From an uncultured Prevotellaceae bacterium (GTDB lineage Bacteria; Bacteroidota; Bacteroidia; Bacteroidales; Bacteroidaceae), in the NCBI GenBank assembly GCA_900315565.1, contig OMZS01000021.1:504-64503 (forward strand): a DNA stretch of 64,000 nucleotides. The letters run 5' to 3'. This document shows, piece after piece, positions 1 through 64,000 of this stretch. Position numbers and translations under genes: made by a program. Numbering within the stretch: the stretch's first letter is position 1; each line of letters begins with the position of its first letter. The notes under the pieces are model-generated. The model ran no database searches, was not told where the DNA came from, and worked only from the letters and a program-made list of their open reading frames with translations.

Positions 1-7791: not shown

Positions 7792-10053
7792 TTACACTCT
7801 CGATACCTGGCGAATGCCTTTCACGGTGCGGAGTTTCTTCATGAGGGCCTCGAGCTTGGAGGTGTCGTCGAGCATCACGGTGATTTGGCCGCTAAAGAGG
7901 CCGTCGTTGGTGTCGATGTTGATGCTGCGCATCACTATTTTCTCTTCCTTCGAAATGATGCTGGTCAGATTGTTCACGATGCCCAGGTCGTCGTTACCGA
8001 TGACGCGCAGGGTGATGGTGTACTGCGAGGTGCCTTTGCCGCTCCATTTGGCGCGCACCACACGGTAGCCGAAACGCTTGCGCAGCTCGGGGGCGTTGGG
8101 ACAGTCGGTACGGTGTATTTTGATGCCTCCGCTCACGGTGACAAAGCCAAACACGTCGTCGCCGTAGATGGGGTGACAACACTTGGCCAGCTGGTAGTCA
8201 ACGCCCTTGAGGTTGCGGTCGATGACGAGCACATCGTCGTTGTTGCGTGCGATTTCCTCGTTGGGATTCTCAAACTCAAATTCCCCGGCACTTCGCGTGG
8301 GCACCTGGCTGGCGGCGTTCTGCTCCTGAGTTCGCAACTCTATGTATTTGTCTATCACATCGTTCACCTCGAGCTCGCCTTCGGCCAATTGCTTGTAGAA
8401 CTCCGAGGTTTGTTTGAAGCCGAGCTTCTTGATAACCTGGTTCATCACCGACTCGTCCAACTCTATCTTGCGGTTCTTCAGCCTTCGTTGGAGCGTTTCC
8501 TTGGCGTAGAGTCCGTCCTTTATTTGGGTTTCTTTCAGGGCCAGGCGTATTTTGGCTTTGGCACGGCTGGTTTTCACCACGTTGAGCCAGTCTTGCTTGG
8601 GCTTCTGGGTGCTCGAGGTGATGATTTCCACCTGGTCGCCGCTTTGAAGCTGCTGGCGGAAAGTAACCACCTTGTTGTTGATGCGTGCACCCGTGCACTG
8701 GTTGCCTACGCGCGAGTGAATGCGATAGGCAAAGTCGAGCACGGTGGCTCCCTTGGGAAATTTCAGCAGGTCGCCGTTGGGCGTGAACACATACACCTCG
8801 TCCTCGTAGAGATCCATCTTGAAGGTATCCATCACTTGCAGGTCGTCGCCTGCCTCCAGGGCAGAGCGAATGCTGTTGAGCCAGTCGTCCATGCCTCCCT
8901 CGGAGCCTTTCACGCCCTTGTAGCGCCAGTGGGCGGCCAGGCCGCGCTCGGCTATCTCATCCATGCGCTCGGTTCTGATTTGCACTTCCACCCATTTCTG
9001 CTCGGGGCCGAGCACGGTGATGTGCAGACTCTCGTAGCCGTTCGATTTGGGCACGCTGAGCCAGTCGCGCAGGCGCTTGGGGTTGGGCTGATACATGTCG
9101 GTGATGATGGAATAAACCTGCCAGCATTGCATCAGTTCCTGAGTGTGGAGCTTCTTCATTTCCTCCGACGACTGTTTCTGGCTTTCGGTCAGGGTGGGGG
9201 AGTCGAGAATGATGCGAATGGCAAACAGGTCGTAGATGCCCTCGAAGCCGCACTTCTGTTTCTTCATCTTCTGCCAGATGGAGTGTATCGACTTGGTGCG
9301 CCCTTTCATGTGGAATTTGAGTCCGGCGGCCTTGAGCTTTTCGTCAATAGGGCCAATGAAGCGTTCAATGTAGGCGTCGCGGCTTTTCTTGGTGGCGCTG
9401 AGTTTCTCGCGGATGAGGTAGTAGGCGTCGTGCTCCAAGTATTTCAGCGAGAGGTCCTCCAGTTCGCTCTTCAGCTTGTAGAGTCCCAGTTTGTGGGCCA
9501 GGGGAGCGTACAAGTAGCTGGCTTCCTCGGAGACACGTTGTTTGGCTTCAAGATTGTCCGTGTCGCGAATTTGCCGCATGAGGTTCACGCGGTCGGCAAT
9601 CATGATGAGAATCACGCGCATGTCCTCGGCAAACGAGAGCAGCAGGTTGCGGAAGTTCTCGCTCTCGATGACGGGATTCTTCTTGTAAAGCTCCTGTATG
9701 CGCACAATGCCGCGGATGATGTGGGCCACGCTGCCGCCATAGGTTTTCTCAATGTCGGCAAGATCCACAAAGCCATGAATCACGCTTCCGCAAAGCAAAA
9801 TGGCCAGCACACCGTCGCGACGCAAGCCTATCTCCTCGACGGCTATCAGCGCCGTCTGGAAGTCGCTCAGCACCGGATTGAGCCCGAACGCATCGCGGGG
9901 CAGCTGATTGTTGGCCAAGGCCGAGCGGAGATGCTCGCGCAGGTGGCGCTCGTCGTCGCTATGCAAAAAGCCCGAGAGCAACGGGCGCAAGCGCGACACT
10001 ATTTCGATGGTTGCCCGACGCTCTTCGCGGGTGAATAATAGTTTCTGAGACAT
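7792..10053 (-). CDS. relA: RelA/SpoT-family (p)ppGpp synthetase with degenerate HD hydrolase domain (RelA-type)
   Basis: 753 aa from ATG 10053. Synthetase motifs are GRTKSIHSIWQKMKKQ, DLFAIRIIL and AAHWRYK. A TGS domain (VFTPNGDLLKFPKGATVLDFAY) and a C-terminal ACT-like region are present. The hydrolase HD/ED positions read LLCGSVIHG. Confidence 0.9.
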   Translation of the reverse strand: MSQKLLFTREERRATIEIVSRLRPLLSGFLHSDDERHLREHLRSALANNQLPRDAFGLNPVLSDFQTALIAVEEIGLRRDGVLAILLCGSVIHGFVDLADIEKTYGGSVAHIIRGIVRIQELYKKNPVIESENFRNLLLSFAEDMRVILIMIADRVNLMRQIRDTDNLEAKQRVSEEASYLYAPLAHKLGLYKLKSELEDLSLKYLEHDAYYLIREKLSATKKSRDAYIERFIGPIDEKLKAAGLKFHMKGRTKSIHSIWQKMKKQKCGFEGIYDLFAIRIILDSPTLTESQKQSSEEMKKLHTQELMQCWQVYSIITDMYQPNPKRLRDWLSVPKSNGYESLHITVLGPEQKWVEVQIRTERMDEIAERGLAAHWRYKGVKGSEGGMDDWLNSIRSALEAGDDLQVMDTFKMDLYEDEVYVFTPNGDLLKFPKGATVLDFAYRIHSRVGNQCTGARINNKVVTFRQQLQSGDQVEIITSSTQKPKQDWLNVVKTSRAKAKIRLALKETQIKDGLYAKETLQRRLKNRKIELDESVMNQVIKKLGFKQTSEFYKQLAEGELEVNDVIDKYIELRTQEQNAASQVPTRSAGEFEFENPNEEIARNNDDVLVIDRNLKGVDYQLAKCCHPIYGDDVFGFVTVSGGIKIHRTDCPNAPELRKRFGYRVVRAKWSGKGTSQYTITLRVIGNDDLGIVNNLTSIISKEEKIVMRSINIDTNDGLFSGQITVMLDDTSKLEALMKKLRTVKGIRQVSRV

Positions 10054-10198
10054 ATCTAAGATTGCTTTTTCGAATGAATTTATATGCAAAGATACAATTT
10101 TTTCGCGATTTATTTCGTGTTTTAAGAAAAACTAGCTATATTTGTGGAATAAATACCACAAACATGTTATTTTTTTCTTTAAAAATCTAAATCATATT

Positions 10199-11716
10199 AT
10201 GCTAACACAACAGGATTTACAACAACTTGCTCAGAAAGGAATCACTCCTGAGCAAATCAACATTCAGTTAGACGAATTCAAAACGGGATTCCCCTTCCTG
10301 CGGCTCGAGGCTGCCGCTGCCGTGGGCAAAGGCATCGTGGCTCCAGCCGAGGATGAAAGAAAATGTTTTATCGAAGCCTGGGACAACTACAAGGCCGAAG
10401 GAAAGAAAATCGTGAAATTCGTGCCTGCCAGCGGTGCTGCCAGCCGCATGTTCAAGGACATGTTCGCATTTCTGAATGCCGACTACGACGTGCCTACCAC
10501 CAAGTTTGAGCAGCAGTACTTCGACAACATCGAGAAGTTTGCGTTCTACGAGGCTCTCGACGCCGCCTGCCAGAAAAACGAAGGCAAGGGCATCAAGCAG
10601 CTCATGGCCGACGGCAACTACAAGGCTGTGGTGGCCAACATGCTTCAGCCCAGTGGTCTGAACTACGGCCAGCTGCCCAAGGGCATGCTTCTGTTCCACC
10701 GTTACGCCGAGGGAGCACGCACACCCATGGAGGAGCATCTGGTGGAGGGCGCACTCTATGCCGCCAGTGCCGGCGAGGCCAACGTACACTTCACGGTGAG
10801 CCATGAGCACATGGAGTTCTTCGAGCAGAAAGTGGCCGACAAGAAAGATGGCTATGCAGAGAAATTCGGCGTGAAGTACAACATCAGTTTCTCTGAGCAG
10901 AAACCCAGCACCGACACTGTGGCTGCCAATCCCGACAACACGCCCTTCCGCAACGAAGACGGCTCGCTGCTCTTCCGTCCCGGAGGGCATGGCGCGCTCA
11001 TCGAGAATCTGAACGAGATTGACGCCGACGTCATCTTCATCAAGAACATCGACAACGTGGTGCCCGACCGTCTGAAGCCCGAAACGGTGGAGTACAAGCA
11101 GCTCATCGCCGGCGTGCTGGTCACACTTCAGAAACGCGCTTTCGACTATCTGCGCCAGCTGGAGTCGGGCGAGTACAACCACGAGAAACTGGAGGAAATC
11201 ATCCGCTTTGTTCAGCAAGACCTCTGCTGCCGCAAGCCCGACATTAAGGAACTGGAGGATGCCGAACTCGTCATCTACCTGAAGCAGAAGCTCAACCGTC
11301 CGATGCGCGTGTGCGGCGTGGTGAAAAACGTTGGAGAGCCTGGCGGAGGTCCGTTCCTTACTTACAACCAGGACGGCACCATCAGCCTTCAGATTCTCGA
11401 AAGCTCGCAAATCGACAAGAGCAACGAGGAGTACATGCGCATGTTCACCGAGGGCACTCACTTCAATCCCGTTGACCTGGTTTGTGCCGTGAAGGACTAT
11501 CAGGGCCGCCCGTTCAATCTGCCCGACTTTGTTGACAAAACCACCGGTTTCATCAGCAGTAAGAGCAAGAACGGCAAGGAACTCAAGGCGCTCGAATTGC
11601 CCGGCCTTTGGAACGGAGCCATGAGCAATTGGAACACCGTGTTCGTTGAGGTTCCTCTCGGAACATTCAACCCCGTGAAGACCGTCAACGACCTGCTTCG
11701 CGAACAGCACCAGTAG
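10199..11716 (+). CDS. DUF4301-like protein (function unknown)
   Basis: 505 aa from ATG 10199. The N-terminus MLTQQDLQQLAQKGITPEQINIQLDEFKTGFPF and the size match my recollection of the Bacteroidota DUF4301 family. Confidence 0.6.
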   Translation: MLTQQDLQQLAQKGITPEQINIQLDEFKTGFPFLRLEAAAAVGKGIVAPAEDERKCFIEAWDNYKAEGKKIVKFVPASGAASRMFKDMFAFLNADYDVPTTKFEQQYFDNIEKFAFYEALDAACQKNEGKGIKQLMADGNYKAVVANMLQPSGLNYGQLPKGMLLFHRYAEGARTPMEEHLVEGALYAASAGEANVHFTVSHEHMEFFEQKVADKKDGYAEKFGVKYNISFSEQKPSTDTVAANPDNTPFRNEDGSLLFRPGGHGALIENLNEIDADVIFIKNIDNVVPDRLKPETVEYKQLIAGVLVTLQKRAFDYLRQLESGEYNHEKLEEIIRFVQQDLCCRKPDIKELEDAELVIYLKQKLNRPMRVCGVVKNVGEPGGGPFLTYNQDGTISLQILESSQIDKSNEEYMRMFTEGTHFNPVDLVCAVKDYQGRPFNLPDFVDKTTGFISSKSKNGKELKALELPGLWNGAMSNWNTVFVEVPLGTFNPVKTVNDLLREQHQ

Positions 11717-11739
11717 ATTTCGTCACTACACAAAAAAAG

Positions 11740-11778
11740 ATCCCAGAGACCACACGAGCCTCTGGGATTCTTTTTTTT
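11740..11778 (+). terminator. Rho-independent terminator after the DUF4301-like gene
   Basis: The stem ATCCCAGAG / CTCTGGGAT is followed by TCTTTTTTTT. Confidence 0.7.
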
Positions 11779-11796
11779 GCCTGGAATCTGGACATG

Positions 11797-11867
11797 AGCG
11801 GAATACGGGAATCGAACCCGCCTCCCAGGCTTGGGAAGCCCGTGCACTACCGATGTGCTAATTCCGC
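11797..11867 (-). tRNA. tRNA-Gly (anticodon CCC)
   Basis: The reverse complement folds as a cloverleaf. The acceptor is GCGGAAT/ATTCCGC, the D stem GCAC/GTGC, the anticodon stem CGGGC/GCCTG with loop TTCCCAA, and the T arm GCGGG-TTCGATT-CCCGT. It is 71 nt with no encoded CCA. Confidence 0.9.
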
Positions 11868-11941
11868 AAGAAGTCAATAAAAATTCTTTCCGCTTGTAAA
11901 GATGAGTGTGAATGTTTTCCTTTGGCGATTTCCTGTCTTTG

Positions 11942-12017
<76 letters not shown>

Positions 12018-12109
12018 ATTTCCACCGCTAAAAAACAACTGTTTTAGGAAGCATTTTTCGCAAATGCGGTTGCAAAGGTAAATAGTTTTTTTTGATAATC
12101 AAAATATTT

Positions 12110-14959
12110 TCACAACAATTTTTCCTTTAAATAGCGCGCCGTGATGCTTTCCTTGCATTCGGTCAAGGCCTCGGGTGTGCCGGCAAACACCAGGTTGCCG
12201 CCTTTGTCGCCGCCGTCGGGGCCAAGGTCAATCACGTGGTCGGCACACTTGATAACTTCCATATTGTGCTCAATCACAATGATGCTATGGCCGCGCTGAA
12301 TGAGGGCTTCAAAGGCGTGGAGCAGCCGTTTGATGTCGTGGAAATGAAGACCCGTGGTGGGCTCGTCGAAAATGAATAGGGTAGGGTCCTGTCGCTCCTG
12401 TCCGATGAAGTAGGCAAGCTTCACGCGCTGGTTCTCGCCGCCGGATAGGGTAGAGGAGCTTTGTCCGAGTTTGATGTAGCCCAGTCCCACGTCGTCGAGG
12501 GGCTTCAGGCGTTGCACAATAGCGTCGAGCTGGCTTTGAACGGCTCGGGAGCTTTTCGGGCGTGGTGCTCCGAAAAATTCTATGGCCTCCGATACGGTCA
12601 TGTTGAGCACGTCGTCAATGTTTTTACCGTCGAAACGAACATCCAGAATGTCGCGCTTGAAACGATGTCCGTGGCACGACTCGCACTCAAGCACCAAGTC
12701 GGCCATGAATTGCATTTCCACCGTAATCACTCCCGCACCTTTGCACTCGTCGCATCGGCCGCCGTCGGTGTTGAACGAGAAATACTGGGGCGAAAATCCC
12801 ATTTGCTGGGCCAGGGGCTGCTCGGCAAACAGCTGGCGCACGGCATCGTAGGCCTTGACGTAAGTGGCTGGATTCGAACGTGTTGACTTGCCGATGGGGT
12901 TTTGGTCTACAAACTCCACATGCTTGATTTGCTGCCAGTCGCCTTCCAAGGCGATGTATTCGCCGGGGATGTCGGCCACCTCGTCCAGATGACGCTTGAG
13001 GGCAGGGTAGAGGATACCCTTCACCAGCGACGATTTGCCAGAGCCGCTAACGCCCGTAACCACGGTGAGCACGTTCAGCGGAAATTTTACATCGATGCCC
13101 CGCAGATTGTTCATGCGGCAACCACGCAGTTCGATGGACATGTTCCACGGGCGCCGCGACGCGGGAACCTCAATCTGCTCAGTACCCGTCAGGAACTTCA
13201 CCGTGTATGAAAGCGGATATTTTTTCAACGATGCTTTGGTGATGGTTTTGGCGTCGCCTTCGAACACAATTTCTCCGCCCAAACGGCCTGCATCGGGACC
13301 AACGTCAATCAGATAGTCGGCGGCACGAATAATTTCCTCGTCGTGCTCAACCACAATCACCGTGTTGCCCAACGACTGAAGCTGCTTGAGCACATGAATC
13401 AGCCGGTCGGTGTCGCGGCTGTGCAAACCGATGCTCGGCTCGTCGAGAATGTAGAGCGAGCCTACCAAACTGCTTCCCAACGATGTGGTGAGGTTGATGC
13501 GCTGACTCTCACCACCGCTCAGAGAGTTTGACTGACGGTTGAGCGTAAGATAGCCAACACCCACATCTACAAGAAATTGCAAACGGCTCTTGATTTCGGT
13601 GAGAAGACGTTTGGCCACACTGGCGTCGTGCTCGTCAAGCTCCAGACGGTCGAACCATTGTTTGAGTCTATAGACGGGCATCTCCACCAGGTCGGTGATG
13701 CTCATGCCGTTGATTTTCACATACTGGGCTTCGGGTTTCAGCCTTCCGCCATGGCAGTCGGGACAGATGGTCTTACCCCTGTAGCGGCTCATCATGACGC
13801 GGTACTGAATCTTGTACTGATTCTCTTTCACCATCTCAAAGAAGGCGTCGATGCTCACGCGGTCGTGCGGGTCGCGACGCTTATCAGAGGGCAGACCGTG
13901 CCAGAGCCAGTCTTTCTGCTGGCGAGTAAGATTGTAATAAGGCTCGAAAATGGGGAAATCATCAGCCGCCGCACGTCGGCAAAACTCATCTTTCCACATG
14001 CCCATTTTCTCGCCATGCCAGCATTGCACACATCCGTCATAGACGCTGAGCGCCGTATTGGGGATGACCAGTTTCTCGTCGATACCAATAACGCTTCCAA
14101 AGCCTTCGCAAGTGGGGCAGGCCCCGACGGGCGAATTGAATGAAAACATGTTGTCGCTGGGTTCCTCAAACCGAATACCGTCGGCCTCGAAACGTGTAGA
14201 AAAGTCATAGACTATGTTTGAAGGAAGGAACATCAGTCGGCACTGGCCGTCGCCCTCGTAAAAGGCTGTTTCGGCCGAATCGATGATGCGCGCCACCACG
14301 TCCTTGGCATCGTCAACTGAGAGACGGTCGATGAGCAGATGCACGTCCTCCTTGTTAACTTTCTCAATATCAGCAGTTTCTAAGAACTCGTCAATACGTG
14401 CAAACTCACCATTATGATAAATACGAGCATATCCCTCTTGTATCATCATTTGAAGCTGGCGCTCCATGGTGCGGCCCTCGGCCACCTTCAGCGGAGCCAT
14501 GATGACGAAGCGTGTGCCTTTAGAAAAGCTTTGCACACAGGCGAGTATATCCTCGGTGGAGTGTTTCTTTACTTCCTGGCCGCTTACAGGCGAATAAGTG
14601 CGCCCGATGCGGGCAAAAAGCAATCGCAGGTACTCGTAGATTTCTGTTGACGTGCCTACGGTGGAACGAGGATTGCGGCTGATGACTTTTTGCTCGATGG
14701 CGATGGCGGGTGGCAGTCCCTTGATGAAGTCGCACTCAGGTTTGCTCATTCGTCCCAAGAACTGACGCGCATAGCTCGAGAGACTCTCCACGTAGCGGCG
14801 TTGGCCCTCGGCATAAAGCGTGTCGAAAGCCAGCGACGATTTGCCAGAGCCGCTCACGCCGGCGATGGCAATAAATTTGTTGCGAGGTATATTGAGCGAA
14901 ACATTTTTCAGATTGTTTACGCGCGTACCTTTAATTATTATGCTATCATTCATTTTCAT
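12110..14959 (-). CDS. uvrA: Excinuclease ABC subunit A
   Basis: 949 aa with two ABC modules (GVSGSGKSSLAFDTLYAEGQRRY; VTGVSGSGKSSLV). Zinc-finger cysteines are CPTCEG, CPDCHG and CDECKG. Confidence 0.95.
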   Translation of the reverse strand: MKMNDSIIIKGTRVNNLKNVSLNIPRNKFIAIAGVSGSGKSSLAFDTLYAEGQRRYVESLSSYARQFLGRMSKPECDFIKGLPPAIAIEQKVISRNPRSTVGTSTEIYEYLRLLFARIGRTYSPVSGQEVKKHSTEDILACVQSFSKGTRFVIMAPLKVAEGRTMERQLQMMIQEGYARIYHNGEFARIDEFLETADIEKVNKEDVHLLIDRLSVDDAKDVVARIIDSAETAFYEGDGQCRLMFLPSNIVYDFSTRFEADGIRFEEPSDNMFSFNSPVGACPTCEGFGSVIGIDEKLVIPNTALSVYDGCVQCWHGEKMGMWKDEFCRRAAADDFPIFEPYYNLTRQQKDWLWHGLPSDKRRDPHDRVSIDAFFEMVKENQYKIQYRVMMSRYRGKTICPDCHGGRLKPEAQYVKINGMSITDLVEMPVYRLKQWFDRLELDEHDASVAKRLLTEIKSRLQFLVDVGVGYLTLNRQSNSLSGGESQRINLTTSLGSSLVGSLYILDEPSIGLHSRDTDRLIHVLKQLQSLGNTVIVVEHDEEIIRAADYLIDVGPDAGRLGGEIVFEGDAKTITKASLKKYPLSYTVKFLTGTEQIEVPASRRPWNMSIELRGCRMNNLRGIDVKFPLNVLTVVTGVSGSGKSSLVKGILYPALKRHLDEVADIPGEYIALEGDWQQIKHVEFVDQNPIGKSTRSNPATYVKAYDAVRQLFAEQPLAQQMGFSPQYFSFNTDGGRCDECKGAGVITVEMQFMADLVLECESCHGHRFKRDILDVRFDGKNIDDVLNMTVSEAIEFFGAPRPKSSRAVQSQLDAIVQRLKPLDDVGLGYIKLGQSSSTLSGGENQRVKLAYFIGQERQDPTLFIFDEPTTGLHFHDIKRLLHAFEALIQRGHSIIVIEHNMEVIKCADHVIDLGPDGGDKGGNLVFAGTPEALTECKESITARYLKEKLL

Positions 14960-15410
14960 CTAATTCTTTGCCCAGAATTAACCCAAACTTGCATTTCAGA
15001 TTCTCATTCATTTAAATAGTACTCAGAAGAGGGGAATTCACCTTTCTAAATACCCTATTTATCATAATGTCGATTATGTTTAAAAAATCGCTATCATCGA
15101 ATTTCAGGTTTCTTGAGTGATTTTTTCAGTCATTACCAATCAGCATTATTGTCGTATCTTTTACTGTAGGAGGCGACGTGTCCCACGTTGCGATGACGAA
15201 GATGTCCCGTCGCGTTGACGCTATTGTCACGTGAGCCACGTGACCTCCTAAATGGATGCTGCAAAATTACGATTAATTTTCCCGATATCAAACTCTTTAC
15301 TTCAACTTTTTTAGTTTTACTCGGTTTTTCTTGTTTTTCCATGTTTTACTGATGAAATCTCCACTTGGTGTCTGGTTATAATTCCTCCAGGCTCAGTCTT
15401 CTGATCATAA

Positions 15411-15650
15411 CGTCGTGAGATAATCTCAAATTTTCTAGATTATTTTACAGCAACGCCGTGAGTTATTTTCGTAATGCCGTGAGTTGTTTTTGTAACGTCG
15501 TGAGATAATCTCAAATTTTCTAGAAAATTCTACAGCAACGTCGTGAGTTATTTTTGTAATACCGTGAGTTATTTTTGTAGTGCCGTGAGTTATTTTTGTA
15601 GTGCCGTGAGTTATTTTTGTAACATCGTGAAATAATCTCAAATTATCTAG
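15411..15650. repeat. 21-bp-phased tandem array (iteron-like) interleaved with a 43-bp unit
   Basis: CGTGAG starts at 15414, 15457, 15478, 15499, 15542, 15563, 15584, 15605 and 15626, giving spacings of 43, 21, 21, 43, 21, 21, 21, 21. Four consecutive near-identical units CGTGAGTTATTTTTGTAnnnn span 15542-15625. The 43-bp unit CGTGAGATAATCTCAAATTTTCTAGA... occurs at 15414 and 15499, with a partial third copy at 15626. Confidence 0.85.
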
Positions 15651-15676
15651 CCTGTATTATTCATTAGTTTCTTATT

Positions 15677-15807
15677 TTACGCTACGCGCCTTTCAAAAAC
15701 CAAGAAAAACCAAGAAAAACTAATAAAAACCAGGTGGATACAAATAAAAACCTGTTTTTCCTTGTTTGGTTTTGTTTTTCTTTGTTTTTGAAAGGCGCGG
15801 AGCGTAA
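15677..15807. repeat. ~130-nt imperfect hairpin built from 10-bp A-rich/T-rich words
   Basis: The left arm TTACGCTACGCGCCTTTCAAAAAC (15677-15700) pairs with GTTTTTGAAAGGCGCGGAGCGTAA (15784-15807), matching at 23 of 24 positions. The inner arms are CAAGAAAAAC repeats against GTTTTTCTTTG-type repeats. Confidence 0.7.
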
Positions 15808-16188
15808 ATCTTCATTCTTTGTGAATAATGCAGGAAAGTCGCGCTTCGTTCTTGAAATGCAGAAAAAGAATACTTTTTGAAAATATTTTGAGGTAAATGT
15901 AACTTTTTCCACAATCGTTCGTTATATATTTACTTGAACAATCATGTGGATAAAAAAATGATAGCCTACAGACATGGAACAAACATGGCTCCAAAAGGCA
16001 CCGAAACAGCATAATGCTTTACAAAATGAAAGGAGACGTGCATGATTTAACGTTTTTTAAACGCAAAAAACAAGCACAAGGCGATACAACTTATTGATAT
16101 TTTTTGTAATTTTGCAACGTTTTAGGAACAATATTTCACGTATCCGCTTGGTTTTCAGATAATTAGAATAGATTTAAGGTATTAAAGG

Positions 16189-17061
16189 ATGAGACAACTA
16201 AAAATTCAGAAAAGTATTACGAATCGCTCAAGCGAGGCGCTGGACAAGTATCTGGTAGAGATTGGCCGTGCTCCGCTCATTTCGATTGATGAAGAAATTG
16301 AACTCGCCCAGAAGATTAAAAAGGGCGGTCGTGAGGGTGAAATTGCAAAAGACAAACTCGTAACCGCTAACCTGCGCTTTGTGGTTTCGGTGGCTAAGCA
16401 GTATCAGCACCAAGGGCTGACGCTCACCGACCTTATTGACGAAGGTAACATCGGCCTTATAAAGGCTGCCCAGAAGTTTGACGAAACGCGTGGCTTCAAA
16501 TTCATATCGTATGCGGTATGGTGGATTCGCCAAAGCATTCTGCAGGCCATTGCCGAGCAGAGCCGCATTGTGCGCCTGCCGCTCAATCAGGTAGGTTCGC
16601 TCAACAAAATCAACCACGAAATCAACAAGTTCGAGCAGGAAAACCAGCGCCATCCTTCGGTGTCGGAGCTTTCTGAAGCTACGAAGCTCGACGAGGAGAA
16701 AATCGGTCAGAGCCTGATGGCAGATGGCCACCATGTGAGCATCGACGCTCCGTTCCAGGACGGTGAAGACAACTGTATGCTCGATGTAATGTCGAGTGGC
16801 GACGATAGCCGCACCGACCGTCAGGTTGACCACGAGAGTATGGCTCAAGAGCTAAACTCTGTGCTTAATAAAGTGTTGAAAGAAAGAGAGATAACCATTA
16901 TTCGCGAATGTTTTGGTATAGGCTGCCACGAGAAAGGTCTCGAAGAGATTGGCGACCAGCTGGGTCTCACCCGCGAGCGTGTGCGCCAGATTCGCGAGAA
17001 GAGCATTGCCAAGCTTCGCGATAGTGGCAATGCCCGCATTCTGATGAAATATCTCGGATAA
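16189..17061 (+). CDS. rpoD: Primary RNA polymerase sigma factor (sigma-70 family, short Bacteroidota type)
   Basis: 290 aa. Motifs are DLIDEGNIGLIKAAQKFD (region 2), YAVWWIRQSI and RERVRQIREKSIAKLR (region 4). Confidence 0.9.
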   Translation: MRQLKIQKSITNRSSEALDKYLVEIGRAPLISIDEEIELAQKIKKGGREGEIAKDKLVTANLRFVVSVAKQYQHQGLTLTDLIDEGNIGLIKAAQKFDETRGFKFISYAVWWIRQSILQAIAEQSRIVRLPLNQVGSLNKINHEINKFEQENQRHPSVSELSEATKLDEEKIGQSLMADGHHVSIDAPFQDGEDNCMLDVMSSGDDSRTDRQVDHESMAQELNSVLNKVLKEREITIIRECFGIGCHEKGLEEIGDQLGLTRERVRQIREKSIAKLRDSGNARILMKYLG

Positions 17062-17122
17062 TTGCCTTGTTAAGGATTGCCCTTGTCGGGTCACGTCCCA
17101 CAGGTTAGAATCAAATAAAAAT

Positions 17123-17163
17123 TCCTCCTTTGGTTTTATTGTAAGCCAAAGGAGGATTTTTTT
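17123..17163 (+). terminator. Rho-independent terminator after rpoD
   Basis: The stem TCCTCCTTTGG / CCAAAGGAGGA is followed by T7. Confidence 0.75.
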
Positions 17164-17211
17164 ATGGTTTTTGTCAACTAATTACATTTTTTTTCGTATT
17201 TTTGCCGACTA

Positions 17212-19287
17212 GTGAACAATCAACCTTTTGTAGCGCGTTTTTGGCTGCTCGCATTCATTCTGCTGATGTCTGTGGGCGCGGAGGCAAAGAGCCGGGCCCT
17301 GCCTGCGGTTCTTCACCGCACGTTTGTCTATAAACAAAGCGTAAAAGGCGAAGTTTACGGAACCTCCACCAATGTTTATTCGCGCTATTCGCTGGTTACA
17401 GAGCGGCGCAACCCTACCCTATTTGCCGTTCCCACTATGTATGTGGTGGCTCGCGGCGGGCGCGAGTTCATCGGCGAGTCGTATTCGCGCATGGTGTTCA
17501 AAGGTATCGACCAGTACGACTCCTACCGGCAGGTGGTGGTGGGCACATTTCCGCGCTATCGGCGTACATTGCCAACGCTGACCCATTACATGACGCCCAA
17601 TCTCTACAACGTGACGCTCATTCGTGACCATCTGCTCTCGCCTTTCCACGCCAAGAATGCCAAGTGCTATATTTATAAGGTGGTGTCGCAAACCGACAGC
17701 ACAACACTCATCACCTTTAAGTCGAAGACCAAGAACACCCAGCTGGTGAACGGCGAGGCCGAGATTGACAATGCCACGGGTCGCATCATCAGTACCACGC
17801 TGAAAGGCGAGTACGACATGATTGACTTCACGCTCACGGTGAGCATGGGTCCCGAGGGGGTGGCCTCTCTCCTACCCCTGGTCTGCAATATGCAAGGTAA
17901 GTTTCATTTCTTGGGCAACGTACTGCGCTTCAAACGGCACCAGGTGTATGGGCTGGGAACATTTCTTCCCGACAGCATACGCGAAAAACACGACCGCACG
18001 CTGATGGATCAGTTGCGCCCCGACAGCCTTGACGCCGAAGAGCGCACCATCTATCACACCTACGACAGCATTGAGGCCGCCGAAGAGAGGGCAAGAGCCA
18101 TTGCACGGCAAATGGAAGACACCACCGAGGTGAAGAAAAAGAAGCACGACTTCATCAAGGATGTGATGTGGGACATTGTAGGCGACAACCTGGTAAACCG
18201 CATCAAGGCCAACTTTGGCGGTAAGGACAAAGGCACCTTCCGCATAGGGCCGCTGTTCAATCCACTCTATTTCAGCTATAGCAACCGCAAAGGCTTTGTG
18301 TATATATTCAACATTCAGGCCGACTACAACTTTACGCCCAACCGTTACTTGTGGACGCGTTTCAGAACGGGTTATGCCTTTAAGCTGAAACAAATGTATT
18401 TTGATTTCCCCATCGAGTTCATGTACAACAAGCGGCGCCATGCCTGTCTTCGGTTTGAACTGAGCAGCGGTCAGCGCATTTTCAACTCAAGCATACTCGA
18501 CGACATCCGCCACGACACTCACGACGACTCGCCAAGGCTCGACAGCATGCGGCTCGACGAGTTTCGCGACACGCGTCTGTTGCTGACCAACAACTACGAT
18601 ATTTCCGACAACTGGTCGGTTCTGGGCGGTTTTGTTTATCACCGCCGGTCGGCCGTCGATAAGAAAGGCTTTAAGAGCTTAGGCCGCAAATACAAGTACC
18701 ACACTTTTGCGCCCATGCTTCAGTTTCAGTATCGCCCGAAAGGATGGAAAGGCCCCGCCTTTACGTTCAACTGGGAGCGCTCGTTCAGAAACATGTTCAA
18801 CTCAGACATGGAGTACGAGAAATACGAGGTCGATGCGTCGCTCATCAGGAAGTTCCACCGATTGCGCTCGTTGAAATTCCGCGTGGGCGGCGGTGCCTAC
18901 ACGCTGAAAGCCAACAACTCGTTTTTTCTCGACTACAACAACTTCCACGACGAATATATTCCTGGCGGATGGAACGACGACTGGTCTGGCGAGTTTCAGG
19001 TGCTCAACAACGAGTACTACAACTCTTCTGACTACTACCTGCGCACCAACACCACCTACGAATCGCCGCTCATGCTGCTCTCCCATTTGCCCCTGATAGG
19101 ACAATTCATGGAGATGGAGCGAATCTACGTGAGCACACTCTGGGCTTCGGAGCTTCATCCGTACATGGAATATGGCTACGGCTTCACCAACCGTGTGTTC
19201 TCCATCGGAGTGTTTGTAGGAACCAAGAACTTCAAATTCGACCGCTTCGGCGTAGAATTCGACTTCGAAATATTCAAAAAATGGTAA
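17212..19287 (+). CDS. Hypothetical secreted/outer-membrane protein (possibly DUF5686-like beta-barrel)
   Basis: 691 aa with a GTG start and the signal peptide FWLLAFILLMSVGAEA. The C-terminal half is aromatic-rich and ends FDFEIFKKW. I do not recognise the family with certainty. Confidence 0.5.
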   Translation: MNNQPFVARFWLLAFILLMSVGAEAKSRALPAVLHRTFVYKQSVKGEVYGTSTNVYSRYSLVTERRNPTLFAVPTMYVVARGGREFIGESYSRMVFKGIDQYDSYRQVVVGTFPRYRRTLPTLTHYMTPNLYNVTLIRDHLLSPFHAKNAKCYIYKVVSQTDSTTLITFKSKTKNTQLVNGEAEIDNATGRIISTTLKGEYDMIDFTLTVSMGPEGVASLLPLVCNMQGKFHFLGNVLRFKRHQVYGLGTFLPDSIREKHDRTLMDQLRPDSLDAEERTIYHTYDSIEAAEERARAIARQMEDTTEVKKKKHDFIKDVMWDIVGDNLVNRIKANFGGKDKGTFRIGPLFNPLYFSYSNRKGFVYIFNIQADYNFTPNRYLWTRFRTGYAFKLKQMYFDFPIEFMYNKRRHACLRFELSSGQRIFNSSILDDIRHDTHDDSPRLDSMRLDEFRDTRLLLTNNYDISDNWSVLGGFVYHRRSAVDKKGFKSLGRKYKYHTFAPMLQFQYRPKGWKGPAFTFNWERSFRNMFNSDMEYEKYEVDASLIRKFHRLRSLKFRVGGGAYTLKANNSFFLDYNNFHDEYIPGGWNDDWSGEFQVLNNEYYNSSDYYLRTNTTYESPLMLLSHLPLIGQFMEMERIYVSTLWASELHPYMEYGYGFTNRVFSIGVFVGTKNFKFDRFGVEFDFEIFKKW

Positions 19288-22200
19288 ACGAAAAACACCT
19301 GCCCCTCACCGTCTTTAAGGCGAGTGCCGGAAGTGGAAAAACATTCCGGCTGGCTGTTGAATACATCAAGTTGCTCATTGTCAATCCGATGAGCTATCGC
19401 ACCATTCTGGCCGTCACCTTCACCAACAAGGCCACCGAAGAGATGAAGATGCGCATACTCAGTCAGCTTTATGGCATTTGGAAACAGCTGCCAAGCTCGG
19501 AAAGGTACATGGAAAAAGTGGTGGAGGAACTCGGCATCAGCCGCGAGACGGCCAGCAAACAGTCGGGTGCGGCCCTGGCCATGCTCATCCACAACTACCA
19601 CTACTTCCGCGTGGAAACCATCGACTCGTTCTTTCAGAGTGTGTTGCGCAATCTGGCCCGCGAGCTCGACCTTACCGCCAATCTGCGCATTGAGCTCAAC
19701 GACGGCCAGGTGGAGGAACAGGCCGTTGACATGCTCATTGAGTCGCTCACACCCAACGACCCGATGTTGCAATGGATTATGTCGTATATTGCGGAGAACA
19801 TTTCTGACGACAAGAACTGGAATGTGATTTACCTCATCAAAAGCTTTGGCAAGACCATTTTCCGTGACTATTATAAAGAAGGCAGCGAACAACTCAACCA
19901 CCAACTGGCCCAACCCCATTTCTTCGAGAATTTCACCCGGCAGCTACGCGAGCAACGCCAGAATGCCTTGAATAAAATGCAGGGGTTTGCCGATGAGTTT
20001 TTCCGTCAGATGGATACTCACGGCATAACTGCCGATATGCTCGCGGGCAAGAAGAACGGCATTAGCAGTTATTTCAACAAGCTTCGTGGCACCGACTGGA
20101 GCGACAAGAAATGCCTGACCGCCAATCTTGCCAAAAGCCTTGAGTCGGCCGATAATTGGGTGACAAAAACCAGCCGCGACCGGGCCACGGTGATTCCGGT
20201 GGTCGAAGAGTTGCTGTTGCCTGTTTTGCGCCAGGCCGAAAGCGAGCGCCTCAAGCAATGGCAGCTGTACGTCAACGCCGAACTCACGCTTCGCCACCTC
20301 AACCAATTGCGTCTGCTCGGCACCATCGAGCAAAAGGTGCGCCAGCTCAACGCCGACGCCAACCGTTTCCTGTTAAGCGACACCCAACAGCTGCTGCACC
20401 AGCTGATGGGCGACAGCGACTCGCCCTTCGTGTTCGAGAAAATGGGCACCCAACTCGAGCATATTATGATTGACGAGTTTCAAGACACCAGCACGGTGCA
20501 ATGGAAAAACTTCAAGCGCCTGCTCCATGAAACCATGAGTCACGGCTACAATCCCACGCCCGGCATCAGCCGCAATCTCATTGTAGGCGACGTGAAGCAG
20601 AGCATCTACCGCTGGCGCTCGGGCGACTGGCGGCTGCTTAACAACATCGATGGTCAGTTTACCAATGCCAGAGAGCTCGTCTTTCACGACAAACTCGATG
20701 AAAACCACCGCTCAGCCAGCAACATCGTTACGTTCAACAATCTCTTTTTCCAGGAGGCTGCCCAGCAGGAGTACGTGTCTGAGCAGACGGTCAACGGCGA
20801 TGATGCCCTGCAAATCAAAAATGCCTATAGCGATGTGAAACAGATTGTTTCCGACCATAGTCCCCAGGGCGGGCTGGTGAGCATCAGTCTTTTGGATAAC
20901 GAAGATTACCAGGAGCACACGTTGCAACTGATGGCCGACGCCATCAAGAAAATGCTCAGCCAGGGCATACCCATGAGCAAAATGGCCATTCTGGTGCGCG
21001 CCAACCGCCACATACCCCTCATAGCAGATTATTTCATGCAAAATCTGCCCGATGTGAAACTGGTTTCCGACGAGGCCTTCCGGCTCGAGTCGTCTGTGGG
21101 AGTCGGCATGATGGTCATGGCCCTCCGACTGCTCGTTAATCCCGACGACATGCTCACCAAGGCGAGTCTGGTAAAGAGTTATCAGCGCGATGTGTTAGGC
21201 AATCTCATCTCCGACAGCACGCTTTTTGAAGATTTAGAGAGTCTGGACAGCAAGTTGCCCGAGGCTTTTACCAATGGCTTCGGACAATGGCTCACGCTGC
21301 CACTTTACGAGCTTTGTGAAGTGCTCTACGAGCAGTTTGGGCTTTCGTCGCTCTCCAGCGAGAGCGCCTACGTCTGCACGTTCTTCGACGTGGTGAGCGA
21401 GTTTGCCCGAGAGAACACAGCTGATATCGAATCGTTTCTGGCCGAATGGGACGAAGACTTCCACAAGCAAAACATTCAAAGCGACGAAATCGACGGCATC
21501 CGAATTGTTTCCATTCACCGAAGCAAAGGTCTTGAGTTCGACCATGTTCTTATTCCCTTCTGCGACTGGAAACTCGAAATGGGCGACACGCTTTGGTGTG
21601 TACCCAAAGAGGCTCCCTACAATCAGCTGCCCCTGGTGCCCGTAGATTACAGCATGCGGTTGCTCGACTCAGTCTATGAAGCCTACTATCGCGAAGAACA
21701 CCTGCAAAACACCGTTGACAACCTCAATTTGCTCTACGTTGCCTTTACCCGAGCCAAACTGAACCTTTTTGTATGGGGACGTGCCAAAGCGTCGGGTAGC
21801 CGTTCGGCCATTCTGCAAAGCGTACTCCCCCAACTGCCCAAAGAGCTGCCCGATGCCACCGTCAGCGAGGCCGAACATGTGCCGATGATTTTCGAATTTG
21901 GGCAGATGTTCATTGGTGAAAAGCCAATGCATAAAGAAGTTGGTTCGGGAAAAAGTGAGAATGGCAAAGAGCCGTTGGGAAATGAGGAAGAGAATGTTTT
22001 CCTCACGCCGATAACAACTGAACGCATCAGCATCAACACCTATCCCAACAAGGCAGAGTTCCGACAGAGCAACAAGAGTCGCGATTTTGTAACCTCTACG
22101 GGCGAGGAAACCGACCAACAGCAAACCTATATTAAAATAGGTAATGTGTTGCACAACTTGTTCTCTACCATCCGCACCGCTGCAGACATCGACGGCATGC

Positions 22201-22571
22201 TCCGGCAACTGGAATTCGAAGGCATTCTCTACGACGACAACATCTCGCCCCACCGCATCCGTCAGCTGCTCGACAAGGGACTCAGTCATCCTCAGGTGGC
22301 CGAATGGTTTGACGACCGTTGGACGCTTTTTAACGAGTGTACCATCCTTAGCACCGACCCACAGACAGGGGCAACAGATGAACGCCGTCCCGACCGTGTG
22401 ATGACCGATGGCGAGCAGATGGTGGTGGTTGACTTTAAATTTGGCAAGCCCAAACGCGAGTACAACGACCAGGTGCGTCTTTACATGCAGCTGCTCGCCA
22501 ATATGGGATACTCCAACATCAAGGGGTATCTCTGGTATGTTTATTCTAACAAGGTTGAAGAAGTAAAGTAA
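19281..22571 (+). CDS. AddA/RexA-like UvrD-family helicase with C-terminal PD-(D/E)XK nuclease
   Basis: 1096 aa. Walker A is VFKASAGSGKTFRL and Walker B is MIDEFQDTS. The C-terminal nuclease motif is RPDRVMTDGEQMVVVDFKFGKP. Confidence 0.85.
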   Translation: MVNEKHLPLTVFKASAGSGKTFRLAVEYIKLLIVNPMSYRTILAVTFTNKATEEMKMRILSQLYGIWKQLPSSERYMEKVVEELGISRETASKQSGAALAMLIHNYHYFRVETIDSFFQSVLRNLARELDLTANLRIELNDGQVEEQAVDMLIESLTPNDPMLQWIMSYIAENISDDKNWNVIYLIKSFGKTIFRDYYKEGSEQLNHQLAQPHFFENFTRQLREQRQNALNKMQGFADEFFRQMDTHGITADMLAGKKNGISSYFNKLRGTDWSDKKCLTANLAKSLESADNWVTKTSRDRATVIPVVEELLLPVLRQAESERLKQWQLYVNAELTLRHLNQLRLLGTIEQKVRQLNADANRFLLSDTQQLLHQLMGDSDSPFVFEKMGTQLEHIMIDEFQDTSTVQWKNFKRLLHETMSHGYNPTPGISRNLIVGDVKQSIYRWRSGDWRLLNNIDGQFTNARELVFHDKLDENHRSASNIVTFNNLFFQEAAQQEYVSEQTVNGDDALQIKNAYSDVKQIVSDHSPQGGLVSISLLDNEDYQEHTLQLMADAIKKMLSQGIPMSKMAILVRANRHIPLIADYFMQNLPDVKLVSDEAFRLESSVGVGMMVMALRLLVNPDDMLTKASLVKSYQRDVLGNLISDSTLFEDLESLDSKLPEAFTNGFGQWLTLPLYELCEVLYEQFGLSSLSSESAYVCTFFDVVSEFARENTADIESFLAEWDEDFHKQNIQSDEIDGIRIVSIHRSKGLEFDHVLIPFCDWKLEMGDTLWCVPKEAPYNQLPLVPVDYSMRLLDSVYEAYYREEHLQNTVDNLNLLYVAFTRAKLNLFVWGRAKASGSRSAILQSVLPQLPKELPDATVSEAEHVPMIFEFGQMFIGEKPMHKEVGSGKSENGKEPLGNEEENVFLTPITTERISINTYPNKAEFRQSNKSRDFVTSTGEETDQQQTYIKIGNVLHNLFSTIRTAADIDGMLRQLEFEGILYDDNISPHRIRQLLDKGLSHPQVAEWFDDRWTLFNECTILSTDPQTGATDERRPDRVMTDGEQMVVVDFKFGKPKREYNDQVRLYMQLLANMGYSNIKGYLWYVYSNKVEEVK

Positions 22572-22597
22572 ACAAAAACTAAAAATCGTCTGAGCAA

Positions 22598-25441
22598 ATG
22601 AAATCGTTCTTAAACTATGTGGCCGAAGACATGGTGAAGAAATACGACTTCGACCTGTCGCGCACGGCAGTAGTGTTTCCCAACAAACGTGCCTCGCTCT
22701 TTCTCAACGACTGTCTGGCCCATCTGGTTGACCATCCGTTGTGGAGCCCCGCCTACATCACCATCAGCGACCTTTTCAGACAGCACTCTCCCCTCACCGT
22801 TGGCGACCCCATCAAGCTCATCTGCGATTTGCACAAGAGCTATGTACGTTGCACAGGTCTCAGCGAGTCACTCGACCGCTTCTACGGCTGGGGGCAACTG
22901 CTGCTGGCCGATTTCGACGACATCGACAAGAACATGGCCGACGCTCGCCAAGTATTTGCCAATCTGGCCAACTTGCACGAACTTGACGACATATCCTATC
23001 TCGACGACATACAGAAAGACGCCCTGAGGCGTTTCTTTGGCAGTATCATAGATAACCATGACAGCAGGCTCATAAGGAAATTCATTGATTTTTGGAGCCA
23101 TCTATACAACATTTACGAAGATTACCGGCAGCTGCTACGCCAGCAAGGAATTGGCTACGAGGGCATGCTCTATCGCGATGTGGCACAAGACGAGAATATC
23201 TGTTTCCAATACGACCGGTACTTGTTTGTGGGCTTCAACATGATGCAAAAAGCAGAGCAAGAGCTCTGTCTGAGGCTCATGCGCCAAGGAAAAGCCAAGT
23301 TCTACTGGGATTTCGACCAATACTACATGCATGGCAACGAGGCAGGACACTACATCAGCCAACTCATGCAGCTCTTTCCCAACGAGCTCGACCAACACGA
23401 GTCTGCCATCTATTCAAATTTCGCCAACAAAAAACAAGTAGCCTACATCAGCGCACCTACCGAAAATATTCAGGCACGTTATGTAAGCCACTGGCTAGAA
23501 AAGAACAACCGTATCAGCGACGGACGACGCACAGCCATCATTCTTTGCAACGAAGGACTGTTGCAGACCGTCGTTCATTGTTTGCCTGACGAGGTGGGAA
23601 AGGTGAACATCACCACCGGTTATCCTTTGCAGCAGTCGCCCGTATGCTCGCTGCTCAGCCACCTCATTACGCTTCAGAGCACAGGCTTCGCCAACAGCCA
23701 CGACAAGTTGCGCTTGCGCTTTGTCAGCAATGTGCTCCGTCATCCCTATGCCCAATATATGAGCCCTGAAGCTCCTATACTACTGAAGCAACTCACCGAT
23801 GCACACCGCTATTTCCCCACCCTTTCCGAGCTGCATGCCGACGACACACTCACCATGCTCTTCACCCCTGTGGGCGAACCGTTCAACCTGCGTCTCATAG
23901 AATGGCTGCTGAAACTGCTTCGCATTGTGGCCCACAACAGCCATGCCTCAGCCGACCCGCTGATGCAGGAATCGCTCTTCCGCACCTATACCCTGCTCAA
24001 CCGTCTGCACGAACTGATAGACAGCGGCGACCTCGACGTTGACATCATCACCCTGCAGCGGCTCATCGGACAACTTATTCAGGCTACATCCATCCCTTTC
24101 CATGGCGAGCCTGCCGAGGGCATACAAGTAATGGGCGTGCTCGAAACGCGAAACCTCGATTTCGATCATTTACTCATACTCTCGTGCAACGAGGGCAACA
24201 TGCCCAAGGGCATCAACGACAGTTCGTTCATCCCCTACTCCATACGCAAGGCATTCGGGCTGACCACTGCCGACAACAAAGTGGCGATTTTCGCCTACTA
24301 TTTCCACCGGCTGCTGCAACGGGCCAACGACATCACCATCCTCTACAACAACTCTACCGAAGGCGGTCACACGGGAGAAATGAGCAGGTTTATGCTGCAA
24401 ATGCTCGTTGAAAGTCCTCACAAAATTCTTCGCAAAACGCTGCAAGCCGGACAAACGCCCACTCAACACACTTGCAGTCCCATAGAAAAAACAGACGAGG
24501 TGATGCGCAGAATCGCCAGCATCAGCTACATTTCGCCTTCGGCCATCAACCGCTATCAGCGCTGTCAGCTGCAATTCTTCTACAACTACGTGGCGGGTAT
24601 CAAGGAACCCAATGCCGACGAAGAGGACGAAATCGACAACCGCGTCTTCGGAAACATTTTCCATGAGGCCTGCGAACTGCTCTACAAGCAACTCTTCCAG
24701 CGGAATCCAGTGGTGAAACCCTCAGACATAGACCGGCTGTTGCACCACCCTGAAAGTATAGAAATGGCCGTGGACAAGGCCATCGGCAAACATCTGTTCA
24801 AACTTGACAGCAACAACACACGGCTGCCCCAACTCAATGGTCTGCAAATCATCAACCGCGAAGTCATTATCCGATACATACGTCAGTTGCTCAACATCGA
24901 CCTTCGGCTGGCACCCTTCACCATTCTGGGACTCGAAAAACCCGTCAGTTGTCAACTCAGTGTGGGGCAACACACCGTCACCGTAGGAGGCACCATCGAC
25001 AGACTCGACCTTATCAATCCCGACGGTCAGGGCCAGCGCATTCGTGTGCTCGACTATAAGACAGGCCGTCCACCCCACGCTGTTCCTGCCTCCATTGACA
25101 ATGTATTCGACCCCTCATTGTTGCGCACTCATCACACCGACTATTACCTGCAGGCACTTTTCTACTCGCTCATCATTAGTAACGAACGGGCTCTCAACCC
25201 GAACAGATTACCCGTCAGCCCAGCCTTGCTTTTTATTCAGCAGACACAGGCCGACGGCTACGATCCTACGCTCTGTTTCGGAAAGCAGCCCATTGCCGAT
25301 GCCGAGCAGTATCGACAAGAATTTGAGGAAAACATACGCCAAATCCTTGCTGATATTTTTAATCCTGCAAAGCCCTTTAGCCCAACCGACGACCAAAACA
25401 TCTGCTCAAGTTGTCCTTACCGGGTTGTGTGCGGACAATAG
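22598..25441 (+). CDS. AddB-like PD-(D/E)XK nuclease subunit
   Basis: 947 aa. It carries the RecB-type nuclease motif GTIDRLDLI...RVLDYKTGR and a terminal Cys cluster (CSSCPYRVVC). It follows the AddA-like gene. Confidence 0.8.
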   Translation: MKSFLNYVAEDMVKKYDFDLSRTAVVFPNKRASLFLNDCLAHLVDHPLWSPAYITISDLFRQHSPLTVGDPIKLICDLHKSYVRCTGLSESLDRFYGWGQLLLADFDDIDKNMADARQVFANLANLHELDDISYLDDIQKDALRRFFGSIIDNHDSRLIRKFIDFWSHLYNIYEDYRQLLRQQGIGYEGMLYRDVAQDENICFQYDRYLFVGFNMMQKAEQELCLRLMRQGKAKFYWDFDQYYMHGNEAGHYISQLMQLFPNELDQHESAIYSNFANKKQVAYISAPTENIQARYVSHWLEKNNRISDGRRTAIILCNEGLLQTVVHCLPDEVGKVNITTGYPLQQSPVCSLLSHLITLQSTGFANSHDKLRLRFVSNVLRHPYAQYMSPEAPILLKQLTDAHRYFPTLSELHADDTLTMLFTPVGEPFNLRLIEWLLKLLRIVAHNSHASADPLMQESLFRTYTLLNRLHELIDSGDLDVDIITLQRLIGQLIQATSIPFHGEPAEGIQVMGVLETRNLDFDHLLILSCNEGNMPKGINDSSFIPYSIRKAFGLTTADNKVAIFAYYFHRLLQRANDITILYNNSTEGGHTGEMSRFMLQMLVESPHKILRKTLQAGQTPTQHTCSPIEKTDEVMRRIASISYISPSAINRYQRCQLQFFYNYVAGIKEPNADEEDEIDNRVFGNIFHEACELLYKQLFQRNPVVKPSDIDRLLHHPESIEMAVDKAIGKHLFKLDSNNTRLPQLNGLQIINREVIIRYIRQLLNIDLRLAPFTILGLEKPVSCQLSVGQHTVTVGGTIDRLDLINPDGQGQRIRVLDYKTGRPPHAVPASIDNVFDPSLLRTHHTDYYLQALFYSLIISNERALNPNRLPVSPALLFIQQTQADGYDPTLCFGKQPIADAEQYRQEFEENIRQILADIFNPAKPFSPTDDQNICSSCPYRVVCGQ

Positions 25442-25448
25442 AAATGTG

Positions 25449-26900
25449 TCAGGAGATTACCTTATTGTTGTTTCCGTTATCATTTTCGTTGTTTTTGTAA
25501 ATACGCCAACCGATGGCGGCAACGAAAATGCTGACGAACGGAGAGAGAATGTTGAAGAAACAATAAGGTAGATAAGTGAGTGTTGAAACGCCAAGAACGG
25601 TGCTTTGGGTGAGTCCGCAGGTGTTCCACGGCACAAGTACCGAGGTAACAGTGGCTCCGTCCTCGCATGAGCGGCTAAGCAAGCGCGATTCGTAGCCTCG
25701 CGACTGGTAGGTTTCTTTGAACATCGAGCTGGCAAGCATGATAGAAAGATACTGGTCGGCCATGCAGACATTGAACAAGAAACTTGTGCCTACGGTAGAA
25801 GCCACGAGCGAGGCAGTACCACGAATAAGACGCAACACATAGCCCACCACATCGCGAAGCTGGCCAGTAGCGGTGAGTGCCCCACCAAAGGTCTGCGCAC
25901 AAATGATGAGCCAGATGGTGGGCATCATACCGGCCATGCCGCTGGTGGAAACCAATTGGTTGAGAGCGGCTTCGCCGGTTTCGATGCTGGTGTTTCCATA
26001 ACAGGTCTGAATGATGCCTTTGTAGGAAACCAGACTGTCGAATGCCGACACGTTGCCATCGGAAACGGCCACCTGCCTTACCAGCTGGGGCTGTACCAAC
26101 AGGGCAACAATGGCAGCTATGAGCACGGCCATGAACAGCACCACAAGCGATGGCCAACGGCGGGCTATCATCAAGCCTGTCATAGCTGGCACGAGCAGCA
26201 GCCAGGGTGATATGCAGAAAGTGCGTTGCAGCGCCACCATAAAATGGTTGACATTGCCTTCGCCAGAAACGTGCATGGTGAGTCCGGCAAAAAAGAATAT
26301 TGTAAGCGAAATGACGAAGGCCGGCACCGTGGTGTTCATCATATATCGGATGTGGGTAAAGAGGGGGGTGCCCGTAACGCTTGATGCCAGTACAGTGGTG
26401 TCGGACAAAGGTGACAATTTATCACCGAAGTAGGCACCCGTGATAATGGAACCCGCTATCCATCCCTCAGAAAATCCATGAGCCGTTCCGATGCCCATCA
26501 GTGCCACACCGACGGTGGCGACGGTAGTCCAGGATGAGCCTATGAGCACGCTGACAAGAGCGCAAAGCAAACTACTGCTGACTAAAAACCACTCAGGACT
26601 GAGAATCTGCATGCCATAATAAATCATGGTGGGCACAATGCCCGAAACCATCCATGTACCTCCTATGGCACCAATAAGCAGCAAAATGACAATGGCCGAA
26701 GCACAGCTGGCCACCTTACTTGATATTTCGGCCTCGAGTTGTTCCCACTTGAGCCGCCCCTGCATTTTTCCTATCAGCACACTGACAGCCGTTGCAAGCA
26801 AAAGCGACACCTGACTGGCACCATCAAGTGTTGCGTTGCCAAAAACGGCAACGCAACAACTGATGAGTAAAATGAGTACCAGGAAGGGGACGAAAGCCAT
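25449..26900 (-). CDS. NhaC-family Na+/H+ antiporter-like membrane protein
   Basis: 483-aa polytopic membrane protein. Its size and hydrophobic pattern are consistent with NhaC, a call made from memory. Confidence 0.7.
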   Translation of the reverse strand: MAFVPFLVLILLISCCVAVFGNATLDGASQVSLLLATAVSVLIGKMQGRLKWEQLEAEISSKVASCASAIVILLLIGAIGGTWMVSGIVPTMIYYGMQILSPEWFLVSSSLLCALVSVLIGSSWTTVATVGVALMGIGTAHGFSEGWIAGSIITGAYFGDKLSPLSDTTVLASSVTGTPLFTHIRYMMNTTVPAFVISLTIFFFAGLTMHVSGEGNVNHFMVALQRTFCISPWLLLVPAMTGLMIARRWPSLVVLFMAVLIAAIVALLVQPQLVRQVAVSDGNVSAFDSLVSYKGIIQTCYGNTSIETGEAALNQLVSTSGMAGMMPTIWLIICAQTFGGALTATGQLRDVVGYVLRLIRGTASLVASTVGTSFLFNVCMADQYLSIMLASSMFKETYQSRGYESRLLSRSCEDGATVTSVLVPWNTCGLTQSTVLGVSTLTYLPYCFFNILSPFVSIFVAAIGWRIYKNNENDNGNNNKVIS

Positions 26901-26918
26901 AGTCAGGTGGAAAATGTG

Positions 26919-28472
26919 CTATTTCGTCACTCTTTCAAGCCATTTCACCATGCCGAACATCACAGCCATGGAAATGACGCACACAATGAGGAATACCGTC
27001 CAGCAGACCCAGATGGGGAACTCGTTATAGATGAGCGGACCAATCCATAGCAGACCGTTGCCCACGGCAGTAGCACCGAGCCACAAACCCTGGCAGAGGC
27101 CCTGCAAGTGTTTGGGAGCTACTTTCGACACAAACGAGAGGCCCAGTGGCGAAATGAACAGCTCGGCGGCAGTGAGGAAGAAATAGGTGACGATGAGCAC
27201 CCAAGGAGCTGCCTTAAGTCCTGTCTTTGCCGAGTCGGCCAATGAGGTGAATTCGGTGGCAGAGGGATAGCCCTGTGAATAGGAATAAACGGCAAGGAAC
27301 AGGTAGGCAATGCCAGCAATACCCATACCGTAGGCTATCTTACGAGGAGTAGAAATGGGATTGCCGCGCTTGGTGAGCATGCTGAACAGCCACATGACGA
27401 TTGGCGTGAGCACGATGACGAAGAACGGGTTGACTGCCTGCCAGATTTCGGGTGCAATGGTGTCAGTGACCACAAAGTCGCGAGCGAAGAACGAAAGCGA
27501 CTGTCCGTTCTGATGGAACGAGAACCAGAAGAACACCGCGATACCGAGCACAGCGAACAGAGCATACATGCGCTGTTTGATTTCCTTGGCCATAGTTTGT
27601 TTTTCCTCCTGTGTGTAGTTCTCGGCCACAGCACTGGTTTTCTTTCCCGGTGTGGGGAACATGTGCTTAGAGAACATGAAGATGGCCAGCGAAATGAGCA
27701 TGGTCAGTACTGAAGCGATGAACGAGTAATGAATACCAGTGTTAAAGATGTCGAGATACTGGGTACAAAAAGCGCTCAAATCGGCCGTATTGCCTCCCAC
27801 CTTCTCCACCAGTTCTGTGAGATTCTGCATGTTGCTTGCAGAAATGTTGCCCGAAACAAACTCGTGGCAGAGTTTGGGCAGGTCGGCGTTGTAGGCCAAA
27901 CCGTGGGAGTTAAGCCACCAGCTGCGCAGCATTGGTGCAATGAAGGGAGCCAAAAGTGCGCCCACATTAATAAATACGTAGAAGATTTGGAAACCCGCGT
28001 CGCGTTGTCCCTGTGCCCACTTCAGACGGTCGGGGCCTTGCTTGGCAGCATCGGCCTCGAAGTTGTCGTACATCTGTCCGACAATGGCCTGCAGGTTGCC
28101 CTTGAACAATCCGTTGCCACAGGCAATGAGTGCAAGCGCAAAAATGGTGAAGGGCAGCAGCCACGACATGTTGCTGGGCGTAGCCAGCACAGGAATGGAA
28201 AGCAGCACGTAGCCCGCAGCCATGATGACAAGGCCCCAGGCAATGGTGCCTTTGTAGTTTTGAGTGCGGTCGGCAATGATGCCGCCCACGAGGCTCAGCA
28301 CGTAGATGGCGGTGAGAAACATGGCGGCGATGAATCCGCTTTGCCCGTCGGAGAGTCCGAACTTTGAACACAAGAAGAGGGCCAGCACGGCATTCATGAT
28401 GTAATAGCCGAATCGCTCGCCCATGTTACTGAGGGCTGCCTGAAGCAGTCCTTTAGGATGATTTTTGAACAT
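26919..28472 (-). CDS. Proton-dependent oligopeptide transporter (POT/PTR2, MFS)
   Basis: 517 aa with the PTR2 signatures GERFGYYIMNAVLALFL and FYVFINVGA. Confidence 0.85.
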   Translation of the reverse strand: MFKNHPKGLLQAALSNMGERFGYYIMNAVLALFLCSKFGLSDGQSGFIAAMFLTAIYVLSLVGGIIADRTQNYKGTIAWGLVIMAAGYVLLSIPVLATPSNMSWLLPFTIFALALIACGNGLFKGNLQAIVGQMYDNFEADAAKQGPDRLKWAQGQRDAGFQIFYVFINVGALLAPFIAPMLRSWWLNSHGLAYNADLPKLCHEFVSGNISASNMQNLTELVEKVGGNTADLSAFCTQYLDIFNTGIHYSFIASVLTMLISLAIFMFSKHMFPTPGKKTSAVAENYTQEEKQTMAKEIKQRMYALFAVLGIAVFFWFSFHQNGQSLSFFARDFVVTDTIAPEIWQAVNPFFVIVLTPIVMWLFSMLTKRGNPISTPRKIAYGMGIAGIAYLFLAVYSYSQGYPSATEFTSLADSAKTGLKAAPWVLIVTYFFLTAAELFISPLGLSFVSKVAPKHLQGLCQGLWLGATAVGNGLLWIGPLIYNEFPIWVCWTVFLIVCVISMAVMFGMVKWLERVTK

Positions 28473-28495
28473 AGTAAGTTATTTAAGATTTTGAT

Positions 28496-29239
28496 TTAGA
28501 TTTTTTTCTTGGTGCGGAAGATGTCGCGCAGATAGGTGGCCTTAATGACGATGTTTCGAAAGTTTGACGCGCCAAATTTGTCACGTTTGGAGTCGTGATA
28601 GATGTTTCCTAACCCATAGTAGTAGCGTGCCTCTACAATGAAGTGCCCCACCTTGGGATGCGAATATTCCAGTCCGGCGCCAGCAGTTATGCCGTAGTCA
28701 AACTTGAGCTGTACAGCCATGGTATCCTGGTCGATGACCTGGTTGACGCGGTCCATTTTGTTGCGTTTTTCCAGTTCGAAATTCATGGTAGTCTTTTCGC
28801 CCATGCAATAGCCAAACTGCGGACCCGCCTGCACGAAAAACTGGAATCCTTTCTGCTCTCGGCCCCACCCCAGCCTGGCCAGCAACGGAATTTGCAGGTA
28901 AGTGATGGTGCGCTGATATTCTTCGGGCAAGCCCGTGGCCTCGTTGATGACGGGATTCTCGTTGTAGTCGATGATATTTTCCTTCCATCCCATCGGGTTG
29001 ACGTTAACCTCAGCCTGAAGGGCGCAGATAGAGTTGAAATATTTCTCGCAGGTGTAGCGGATGGTTCCTCCCAGAGTGATTCCTTTATGCATGTTTTGTG
29101 TCACTTTGGGCAGGAAGCGCATGTCGGTGAGCGAGTATCCTCCGTTGAAGCCCACTGCCAGGTCGGAGCGGTATTCGCCGATTTGCGCACTCGCCGTAAG
29201 GGCAGCCAGTAGCAGAACGAGAACAAGTGTTTTGCGCAT
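28496..29239 (-). CDS. Small outer-membrane beta-barrel (porin-family/PorT-like) protein
   Basis: 247 aa. It has a signal peptide ending TASAQ, an alternating beta-strand pattern and aromatic-rich C-terminal strands. Confidence 0.7.
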   Translation of the reverse strand: MRKTLVLVLLLAALTASAQIGEYRSDLAVGFNGGYSLTDMRFLPKVTQNMHKGITLGGTIRYTCEKYFNSICALQAEVNVNPMGWKENIIDYNENPVINEATGLPEEYQRTITYLQIPLLARLGWGREQKGFQFFVQAGPQFGYCMGEKTTMNFELEKRNKMDRVNQVIDQDTMAVQLKFDYGITAGAGLEYSHPKVGHFIVEARYYYGLGNIYHDSKRDKFGASNFRNIVIKATYLRDIFRTKKKI

Positions 29240-29262
29240 GATTTGACGGTAGTGGTGAGAGT

Positions 29263-30690
29263 TTAGAAATTAATGAGCACAATGCTGTGGTTGGTGGCAT
29301 AGTGAACAAAAGTGAGCTGACGGTTTTGCATGCCCCCACCCTTCGCAGCGCGCTTAAAGTTGAACATGGTTTGTATGGGTTTGTGGCTCGACTCAGCTTT
29401 GGTGGCATTGAAGGCCTTACCGCGCTCATGTAGTCCCGAAAGGAAGAAGTAAGCCTGGTCGAAGCCTGTCAGCCCGAATCGCGGCAGGGCATACATCATT
29501 TCGTTGCCGAACCAGCGCTTATACTGTCCTTCTATGCTAAGCGTCTTATAGGAATTAGGATCGCGATAAAAAGTGCTGGGAATGTAAGTGTCGTACTTAT
29601 GGAAATACTCTTGATACACCTTGGTGTACATCAGCCAGTCGGTGTAGCCAAAAAGCGAAATACCCAGTCCAGGCACCTGACTTGTCAATCGGTCGAGACG
29701 GCGCAGGGTGCTGTTGAGCTCAGGCGAACGTCCGGTGTTCAGAATGACGATATTCGGTTCCGTGCGGCTGAAGGCTTTGCTGAAAGCGTCGTCCGAAGAG
29801 TTGAGGTTGGTCACGTTGTAGGCAATGCCTCTTGCATCCATAATGCGGCGCAAGTTCATGGTAAAAACGCCTTTCTGGCTGGTAGAGTCGTTGCAGTCGA
29901 TAAAAACAGTGTGATGAGCCGCAAAGCGCTCTAAGAATTGCTGTATGGTTGCCTCGTTGATATCGGCTGGAGTCTGATACACCTGATAGATGTTCGGATT
30001 CTGCTGCACGTCGTTGCCCGAAATGGAGAACGGAATGACAAGTTTGATGCCGTACGTTCTGACAAAGTCGCTAAGCGGAGCCATCTGCTTAGTGTAAAGT
30101 GGCCCAAAGATGATGTCGCATTTGGCGGCAGCTGGGTCGAGCAGCGTCTGTCTGATGTCGGCATCAATGTTCACGTTCCAGGCATGCACATCCACAGAGA
30201 CGCCGTTTTTCTTCAGGCTGTCGCAAGCCAGCAGCATGCCACGGTAGTACTCCACCATGCGCCTGCCGTCGCCATCCACGTCGTGCAATGGCAGCATTAC
30301 GCCCACGCGGATGGCCCTGTTGTGTATGTCGGTGTCGGTGTTCTGCCCGTTGGCCTTTGCCAGTTGTTCCACGCTCACCGTTCTTGTGGCCTGTATGGGA
30401 TTGTTCTGGTTACCATTCTGCATGCCGTTTTGCTGGCGTTGCGCCTGCTCTGCTGCCGAGAAGGGAATAAAGATGAAATCGCCCTTTTTCAGTTCGTAGC
30501 CAGGCGTGTTCATCTCGGGGTTGGCCCTGATCAACTCATCAACAGTCAGACCATAATCTTTAGCAATGCCAAAAATGGTTTCCTTGCGCTTTACTTTGTG
30601 CATCTCTTTCCATGTCACGCCCTCTTGGGCTACAGTCTCCACGGCAAAGACGGCCAGCAAAGCTACGATTGCATATCTCAGATGTTTCAT
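29263..30690 (-). CDS. LysM domain protein with periplasmic-binding-protein-like domain
   Basis: 475 aa with a signal peptide and a LysM module (VKRKETIFGIAKDYGLTVDELIRANP...KKGDFIFIP). A type-I PBP-like region follows. Confidence 0.7.
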   Translation of the reverse strand: MKHLRYAIVALLAVFAVETVAQEGVTWKEMHKVKRKETIFGIAKDYGLTVDELIRANPEMNTPGYELKKGDFIFIPFSAAEQAQRQQNGMQNGNQNNPIQATRTVSVEQLAKANGQNTDTDIHNRAIRVGVMLPLHDVDGDGRRMVEYYRGMLLACDSLKKNGVSVDVHAWNVNIDADIRQTLLDPAAAKCDIIFGPLYTKQMAPLSDFVRTYGIKLVIPFSISGNDVQQNPNIYQVYQTPADINEATIQQFLERFAAHHTVFIDCNDSTSQKGVFTMNLRRIMDARGIAYNVTNLNSSDDAFSKAFSRTEPNIVILNTGRSPELNSTLRRLDRLTSQVPGLGISLFGYTDWLMYTKVYQEYFHKYDTYIPSTFYRDPNSYKTLSIEGQYKRWFGNEMMYALPRFGLTGFDQAYFFLSGLHERGKAFNATKAESSHKPIQTMFNFKRAAKGGGMQNRQLTFVHYATNHSIVLINF

Positions 30691-30739
30691 TGTTGTTTTT
30701 TGCTGTTAGAAAAATAGCATTTCCGATTTTTGTGTCTTT

Positions 30740-31033
30740 TTACTTCCGCAGTTCCCAGTCAACATCAAACTCGCTGCCCTCGTCAGTCACACTGATGTCG
30801 TAAACCACTTCCTTGCCATTGAGTTGCCCTTTCAGCACGCCCTTTTTGGGTGAACCTTTCTCGTCGAGCTGAAACTCTGTTACCTCGAGCGTATTGCCAT
30901 TCGACTGCTCGTCGTTGATGATAGCTTCCTGCACCTTGTCGGCCAGTTTTTTGTCGGATACAATACAGCCGTTGAACATCATCAGCGCCGAGAACACAAA
31001 CATCATTGAAATAAAAAACTTTTTCATTTTCAT
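30740..31033 (-). CDS. Small lipoprotein, unknown function
   Basis: 97 aa from ATG 31033 with the lipobox MMFNGC. The longer listed ORF start has no support. Confidence 0.5.
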   Translation of the reverse strand: MKMKKFFISMMFVFSALMMFNGCIVSDKKLADKVQEAIINDEQSNGNTLEVTEFQLDEKGSPKKGVLKGQLNGKEVVYDISVTDEGSEFDVDWELRK

Positions 31034-31232
31034 TGCTTTTATGTTTTTAATACTTTTGTCATCGCTTTCGTTAGCGTTATCGTTAACGTTTCTCTCCCCT
31101 TTCGTTTGCAAAAGTACGAAATGTTTGACAATATAAGGCCACAAAATGCAAAAAAAATGCCCCCGTAGTGAACAAGAAAGTAAAAAAATACGTAAATTTG
31201 TGGCCGTAACAAACCATTTCAATCACAAAACC

Positions 31233-32579
31233 ATGAGAACGAAGGCTATCATGACAGGAATTTTAGGAAGTATTTTCGGTCTTTTCACCGCCTGTGGGCA
31301 AAATGCCACCATGCCCGAGGGTAAACTGCTGAGTCTGGAATATACAGAGAGCGGCACCATGGCCGGTTACACTTTCGAAGGCAGCGTCACCACCATGAAA
31401 GACGGCAGAGTGCGTCTTCGCGTATCTTACAATCGCTACGGCCCCTTGGTAAAAAAAATAGTTGACGCCAAGGTGCTCGACGACCTCAGACAGATTATTA
31501 AGGAAGAAAAGATGTATGCCTACAAGTCGCACTATCAGCCCATGCTGGAGGTGCTCGACGGATGGGGATGGTCGTTCCATGCATCGTTTGAGAACGAGCA
31601 GAGCATCAGTTCAGGAGGCAGCAATGCCCGCCCACCAGGCAACGGACTGGGCCGTATCGAAAGCTACCTCACCTCGCTCATTGGCGACTCACGCCCCACG
31701 GGCTGGCTCGATGAAGACCAAGAGCCGTCACTTCAGGGCACCACCTGGACCGACGGACTTAGCATGTTCACCTTCGTCACCCCCGACAGCATCGCTTCTG
31801 CAGGCAAAGGCATCAGCGTTCCCGATTGTCTCGACGACAATTTCCCCAAAAACAACTGGCGGATCGTCCGTCTCACGGCGAAAGGTCAGGACATCCTTTC
31901 TTGCGACAAAAACTACAGCGGCAGCCCCGTGGCCTTCCAACGCTGCGAAAACAAGCCCGCAAGCCGACAACAGCTCTGGCAGAAAAGCCTTCGTATGCTG
32001 GTTGCCGGTACATACACGGGCGCCAAACAAAAAAAATACATTTTCACTCCCGACGGACTGTATAAATCGGCGCGAGGCGACAAGGGTATCGCCTATGAGT
32101 TTCTTTCCTCTCCTGCCCCCAAGACCGGCATTGCCACTCCACCTGTCAATGTGCTGAAAGCCGGCCCCCACCGATGGATGATTTGCCTGACCGATTCGGG
32201 ACTCAATCTCTACGAGGCCAAGCCTGTGGGCAACGAGTTCAAGCGCGGCAAACATCTCGATACTCTCGTTTTTACTGACAATGGCACCAACGAGCCAGGA
32301 CGATGGCCGCTGTTCTCTATGCTCGTGGCCAACAAGTGGCTGCTGAGCCTTGTTCCGCCCAAGGTGCTGCGCTACATCAGCAACGAGATAAAAGCCCGCC
32401 ACGGCTATGCCTTCTACAACGACAAAGAGGCCGAAAACTACTTTAACCAGCAATCTTGGTACGAGCAAAACTATAGTCACGAAGCATTCTCACCCGTTGA
32501 GGAAATCAACAGCAACGCTATTTATAATCTTCTCCAATCAGAGCCCAAAGGACCATGGCCATGGTTTGACCCATTGTAA
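31233..32579 (+). CDS. YARHG-domain lipoprotein
   Basis: 448 aa from ATG 31233 with the lipobox GLFTAC. The C-terminal YARHG motif is IKARHGYAFYNDKEAENYFNQQSWY. Confidence 0.65.
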   Translation: MRTKAIMTGILGSIFGLFTACGQNATMPEGKLLSLEYTESGTMAGYTFEGSVTTMKDGRVRLRVSYNRYGPLVKKIVDAKVLDDLRQIIKEEKMYAYKSHYQPMLEVLDGWGWSFHASFENEQSISSGGSNARPPGNGLGRIESYLTSLIGDSRPTGWLDEDQEPSLQGTTWTDGLSMFTFVTPDSIASAGKGISVPDCLDDNFPKNNWRIVRLTAKGQDILSCDKNYSGSPVAFQRCENKPASRQQLWQKSLRMLVAGTYTGAKQKKYIFTPDGLYKSARGDKGIAYEFLSSPAPKTGIATPPVNVLKAGPHRWMICLTDSGLNLYEAKPVGNEFKRGKHLDTLVFTDNGTNEPGRWPLFSMLVANKWLLSLVPPKVLRYISNEIKARHGYAFYNDKEAENYFNQQSWYEQNYSHEAFSPVEEINSNAIYNLLQSEPKGPWPWFDPL

Positions 32580-32607
32580 TACATAACATTTTACTGTATA
32601 GACATTT

Positions 32608-32647
32608 ATCGCCCGTTCGTTTAACCAACGGGCGATTCCTTTTTTTT
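32608..32647 (+). terminator. Rho-independent terminator after the YARHG gene
   Basis: The stem ATCGCCCGTT / AACGGGCGAT is followed by TCCTTTTTTTT. Confidence 0.75.
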
Positions 32648-32791
32648 CTGTCTGAAAAGCCTCAAAAATTCATCTGCAAAAGTGATTCTTCCGCGAAGCG
32701 AAGAATAAGGTTTCGTGAAGCAAAAATAGGGTTTCGTTTAGCATCCTCCGAAAGCGCAATAATTATTTGTGAAAACAGCCTGAAACACCTG

Positions 32792-32885
32792 TCCCAATGG
32801 GCTGGGACATTTTTCCCAGAAAAAGTCCCATCGGCTGGGACTTTTTTCCCACGCGGTGGGACTTTTTTCCCAGCCGATGGGAATA
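32792..32885 (+). repeat. Tandem mini-hairpin/T-tract units (TCCCA-N4-5-TGGGAC-T5-6) with nested inverted repeats
   Basis: TGGGAC(A/T)TTTTT(T)CCCA occurs three times (32803, 32836, 32857). A perfect 14-bp inverted repeat pairs CCCATCGGCTGGGA (32827-32840) with TCCCAGCCGATGGG (32869-32882) and encloses CCCACGCGGTGGG. Confidence 0.7.
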
Positions 32886-33084
32886 TTCAGGGAAAAAGTA
32901 TTTTACTCCTGCAGAAAACAGATCTGTTTTGGAATCTTAGTGCAATTCTCAAGAGAGGCAGCTTGCCGTACAAGAAAAACGGTCAGGAATCTAAAAAAGC
33001 ACAAAAAAGTACGATGAAATGGCGAAAAAACATCGTGAAACATCACGATTGTGCGGATTGCCGCTGAAATAAAAGTAGAATTGT

Positions 33085-33115
33085 TTTGAGAATTGCAAAA
33101 ATAGCAGTACCTTTG
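33085..33115 (+). promoter_or_regulatory. Candidate Bacteroidota promoter for the glycopolymer locus
   Basis: TTTG (33085-33088), 19 nt, then TACCTTTG (33108-33115). This matches the Bacteroides consensus TTTG-N19-21-TAnnTTTG and lies ~220 nt upstream of ATG 33335. Confidence 0.4.
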
Positions 33116-33334
33116 CAAAGCAATGCGCGAGGACAATGTGGAATCTGCGAACACGAAGTGTTCTGATGCGGAGATTTGCAACCTTTCGGCATGCGTTTTA
33201 GAGGCTCAGTATGATGTGCTGCACGGTCGGTTTTGAAAAATCAGACATATCGACCGTGAAGTTTTATTGTGTCTATTAGGAACGTATGCCAAGCCGACAG
33301 ATTCTCCATTTCCGATAACGCATGCGGTGGAAAC

Positions 33335-34615
33335 ATGTTCGGAATAAAGACTTTTATCAAGTCACATTTCAATCGGTATTTCTTCTATCCCCACGTCTGG
33401 CAGAAAATACTCGACAAAAGAGTGGAGACTCTGAGGCAGAAAGACTGCATCACAGTGGCATTCGTCACCATGGATGTGGCGATGTGGAAATATCAGGGGC
33501 TCTACGATTTGCTGAAAAAGGACCGCAGGTTCAACACATACATTGTGCTGTCGCCAACGGTGAAGTTTTGCCGTGAGGAAATGGCCAGGGAGTTGCAGAA
33601 AATGCGCGAATTCTTCGGTCAAAGAGCAATGCCCTATGTTGACTGGGACCTGGAACACGGTGCGCCTCCAACCGACATCCTCAAAACGTTGAACCCCGAT
33701 ATACTGTTTTACACCCAGCCTGGGAAAAAGGTGTTTACAAGCGTACACTCGTTTCGGCATTTCCGCAACAAACTGCTATGCTACTCGCCCTACGGGTTCT
33801 ATATGCATGACAAGCCATCGCTCTACGACCGGAAGTTTCTTAACATGGCATGGAAACTCTATTATTTTACCGACGTGCAGAAAAGTCTGGCCGAAAAATA
33901 TGCCGAGCGTCGGGGTGAGAATGTGATTGTCAGTGGCTACCCGCCTTATGAGCAATACACAAACGGCCCATTTTCTGATGTTTGGAAGATAAAGGACAAA
34001 AGCGTGAAGCGCATTGTTTGGGCACCGCATTTCACTATCAGCACCTCGCTGATGGAAGGAACCAGAGCACGCTCGCACTTCCTGACCATGTGGGAAATGA
34101 TGCCGAAACTTGCCAAGAAATACGAGGGGATGATACAAATAGCCTTCAAGCCGCACCCACGGCTGCTGACTGAATTATATCAGCACCCCGATTGGGGAAA
34201 GGAAAGGGCAGACAACTATTACAGAATGTGGCAGCAGCATATTGACAACGGCCAACTGGAAACGGGCGAGTTTGTGAGTTTGTTTCACGGTTCCGATGCT
34301 CTTATTCACGACTCCAGCTCTTTTCTCATTGACTATGTGTATTTCGACAAGCCAGAGTTCTTTCTGGCCGACGACCTAACATCTTATAAACTAGAGTCTG
34401 ACGAGGTTTCGCTAAAAGTTTACAATAGCGTTTATTACGGACTGAAAGAACAAGAAATATGCCATTTCATCGAGGATGTAGTCATCGGCGGCAACGACAC
34501 AATGAAAGAAACGCGCAACGCTGTGCTTCGGCAACATCTGCTGCCTCCTGGCGGCAAAATTGCCTCGCAAATTATTTATGAGGACTTGAAAAGAGAATTA
34601 TCTCCAAAGTCTTAA
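33335..34615 (+). CDS. CDP-glycerol glycerophosphotransferase family (TagB/TagF-like) protein 1
   Basis: 426 aa from ATG 33335. The motifs IVWAPHFT, FKPHPRL and HDSSSFLIDYVYFDKP parallel the TagF motifs YAPTfR, HP and TDYSS..fDf...kP. Confidence 0.7.
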   Translation: MFGIKTFIKSHFNRYFFYPHVWQKILDKRVETLRQKDCITVAFVTMDVAMWKYQGLYDLLKKDRRFNTYIVLSPTVKFCREEMARELQKMREFFGQRAMPYVDWDLEHGAPPTDILKTLNPDILFYTQPGKKVFTSVHSFRHFRNKLLCYSPYGFYMHDKPSLYDRKFLNMAWKLYYFTDVQKSLAEKYAERRGENVIVSGYPPYEQYTNGPFSDVWKIKDKSVKRIVWAPHFTISTSLMEGTRARSHFLTMWEMMPKLAKKYEGMIQIAFKPHPRLLTELYQHPDWGKERADNYYRMWQQHIDNGQLETGEFVSLFHGSDALIHDSSSFLIDYVYFDKPEFFLADDLTSYKLESDEVSLKVYNSVYYGLKEQEICHFIEDVVIGGNDTMKETRNAVLRQHLLPPGGKIASQIIYEDLKRELSPKS

Positions 34616-34634
34616 CTCCTTTACTCGAATAAAT

Positions 34635-35675
34635 ATGACCGACAGCCGATGGAAGACGAGAGATTCTAACATGGAACTGTTGCGCATCATTGCAATGGTT
34701 TTCATCATGTTGGTGCATGCCAATTTCCGTGCACTGCACTACCCTACTGCCGATGAAATGGCAGTATCGCCCACCGGTGTCTTTGTCCGTTATCTTTGGG
34801 AGAGTCTTTTTGTGTTGGGTGTCAACGCTTTCGTCATGCTGTCGGGGTGGTACGGCATACGTTTCCGACTGAGCCGCCTGTGGGAGCTTTTGTTTCAGGT
34901 GCTGTTTTTTGCGGTCTGCATCATTACAATTGCCTGCATTTATGAGCAACGGTGGCCTGTGATGCGCGACTTAGGCTATTTGCTTCTCAGCGACAACTAC
35001 GATTATTGGTTTGTGAAAGCATATCTGATGCTTTATATCCTGTCGCCCGTGCTGAATGCCTTTGTTGAACGGGCATCGAGAGAGCAGTTGCTACAGGTGT
35101 TGCTGCTGTTCTTCGGCTTCGTGTTTCTCTGGGGCTGGATATTTAAAGGGGCCGTATGGCTGAAGCATGGCCATTCTGGCATTTTCTTCGTAGGACTGTA
35201 TCTGTTGGCCCGTTATCTCAGGCTTTATTGGGTGGACGGGGTGAACATCCGGAAATCTGTCTGTGCAGCCGTTTATCTGTCGATAGCGCTGGTTATAGCC
35301 GCGAGTGCCTACCTGCTGCTCAGAACCAACCATCTGGACTCCGTGCGCAGGCTGTTTTTTTACACCTGCCCGCTAGTTATCGTTCAGGCAGCGGCTTTTC
35401 TGCTTTTCTTCACCAAAGTGAAGCTGAAAAGCAAAATAGTTAATTGGGTAGCCATATCGACGCTTGCCATTTATCTGGTTCATTCGTCACCATTCTGGAG
35501 CAAGGCTTTCTACGACCAACCCATTGCCCACTGGTTTGGCACGCTTACTCCTTTGCATTTTGCCTTTAGGGTGGTGCTGTTGGTGTTTGTGACGTTCTGG
35601 ATCTCGATATTTGCCGACAAGGTGCGCAAAGCCATCTGGCAAAGACTACAGTCAAAGTTCCCTTCTCTGGCATAA
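34635..35675 (+). CDS. Acyltransferase family 3 (O-acyltransferase) membrane protein
   Basis: 346 aa. It has MELLRIIAMVFIMLVHANF and NAFVMLSGWYG, with ~10 hydrophobic segments. Confidence 0.75.
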   Translation: MTDSRWKTRDSNMELLRIIAMVFIMLVHANFRALHYPTADEMAVSPTGVFVRYLWESLFVLGVNAFVMLSGWYGIRFRLSRLWELLFQVLFFAVCIITIACIYEQRWPVMRDLGYLLLSDNYDYWFVKAYLMLYILSPVLNAFVERASREQLLQVLLLFFGFVFLWGWIFKGAVWLKHGHSGIFFVGLYLLARYLRLYWVDGVNIRKSVCAAVYLSIALVIAASAYLLLRTNHLDSVRRLFFYTCPLVIVQAAAFLLFFTKVKLKSKIVNWVAISTLAIYLVHSSPFWSKAFYDQPIAHWFGTLTPLHFAFRVVLLVFVTFWISIFADKVRKAIWQRLQSKFPSLA

Positions 35676-35676
35676 G

Positions 35677-36768
35677 ATGAAAATAGGCATTCTTACGTTT
35701 CACAACGCCATCAACCACGGAGCCGTGCTGCAGACCTACGCCACTCAAGAGCTTTTGCGTAGCATGGGGCACGAGGTGGAAGTGATTGACTACCGCAACC
35801 AAGCCGTTGAAGCCTACTACGACAAATTCAAGTTCCATCTGGGTGTATTACTGCGAAAACGCAAGATTCGCTACCTTGTGTCACCGTTTCTTTTCTGGCT
35901 GCAGCGCCGGGCTTTCAGTAGGTTTAAGAGCAAGCATTTGAGAATATCGCCCGATGGTGCCAGGCAAGCAGGACAGAAAGACCTGATACTAGTGGGCAGC
36001 GACCAGCTTTGGAACTTGCGCATTACAGGCGGATTTGACCCGTGGTACTGGGGCGACAAAGCGACAATAGGATTAGACCCGGAAAAGACAAGGATGGCGA
36101 CCTGGGCCGTATGTATGAACCACACTGAAATGGCCCTTGGCGAGACGGCGCGCATTGGTAGGTATCTGAAGAACTTTTCGGCCCTGAGTGTACGCGAAAA
36201 AGAACTGCTCGACCTGATAGCTCCATTGACAGACAAGCCCGTGGTGCAAACCCTCGACCCCACCCTACTGCTGGAGGCTGACAAATGGAGGGCCTTGTGC
36301 CATAAGGTAAGGCCGAGTCATTATGTGGCCGTTTATGCCATTGAATTTAAAGACAAGCGTCGTGTGGCCAAAGTAGCCGAACGACTGGCCCAGAAAGAAG
36401 GACTGGGCGTTGTGAACCTCCGAGTTTATGCCGACACGGGTTCGCTTTTGGATGCGTTGCATGGCTGCGGCCCCGACGATTTTCTGTCTTATCTGAATGC
36501 TGCCAGTTATGTGGTGACCAGTTCGTTTCATGGTACGGCATTCTCGATGATACTTGGCAAACAGTTTTTCAGTGTGGTTGACCCGGAGAAGGGAAATGTA
36601 AGGGTTGAAAACCTGCTGCGTCAAACGGGTATGGAGAACCGGAAGGTGGACTATGACGAGCGTTTCGAACAGATAGCCCCTATTGATTATTCGCAGTTTA
36701 ATGTTGGCTGCTCGTTGAAAGTCGGCTGTTTGAGAAGCATCGACTTTCTGAAGGAATTGGGAGTTTAA
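35677..36768 (+). CDS. Polysaccharide pyruvyl transferase family protein
   Basis: 363 aa from ATG 35677, which lies 1 nt after the upstream stop. The N-terminus is MKIGILTFHNAINHGAVLQTYA. Confidence 0.75.
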   Translation: MKIGILTFHNAINHGAVLQTYATQELLRSMGHEVEVIDYRNQAVEAYYDKFKFHLGVLLRKRKIRYLVSPFLFWLQRRAFSRFKSKHLRISPDGARQAGQKDLILVGSDQLWNLRITGGFDPWYWGDKATIGLDPEKTRMATWAVCMNHTEMALGETARIGRYLKNFSALSVREKELLDLIAPLTDKPVVQTLDPTLLLEADKWRALCHKVRPSHYVAVYAIEFKDKRRVAKVAERLAQKEGLGVVNLRVYADTGSLLDALHGCGPDDFLSYLNAASYVVTSSFHGTAFSMILGKQFFSVVDPEKGNVRVENLLRQTGMENRKVDYDERFEQIAPIDYSQFNVGCSLKVGCLRSIDFLKELGV

Positions 36769-36771
36769 GAA

Positions 36772-37776
36772 ATGAAGGAATTGGTTTCTGTTCTGGTGCC
36801 GGTATATAATGCCGAAAGGTTTCTTCAACAATGTGTTGACTCGTTGCTTCATCAAACGTATGCGAATGTTGAAATAGTGCTTGTGGATGATGGCAGCACC
36901 GATGAAAGCGGCAAAATTTGCGATGAATATGCGACGAACGACAGTCGTGTGAGAGTTGTTCACAAAGCGAATGCTGGTGTGGCGGAAGCACGTATTACAG
37001 CTTTTGAAAACAGCCGTGGAAGTTACATCGCCTTTGTGGATGCCGACGACTATGTAGCACCCAACTACATTGAAGCCATGCTGAAAGCTGCCACGGAACA
37101 CCGGGCAGATATCATCTCATGCAACCTTCTGAAAGTGAATGGTAACCGCACCATCAAAGAGTCTCACCGCATGGAGGGTTTGTACGACCGCCAGCAAATC
37201 AGAGAAGCGATGCAAACCTGCCTACTCTACGATAAAAAGACACGCACCAACGGAATGACCATCTACCTGTGGAGCAAACTTATTAAACGCGAGTATGTGG
37301 CCAAAGGCCTTGAATATGGGCGTGGTATTTGGTTTGGTGAAGACCAGATAGCCCTGTTCTGCATGCTCTACGAGATAGAACGACTCTACGTGATGCAAGA
37401 CCGCCTTTACTATTATGTGCAACACAAAGCCCAGGTGACAAGGAGATACCACCCATCCATGTGGTTGACAAACATCGAGTGCTGGAAGCGCTACCGCATG
37501 CTGGACCGCAAGCATCTCATTGACGAACAACTGAACCTCCGCATTTGGAAAAGCATCAATCGTATCGTGTTTCAAAGAATGACTATCGTGGTTGACAATT
37601 TCAAAGACTTCAGGACTGATATGCGTGTTTTACGCGAACATGAGGATATGAAACGCTTTTTTAGTCAGGGCATTATCGGATTCGGATTCAAGGAGAACAT
37701 AAAGTATTGGATGCTGAAATATCGCATGTTCTGGCTTTATTATTTAAGTCTTTATCGATGGAAAATACAAAAATAG
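36772..37776 (+). CDS. Glycosyltransferase family 2
   Basis: 334 aa with VLVPVYNAERFLQQCVDSLLHQTY...VLVDDGSTDESG and FVDADD. Confidence 0.85.
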   Translation: MKELVSVLVPVYNAERFLQQCVDSLLHQTYANVEIVLVDDGSTDESGKICDEYATNDSRVRVVHKANAGVAEARITAFENSRGSYIAFVDADDYVAPNYIEAMLKAATEHRADIISCNLLKVNGNRTIKESHRMEGLYDRQQIREAMQTCLLYDKKTRTNGMTIYLWSKLIKREYVAKGLEYGRGIWFGEDQIALFCMLYEIERLYVMQDRLYYYVQHKAQVTRRYHPSMWLTNIECWKRYRMLDRKHLIDEQLNLRIWKSINRIVFQRMTIVVDNFKDFRTDMRVLREHEDMKRFFSQGIIGFGFKENIKYWMLKYRMFWLYYLSLYRWKIQK

Positions 37777-38789
37777 ACTTTGTTGTTACATGGGTTGACT
37801 CGAATGACCCAAATTGGCAAAAGGATTTTCGCTACTATAAAAACAGCAGCGAGGAAATTTCTGACAACTCAGAGGCCCGGTACCGCGACTGGAATCTGTT
37901 TCACTATTGGTTTCGTGCTGTTGAGGAAAATGCCCCTTGGGTTAACAAAGTATTCTTAGTGACCAATGGCACGTTTCCCAAATGGATTAACACGGAACAT
38001 CCTAAACTTGTGTTGGTTAGGCACGAAGACTATATACCCAAAAAACTTCTGCCCACATTCAATTCGCACACCATTGAGCTGTACATGCACAAGATACCTG
38101 GCCTCTCGGAGCACTTTGTCTATTTTAACGATGATTGTTACCTGAACCAGCCTGTAGAACCAGACTACTATTTCCGTGGCGGGCTACCTTGCGACCGTAA
38201 CAAGGAAACTGTGTTTAATGTGGCCCGATACACTCCTGAAGACCGATTCAACACGTATATATCGCTGTTGACTACCGTGAGTGTCATCAATGGGCACTTT
38301 AGCCGCCCCTCTGTCATCAGCCACTCGCTCAGACGATGGTTTGGACCTCATCTGGGAGCTTCAGGACTGCTTATCAGTCTGCTCGTAACAGCTTATCGCT
38401 TTGAGCGATTTGTGGGATTCAAGACCCGCCATACCGAACAGCCTTTTCTGAAGTCAGTGTTTGAAGAAACTTGGGAAAAAGAACCTGACATGCTTGCCAA
38501 AAGCTGCACCCGATTCAGGGAAGACGTGTCGTTGTCGCCTTATTTTTTCCGCTATTGGCAGCTGGCCACCAACCGTTTCTACCCCGTCAGTCTGAAAGGA
38601 ATAGAAAAAATACAGATTCGGAAAGAAAACGTACAACAGATTGCCGATGCCCTGAAGAGCAAAAAAATCAAGTCGCTCTGCCTGAATGACTGTCATTTTT
38701 GCACCAGCGAGGATTTTGTCTGGATCAATAAAATGCTACAAGAGCTACTTGAGAACAAATTTCCCAGGAAGTCGGCATTTGAAAAATAG
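37758..38789 (+). CDS. Stealth-family (CR1-CR4) sugar-phosphate transferase-like protein
   Basis: 343 aa from ATG 37758, overlapping the GT2 stop. Motifs are FVVTWVDSNDPNW (CR1), VFLVTNGTFPKWIN...LVRHEDYIP (CR2) and FVYFNDDCYL. Confidence 0.7.
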   Translation: MENTKIDFVVTWVDSNDPNWQKDFRYYKNSSEEISDNSEARYRDWNLFHYWFRAVEENAPWVNKVFLVTNGTFPKWINTEHPKLVLVRHEDYIPKKLLPTFNSHTIELYMHKIPGLSEHFVYFNDDCYLNQPVEPDYYFRGGLPCDRNKETVFNVARYTPEDRFNTYISLLTTVSVINGHFSRPSVISHSLRRWFGPHLGASGLLISLLVTAYRFERFVGFKTRHTEQPFLKSVFEETWEKEPDMLAKSCTRFREDVSLSPYFFRYWQLATNRFYPVSLKGIEKIQIRKENVQQIADALKSKKIKSLCLNDCHFCTSEDFVWINKMLQELLENKFPRKSAFEK

Positions 38790-38843
38790 AAAAGCCCAAA
38801 TAAATGTTGAACGATTCAAAATTTCAAAATAAGGAATAACGGT

Positions 38844-39671
38844 ATGAGAGAAATGACCATTAAAGATGTCCAGAAAGTTAGTTTGGAACTGCTTCGAGAC
38901 GTTCATGATTTTTGTATCTCTCATAACATTAACTACACCCTATATGGTGGCACCATGCTTGGTGCTGTGCGCCACAAAGGATTCATTCCTTGGGACGACG
39001 ATGTTGACGTGGCCATGCCCAGACCCGACTACGAACGTTTTATTAACAGTTATCAATCAGAAAAAGGTTTTGAGTTGTTTGCCTCGGGAAGTGAAGAGTG
39101 CTATTTGTCGTTCACGCGTGTCTGCGAAATGCAAAAAACGCTGGTCACAGAAGAGCGCCTGCCTTGGTGCAGCCGGCCGACAGGTGTCTGGATTGACGTG
39201 TTCCCCTTAGACGGAGCTCCCGACGACGAGAAGGAAGCGGCAGAACGGGTAAAGGTCATGCGGCAACACTGGAAAAAATGCTGCTATGCCAGAGCTTCAC
39301 ACTCTGCTTTCAGGACAGCACCCACCATGTTCAAAAAAACGAAGCTATTGTATAAGAAGACGTTTCTCAACAATCAGTTTGTAAATATTCATAAGCTTAA
39401 CAAGCAATACGAGGCTGATTGTCAGAAATATAAGTGGGGAACAACAAAGTTTTTCTGCAACTTTGCGTTTATCAGTTTTGGCATGCGTGAGTATATTCCG
39501 ATGGAAGATTATCAATCGACTATAGAAATGGAGTTCGAAGGTACAAACATGCGAGTTTGCAACGGATACGACCATCTGATGCGCCACAAATATGGCGACT
39601 ACATGCAACTGCCACCTGAGGACAAACGAACTCCAAGACACCTTCTTTGCCGTTTCTATTGGAAAGAATAG
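38844..39671 (+). CDS. LicD-family phosphotransferase 1
   Basis: 275 aa with LYGGTMLGAVRHKGFIPWDDDVDVAMPR. The C-terminal motif is KYGDYMQLPPEDKRTP. Confidence 0.85.
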   Translation: MREMTIKDVQKVSLELLRDVHDFCISHNINYTLYGGTMLGAVRHKGFIPWDDDVDVAMPRPDYERFINSYQSEKGFELFASGSEECYLSFTRVCEMQKTLVTEERLPWCSRPTGVWIDVFPLDGAPDDEKEAAERVKVMRQHWKKCCYARASHSAFRTAPTMFKKTKLLYKKTFLNNQFVNIHKLNKQYEADCQKYKWGTTKFFCNFAFISFGMREYIPMEDYQSTIEMEFEGTNMRVCNGYDHLMRHKYGDYMQLPPEDKRTPRHLLCRFYWKE

Positions 39672-39702
39672 GAAAAAATAAACAGAATAACCAATACATA
39701 CT

Positions 39703-41049
39703 ATGAAGAAAGTAATAACATACGGTACTTACGACCTCTTGCACCAAGGACACATCAATCTGCTGCGACGTGCAAAGGCATTGGGCGACTATCTGATTGT
39801 TGGTGTGACCAACGATAATTTCGACCGTGAGCGCGGAAAACTGAATGTGAAGAATAATGTGCTGGAGCGCGTAGAAGCCGTCAAAGCCACCGGTTTGGCC
39901 GATAAAATCATCATTGAGGACTATGTGGGTCAGAAGATTGACGATATACAGAAGTACGATGTCGATATATTTACCGTTGGCTCCGACTGGGTAGGTAAGT
40001 TCGACTACCTGAACGAGTTTTGCGAAGTGGTTTATTTACCTCGTACCGAAGGCATTTCGTCAACTATGCTTCGCGAAGAACAAGACGAGGATGTGAGAAT
40101 CGGTATTGTGGGAGCAGGACGCATTGCCCGTCGTTTTCCGAAGGAAGCCAGTGTGGTTAGTGCCCTGAAGATAACGGGTGTTTTTGATATCGACAAGCCA
40201 AAGGCTGAACGTTTGGCAGAAATCCAACAAATGGAAAAGACGTATGACTCTTTCGAGCAGTTGGTTGATGATGTTGACGCTGTCTATATTGCCACGCCCC
40301 ACTTATGTCATTACGAGCAGACCCGCTACGCATTAAAGCAGAAAAAACATGTGCTTTGCGAAACACCCTTAGTCCTTAATGGCAAAGAGGCGCGAGAGTT
40401 GTTTGAACTGGCCGAACAGAACAATGTGGTGCTGCTCGAAGCCAACAAAACGGCTTATTGTCCTGCGTTCAACCATCTGATGACAATGATTAAGAGCGGA
40501 CTGATTGGTGAGGTGGTGGATATAGAGGCGTCGGAATCGAAAGTGTGGGGCGACCCCACCCTTCGCGAGCTTGACCCCAATCAGGCCGGTGGCTCGTTCT
40601 ACGAACTTGGTTCCTATCCGCTGTTGCCCATTGTAAGACTCATGGGTACTGACGTGCGCAACATGAACATCTATTCACGTATGGACAACGGTGTTGACAT
40701 CTATACAAAAGGCGTTTTGAGGTTTGACAAGTCGGTTTGCTCGTTTAAACTCGGACTGGGTGTGAAGACAGAAGGCAACCTAGTGATTTCAGGAACCAAA
40801 GGCTATGCCTATGTACCTGCCCCATGGTGGAAGACTGACTATTTTGAGCTTCGATATGAAGACCAGAACAAGAACAAGAAATTCTTCTATTCTTGGGATG
40901 GCGAAGGACTTCGCTATGAGATTCAGGAATTCATTTCGTGTATATACAACAAGCGTCTTTCTTCAGCCAAATTGCGTCCCAAAGAGAGCATTTCCATGGC
41001 TGACATCATGGAGCAGTTCGGCAAACGGGTGAACTTTATGGAAATATAG
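39703..41049 (+). CDS. Fusion: TagD-like cytidylyltransferase (N) + Gfo/Idh/MocA-family oxidoreductase (C)
   Basis: 448 aa. The N-terminal part has YGTYDLLHQGHINLLRRAKALGDYLIVGV (HxGH). The Rossmann loop VRIGIVGAGRIARRF begins at about residue 130. Confidence 0.8.
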   Translation: MKKVITYGTYDLLHQGHINLLRRAKALGDYLIVGVTNDNFDRERGKLNVKNNVLERVEAVKATGLADKIIIEDYVGQKIDDIQKYDVDIFTVGSDWVGKFDYLNEFCEVVYLPRTEGISSTMLREEQDEDVRIGIVGAGRIARRFPKEASVVSALKITGVFDIDKPKAERLAEIQQMEKTYDSFEQLVDDVDAVYIATPHLCHYEQTRYALKQKKHVLCETPLVLNGKEARELFELAEQNNVVLLEANKTAYCPAFNHLMTMIKSGLIGEVVDIEASESKVWGDPTLRELDPNQAGGSFYELGSYPLLPIVRLMGTDVRNMNIYSRMDNGVDIYTKGVLRFDKSVCSFKLGLGVKTEGNLVISGTKGYAYVPAPWWKTDYFELRYEDQNKNKKFFYSWDGEGLRYEIQEFISCIYNKRLSSAKLRPKESISMADIMEQFGKRVNFMEI

Positions 41050-41114
41050 TCTCAGACAACAGCGAAAAAAAACACTAATCGTCAGTAAGCCACCAACCTG
41101 GAACTATAATGTAA

Positions 41115-42116
41115 ATGGCAAAACAGCGCAATCCATATTTCGACACCTTGAAGTATGTACTCATTGCACTCGTTGTATTTGGGCACACTTTGGCATCAAG
41201 AAAGCACGCTGGCATCAATCATGAGCTATATTTAACCATGCTTTTGTTTAAGATGCCACTTTTTATTTTCATTTCAGGCTACTTTTCCAGAGTGAAGGAT
41301 CACGATTCTTTTTTCCATGGATTGACCAAGATACTTGAAACTTTTTTGGTATTTCAGGTTATAGGATTAGTCATAGCCGTCATGAAAGGTGAGCCATTAA
41401 CGTTGAGACTTATACTCACACCCCAATGGCCTTATTGGTATTTGCTGTGCCTTGTTTACTGGCGACTGATGCTCTATTTCTTTGACATCAGGAAAAACAA
41501 TTGGAATCCTTTGTTGGTAATGGCTGCTTCTGTTGTGTTGGCCATTGGTGCAGGTTTTATTCCTATACACGAAGTGTTTGAGTTTCAGCGCACGTTTACT
41601 TTCCTACCATTCTTTGTGGCAGGTGTTTATGCTTCCAAATACCAATACACATTCACAGACACGCCTTCTGTGGCAACACGGCTGGCAGCAGCACTATTTT
41701 TATTTGCGGTGTTTGCACTGGCATTTGTCATAGAGATTCCTCAAGACCAATTATTGCTGGGAAAATGGAACTACACGAATTTTGATTTGCCTGTGACCAC
41801 GGCCTGCATGTATAGAGTTATACATTTAGTCATGGCTACAGCAATGGGTATATGTGTCATGACGCTAATACCCCACGGTCAGACGAAGGCAAGCATTCTG
41901 GGACAGGAAACATTGTTTGTCTATGTCTATCATGCCTTTTTCATCCATGGTTTGCGTTCAGCTATCCGTCACTTGCATTTTCCAAACGGCACTGTTAGCA
42001 TGATTATCTATGCTGCCATTATTCTATTGGTTCTTCACTATCTATATAGGGTGAAATTCCTTCAGTTCATGCTGAACCCCATAACAAATCTAAGAAAAAC
42101 CGACAAAAACAAATAA
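41115..42116 (+). CDS. Acyltransferase family 3 membrane protein (second copy)
   Basis: 333 aa with FDTLKYVLIALVVFGHT and MPLFIFISGYF; polytopic. Confidence 0.75.
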   Translation: MAKQRNPYFDTLKYVLIALVVFGHTLASRKHAGINHELYLTMLLFKMPLFIFISGYFSRVKDHDSFFHGLTKILETFLVFQVIGLVIAVMKGEPLTLRLILTPQWPYWYLLCLVYWRLMLYFFDIRKNNWNPLLVMAASVVLAIGAGFIPIHEVFEFQRTFTFLPFFVAGVYASKYQYTFTDTPSVATRLAAALFLFAVFALAFVIEIPQDQLLLGKWNYTNFDLPVTTACMYRVIHLVMATAMGICVMTLIPHGQTKASILGQETLFVYVYHAFFIHGLRSAIRHLHFPNGTVSMIIYAAIILLVLHYLYRVKFLQFMLNPITNLRKTDKNK

Positions 42117-42120
42117 AACT

Positions 42121-42870
42121 ATGATGACAAGAGTATTAGTTGTAGGTGGAGCCAATGGCATTGGTTTGTCGATGGCTCAGATTCTCGCCCAAAGGCCAAC
42201 CACTGAAAAGGTATATATTGTTGACAAGGCTCCATTGGCAGACGAGTATAAAAACGAAAAGACCGAAAGTTATGAGTTTGATTTAACCACGGGAGATTAT
42301 TCCATTTTCGACCATTTCAACGACATAAACGGACTGATTATCACTGCCGGGTTCGGGCGTTTGGCGCTATTTAAGGATGTACCCGAAGAAATGATTGATG
42401 CCTACTTCAACGTCAACACCATCCCTGTTATTAAGATTGTTAAGCACTTTTACGACAAACTGCTGAGTTCTGAGCATTTTTATTGCGGAGTGATGGTGAG
42501 TATCGCCGGTTTCATGTCTTCACCCTTTTTCTCGCTTTATGGTGCCACCAAGGCAGCACTGAAGGTGTTCATTGAGAGTGTCAATGTGGAATTGGAAAAA
42601 GCAGGCTCCAAAAACAGGATTCTTAATGTGTCGCCAGGCTCGATGAAAGGCACCAGTTTTAATCAGGGAAAAACCGATTTGAGCGTTACAGAGCCCATGG
42701 CCAAAGAAATATTGAGCCACATTGAGGCTAAAGACGACTTGTTTATTCCCCAATACGAAGAGATCTTCAAGACAGTGTTGGAACGCTACCATAAGGATTT
42801 TCGTGAAGAAGGCCGTCACAGCTACGACTACAAACTGCAGTCTGGCAGGGTGAATCAACAAAACAAGTAA
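42121..42870 (+). CDS. Short-chain dehydrogenase/reductase (SDR)
   Basis: 249 aa with the glycine loop VLVVGGANGIGLS and the catalytic YGATKAAL (YxxxK). Confidence 0.8.
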   Translation: MMTRVLVVGGANGIGLSMAQILAQRPTTEKVYIVDKAPLADEYKNEKTESYEFDLTTGDYSIFDHFNDINGLIITAGFGRLALFKDVPEEMIDAYFNVNTIPVIKIVKHFYDKLLSSEHFYCGVMVSIAGFMSSPFFSLYGATKAALKVFIESVNVELEKAGSKNRILNVSPGSMKGTSFNQGKTDLSVTEPMAKEILSHIEAKDDLFIPQYEEIFKTVLERYHKDFREEGRHSYDYKLQSGRVNQQNK

Positions 42871-42876
42871 GATTTT

Positions 42877-42940
42877 TCAAGGAGTTCAAGGAGTTGTAAG
42901 AAACTCAAGGAGTTCAAGGAGTAACAAGGAGTAACAAGAC
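42877..42940. repeat. Intergenic word repeats (TCAAGGAGT / AACAAGGAGT)
   Basis: The sequence is tcaaggagttcaaggagttgtaagaaactcaaggagttcaaggagtaacaaggagtaacaagac. It starts 7 nt after the SDR stop codon. Confidence 0.7.
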
Positions 42941-42961
42941 AATAGATTTGTGTAGGGAATA

Positions 42962-43810
42962 ATGGGTGAAACGATTTTCAACATGCGTGCCATGACCCTT
43001 GCAGAGATTCAGGCACAGGAATTGGAGATACTGAAAGATTTCCATGCCTTTTGTGTTGAAAAAGGTCTCACATATTCTCTCTACGGCGGCACTATGCTCG
43101 GAGCCATCCGCCATGGCGGATTCATTCCCTGGGATGACGACCTTGACGTGGCCATGCCCAGACAAGACTACGAGAAGTTTGTTGCCGAATATCCTTCTGA
43201 CAATTCCTATGAATTACATTGTCTTGAACGAGGCAACAGTATGTTGGCTTTTTCGCGAATATGCGAAATGAGCAAAACTTGGGTCAAACAGTCGTTGCCT
43301 TGGTGCAAGCACGAAACAGGTGTTTATATCGACGTGTTTCCGCTGGATGGAGCACCCGACGAGCAAGCAGCAGCGTTGCGTTTTGAGAAGCAATTGCACA
43401 AAAAGTGGATGTGCCTGAAATTGAGCCGGGTGGCTTTACGAGAACTAAAGAACTACCCCTATGCGAAAATGAAAACCAATATTCTGATACGCAAGATGCT
43501 GTTTCGGAATCCCATCACACGCAACATCGACTGGCTGGGAAGACTTGACAGAGCTTGCAAGCAGATCCCTTTTGGGAGCACCAGTCATTTCATCAATGCA
43601 TCGTTCGGAGAATATGGCATGAAAGAGTATCAGCTTTTGGAGGATTTCAAGTACACCGTGCTTAAGTCTTTCGAGGGCGAGATGTTTTGCGTTTGCAATG
43701 GTTACGACCGCCTGATGCGCACTAAATATGGCGACTACATGCAGCTGCCCCCTGAGCACCAAAGAAAGCAGAAACACGGAGGGTCAAAATTTTTCTGGAA
43801 AAACTCATGA
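42962..43810 (+). CDS. LicD-family phosphotransferase 2
   Basis: 282 aa with LYGGTMLGAIRHGGFIPWDDDLDVAMPR and KYGDYMQLPPEHQRKQ. Confidence 0.85.
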   Translation: MGETIFNMRAMTLAEIQAQELEILKDFHAFCVEKGLTYSLYGGTMLGAIRHGGFIPWDDDLDVAMPRQDYEKFVAEYPSDNSYELHCLERGNSMLAFSRICEMSKTWVKQSLPWCKHETGVYIDVFPLDGAPDEQAAALRFEKQLHKKWMCLKLSRVALRELKNYPYAKMKTNILIRKMLFRNPITRNIDWLGRLDRACKQIPFGSTSHFINASFGEYGMKEYQLLEDFKYTVLKSFEGEMFCVCNGYDRLMRTKYGDYMQLPPEHQRKQKHGGSKFFWKNS

Positions 43811-44985
43811 AGTTCAGCGAAATTGTTAAAAGAATATGGCCCCACACACTGGCCAATCTAGCTTATGCTACTGCCCGTCTGTTGGTTGGCATGAAGAAAC
43901 CGCAAGCGAACAAATTTTTTTGCATCAGTTTGTTGGGCGAAAGTTATGGCGACAACATCAAGCCGCTGTCAGACTATCTGGCAAAGCACGAACCAGAGGC
44001 TCAAATAGTGTGGGCATTCAGCAAACATTTCTCAGAGGCACATAAATGTCCGCATAAGGTTGTCAGACTATATACCGTGGCCTACTACTATCAGATGTTG
44101 ACATCCAAATACATTCTTAGCAACGCCCGCCTTAACCAGCGGATGATTCACAAACGTAAAGGACAGATATACTTGCAGACATGGCACGGGACGGCCTTGA
44201 AGCGTCTGGGCACAGACATCAAACGTAAGCGTAGCCAATGGGAACAGCTTTACAATCCTGGAGTGTTTGAGTTTGACGTCAGCAACACCGACGTGATGAT
44301 TTCCGGGTCGCGCTTTATGACCAATCTTTACCGTGACAAATTTCTGTTTAAAGGAAAGATAGCCGAAACAGGAACGCCCAGAAACGACATTTTTTTTAGC
44401 AGCCAGCCACAATTGAGACAAAAGATTTGCGATACCTACGGCTTGGAAGAAGGGAAACTGCTGATTCTCTATGCTCCCACATTCCGTGCTGACAGAAAAT
44501 ATACGTATTATAGCATCGACCTCAAACAGGTGAAAGACACCTGGGAGCGCAAGACCGGCCGTGCATGCGATTTTCTGGTGCGGCTTCACCCAAAACTCAA
44601 ACAAGACAACAAAGCCTTCGAAAAGGCATTTGGCAAGGGTGTTACCGATGTCACCAGCTACCCCGACATGCAGGAACTGCTCTATGTGTGCGACCTCTTT
44701 ATTACCGACTACTCGGCCACGATGTTCGATTTCATCTACACACGCAGGCCCCTATTGATTTTTGCCCCCGACCACGAGAGCTACAACCGAGGCTTCTATT
44801 TCCAGCTAAGCGAACTTCCCTTCATGGTCATAACCGACAATCAGGACATAGAGAAAACCCTCACCCATTTCAACCCGCAGACTTATGGCCAGCGTGTTGA
44901 CGCATTCTTAGAGCGCATAGGTTCTGTAGAAAGAGGCAATGCCACCGAGCAGGTAGTGAATTTGCTGAGAAGAACGAACAATTAA
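43807..44985 (+). CDS. CDP-glycerol glycerophosphotransferase family (TagF-like) protein 2
   Basis: 392 aa with LILYAPTFRAD, LVRLHPKL and ITDYSATMFDFIYTRRP. It has an ATGA overlap with the upstream gene. Confidence 0.85.
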   Translation: MKFSEIVKRIWPHTLANLAYATARLLVGMKKPQANKFFCISLLGESYGDNIKPLSDYLAKHEPEAQIVWAFSKHFSEAHKCPHKVVRLYTVAYYYQMLTSKYILSNARLNQRMIHKRKGQIYLQTWHGTALKRLGTDIKRKRSQWEQLYNPGVFEFDVSNTDVMISGSRFMTNLYRDKFLFKGKIAETGTPRNDIFFSSQPQLRQKICDTYGLEEGKLLILYAPTFRADRKYTYYSIDLKQVKDTWERKTGRACDFLVRLHPKLKQDNKAFEKAFGKGVTDVTSYPDMQELLYVCDLFITDYSATMFDFIYTRRPLLIFAPDHESYNRGFYFQLSELPFMVITDNQDIEKTLTHFNPQTYGQRVDAFLERIGSVERGNATEQVVNLLRRTNN

Positions 44986-44986
44986 T

Positions 44987-46288
44987 ATGCTGAACAGACT
45001 TCTAAACCGACCCTGGTTCAACAAATTGGTTGAAGCCCAATTCTTTCTGGCATGGATGGCGTGTGCCGTCTTGCCAAAGAAATTTGTCAAGGTGCTTTTC
45101 GTTGGCGAAATCGCCCTGTTCTTCCTGCTGTTCCTGGGTCACTTCAAAACCATTTATAAATACATGACCATCTCCAAGCCAGGACGAACGGTGTATTGGC
45201 TTTGGATGGTGTTTTTTGCCATAGCAGCCATTTATCTTTGGCTGTCGTACAAGGATATTCCCTATTTCTGGCGCATCCCCTTACTGCTTTACGATCAGGA
45301 GTACATTTACCGCCAGTACATGATTATTCCTGAGCTGATTGTGCCTTTAGGGCTCGGATTTATTTTAGCCCGCACGGGCACCATTTATAAATCCAACTCC
45401 CTTTTCCTGTTCCTTTTCCTGACGGGTGTCACCGGACTCTATTATTCGGGCTTTGCCAACAAGATTATGCTTTCGGGGCTGGTGGTGGCTTTGTCGAGCC
45501 TGCTGGCGCTGAAAACGCGCAATTACATCTATCTGATACTCATTCCGCTGGTCATTTCCAACCACTCGGCTTACAACATTGCTGCAGCGGCCATACTGGG
45601 ACTAATCGTCTTGAGAAGACCCATGAAAGCCTTCCTCGCCCACCACACCACTTGGCGAATCATCTTTTTGCTCATTGTAGCAGCCTCACTTATGTATTAT
45701 TACTCTGACGAGCTCTACGAGAAAATCACTACTGACGAAAACTCGCTTTGGCGACTCCGTGTGTGGGAGAACGAAATCAACTCACTTTCTGACACCTATT
45801 ATACGGGTGTCGGGTTTGGCACCACTTACGTTACCTACGACATCTACACCATCGTGAACAACCCCAACATGTATTTCGACAAAGACCGCACGCTCTACGG
45901 CCGACTGTTCATGGTGGCCAACCACAACTCGTTCCTCAACATGTTCTACCGCATGGGCCTTTGGGGAGGCATTGTCTTTCTGCTGCTCAACATCAGCATC
46001 TGCTCCTACTCCATCCATTGCTACCGAAAGGCCAAAGAATTCAGGAAATACATTTGGTGGGCATTCTCTAACTTTGTTTATCAAATCATTATTATTCTGC
46101 TCAATCCAGGACTCGAAATGATGCAGTTTGCCATCAATTACATGGGGGCCCTTTCCTTGCTTATTGGTGTCAATTACAGTCATGTGCTCGTTATGAAAGG
46201 TAAGCACAGTTACCTGCATCGCCTGTATGTGGAAGCTAAATGGAGAAAATTACAACTGAAGACCTTCATAGGCACCTCCTTGCGCTAG
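44987..46288 (+). CDS. O-antigen polymerase/ligase-like (Wzy-type) membrane protein
   Basis: 433 aa with more than 10 hydrophobic segments. There are no enzymatic motifs I can name, so the call rests on topology and context. Confidence 0.5.
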   Translation: MLNRLLNRPWFNKLVEAQFFLAWMACAVLPKKFVKVLFVGEIALFFLLFLGHFKTIYKYMTISKPGRTVYWLWMVFFAIAAIYLWLSYKDIPYFWRIPLLLYDQEYIYRQYMIIPELIVPLGLGFILARTGTIYKSNSLFLFLFLTGVTGLYYSGFANKIMLSGLVVALSSLLALKTRNYIYLILIPLVISNHSAYNIAAAAILGLIVLRRPMKAFLAHHTTWRIIFLLIVAASLMYYYSDELYEKITTDENSLWRLRVWENEINSLSDTYYTGVGFGTTYVTYDIYTIVNNPNMYFDKDRTLYGRLFMVANHNSFLNMFYRMGLWGGIVFLLLNISICSYSIHCYRKAKEFRKYIWWAFSNFVYQIIIILLNPGLEMMQFAINYMGALSLLIGVNYSHVLVMKGKHSYLHRLYVEAKWRKLQLKTFIGTSLR

Positions 46289-47055
46289 GAACCACATTCC
46301 ACCAACTCTGTCAGAAGCACAACATACCCTATTTTATGCTGGGTGGCACTATGCTGGGAGCCGTACGCCACAAAGGGTTTATTCCTTGGGACGACGACAT
46401 GGATTTTGGCATCCCACGCGACCATTACCCACGTTTTCTGCAAATAGCTCAAGCCGAGCTGAAAGGTCCTCTGCGCCTGCTCGACTACCACAACTCCGAA
46501 TATGCGGTTTTAGGCTTTGCCAAGCTCACCGACACACGCACACTGGTGAATGAGTTTTTTCGCCCAAGGTGCAACGAACAAATAGGAGTCAACATCGACA
46601 TTTTCCCCCTCGACTATGCCAATGGCCGAAAAGATTTCTTTTCGTTTAATGCCCATATCCGCAGACTGTTCAAATGGCAGAAGCTCATCTGCTTTGAGGC
46701 AAAGAACCGCCCTTGGCCCAAGCGTCTGTTGGGAAACGTTGCCAGAACTCTGCTGCTCGTTGACCGACGTTTGCCCTCAAAAATCCAGCAATCCATCGAG
46801 AAATCACTCGTAACCCGTCGTGCCGACGACTCCCGTTGGAGCATGTTTGCCAACTATCTGGGAGGTTGGGGACTCAAAGAACTGGTAGCCCGCGAAGTGT
46901 TTGGCACCCCTACACTATATCATTTTGAGAACACGCAGTTTTACGGGGCCCAGCATTCCGACGCTTACCTCAAAACGCTTTATGGCGACTACCATCAACT
47001 GCCACCGGTAGAAAAACGAACTCCCCACTCCTACGAGGCATACAGACTGGAGTAA
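46240..47055 (+). CDS. LicD-family phosphotransferase 3
   Basis: 271 aa with MLGGTMLGAVRHKGFIPWDDDMDFGIPR and LYGDYHQLPPVEKRTP. It overlaps the upstream gene by 49 nt. Confidence 0.8.
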   Translation: MEKITTEDLHRHLLALGTTFHQLCQKHNIPYFMLGGTMLGAVRHKGFIPWDDDMDFGIPRDHYPRFLQIAQAELKGPLRLLDYHNSEYAVLGFAKLTDTRTLVNEFFRPRCNEQIGVNIDIFPLDYANGRKDFFSFNAHIRRLFKWQKLICFEAKNRPWPKRLLGNVARTLLLVDRRLPSKIQQSIEKSLVTRRADDSRWSMFANYLGGWGLKELVAREVFGTPTLYHFENTQFYGAQHSDAYLKTLYGDYHQLPPVEKRTPHSYEAYRLE

Positions 47056-47130
47056 ACGGCTGACGCATCTTCCATCCCTACAAGCCGGGGGTGGGGTCTG
47101 TATTATTCCTAATCTATTTCATTTTTTACT

Positions 47131-48209
47131 ATGAAAAAAAAGGTCCTCTTTATTCTCCACATGCCGCCACCTGTTCACGGGGCAGCCATGATAGGTCAAT
47201 ATATTCACGACAGCCGACAAGTAAACACAACCTTCGACTGCCGTTATATCAATCTGTCGTTGGCCAACAGCCTGACCGATATTGGAAAACCTAGCATGAA
47301 GAAAATGCTCAACTACCTCAGCCAGCTCCGAAAAATAAAGAAAGAAGCGCGCCAGTTCAACCCCGACTTGGTTTATGTCACCCCAAGCGCCGAAGGCAAT
47401 GCTTTCTACAAAGATTTCTTCGTGGTGCAGATGCTCAAGCGCCTGGGCTGCAAAGTGGTGGTGCACTATCACAACAAGGGCGTAAAGAACAGCCAAGGAA
47501 AGTTTTTCGACAACCTGCTCTACCGCCGCTTTTTCAAAAACCTGAAAGTCATTCTGCTGGCCGAAGTGCTCTACGACGATATTAAAAAATATGTTCAACC
47601 CGAGGACGTGATGTACTGTCCCAATGGAATACCCGAAATGCAATGATGAACCAACGACCCCTCAACATACTGTTTCTCAGCAACATGATAGAAGAGAAAG
47701 GTGTGTGGACACTCCTTTCTGCCTGTAGTCTGTTGCGCGACCGTGGCTGTCAGTTCCAATGCCATTTTGTGGGCCGTTGGAGCGACGTCAGCGAAGAATT
47801 GTTTCTGTCACGAATAGCCGACCTGCAATTGGGCAACTATGTGCAGGCTCATGGCGCCGTCTATGGAGACAAGCGCTCTGCTTATTTCAGCCGTGCCGAT
47901 GTGTTTGTGCTGCCCACGTTCTACCATAACGAGTGTTTCCCGTTGGTACTGCTCGAAGCCATGCAACATGGGCTGGCCTGCATCTCCACCAACGAAGGAG
48001 CCATTTCGCAGATTATCGACGACGAAGATACTGGCTTCATCATAGAGAGCCGCAATCCGTCGATGCTTGCCGACAAGCTGCAACTGCTCATACAGAAGCC
48101 CGAGCGCTGCCGGAAGATGGGACTCCGCGGCAACCTGAAGTTCAGAGAAAACTACACCATCGAGCATTTCGAACAACGGTTCATCGGCATTCTCAATTCC
48201 CTCCTTTGA
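47131..48209 (+). pseudogene. GT4-type glycosyltransferase split into two ORFs by a frameshift
   Basis: ORF 47131-47646 (N-half, ...YCPNGIPEMQ*) and ORF 47643-48209 (C-half, ...ILFLSNMIEEKGV..., EGFPLV-like CFPLVLLEAM) are in different frames. Together they total ~360 aa, a normal GT4 size. An A8 run lies at 47134-47141. The split could also be a sequencing error. Confidence 0.6.
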
Positions 48210-48230
48210 ACTTTGAACATTGAGCATTGA

Positions 48231-48384
48231 TCTTTGAACATTGAGTGTTAGGAAAGAAATTAGAATAATTAATATAATTATCCAAGAATTATTTTTATAA
48301 TTTATGGCGAAATTATTCTAATTATTCTAATTTCTTTCCTAAATATATCATTTCTCATTTTTCATTTATCATTTAGCGAAGCGC
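48231..48384 (+). repeat. Palindromic intergenic element, copy 1
   Basis: A perfect 23-bp inverted repeat pairs TAGGAAAGAAATTAGAATAATTA (48249-48271) with TAATTATTCTAATTTCTTTCCTA (48319-48341). It is flanked by TTGAACA words and by the TCATTTC...TCATTTAGCGAAGCG tail. It is near-identical to 51806-52014. Confidence 0.8.
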
Positions 48385-48388
48385 CCCC

Positions 48389-49141
48389 TTGTTTCTCTCC
48401 ACACTCAACATCCTCCCTTCGCGCGATGCGCTGGCAACCATTCCCGAAGGAAAGACACTTATCAACACCCTCAATGCCCACTCGTTCAACACAGCCCAGA
48501 ACGATCCCCTGTTTGCCGAGGCATTGCGTAAGGGCGACTATCTTTTGCCCGACGGAGGCAGCATCGTGATGGCATGCCGTTGGCTCAAGGCACAGTCGCA
48601 ACCCAAAGAGCGAGTGGCCGGATGGGATTTGTTTGTCTATGAGATGCAGCGTGTCAACAATGCTTTTGCCCAGCGTCAGCAGCAGGGTGTGTGCTTGTTT
48701 CTGGGCAGTTCTGAGCACGTTCTTAGCCTCATTCGGCAGCGGGCAGCCCACGACTATCCCCATCTGCGCATAGTCACCTATTCCCCACCCTACAAGGCTG
48801 AGTTCTCCGACGAGGACAGTCAGGCAATGGTCAGCTTCATCAACACCACCAATCCCGACTTGCTCTGGATTGGTATGACGGCACCCAAGCAAGAGAAATG
48901 GACTTACCAGAACTGGCACCAGTTGAACATTCATTGTCACGTAGGAACCATTGGAGCCGTTTTCGATTTCTATGCAGGAACCGTCAAGCGGGCCCCGCTC
49001 TTCTTTCAGCGCCACTCCTTGGAGTGGCTCCACCGCCTCCTGAGCAACCCCCGGCGCATGTGGCGACGCTACATTCTGGGCAATCCCCTTTTCATTTGGA
49101 ACATCCTCAAAGAAATATTCCACCCATCCTCCAACTCTTAA
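48389..49141 (+). CDS. WecG/TagA/CpsF-family glycosyltransferase
   Basis: 250 aa with an assumed TTG start. Motifs are INTLNAHSFN, LLPDGGSIV and LLWIGMTAPKQEKW. Confidence 0.8.
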   Translation: MFLSTLNILPSRDALATIPEGKTLINTLNAHSFNTAQNDPLFAEALRKGDYLLPDGGSIVMACRWLKAQSQPKERVAGWDLFVYEMQRVNNAFAQRQQQGVCLFLGSSEHVLSLIRQRAAHDYPHLRIVTYSPPYKAEFSDEDSQAMVSFINTTNPDLLWIGMTAPKQEKWTYQNWHQLNIHCHVGTIGAVFDFYAGTVKRAPLFFQRHSLEWLHRLLSNPRRMWRRYILGNPLFIWNILKEIFHPSSNS

Positions 49142-49215
49142 CTCCTTCCTCCAAACTCCCAATTCCCGTAAGCAGCGGCACCGCCGCTGCCCTCACCTCA
49201 AAAACTCCCCCTCCC

Positions 49216-50451
49216 ATGAACAATAAAGAAGAACAAATCCTTGTGCGCATCACAGGGCAGGACCGCCCAGGACTAACGGCCTCCGTGATGGGTATTCTCG
49301 CAAAATACAACGCACAAATCCTAGACATTGGCCAAGCAGACATCCACTCCACCCTGTCCCTCGGCATCCTCATCCGTATAGACGAAATGCACTCGGGCCA
49401 GGTGATGAAAGAATTGCTGTTCAAAGCTACCGAACTGGGAGTGAATATCGGATTCTCGCCCGTTGCCGACGATGAGTACGAGGCATGGGTGGGCCGTCAG
49501 GGCAAAAACCGCTATATTCTCACCATCATCGGCCGTACCCTCTCCGCACGCCAGATAGAAGCCGCCACCAAGGTGATTGCCGGGCAAGGACTGAACATCG
49601 ACTCCATACTCCGACTAACCGGACGAATGAGCATCAAGAACCCCGCCGAACATGTGCGCGCCTGCATACAGTTCTCACTACGCGGCACACCACGCGACCG
49701 TTCGCAGATGCAAGCCGAGCTGATGCGACTCTCGTCGGTCATGGAGATAGACTTCTCGCTCCAGAAAGACGACATGTATCGACGCATGCGCCGCCTCATT
49801 TGCTTCGACATGGACTCCACGCTCATTCAGACCGAATGCATCGACGAGCTGGCTGTCCGTGCCGGTGTGGGCGACCAGGTGAAAGCCATCACCGAGAGTG
49901 CCATGCGCGGAGAAATCGACTTCAAGGAGAGTTTCACCCGTCGCGTCGGTCTGCTCAAGGGCCTCGACGTGAGCGTCATGCAAGAAATTGCCGAAAATCT
50001 GCCCATCACCGAAGGAGCCGACCGCCTCATGGCGGTGCTGAAGCGCTGCGGTTACAAGATAGCCATTCTTAGTGGCGGATTCACCTTCTTCGGCGAGTAT
50101 CTACAGCGTCGCTATGGCATCGATTATGTCTATGCCAACGAACTGGAAATCGACGACGACGGAAAGCTCACAGGACGCTATGTGGGCGAGATTGTTGACG
50201 GCCACCGCAAAGCAGAGCTGCTCAAACTCATTGCTCAGGTTGAGAAAGTCAACCTCGCACAGACCATTGCCGTGGGCGACGGAGCCAACGACCTGCCCAT
50301 GCTCTCTGAAGCCGGACTGGGCATCGCCTTCCACGCCAAACCCCGTGTGGTGGCCAACGCCAAGCAAAGCATCAACACCATCGGCCTCGACGGAGTGCTC
50401 TATTTCCTCGGTTTCAAAGACAGCTACTTAGGTGAACAAGGAAAACTTTGA
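49216..50451 (+). CDS. serB: Phosphoserine phosphatase with N-terminal ACT-like domains
   Basis: 411 aa from ATG 49216. HAD motifs are CFDMDSTLI (DxDxT), ILSGGF and VGDGANDLPM. The listed start at 48898 overlaps the TagA-like gene and looks spurious. Confidence 0.85.
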   Translation: MNNKEEQILVRITGQDRPGLTASVMGILAKYNAQILDIGQADIHSTLSLGILIRIDEMHSGQVMKELLFKATELGVNIGFSPVADDEYEAWVGRQGKNRYILTIIGRTLSARQIEAATKVIAGQGLNIDSILRLTGRMSIKNPAEHVRACIQFSLRGTPRDRSQMQAELMRLSSVMEIDFSLQKDDMYRRMRRLICFDMDSTLIQTECIDELAVRAGVGDQVKAITESAMRGEIDFKESFTRRVGLLKGLDVSVMQEIAENLPITEGADRLMAVLKRCGYKIAILSGGFTFFGEYLQRRYGIDYVYANELEIDDDGKLTGRYVGEIVDGHRKAELLKLIAQVEKVNLAQTIAVGDGANDLPMLSEAGLGIAFHAKPRVVANAKQSINTIGLDGVLYFLGFKDSYLGEQGKL

Positions 50452-50523
50452 ACATTGAACTTTGAACATTGAACTTTGAGCATGATGCATTCTTCGTGAT
50501 GCATGATGCAGTTCTATATAATT

Positions 50524-50561
50524 CCCCGCAACTTGCTTCGGTGCAAATTGCGGGGATTTTT
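50524..50561 (+). terminator. Rho-independent terminator after serB
   Basis: The stem CCCCGCAA(C)TTGC / GCAA(A)TTGCGGGG is followed by ATTTTT. Confidence 0.7.
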
Positions 50562-50637
50562 GTACCTGTCCCCCTATCTCTAGGAGAAACAGCATCCTTT
50601 TGCTCTGGAGTATGAGGCTACTAACAGATGACGTTTC

Positions 50638-51780
50638 TCAGCTATTCTTTTTGTAACTCCTCACAGCCCAAGCAGCCATGAACAGACCGATGGCGAGGAG
50701 AGCATAGATTTGGTGGGCAATGGACGAGAAATTGCCTCCACGGATGAACACGGTGCGGATGGCGTCGATGAAATAGTGCATGGGGTTGATATAGGTGGTG
50801 AGATAGGCCCACGACGGCATGGAGCGTGTGGGGGTGAAGAGTCCGCTAAGGAGCATGATGCAAACCACAAAAAACCACATGACGAAGATGGCCTGCTGCA
50901 TGGCGTCGGAATAGTTTGAAATAATGAGTCCGAACGACGAGAAGAATAGCGCCAGCAGCATGGCGAGCAGATAGACGAGCCAAACGGAACCCGCTGGCGA
51001 GATGCCGTAGATGAGCCACGCCAACAGCAGACAGACGGTGATGACAAAGAGCGCAATGAGCCAGTAGGGAATGAGCTTGGCGAGTATAAAGGCCCATTTT
51101 GAAACGGGGGTAACGTTGATTTGCTCGATGGTTCCTGACTCCTTTTCGCCAACAATGTTGAGTGTGGGAAGGAATCCTGTCATCAGCATCATGACAATGG
51201 CAAAGAGGGCGGGAATCATGTAGAGCTTGTAGTTCTGGTGTTTATTGTAGAGCATGAGTACCTCTCCCCTCTTCATGCCCTGAGGTGAGGATACGGCAAC
51301 TTGCGAAATGCTGGCATGTGAAGACAGGTGGGGCGCGACAATCTGCGAGAGATAGGCTGAGCCTATGGCGCCTTTTGTGCCATTGACGGCATTGGCAGCA
51401 ATGAGCACCTGCGGGGCGGTGTGCCCCTGTGAGCCCTGCGACTGCTGCTGACTCTTGATAATGTCTTTGCTGAAGTTGGCGGGAATGACCACCATCACAT
51501 CGGCCTTGCCTTTTTCGATGTCGGCCAGAGCCGACTTGTAGGTGGGTTTCTGACCGTTGAAAATGAAGTAGCGAGAAGCCTCTATGCTGCGGACCAACTG
51601 CTGGGAGCGTGTAGAACGGTCGTTATCGACCACATCTACACGGATGTTCTTCACCTCCATCTGCATCACCCACGGCATTACACACATAATGACAATGGGG
51701 AACACAACGATGAGCTTGGGCAGAAAGGCATTGCGCCGTATCTGCAGAAACTCCTTTTGTATGAGATATTTCAGGGCCAT
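50638..51780 (-). CDS. ABC-2 type transporter permease
   Basis: 380 aa with an N-terminal TM segment, a large extracytoplasmic loop and 5 C-terminal TM segments. Confidence 0.8.
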   Translation of the reverse strand: MALKYLIQKEFLQIRRNAFLPKLIVVFPIVIMCVMPWVMQMEVKNIRVDVVDNDRSTRSQQLVRSIEASRYFIFNGQKPTYKSALADIEKGKADVMVVIPANFSKDIIKSQQQSQGSQGHTAPQVLIAANAVNGTKGAIGSAYLSQIVAPHLSSHASISQVAVSSPQGMKRGEVLMLYNKHQNYKLYMIPALFAIVMMLMTGFLPTLNIVGEKESGTIEQINVTPVSKWAFILAKLIPYWLIALFVITVCLLLAWLIYGISPAGSVWLVYLLAMLLALFFSSFGLIISNYSDAMQQAIFVMWFFVVCIMLLSGLFTPTRSMPSWAYLTTYINPMHYFIDAIRTVFIRGGNFSSIAHQIYALLAIGLFMAAWAVRSYKKNS

Positions 51781-51805
51781 AGAGATTTATCTTTGAACAT
51801 TGAAC

Positions 51806-52014
51806 TTTGAACATTGAGAGTTAGGAAAGAAATTAAAATAATTATTATAATTATCCAAGAATTATTATTTTAATTTATGGCGAAATTATTCTAATTATTC
51901 TAATTTCTTTCCTATCATTGAACATTGAACTTTGAACTTTATGATTTCACAATTTCTCATTTCTCATTTCTCATTTATCATTTAGCGAAGCGTCATTTCT
52001 CATTTAGCGAAGCG
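51806..52014 (+). repeat. Palindromic intergenic element, copy 2 (between two permease genes of one operon)
   Basis: The inverted repeat pairs 51822-51844 with 51892-51914 (1 mismatch). The core matches copy 1 closely by eye. It carries an extra TTGAACA-word insertion and a duplicated TCATTT...AGCGAAGCG tail. Confidence 0.8.
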
Positions 52015-52016
52015 CT

Positions 52017-53111
52017 TCAGAGTCTTATTTTGAATTTCTTCAGGGCAACAGCGAGTAGCAGGGCTGTCATCACGGCGAGGATGCTCACATCTTTTGCCAC
52101 ATCGCCAATGCCTACTCCCATGATCATCAGCTTGCGCATGGCGTCGATGTAGTAGCGTGGCGGCACCACGGCTGCCAGCCATTGCAGCACCATGGGCATC
52201 GACTCAACAGGAAACAACATGCCCGAAAGCATCACTACCGGCATGAGCAGCACCATGGCCGAGAGCAGAAGCGCAACGAGTTGGGTCTGGGCTATGCTTG
52301 AAATGAGCAACCCCAACGAGAGTGCCAGTAATATATACAAGGTGGAGACTGCGATAATCCATATCAGCGAGCCGGCAAGCGGCACACCGAGCACAAAACG
52401 GGCCATGAGCAGAATGATGACGAGGATGGTGAATGCCAGAGCCAGATAGGGCACGGCCTTGGCTATGATGACCACCAACGGCTTGACCGGCGACACAAGC
52501 AGCACTTCCATGGTGCCGCGCTCCTTTTCGCGGACTATAGAGATGGATGTCATCATGGCACAAATGAGCATGAGCAGCATGCCCATGATGGCGGGAACAA
52601 AGTTGTAAGCCGATTTCATCTGGGGGTTGTAGAGCATCTTCAGATTCACCGCCTGCGACGCGGGGTTTGCTATGGTCTGCTGCACGTAGTTGGTCCACTG
52701 TTGGGCCATGTTCGGGTCGCTTCCATCGACGATAAGTTGCAGGCCACGCCCTACACCTACAGTCCCCACGCCTGCCGCTGCCGACGTCTGTGGCAAGACC
52801 TCCTGCCGCCCAAACACCACGGCCAGGTCGGCCTTCTGGTTGCGTATGAGCTGCTCTGCCTCGCGAGGAGTGGAAACGGTCTGCGTAATGACAAAATACT
52901 CCGACTGTGCCAACCGTTCTACCACCTGCTGTGTGGAGGGCGACATTTGAGATGTTACCACCACCGTGCGCACATTCCTCACATCGGTGGAAATGGCAAA
53001 ACCGAAAAGCAGCATCATCACCACGGGCATGCCGAAGAGAATGAGCATGGTGCGACGGTCGCGCAAAATGTGGCGAGCCTCCTTGATAATGAACGATACG
53101 AACTGTTTCAT
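52017..53111 (-). CDS. ABC-2 type transporter permease
   Basis: 364 aa with the same topology as the downstream paralogue. Confidence 0.8.
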   Translation of the reverse strand: MKQFVSFIIKEARHILRDRRTMLILFGMPVVMMLLFGFAISTDVRNVRTVVVTSQMSPSTQQVVERLAQSEYFVITQTVSTPREAEQLIRNQKADLAVVFGRQEVLPQTSAAAGVGTVGVGRGLQLIVDGSDPNMAQQWTNYVQQTIANPASQAVNLKMLYNPQMKSAYNFVPAIMGMLLMLICAMMTSISIVREKERGTMEVLLVSPVKPLVVIIAKAVPYLALAFTILVIILLMARFVLGVPLAGSLIWIIAVSTLYILLALSLGLLISSIAQTQLVALLLSAMVLLMPVVMLSGMLFPVESMPMVLQWLAAVVPPRYYIDAMRKLMIMGVGIGDVAKDVSILAVMTALLLAVALKKFKIRL

Positions 53112-53140
53112 AGGTCTTCGAGAGTGATAGGGGGTTGTGG

Positions 53141-54607
53141 TTAGTCGCTGCTGCGAGTTGCCTGCCTGGCCAGGTAGGTGAAGACGTGGTCCATGTCGGG
53201 CTGACGGAACTCTTTTTTCAGTTGGTCGGGCGTGCCCATGGCTTTTATCTTTCCATCTACCATGATGGAGATGCGGTCGCAGTATTCGGCTTCGTCCATA
53301 TAGTGGGTAGTGACAAACACGGTAATGCCCCGGCTGGCAGCATCGTAGATGAGTTCCCAGAACTGTCGGCGAGTGGCGGGGTCAACTCCGCCCGTTGGCT
53401 CGTCGAGAAACACGATGCCCGGCTCATGGAAAATACTCACTGAGAAAGCCAGTTTCTGTTTCCATCCCAGCGGCAGGCTTTTCACCAACGTGTGTTTATG
53501 GTCGGCAAAGTGGAGCCTATGGAGCAGCTCGTCGGTTTTCTGATGGATGAGCTGGTCGTCCATGCCATAGATGCCGGCAAAAAGGCGTATGTTTTCGGCT
53601 ACGGTCAGGTCCTCGTAGAGCGAGAATTTCTGGCTCATATAGCCTATATGCTTCTTTATCTGTTCGTATTCTGTACGGATGTCGTAACCCACCACCCTTC
53701 CTATGCCACTCGTGGGCTGGTTAAGCCCTGTGAGCATGTGCATGGCGGTGGTCTTTCCTGCTCCATTGGCACCGAGAAAGCCGAAAATCTCTCCTTTCTT
53801 CACGGTGAACGAAATGTCGTCAACAGCATGAAACGACCCAAAGGCCTTCACCAGGTGCTCTACTTCGATGACGTTTTCTGCCGTTTGCACCTCGTCTGCC
53901 GCCTTCGCATGCTCAATGCCCGGAGGATTGAAAATGGCCGCAAACTCGGTGAGAATATGGTCGGGGGTGCCAATGCCACGAATGTGTCCCTGGTCGAGAA
54001 AAGCCACACGCTCACAACAGCGCACTTCGTCGAGGTAGGGCGTAGAGGCAACAATGGTGATGTTGCGCTCTTTCAGCATGGCGAGCATTTCCCACAGTTC
54101 CTTGCGGCTCACAGGGTCAACACCCGTGGTGGGCTCGTCGAGAAACAGCACACTGGGCTGATGGACCAAAGCGCACGACAGGGCCAGCTTCTGCTTCATG
54201 CCTCCCGAGAGTGCTCCGGCGCGACGGTTCCTGAAACGCTCTATTTGCGAATAGATGGCACGGATAGAGTCGTAGCCTTGCTCTATGGTGGTGCCAAAGA
54301 GCGTGGCAAAGAACTTCAGGTTTTCCTCCACCGTCAAGTCCTGATAGAGCGAAAACTTGCCTGGCATATAACCCACGCGCTTACGGATGTCGGTGAGTTG
54401 TTTCACCACATCGAAACCATCCACCGTGGCCGAGCCTGTTTCTGGAAGCAATAGCGAACACAGAATGCGAAACATGGTGGTCTTGCCGGCACCATCGGGA
54501 CCAATCAGACCAAACACTTCGCCTTTGCCCACGGTGAACGACACATCCTGCAATGCCCGTACTGCACCGTAGCTCTTGCTGACATTCTTTACTTCTATGG
54601 CATTCAT
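53141..54607 (-). CDS. ABC transporter ATP-binding protein with two tandem NBDs
   Basis: 488 aa. Walker A motifs are GPDGAGKTT and GANGAGKTT, the signatures are LSGGMKQKL and LPLGWKQKL, and the Walker B motifs are LFLDEPT and VFLDEPT. Confidence 0.9.
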   Translation of the reverse strand: MNAIEVKNVSKSYGAVRALQDVSFTVGKGEVFGLIGPDGAGKTTMFRILCSLLLPETGSATVDGFDVVKQLTDIRKRVGYMPGKFSLYQDLTVEENLKFFATLFGTTIEQGYDSIRAIYSQIERFRNRRAGALSGGMKQKLALSCALVHQPSVLFLDEPTTGVDPVSRKELWEMLAMLKERNITIVASTPYLDEVRCCERVAFLDQGHIRGIGTPDHILTEFAAIFNPPGIEHAKAADEVQTAENVIEVEHLVKAFGSFHAVDDISFTVKKGEIFGFLGANGAGKTTAMHMLTGLNQPTSGIGRVVGYDIRTEYEQIKKHIGYMSQKFSLYEDLTVAENIRLFAGIYGMDDQLIHQKTDELLHRLHFADHKHTLVKSLPLGWKQKLAFSVSIFHEPGIVFLDEPTGGVDPATRRQFWELIYDAASRGITVFVTTHYMDEAEYCDRISIMVDGKIKAMGTPDQLKKEFRQPDMDHVFTYLARQATRSSD

Positions 54608-54636
54608 GATGGTTGTATTCTCTGTTTTGGGACAAG

Positions 54637-55527
54637 TCAGAACTTCACTTCGCCATACATCCCGATCTTCACAAAACCGTCGTTCTGCACCGCCACTTTA
54701 ACGGCATACACCAGGTCGGCACGCTCATCGTCGGTAAGAATGCTCTTGGGGGTGAACTCCGAGCGCGAGGAAATCCACGTGATGGTGCCCTCGTACTCTT
54801 TTTTCTGTCCATTGCCATAGTCGGCAAAGACTTTCACCTTCTGTCCCAGCTTGACCGTCTGCAGCTGAGCCGAAGTGACGTAGGCCCGCATATACATGTT
54901 CTGCGTGTCGGCAATCTTAAAGAGCGGTTTGCCAACGGCCACAAACTCGCCGCGCTCCACATACTTTTCCAGCACAGTGCCTCCCGTGGGTGTCACGATG
55001 TGGCACTTGCGGAGCATGTCGCGCAGCTGGCTCACCTGTACGTCGGTGGCGGCTTTCTGCTTGTCCAGGGCACGGGTGCTGGTTGAGAGCGACGAAATCT
55101 GTGCCTCCAGCTGCCTTTGCAGCACTTTCACCTGGCTGACGGCATCGTCGAGCATTTTCGAGGGCGAAGCTCCGTCGGCCACCAGCTCGCGGTAGCGCTG
55201 TTCCTCTTGTCGGGCCTTGGCCAACTGCTGACGGGTGGCAGCTATCTGCCGCTCCATGTCGGGTTTCTGACTCTGATAGACTTCTTTTGTGGCACCTAAC
55301 TGCAATATCTTCAGCCAGGTCTGCGTAGTGTCTATCAGTCCCACCTCGCGGCCCATGTCCAGCTCGTCACCTTCGTTCACTTCCAACTTCAACAAGGCTC
55401 CGCTCTGCTCGGCAAATACCGTTGTTTCTGTGGCCTCAAACGTTCCGGTGGCATCATACTCTTTTTCTCTTGTTGAGCAGGCTGCCAACATTAGTGCAAT
55501 GCCTGCAAGTGCATATATCTTTCTCAT
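54637..55527 (-). CDS. HlyD-family membrane-fusion (periplasmic adaptor) lipoprotein
   Basis: 296 aa from ATG 55527 with the lipobox MLAACS, a coiled-coil-like middle and a beta-barrel C-terminus. Confidence 0.8.
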   Translation of the reverse strand: MRKIYALAGIALMLAACSTREKEYDATGTFEATETTVFAEQSGALLKLEVNEGDELDMGREVGLIDTTQTWLKILQLGATKEVYQSQKPDMERQIAATRQQLAKARQEEQRYRELVADGASPSKMLDDAVSQVKVLQRQLEAQISSLSTSTRALDKQKAATDVQVSQLRDMLRKCHIVTPTGGTVLEKYVERGEFVAVGKPLFKIADTQNMYMRAYVTSAQLQTVKLGQKVKVFADYGNGQKKEYEGTITWISSRSEFTPKSILTDDERADLVYAVKVAVQNDGFVKIGMYGEVKF

Positions 55528-55548
55528 ATCTGTATATTTTTCTTTTTT

Positions 55549-55649
55549 GTAGTTCAAGGAGTTCAAGAAGTTCAAGACAATAGCTTGATAACCTATCACC
55601 CAACACCCATCACTCAACTCCTAACTCCTAACTCCTAACTCCTAACTCA
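55549..55649. repeat. Word repeats in the tolC-hlyD spacer (GTTCAAGGA x3; TAACTCC x5)
   Basis: 55549-55578 reads gtagttcaaggagttcaagaagttcaagac. 55615-55649 reads caactcc/taactcc/taactcc/taactcc/taactca and abuts the tolC stop codon (55650-55652). Confidence 0.75.
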
Positions 55650-56963
55650 TTATCTGTTCATTGTAAATTTATTATCGTAGATTTGTTTAAGCATTTCTAT
55701 TTCGTGCATCGACTGCTGTACACGGGCGGCATTTTCCTGATTGATTTCGCGAACCAAACCCACTACGTCGATAATGCCATGCGACAACTTCGACTCAGCC
55801 GCCTTGCGCACAGCCGAGCGTAGTGAGATGATTTCCTCGTCGTCGGCCATGAGTCGGCGATAGCGGCTGATGCTTTCGTTTTGCTGAATCTGCTCCAGAC
55901 GGTTGTTGAAGAGAAACACCTCACGGTTCGACTTGGTCTGCTCGCGCTGCAGCTGCATTTTCGCCTTGTCGTTCTTACGGGTATAGAGAGCGCCAATGTT
56001 CCATGTTACGCGGGCACCCACCAGGGCGTTCAGGCTCCAGTTGTGGTTCAGCATGTCGTCGAACATATTGAAGCCAGGATAACCGTAGTAACCCTGTGCA
56101 AACAAGCCGAGCTTTGGCTTTAATGCAGCATCGAGGGCCTGCTCCTGAGCGTCAATCAGCTTCAGCTGGGCATCAAACAGATGCATTTCAGGGCGAAGTG
56201 CAGCTCCTGACTCACCCGTTGATGCAGCAGAGGCAACACCCAGACCGTCTGCCAGGCCGTCTCCCAGCGCGGGCTTTGTGGGGTTCTTAACTTCTATGCC
56301 ACAGAATGCCGTCAGCATGGCCTGGAGCATGTGTTTCAGCGACTCCAGTTCGGCGGCTTTCTGCACGGCATTGAGCCGTTCGGCCTTTACGCTCTGCAAA
56401 TCGCTCAGGGCTGCTGTGCCGCCTTTCACCATCGAGGCCAGTTTTTTCTCGTTGCTGGCCAGCAAATCTTGCAAGTCGTTGTTAAGCCGAATATGGTGGT
56501 CGAGCATGAGCAGCGCGAAGTACATCTCATTCACGCGTTTGCGTATATTATATAGGCTGACCTCGTTCTGTGCCGTCTGCACCCTACCCTGCCCCCGGAC
56601 AATAGCTTTCTGACTGCTGATGGCTCCGCCGTCGAACAGCGTCTGCTGAACGTCTATTCCCACTTTGTATTGGTCTTTCTTCAGTCCTTTCAGGTCGATT
56701 CCCATGCCCTTTATCATGGCTCCCATCTGCTCGGGCCACGACATCACATCGCTCTGATAGGTAGCTTGGGCAGATGCCGCAATCTGCGGCAACCATCCTT
56801 TCTGAATATTTGCAACCGTCAGCTCAGTTGTCTTTTCGATGAGGTCGTACTGTCGTATCAGCGGATAATTCTGCTCAGCAGCCCGCTGGCACTCCTCCAG
56901 CGTTTGCGCCCAAGCAGATGTGCAGGCCAGCAGCACCACCCCAAAAACTAATAGTCGTTTCAT
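55650..56963 (-). CDS. TolC-family outer-membrane efflux protein
   Basis: 437 aa with the signal peptide VLLACTSAWA and a two-repeat OEP pattern. It is the first gene of the efflux operon. Confidence 0.8.
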   Translation of the reverse strand: MKRLLVFGVVLLACTSAWAQTLEECQRAAEQNYPLIRQYDLIEKTTELTVANIQKGWLPQIAASAQATYQSDVMSWPEQMGAMIKGMGIDLKGLKKDQYKVGIDVQQTLFDGGAISSQKAIVRGQGRVQTAQNEVSLYNIRKRVNEMYFALLMLDHHIRLNNDLQDLLASNEKKLASMVKGGTAALSDLQSVKAERLNAVQKAAELESLKHMLQAMLTAFCGIEVKNPTKPALGDGLADGLGVASAASTGESGAALRPEMHLFDAQLKLIDAQEQALDAALKPKLGLFAQGYYGYPGFNMFDDMLNHNWSLNALVGARVTWNIGALYTRKNDKAKMQLQREQTKSNREVFLFNNRLEQIQQNESISRYRRLMADDEEIISLRSAVRKAAESKLSHGIIDVVGLVREINQENAARVQQSMHEIEMLKQIYDNKFTMNR

Positions 56964-57149
56964 CTTTTTTTCTGTCGTTAGGTTGTGATATATACTATTC
57001 CTTTTTCCAAAGGCAAAGATACGGCATTATTTCTATATAAGCATTATCCGTCAGTAGAAAAAGATGTTCTTTTTGTTCGATTTGTGTGTTAACAATGCGT
57101 ATTTCGGCCAAAAAGAATTATCTTTGCAAGCAGAAACAGCAATAAAACC

Positions 57150-58079
57150 ATGAACAAAGAACCTAAATTGATGGATGCGACCAAGATGAGAGACATTATC
57201 ACTCCTCACCTTGCACAGAATAACGAAAACATCTTTATCTCTGACGAGCTTGGCATTTTTCATTGTAATCTGAACCTATTCAGATTGCTGATCAACCAAA
57301 AGCCTCCATTCTGCATCAATGACCATCGTTTAGGCATTGTGCTACAAGGCGAAGCCGACATCAACTTCAATTTGCAAGACCGCCATATAACCGCGCCCAC
57401 CCTCGTTTATCTTGGTCCTGGCACCATCATCAATCCCATTCGCATCTCCAACGACCTTGAAATCTTTGGCATGGCCTTGTTTGCTAACTTTCCTATGCCT
57501 TTTGTTGCCCGAGAAAAGATTGTGGATGAGGGAAACAACGAGGCTCTGCCATCGGCCTTCAACGGTCAGGTGCGCGACTTCCAGCTTCCCGTGGGCGAAA
57601 CCGACCTGCAGACCGCCCGCCAGATGATGGAAACCATTTTGTGTGTGGTTCGTCAGCCCGACTACCACCGTGCAACTGTCAGCGCGCTCGTGGCAGCCCT
57701 GCTCCACCACTACGACCATCTGTTTCAGTTGCAAAAACATCAGCAAGCCCTTTCACGCTCACGCGAACAGACCATTTTCGACCGGTTTATTCAACTTGTC
57801 AATCAGCATTGCCATGAGCAACATCAGCTGGCCTATTATGCCTCGCGCCTGTGTCTCACCCAACGCTATCTTTGTACGGTGGTCCGACAAGCCAGCGGCA
57901 CCACAGCCAAGGACTGGATTGACCGTGCGCTGATTACCCGCATTAAGATTGAACTGCGCCACTCTCATAAAAGTGCAGCACAGATAGCCGAGGAAATGAA
58001 TTTTCCCAATCCCTCGTTTTTCTCGAAATATTTCCACAGGCTAACGGGTATGACTCCGATGGAGTTTAAGTCGAAATAA
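57150..58079 (+). CDS. AraC-family transcriptional regulator
   Basis: 309 aa with a C-terminal AraC HTH (NFPNPSFFSKYFHRLTGMTPMEFK). It is divergent from the efflux operon. Confidence 0.85.
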   Translation: MNKEPKLMDATKMRDIITPHLAQNNENIFISDELGIFHCNLNLFRLLINQKPPFCINDHRLGIVLQGEADINFNLQDRHITAPTLVYLGPGTIINPIRISNDLEIFGMALFANFPMPFVAREKIVDEGNNEALPSAFNGQVRDFQLPVGETDLQTARQMMETILCVVRQPDYHRATVSALVAALLHHYDHLFQLQKHQQALSRSREQTIFDRFIQLVNQHCHEQHQLAYYASRLCLTQRYLCTVVRQASGTTAKDWIDRALITRIKIELRHSHKSAAQIAEEMNFPNPSFFSKYFHRLTGMTPMEFKSK

Positions 58080-58146
58080 AAAATTATTTGTCAATTGTTC
58101 TTGACTTTCAAATTTATATATTATTTTTGTGGCAAGTATTTGGACA

Positions 58147-58202
58147 ATAAACTATAAACTATAAACTATTAGCTATAAACTGTAAACTATAAACTGTAAA
58201 TT
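58147..58202. repeat. Eight tandem heptads (ATAAACT type) upstream of the GH5 gene
   Basis: The units read ataaact x3, attagct, ataaact, gtaaact, ataaact, gtaaatt. The array ends 29 nt before ATG 58231. Confidence 0.8.
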
Positions 58203-58230
58203 GAAAACAATTAACAACAAACAATCAGCT

Positions 58231-59970
58231 ATGAATAAAAGGAAATTTTTACTTTATGCCATGTTCCTGTTCTTCGGTGTCGGACAGGCGCAGACCACCG
58301 ACGTAGCTCCCGATGCTACAGGAATGAATCTGTCGGCCCAGCAATGGTGCCAGAACGTTGTCATGGGATGGAACCTGGGCAACTCGTTTGAAAGTGGAGG
58401 CGGTGAAACAGGTTGGGGCAACCCCAAGACCACGCGCCAAATGATTCAGGCCGTCAAGAAAGCCGGCTTCAACGCCATCCGCATTCCCGTGAGATGGACC
58501 GAGCAGCTGAGCAACTCATCTACCATGACCGTGAAAGACGCTTGGCTTGCTCGCGTGAAAGAGGTGGTAGATTGGGCTCTGGCCGAAGACATGTACGTCA
58601 TCATCAACACCCACCACGAGGCGTGGCTCGACCGCAACCCCTTCTACAGCAAACAGACTGAAAACAACCGCAAACTGGCTGCCCTGTGGAAATGCATTGC
58701 CACCTATTTCCGCAACTACGACGAGCGGCTTGCCTTTGCGGGCACCAACGAGACCATTGCCCTTGTCAACGGACAGGAAAACTGGGGTTCTCCTACTAAA
58801 GAGTATCAGGAGGTGCAGAACAGCTACAACCAGACCTTCGTAGATGCCGTGCGCCAAACAGGCGGCAAGAACTACTATCGCCATCTGGTGGTGCAGACCT
58901 ACGCCTGCAACGGCTACTACGGACTGAACGGATTCACCATTCCCAACGACCCCGCTGAGGGACGGCTGAGCGTTGAGTTCCACTGCTACGACCCATACGA
59001 GTATGCAGGCGAAGGTACTTACTACTACTGGGGCGACGAATACAAAGCCAAAGGCAAGAAAGTGCCCACGAGCAACGAAAAAACCATGACCGACTATTTC
59101 AACCGCATCCGCAACACGTGGGGAAAGAAAGGATTGGGCGTTGTGTTGGGCGAATATGGCGTTACCTGCCACTACACCAACGACGACAAACAGACGCAAA
59201 TGGAAAACGAGCAGTACTTCATGAAATGCATGGTAAGTGCAGCCCGCGAGAATGGTTTTGCGGCCTTTGTATGGGACAACAACGGCTTTGGAAACGGCAA
59301 GGAGAAATTCGGCATTTTCCGTCGTGGCAACATGTCGGTAGGCAACGAATATACGCTGAAAGGCATCTGCGAGGGCGCCGGCACCGAATACAAGGAACCT
59401 GAGAACCACGGCGACGGTCCCGACATCACCATTGAAGGAGGCGACGTGTTGTTTGAAGGCAACGATATGATGGACTGGGGCAACGGGCTTCAGTTCAATA
59501 TCCCTGGCTCCGAAATCGCAAAATACGGCAAAGACATCGTGATTTACCTCGTCTATACGCTCGACTATACCGACTACAACATGATTCAGTTCTTCTTTGG
59601 TGACTGGAAGTCCAATCCTTCGTTCTTCGTTGATGGCAAAGAAATCACTAAAGAATATGTTCCCAGCGATATTCATGGCGTTTCCAATGGCGATGTTTGC
59701 ATCTCAACCATCACCCTTAGCCAAGACGTCTATAACGAGGCCGTCAATAAAGGATTCGTCATTCAGGGCCACGGAGTGAGGCTCAACCAAGTGGTGCTGG
59801 CCAACAAAACGGGCATTGAGGAAATTAAAGATGAAACATTAAAGATGAAAGATTCGCCGGTGTATAACCTGAACGGACAACTTGTAGAAAGTTCTAAACT
59901 CAATGTCAAAAGTGCAAAGCTTCCCAAGGGCATTTACATCAGCAATGGCAAGAAGTTTGTAGCGAAATAA
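58231..59970 (+). CDS. Glycoside hydrolase family 5 (endoglucanase-like) with T9SS C-terminal sorting domain
   Basis: 579 aa from ATG 58231 with a signal peptide. GH5 motifs are GWNLGNSFES, VIINTHHEAW and VLGEYGV. The CTD reads VYNLNGQLV...KGIYISNGKKFVAK. Confidence 0.85.
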   Translation: MNKRKFLLYAMFLFFGVGQAQTTDVAPDATGMNLSAQQWCQNVVMGWNLGNSFESGGGETGWGNPKTTRQMIQAVKKAGFNAIRIPVRWTEQLSNSSTMTVKDAWLARVKEVVDWALAEDMYVIINTHHEAWLDRNPFYSKQTENNRKLAALWKCIATYFRNYDERLAFAGTNETIALVNGQENWGSPTKEYQEVQNSYNQTFVDAVRQTGGKNYYRHLVVQTYACNGYYGLNGFTIPNDPAEGRLSVEFHCYDPYEYAGEGTYYYWGDEYKAKGKKVPTSNEKTMTDYFNRIRNTWGKKGLGVVLGEYGVTCHYTNDDKQTQMENEQYFMKCMVSAARENGFAAFVWDNNGFGNGKEKFGIFRRGNMSVGNEYTLKGICEGAGTEYKEPENHGDGPDITIEGGDVLFEGNDMMDWGNGLQFNIPGSEIAKYGKDIVIYLVYTLDYTDYNMIQFFFGDWKSNPSFFVDGKEITKEYVPSDIHGVSNGDVCISTITLSQDVYNEAVNKGFVIQGHGVRLNQVVLANKTGIEEIKDETLKMKDSPVYNLNGQLVESSKLNVKSAKLPKGIYISNGKKFVAK

Positions 59971-60046
59971 AAAGGCATTTAGCATGCGCCGGCAAGCCAA
60001 GCTGGCTTCACCTTTCTGCTTGTTGGCAGAATGGCAACAAAAACAA

Positions 60047-60076
60047 AGCCCAGGGCAACAAATATCGTCCTGGGCT
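60047..60076. terminator. Hairpin between convergent GH5 and serA genes (possible bidirectional terminator)
   Basis: The stem is AGCCCAGG / CCTGGGCT with a 14-nt loop. It is followed by TTATGTTTG on the plus strand and preceded by an A-rich run. Confidence 0.5.
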
Positions 60077-60116
60077 TTATGTTTGCATTGACTTGTGTAA
60101 GTCTTCGCGGCTTAGC

Positions 60117-61034
60117 TTACTTGTTCACCTGGAACTTGGTGTCGCCATCCTTGAAGAAAGCGTTAATCTGACGTGCGGCGGCAATGCCGGCGTTGATGTT
60201 GGCTTCGGCGGTCTGGGCGCCCATCTTTTTAGGTGTAGAGAAATAACGGCCTTCAAACTGTGCGAAGTCGGCATCAGCATCGGGTTTAATGTCGGTGACA
60301 AACTTCAGGTCGTCGCGCTCCTGCATCAGCTTGATGAGTTCGGGCTCGTTGATGACTTCCTTGCGGGCTGTGTTCACCAGAATACCGCCTTTCTTCATCT
60401 TGCCCACCAGAGCGTAGTTGATGCTCTCGCGGGTCTCGGCCGTAGCAGGTATGTGGAGCGAAACCACGTCGCACAGCTCGAACAGAGCGTCCTGGTTCTC
60501 CACGGCATGTACTCCGGCCTGTTCAATCACCTCAGCAGGACAGTAAGCATCATAAGCATACACATCCATGCCAAAGCCTTTGGCGATGCGAGCCACATTG
60601 CGGCCTACATTTCCGAAAGCCAGAATGCCGAGTTTCTTGCCGAGCAGCTCGCTGCCGCTCTTGCCATTGTAGAATCCGCGCACAGCCATCACCAGCAGTC
60701 CAAACACCAGTTCGGCCACAGCGTTGGCGTTCTGTCCGGGAGTGTTTTCGGCCACCACATTGTGGGCCGTGGCAGCAGCCAAGTCGATGTTGTCGTAACC
60801 GGCACCTGCACGCACCACAATCTTCAATTGCTTGGCAGCGTCGAGCACTTCGGCATCCACCTTGTCAGAGCGGATAATCAGCGCGTCGGCATCCTTCACG
60901 GCATCCAAGAGCTGAGCCTTCTCAGTATATTTCTCAAGCAGAGCCAGCTCATTGCCGGCAGCTTCTACTTCCTTGCGAATGCCCTCAACAGCGGCAGCTG
61001 CGAAAGGCTTTTCTGTTGCTACTAATACTTTCAT
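60117..61034 (-). CDS. serA: D-3-phosphoglycerate dehydrogenase (D-isomer 2-hydroxyacid dehydrogenase family)
   Basis: 305 aa from ATG 61034 with the NAD loop LGILAFGNVGRNVA. It lies immediately downstream of serC. Confidence 0.8.
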   Translation of the reverse strand: MKVLVATEKPFAAAAVEGIRKEVEAAGNELALLEKYTEKAQLLDAVKDADALIIRSDKVDAEVLDAAKQLKIVVRAGAGYDNIDLAAATAHNVVAENTPGQNANAVAELVFGLLVMAVRGFYNGKSGSELLGKKLGILAFGNVGRNVARIAKGFGMDVYAYDAYCPAEVIEQAGVHAVENQDALFELCDVVSLHIPATAETRESINYALVGKMKKGGILVNTARKEVINEPELIKLMQERDDLKFVTDIKPDADADFAQFEGRYFSTPKKMGAQTAEANINAGIAAARQINAFFKDGDTKFQVNK

Positions 61035-61085
61035 TGTTATTCTTGTTTTGTGGCTGCGACTCAGCCGCAGCATACATCAGTTTTT

Positions 61086-62153
61086 TTAATGCTTTGCCTC
61101 AAACTCCTTCATGCAAGCCACGAGTGCGTTGCAGCCCTCAATGGTCTGTGCGTTGTAGCAGCTGGCGCGGAATCCGCCTACCGAGCGGTGGCCTTTCACG
61201 CCCACCATTCCCTTCTGGGTGGCGAAGTCGAGGAACTCTTTCTCCAGCTCTTTGTACTCGTCGGCCATCACGAAGCAGAGGTTCATCAGCGAACGGTCTT
61301 CCTCAACGGCTGTTCCGCGGAACAGTTTGTTGCGGTCAATCTCGCCATACACAATCTCAGCACGCTGGTGGGCCAGCTTGTCCATAGCCTCTACGCCACC
61401 CTGAGCCTTAATCCAGCGCAGGTTTTCGAGTGCGCAATAAATGGGCACCACAGGAGGCGTGTTAAACATAGAGCCCTTATCCACATGGGTGCGATAGTCG
61501 AGCATGGTGGGAATCTCGCGGGGAGCCTTGCCCAGGGCGTCGTCTTTCACAATGATGATAGTCACACCGGCCATGGCCAGATTCTTCTGGGCACCGGCAT
61601 AGATGGCGTCGTACTTGGCCACATCGATGGGGCGGCTGAAGATGTCAGACGACATGTCGGCTATCAGGCGCACGGGAACATCGAGGTCCTTGCGGATTTC
61701 TGTACCGTAGATGGTATTGTTGGTGGTGATGTGCAGATAGTCGGCATCTGCGGGCACCGTCCAGTCCTTAGGAATGAATGTGTAGTTGGCATCGGCTGAA
61801 GAAGCCACTTCAACCACTTCGCCGAACAGTTTGGCTTCCTTCATGGCTTTCTTTGCCCAAACACCAGTGTTCAGGTAGGCAGCCTTCTTGATCAGGAAGT
61901 TATAGGGAATCATGCAGAATTCAAGGCTGGCACCGCCGCCCAAGAAAATGACTGAGTAGCCTTCGGGCACCTGCAGCAGCTCTTTGACCAGGGCAACTGC
62001 CTCATCGACCACAGGCTGGAAATCCTTTGCGCGATGGCTGATTTCCATCAATGAAAGACCACTACCGTTAAAGTCTAAACACTGTTTCGCAGTGTTCTCA
62101 ATCACTTCGCGAGGAAGCATCGAAGGACCTGCATTAAAGTTGTACTTCTTCAT
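61086..62153 (-). CDS. serC: Phosphoserine aminotransferase
   Basis: 355 aa with the N-terminus [14 protein letters not shown]. It has the class-V aminotransferase layout. Confidence 0.88.
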
Positions 62154-62335
62154 TTGATTGTTTGTTTGTTGATTGATGTGTTATATTGAATTTTCTACTT
62201 TCTTTTGCCTTGTTCCGACGCGAGGCCGGAAACATAAAACTGAATACCTTTAAAAAACGACTGCGAAATTACACTTTTTATCTGATACGGGCAAATTTTT
62301 TAGCATAAAGTTTCTGAAACGGCCGTTTTAGGTGT

Positions 62336-63673
62336 CTATTTGACAACTTCACATAGCGTTTTTATGCCTTTTATTTTTTCGCCCTGCGTTTGGCGCAGCA
62401 CTTGTTGCAGTTTTTTTCGGCTCACGGCAGCATAGGCGTAGCGGTCTTTCACGTCGATGCGCCCTATCTCGCTGCTCTGCAGTCCGCCCTTCTTGCACAG
62501 GAAACCCACAATGTCGCCCTTTGAAATCTTGTCCTTCTTTCCCTTGCCGATATAAACGGTTGCCATGCGCGGAACCGGAACAGGCAAAGGGCGGCACGAA
62601 GGAGCAAAGAGCAATGGGTCGATGGCATACTCCTCCACCTCGGCATCCACATAGTCGGGCAGCTCTTCGCCGGGACCGAGAATAAAGAATGCGCGGCCAC
62701 ACTTGTCCCAGCGAGCCGTACGCCCCACACGATGAATGTAGCCCTCCTCGCTCTCGGGCAAATGATAATGAATGATGTTGTCAATATCGGGAATGTCCAG
62801 CCCGCGCGACGCCAGGTCGGTGCTTACCATGACGTTGGCCGAGCCGTTGGAGAATTTGTAGAGCGAGTCCTCGCGCTGACGTTGCTCCAAGCCTCCATGG
62901 AAAGCACTTGTATAAAAACCCCTTTCGCGCAGAAAAGCATCGGTACGCTCCACGCTGTCGCGATAGTTCAAAAACACAATGCTGCTCCCCTCGCCCAGCT
63001 GAAGCAGCAACTGCTCCAGCGTCTGCAACTTGTCCTTCTGGCTGCTGCGCACAATAAATATATGTACGCGCGAAGAAACCTGCTCGTCGTCGTCAAGGAA
63101 CTCCAATTGCCGGGTGCGCCCCAAGCTCACGAACCGGGGAATCTCAGCAGCCCGAGTGGCCGAAAGCAGTATGCGACGCTCCACACGGGGCAACTTGCCC
63201 ACCACGGCCGACATCTCGGCCTGAAAACCCATTTCCAGACACTTGTCAAACTCGTCAATCACCAGAAACCTCACACCCTCGGCACTCAAGTTGCCTTTGT
63301 CCAGATGGTCGTTCAGTCGGCCTGGCGTGGCAAACACTATCTGGGGCTTCACTTCGCGCAACTGCCGGTGCTCGTCCATCGTCGGCCGTCCACCATAAAG
63401 GCTCATCGCCCTGAGTCCGCTGCCCATGTCCTTCAGCACCGTAGCCGACTGCAGGGCCAGCTCGCGTCCTGGCACCAGCACCACGGCCTGCAACTCATCG
63501 CTTTTGCCATCAATCAGCTCAGCCAATGGCAACAGATAGGCCAGCGTTTTACCCGTGCCCGTAGGCGAGAGCACCACCACATCGTTTTTCGAACGCAAAA
63601 TGGCATCAATAGCCTCCTGTTGCATCAGGTTGAGTTCGCCAATATTCAGCTTTTCAAGTATCTTCTCAATCAT
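62336..63673 (-). CDS. DEAD-box RNA helicase with C-terminal DbpA-type RNA-binding domain
   Basis: 445 aa. Motif I is SPTGTGKT, II is VIDEFD, III is SAT and VI is HRVGRTAR. The C-terminal region reads VYIGKGKKDKISKGDIVGFL...IDVKDRYAYAAV. Confidence 0.85.
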   Translation of the reverse strand: MIEKILEKLNIGELNLMQQEAIDAILRSKNDVVVLSPTGTGKTLAYLLPLAELIDGKSDELQAVVLVPGRELALQSATVLKDMGSGLRAMSLYGGRPTMDEHRQLREVKPQIVFATPGRLNDHLDKGNLSAEGVRFLVIDEFDKCLEMGFQAEMSAVVGKLPRVERRILLSATRAAEIPRFVSLGRTRQLEFLDDDEQVSSRVHIFIVRSSQKDKLQTLEQLLLQLGEGSSIVFLNYRDSVERTDAFLRERGFYTSAFHGGLEQRQREDSLYKFSNGSANVMVSTDLASRGLDIPDIDNIIHYHLPESEEGYIHRVGRTARWDKCGRAFFILGPGEELPDYVDAEVEEYAIDPLLFAPSCRPLPVPVPRMATVYIGKGKKDKISKGDIVGFLCKKGGLQSSEIGRIDVKDRYAYAAVSRKKLQQVLRQTQGEKIKGIKTLCEVVK

Positions 63674-63678
63674 GGTGC

Positions 63679-63797
63679 AAAGGTACGAATAAGCGAGCGA
63701 AAAGCAAAAGGAAAACTTGTTTTTCTTTTGCTCTTCCGAGCGAAAGTACCTTCGGCGTCAGCCAAAGTACCGAATAAGCGAGCTCTTCCGAGCGAAA
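63679..63797. repeat. Interleaved direct repeats upstream of the helicase gene
   Basis: AAAG(G)TAC(C)GAATAAGCGAGC occurs at 63679 and 63764. GCTCTTCCGAGCGAAA occurs at 63730 and 63781. Confidence 0.65.
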
Positions 63798-64000
63798 TTA
63801 CTCTATTAACCGCATGATGTAGTCAACGGCACCATTGACACCGAAGCGCGCCACGTTGAGCGTAAGGTCGTAGTTGCGGGCATCGTAGCGGTCCTGTCCA
63901 GTAAAGGTCTTGGTGTAGAGCTCGCGCGACAGGTCGTTATCAACGAGCATCATCTTGGCGTCGCCGTCAGAAAGACCGTATTTCTCTACGATACGGCGTA
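63798..64000 (-). CDS. Partial CDS (C-terminal 66 codons + stop), possibly cytidylate-kinase-like family
   Basis: The minus-strand frame is open to the window end. It reads ...RRIVEKYGLSDGDAKMMLVDNDLSRELYTKTFTGQDRYDARNYDLTLNVARFGVNGAVDYIMRLIE with stop TAA at 63798-63800. The family call is weak. Confidence 0.35.
   Translation of the reverse strand, partial: RRIVEKYGLSDGDAKMMLVDNDLSRELYTKTFTGQDRYDARNYDLTLNVARFGVNGAVDYIMRLIE

Follow-up and report, generated by a model that had tools for sequence, protein, structure and literature searches.

Pneumococcal teichoic acid and Wzy capsules with polyol phosphate are made from repeat units built on undecaprenyl diphosphate, with a set that includes LicD1/2/3, TarI/TarJ, the TarP polymerase and the TacF flippase. 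Wall teichoic acid of Bacillus and Staphylococcus is made by the TagO-TagA-TagB-TagD-TagF-TagGH pathway; the related TarF adds just one or two units. LicD enzymes of other bacteria decorate LPS and teichoic acids. Gram-negative group-2 capsules (A. pleuropneumoniae Cps3D/Cps7D; N. meningitidis serogroups A, X, H) are phosphate-containing surface polymers made from CDP-glycerol/UDP-hexose donors, with Stealth and TagF-like enzymes as polymerases (PMC8262930). These polymerases are multidomain and belong to loci that use an ABC transporter (KpsMT) and a poly-Kdo linker (PMC8262930, PMC11666461). CDP-polyols for capsule are produced by a cytidylyltransferase and an NAD(P)-dependent oxidoreductase, as in TarI/TarJ (CDP-ribitol), S. 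pneumoniae Mnp1/Mnp2 and C. jejuni HS5.18/HS5.17 (CDP-6-D-glucitol); the HS5.18 pathway pairs an IspD-family (PF01128) cytidylyltransferase with an extended SDR whose substrate is a CDP-ketose (PMC10918830). Bacteroides capsule loci (PSA-PSH, CPS1-8; PMC12632263) are variable, low-GC, horizontally exchanged Bacteroidales operons with many glycosyltransferases, Wzy, and acetyl and pyruvyl transferases.

The locus described here lies in a 64-kb stretch of DNA (the window) and shares components with all of these systems. Its 16 + strand ORFs are co-oriented and close-packed (spacings -49 to +179 nt), and run from an ATG at 33335, the start of the first gene, to a stop at 49141, the end of the WecG/TagA gene, exactly where an earlier note on this DNA had placed them (Table 1). 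GC content is 44-49% inside the locus versus 50-55% in the flanks. The source organism is a rumen Prevotella sp., and its habitat is thus not the human gut or mouth. Two assembled metagenome contigs in ENA, one of them from the dataset labelled STEW19-1, carry stretches 100% identical to positions 31001-51000, and relatives at ≥90% identity carry the NCBI name Prevotella sp. MAG. Comparison across strains identified 14 common genes, all intact, in a strain 88% identical in DNA (L092), and 13 syntenic genes with 52-92% amino-acid identity elsewhere in the chromosome of a second Prevotella (L010/L011). We lean toward reading the locus as a functional, horizontally mobile operon whose product is a Wzy-dependent heteropolysaccharide of the capsule, EPS or O-antigen type with several phosphodiester-linked groups per repeat unit, because TagF2 is a single-domain protein of 392 aa, Wzy is locus-specific and the locus has no linked ABC exporter for polysaccharide. 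We give less weight to a poly(glycerol phosphate) chain.

A candidate promoter 220 nt upstream of the first gene matches TTTG-N19-TAccTTTG, the Bacteroidota promoter consensus. The window holds 7 matches versus 1.8 expected, a count reached in none of 100 shuffles, and, from a reading of ORF and tRNA coordinates, at least three of the others sit a short way upstream of genes. Around the candidate, no pair of long inverted repeats was reported.

Table 1. Features of the locus, with coordinates in the window and the matches behind each assignment
Feature	Coordinates	Strand	Basis or remark
Candidate Bacteroidota-type promoter	33085..33115	+	Function inferred
TagF1, divergent TagF-like GT-B protein, 426 aa	33335..34615	+	Pfam Glyphos_transf 39.6 bits, cutoff 22.1
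Acyl_transf_3 membrane O-acyltransferase no. 1	34635..35675	+	Pfam 77 bits; ~8 hydrophobic segments
Polysaccharide pyruvyl transferase	35677..36768	+	Pfam PS_pyruv_trans 106 bits
GT2 glycosyltransferase	36772..37776	+	Pfam Glycos_transf_2 145 bits
Stealth-family hexose-1-phosphate transferase, 343 aa, minimal core	37758..38789	+	Pfam Stealth CR2 144, CR1 35, CR4 31 bits
LicD no. 1	38844..39671	+	Pfam LicD 155 bits; DDDVD motif
TagD-like cytidylyltransferase (residues 1-126) and Gfo/Idh/MocA domain (residues 130-448) fusion	39703..41049	+	Pfam CTP_transf_like, GFO_IDH_MocA
Acyl_transf_3 membrane O-acyltransferase no. 2	41115..42116	+	Pfam 78 bits
Classical SDR, usual partner of the fusion	42121..42870	+	Pfam adh_short; GGxxGIG, YxxxK motifs
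LicD no. 2	42962..43810	+	Pfam LicD 132 bits
TagF2, single-domain TagF-like CDP-glycerol glycerophosphotransferase, 392 aa	43807..44985	+	Pfam Glyphos_transf 260 bits
Wzy_C-family polytopic membrane protein, read as repeat-unit polymerase	44987..46288	+	Pfam Wzy_C 41 bits; hydrophobic segments
LicD no. 3	46240..47055	+	Pfam LicD 136 bits
GT4 N-terminal Rossmann half, 171 aa	47131..47646	+	Pfam Glyco_transf_4
GT4 C-terminal half, 188 aa	47643..48209	+	Pfam Glycos_transf_1 102 bits
AT-rich palindromic insertion, 177 nt	48206..48382	.	Between the GT4 C-terminal half and the WecG gene
WecG/TagA-family glycosyltransferase	48389..49141	+	Pfam Glyco_tran_WecG 172 bits

A Pfam scan over the 64 kb, run on the ORFs of at least 150 aa picked as likely genes (not on overlapping opposite-strand or shadow ORFs), agreed with every family call made earlier, including the GT4 in two pieces and the two Acyl_transf_3 proteins. 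Catalytic motifs are kept in the predicted TagD, TagF2, LicD and SDR proteins. TagF2 is the strong member of the TagF-like pair. It aligns with S. epidermidis TagF over residues 359-715 (5e-44), the catalytic region only, matches Cps3D (E 6e-32), and retains both catalytic His motifs of TagF (QTWHG, HP); the two TagF motifs quoted in the earlier note are present, both in this second gene alone. Its top NCBIfam match is TarF (164 bits versus a cutoff of 550), and by length it is a TagB/TarF-sized protein. TagF1 is the weak, divergent member: the profile match covers only positions 157-302 of 367, in the C-terminal half of the protein. The majority of its >1000 homologs carry PF04464. Its AF2 model (pLDDT 92) has a GT-B fold, with which Foldseek did not separate TagF/TarL/Bcs3 from UDP-GlcNAc 2-epimerases, and hhalign against TagF2-like proteins gave 95% probability with catalytic His conservation uncertain, a point against the Wzy-dependent reading. 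The TagF1 gene is missing in L010 and has a dN/dS of 0.12 versus L092.

The Stealth protein is similar to CpsY (4.7e-37) and GNPTAB (6e-28) among PDB matches, and its gene has a dN/dS of 0.06 versus L092. LicD no. 1 weakly matches FKRP; cross-hits on L010 place LicD no. 2 at ~46-47% identity to the LicD1-type gene and LicD no. 3 at ~30-33% to the LicD1- and LicD2-type genes. Only the Wzy and Acyl_transf_3 proteins are polytopic, and no phosphotransferase has hydrophobic segments, so these enzymes probably work at the cytoplasmic face. Six phosphotransferase-type enzymes and a CDP-alcohol donor module make it fair to predict a glycan rich in phosphodiesters and probably pyruvylated and O-acylated; this part of the earlier proposal stands, with the reservation that the donor may not be plain CDP-glycerol.

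The donor module combines a cytidylyltransferase-Gfo fusion with an SDR. The TagD-like domain resembles glycerol-3-phosphate cytidylyltransferases in the PDB (2b7l, 9e-37; 1coz, 3e-35) and has the HQGH and RTEGISST motifs; TIGR01518 scores 119 bits (cutoff 165). In the Gfo domain, ETP replaces the EKP of its four closest PDB relatives, and T221 is invariant across 24 homologs. Redox activity is thus not assured, since the canonical EKP lysine is missing, and this too speaks against the preferred reading. The fusion gene has a dN/dS of 0.02 versus L092; identity of the SDR is 88% with its L010 counterpart and 72% with that of P. dentalis. At least 586 species genomes from gut and rumen, for the most part of Bacteroidales, encode the fusion. 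Among 79 species loci, the next gene codes for an SDR in 58 and for an aminotransferase in 12. An oxidoreductase attached to the TagD-like domain, together with the SDR or, elsewhere, aminotransferase partner, suggests that the donor may be something other than plain CDP-glycerol. The locus encodes one cytidylyltransferase versus five CDP-alcohol-type transferases. Described CDP-alditol pathways likewise join a cytidylyltransferase to an oxidoreductase, but here a TagD-type domain shares its chain with an atypical Gfo/Idh/MocA domain and has a classical SDR as partner.

The WecG/TagA protein passes TIGR00696 (127 bits, cutoff 69) and reaches 109 bits versus 350 on the TarA equivalog; comparison with L092, where the start codon is ATG, sets its start at a TTG. 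The pyruvyl transferase is 59% identical in L010. Acyl_transf_3 no. 1 is missing in L010, and no. 2 is present there and missing in L092. The Wzy_C protein is 80% identical in L010 and co-varies with the locus. Pfam Wzy_C also takes in WaaL ligases, and NCBI names relatives of this protein "O-antigen ligase family".

The earlier note called the locus teichoic-acid-style and predicted a polymer containing poly(glycerol or polyol phosphate), which implies a TagF-type processive polymerase and ABC export. The small, TarF-best TagF2, the Wzy_C protein and the lack of a TagGH/KpsMT-type exporter linked to the locus in either genomic setting (window or L010) do not bear this out. Such a pathway would use TagA for a linkage unit. 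A long poly(polyol/sugar phosphate) would be made in the cytoplasm by TagF1 with TagF2 (primase and polymerase) or with Stealth as the polymerase, and exported by an ABC transporter, with Wzy_C as a WaaL-type ligase to lipid A-core. TagA, two Glyphos_transf proteins and TagD do resemble the wall teichoic acid set, TagF2 keeps both His motifs, the NCBI ligase name would suit Wzy_C, Wzx is missing, and 1.5 kb further downstream the opposite strand encodes an ABC-2 system. However, TagF2 has neither the N-terminal ~350 aa of TagF nor the additional GT domain found in capsule polymerases (PMC8262930). The ABC-2 system is a TolC/HlyD/double-ATPase/two-permease efflux operon adjoining an AraC-family regulator gene, and is missing beside the L010 copy. 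The repeat unit is probably complex, to judge from three glycosyltransferases, three LicD and a pyruvyl transferase, and Wzy_C co-varies with the locus. We consider this pathway improbable. Unlike wall teichoic acid loci, this one lacks TagO, a TagB equivalog, TagGH and an LCP ligase, it scores well under cutoff for every NCBIfam equivalog, and Wzy, LicD, Stealth, extra glycosyltransferases and the pyruvyl transferase are added. Unlike group-2 loci, it has minimal single-domain enzymes, Wzy and no Kps genes. Because Stealth and TagF-like enzymes polymerize group-2 capsules (PMC8262930), the polymer may still have a phosphodiester-linked backbone.

Confirming the earlier note, Wzx/MOP flippase, Wza/Wzc, UpxY/UpxZ and phosphoglycosyl transferase genes were not found by Pfam among likely-gene ORFs of at least 150 aa in the window. 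Neither a flippase nor an initiating transferase accompanies the L010 copy, which weighs against the preferred reading and makes its export route conjectural. These gaps could indicate that the enzymes only place short phosphodiester-linked groups on an existing glycan (LPS core, O-antigen or the general protein O-glycan of Bacteroidota), with no separate polymer. The role of LicD in other bacteria and the presence of the donor module in very different locus types are consistent with this, whereas 16 genes are many for a decoration module, and repeat units made de novo would account for both a locus-specific Wzy_C and a WecG/TagA enzyme that works on a lipid-linked primer. Decoration alone is an unlikely explanation.

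The same missing genes, together with a GT4 in two ORFs versus one 365-aa gene in L010, and a palindromic insertion upstream of the WecG gene, could instead signal decay or silencing. The GT4 is broken at the linker between its two domains, where the ORFs share an ATGA overlap, as is typical of translationally coupled genes; L092 has the identical junction, and the N and C halves have dN/dS values of 0.06 and 0.04. The split as decay was ruled out by this conserved junction and purifying selection. All 14 genes common with L092 have dN/dS of 0.02-0.16 at dS 0.3-1.0; judged by these values and the shared GT4 split, the locus is functional, and decay, largely refuted by dN/dS, appears very improbable. 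The 177-nt insertion, which contains a 32-nt inverted repeat and has a second copy at 51822-51914, is missing in L092.

For the preferred Wzy-dependent heteropolysaccharide, we infer the sequence of steps, their substrates, what the donor is and the role of Wzy as follows. Und-PP-GlcNAc would come from an unlinked WecA-type enzyme, ManNAc or ManNAcA would be added by the WecG/TagA enzyme, and more sugars by GT2 and the two-piece GT4. The Stealth enzyme would add hexose-1-phosphate. The TagD-like domain would supply CDP-glycerol, which the fused Gfo-like domain and SDR may turn into a second CDP-alcohol; the single-domain TagF-like enzyme(s) and three LicD would transfer polyol phosphates from these donors. 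The pyruvyl transferase would form a ketal, possibly on ManNAc. An unlinked flippase would export the unit, to be polymerized by Wzy and O-acylated by the two Acyl_transf_3 proteins.

This scheme resembles the pneumococcal one in its undecaprenyl diphosphate-linked repeat unit, multiple LicD-family and TagF-like single-addition phosphotransferases, CDP-alcohol donors from a locus-encoded cytidylyltransferase and reductase, Wzy-type polymerase, and options for O-acetylation and pyruvylation. Here, however, the host is a Gram-negative Prevotella, the donor enzymes are a TagD-type (PF01467) cytidylyltransferase-Gfo/Idh/MocA fusion versus IspD-type TarI and TarJ, no flippase or initiating transferase is linked, Stealth is present, and choline genes (licA/B/C) are absent. 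The low-GC, exchanged operon is similar to Bacteroides capsule loci, but lacks UpxY/UpxZ and linked Wzx and initiating transferase genes, and its phosphotransferase density is far higher.

In the library searched, neither a polymer nor a locus of this kind turned up in any paper on Prevotella or Bacteroides, in line with the earlier description of it as uncharacterized, and no study of the donor-making gene pair was found. The parts themselves are not rare in Bacteroidota, given the number of genomes with the fusion, its commonest neighbors (LicD, 28, and Glyphos_transf, 18, among 148) and the names NCBI already gives to close relatives ("CDP-glycerol glycerophosphotransferase family", "Stealth CR1 domain-containing", "O-antigen ligase family"). 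The fusion-SDR pair is widespread, and the operon draws on known enzyme families that carry annotations already. Elsewhere, in other species, the donor module is placed in loci with Wzx (Polysacc_synt) and Bac_transf genes, and in Segatella bryantii DSM 11371 a CDP-OH_P_transf protein flanks the fusion.

The locus comprises 16 plus-strand ORFs at 33335-49141, spaced by −49 to +179 nt, which bears out its earlier description as a co-oriented, tightly packed region. Pfam profile searches upheld every enzyme family that had been named from sequence, with the divergent TagF-like protein (TagF1) as the sole weak call. Equivalog-level names from NCBIfam were dropped, as no locus protein reached an equivalog cutoff. 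Public annotation at NCBI already bears family names for these proteins; labels on relatives include 'CDP-glycerol glycerophosphotransferase family', 'Stealth CR1 domain-containing' and 'O-antigen ligase family', and relatives at ≥90% identity are named as Prevotella sp. MAG proteins. The GC content is 44-49% in the locus versus 50-55% in the flanks, and a Bacteroidota-type promoter consensus occurs 220 nt 5' of the first ATG. All of the parts belong to known families with known logic. It is notable for the density of its six phosphotransferases, a maintained split GT4 and the lack of linked export genes.

Features of the locus and its surroundings in the window
Feature	Position	Strand	Basis or remark
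Probable phage-defence island	8-5682
Direct repeats, three copies	32794-32897
Glyphos_transf (TagF1)	33335-34615	+	Pfam, 39.6 bits, C-terminal half of profile only
CTP_transf_like + GFO_IDH_MocA, one fused protein	39703-41049	+	Pfam
Glyphos_transf (TagF2)	43807-44985	+	Pfam, 260 bits
LicD, three		+	Pfam, 155, 132 and 136 bits, each over the whole profile
Stealth, one		+	Pfam CR1, CR2, CR4
SDR		+	Pfam adh_short
Glyco_tran_WecG, Glycos_transf_2, PS_pyruv_trans, one each		+	Pfam
Acyl_transf_3, two	41115-42116 (second copy)	+	Pfam
Wzy_C, one		+	Pfam
GT4, two ORFs		+	Pfam
Palindromic element, first copy	48206-48382
Palindromic element, second copy	51822-51914
Efflux system, YbhGFSR-like	50638-58079	−	AraC-family regulator on plus strand

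The stronger TagF-like protein, TagF2, matches the whole catalytic domain of PF04464 (profile positions 13-365 of 367; curated cutoff 22.1 bits). Against S. epidermidis TagF it aligns over the catalytic portion, residues 359-715, at E = 5e-44; a further match is to Cps3D, a capsule polymerase. TagF2 keeps both catalytic histidine motifs, with LQTWHGT corresponding to IQTWHGT of TagF and VRLHP to LRMHY. The TagF residues concerned are His444 (QxWHG), which is named in the PDB title 'TagF H444N', and His584 (HP/HY). TagF2 is a single domain of 392 aa, whereas TagF has 729 aa (PDB entry), and its top NCBIfam match, TarF, scores 164 bits, far under the cutoff of 550. TagF2 does not share the architecture of TagF-type processive polymerases, which are long and multidomain, as are capsule polymerases to which a GT domain is fused.

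TagF1 belongs to a large subfamily with more than 1000 relatives, most with PF04464. Its AF2 model has a confident GT-B fold (pLDDT 92), and in Foldseek UDP-GlcNAc 2-epimerases (TM 0.56-0.64) score at or above TagF and TarL (~0.5), with Bcs3 similar. Because these scores are alike, fold alone does not decide the class of TagF1, and a structure-based reassignment is unsupported. A profile search of the PDB gave a marginal match to TarL only (E = 0.097). Profile-profile comparison with TagF2-like proteins (hhalign, 95% probability) supports homology to them; the WHG histidine aligns with a partly conserved residue in a low-confidence alignment, leaving the catalytic histidine of TagF1 uncertain.

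Each of the three LicD proteins covers PF04991 from position 1 to 227 of 227, with acidic DxD-type motifs (PWDDDVDV, PWDDDLDV and PWDDDMDF). The group that they transfer may be choline-P, glycerol-P, ribitol-P or another; neither licA nor licC was found in the window. The Stealth protein exceeds the cutoffs for CR1, CR2 and CR4, with CR3 not reported at E ≤ 0.01. Together with PDB matches to M. tuberculosis CpsY (4.7e-37) and GNPTAB (6e-28), its profile makes assignment to the Stealth family secure. The only polytopic membrane proteins of the locus are Wzy_C and Acyl_transf_3, so every phosphotransfer step should use a lipid-linked intermediate and take place at the cytoplasmic face.

The locus has a single cytidylyltransferase, which has to supply five CDP-alcohol-type transferases. 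This domain (residues 1-126 of the fusion protein) resembles glycerol-3-phosphate cytidylyltransferases in the PDB (2b7l, E = 9e-37; 1coz, E = 3e-35), keeps the motifs HQGH (HxGH) and RTEGISST (RTxGISxT), and scores 118.8 bits against TIGR01518 (TagD; cutoff 165.4). It is fused to a Gfo/Idh/MocA domain (89 bits) in which the fold and the NAD-binding GxGxxG motif are present. At residues 219-222 this domain has ETP versus EKP in its four closest PDB relatives, a Lys to Thr change, and T221 is invariant in 24 homologs. At residues 296-306, GGSFYELGSY replaces the usual D...H/Y motif; the acidic residue is Glu, the Tyr is kept, and the stretch is likewise invariant in the 24 homologs. The domain is thus a superfamily member with a non-canonical yet conserved active site.

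A scan of one genome per species recovered at least 586 fusion loci, and identity to the fusion is 62-84% among the 80 matches listed. Carriers include Prevotellaceae, Bacteroidaceae, Muribaculaceae, Rikenellaceae, Paludibacteraceae and Odoribacter, as well as Fibrobacter and Akkermansia MAGs; cultured carriers are Segatella bryantii DSM 11371, Xylanibacter muris and Prevotella dentalis DSM 3688. Among the matches listed, the gene right after the fusion is a classical SDR in 58 of 79 loci and an aminotransferase (class V or class I/II) in 12 of 79 (L046, L053, L054, L061, L063, L070, L074 and others). The fusion and its SDR or aminotransferase form a donor module that is highly conserved (62-92% identity) and horizontally spread. 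LicD (28) and Glyphos_transf (18) are the commonest of 148 flanking genes among the matches listed, and LicD and TagF-like genes linked to the module are common in Bacteroidales. In S. bryantii DSM 11371 (L028, 10001-12863), a cultured type strain and a tractable model for the module, the fusion and SDR are joined by a CDP-alcohol phosphatidyltransferase-family membrane protein, inside a polysaccharide locus with Wzx, GHMP-kinase and SIS-domain genes.

The pattern of activation, oxidation, reduction or transamination, and transfer suggests that the donor is a CDP-alcohol, which may be something other than plain CDP-glycerol. Replacement of the SDR by an aminotransferase suggests an amino-polyol variant of the donor in the loci concerned. 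We tentatively propose, as a possibility that we would rate below even, that the module is an uncharacterised pathway to a new CDP-activated donor, starting from CDP-glycerol or a related phospho-alcohol. The donor would then be transferred to surface glycans by LicD, TagF-like or CDP-alcohol phosphatidyltransferase-family enzymes, across hundreds of Bacteroidales species as well as Fibrobacter and Akkermansia genomes. Candidates for it include CDP-amino-polyols, for instance CDP-serinol, and the enantiomeric CDP-sn-1-glycerol, which would be made via a 2-keto intermediate. In that case the glycan made by the present locus, which has Stealth in addition to five such transferases, would rank among the most phosphodiester-dense Gram-negative glycans known. 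Membership of the C. jejuni HS:5 CDP-alditol pathway was rejected because the enzyme families differ; characterised CDP-alditol pathways use families other than those of the fusion (PMC10918830). No biochemical study of the fusion or the module was found in the literature searched.

The WecG/TagA protein is a superfamily member (TIGR00696, 127 bits, cutoff 69; Pfam, 172 bits) that falls under both equivalog cutoffs (TarA, 109 versus 350; WecG, 89.5 versus 323). The earlier note had reported no flippase, Wza/Wzc, UpxY/Z or phosphoglycosyl transferase in the window, and none was found by Pfam among likely-gene ORFs of at least 150 aa across the 64 kb. Nor was Wzx or a phosphoglycosyl transferase found next to the copy of the locus in another Prevotella (L010), and the two would have to lie elsewhere in the genome. 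Polysacc_synt and Bac_transf genes do occur in related loci that share the donor module.

On this evidence we lean toward Wzy-dependent assembly of a heteropolysaccharide. An unlinked WecA-type enzyme would prime undecaprenyl phosphate, to which WecG/TagA, GT2 and the two-piece GT4 would add sugars. Stealth would add a hexose-1-phosphate, the TagF-like and LicD enzymes would add polyol-phosphates from the module's donor or donors, and the pyruvyl transferase would add a ketal. The unit would then be exported by an unlinked flippase, polymerised by Wzy and O-acylated by the Acyl_transf_3 proteins. The closest functional analogues of this route are the polyol-phosphate capsules and the teichoic acid of pneumococci.

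Alternatively, the locus could encode a literal teichoic-acid or group-2-capsule pathway, with TagF or Stealth as processive polymerase, ABC export by TagGH or KpsMT, joined in capsules by KpsC/S/E/D, and Wzy_C as ligase. The catalytic match of TagF2 to TagF is consistent with such a scheme, but TagF2 is minimal and no TagGH/KpsMT-type exporter is linked in either the window or the L010 setting. The only ABC system nearby, on the opposite strand, comprises TolC, HlyD, a double-ATPase ABC protein and two ABC-2 permeases, and forms a YbhGFSR-like efflux system that is probably unrelated to the locus. We rejected it as the exporter because it lies in a TolC/HlyD/AraC context and is missing from the L010 setting. 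For these reasons we consider the literal pathway unlikely. The 'teichoic-acid-style poly(polyol phosphate)' of the earlier note goes beyond the evidence, given a minimal, single-domain TagF2 and no suitable linked exporter. A phosphodiester-rich, pyruvylated, O-acylated glycan is a reasonable prediction for the product. That the locus instead decorates another glycan seems to us improbable.

Comparison with relatives addresses whether the locus is functional and how it moves. Two assembled ENA metagenome contigs, one of which belongs to a dataset labelled STEW19-1, carry stretches identical to the region 31001-51000. In a sister strain from another sample (L092) the locus occupies the same chromosomal site at 88% DNA identity. 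All 14 genes common to the two have dN/dS of 0.02-0.16 at dS 0.3-1.0, including TagF1 (0.12) and the GT4 halves (0.06 and 0.04); decay of the locus appears very improbable. The break in the GT4 gene falls precisely within the linker between the two domains of the GT-B fold, where the stop and start codons overlap as ATGA; the junction in L092 is identical. L001 and L002 provide no independent check on the split because they are 100% identical to the window. L092, divergent in DNA and with the same junction and low dN/dS, rules out an assembly error or pseudogene, and the split GT4 most plausibly represents a maintained enzyme of two subunits.

Another Prevotella MAG (L010/L011) holds 13 syntenic genes at 52-92% amino-acid identity, lacking the first two genes of the locus and with an intact GT4 of 365 aa. 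The unrelated chromosomal site of this copy indicates that the locus is a mobile cassette, with flippase and initiating enzyme apparently carried by neither version. Comparison of 41052-42070 with L092 shows that the second acyltransferase, present in the window and L010, is missing from that strain, which points to O-acylation as a strain-variable accessory step.

Few surface polysaccharide structures are known from gut and rumen Bacteroidales. In the literature searched we found nothing relevant on teichoic-acid-like polymers, LicD/TagF, CDP-glycerol, the fusion or CDP-serinol/CDP-dihydroxyacetone in Bacteroides or Prevotella, and no structural or genetic study of a rumen Prevotella surface polysaccharide. 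Should the prediction hold, the surface of the organism would carry a strongly anionic polymer that is rich in phosphodiesters, pyruvylated and O-acylated, and this would matter for phage adsorption, for the binding of cations and for recognition by host antibodies and lectins. The donor module, uncharacterised and very widespread, is the more general point and the most interesting lead; once its product is identified, a common surface decoration of bacteria in the gut and rumen would be annotated in one step.

Control by an invertible promoter or UpxY/Z, as in phase-variable Bacteroides capsular polysaccharides, was looked for without success: neither NusG-like UpxY nor UpxZ was found in the window (Pfam, likely-gene ORFs ≥150 aa), and no long inverted-repeat pair flanking a promoter was reported in the upstream 750 nt, where the promoter consensus and short local repeats occur. 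A ~25-nt unit, CCCAxxGGCTGGGACTTTTTTCCCA, occurs three times in direct orientation within this 750-nt gap, together with nested inverted repeats, and was found nowhere else in the window.

An AT-rich palindromic element, with a 32-nt inverted repeat (TTAGGAAAGAAATTAGAATAATTA...) in each copy, is present twice. GT4-C and the WecG gene are separated by the first copy, a 177-nt insert missing from L092, and the two ABC-2 permease genes by the second. The element resembles a small mobile repeat of the MITE or REP kind and might serve as a terminator or attenuator. At the left edge of the window, a probable phage-defence island encodes a CBASS-type E1-E2 (ThiF) and JAB fusion, possibly running off the edge, an AbiLi-like AAA_21 protein, an MBL-fold protein (PDC-M48B/LmuA-like) and an AbiLi/AbiLii (RloB) pair.
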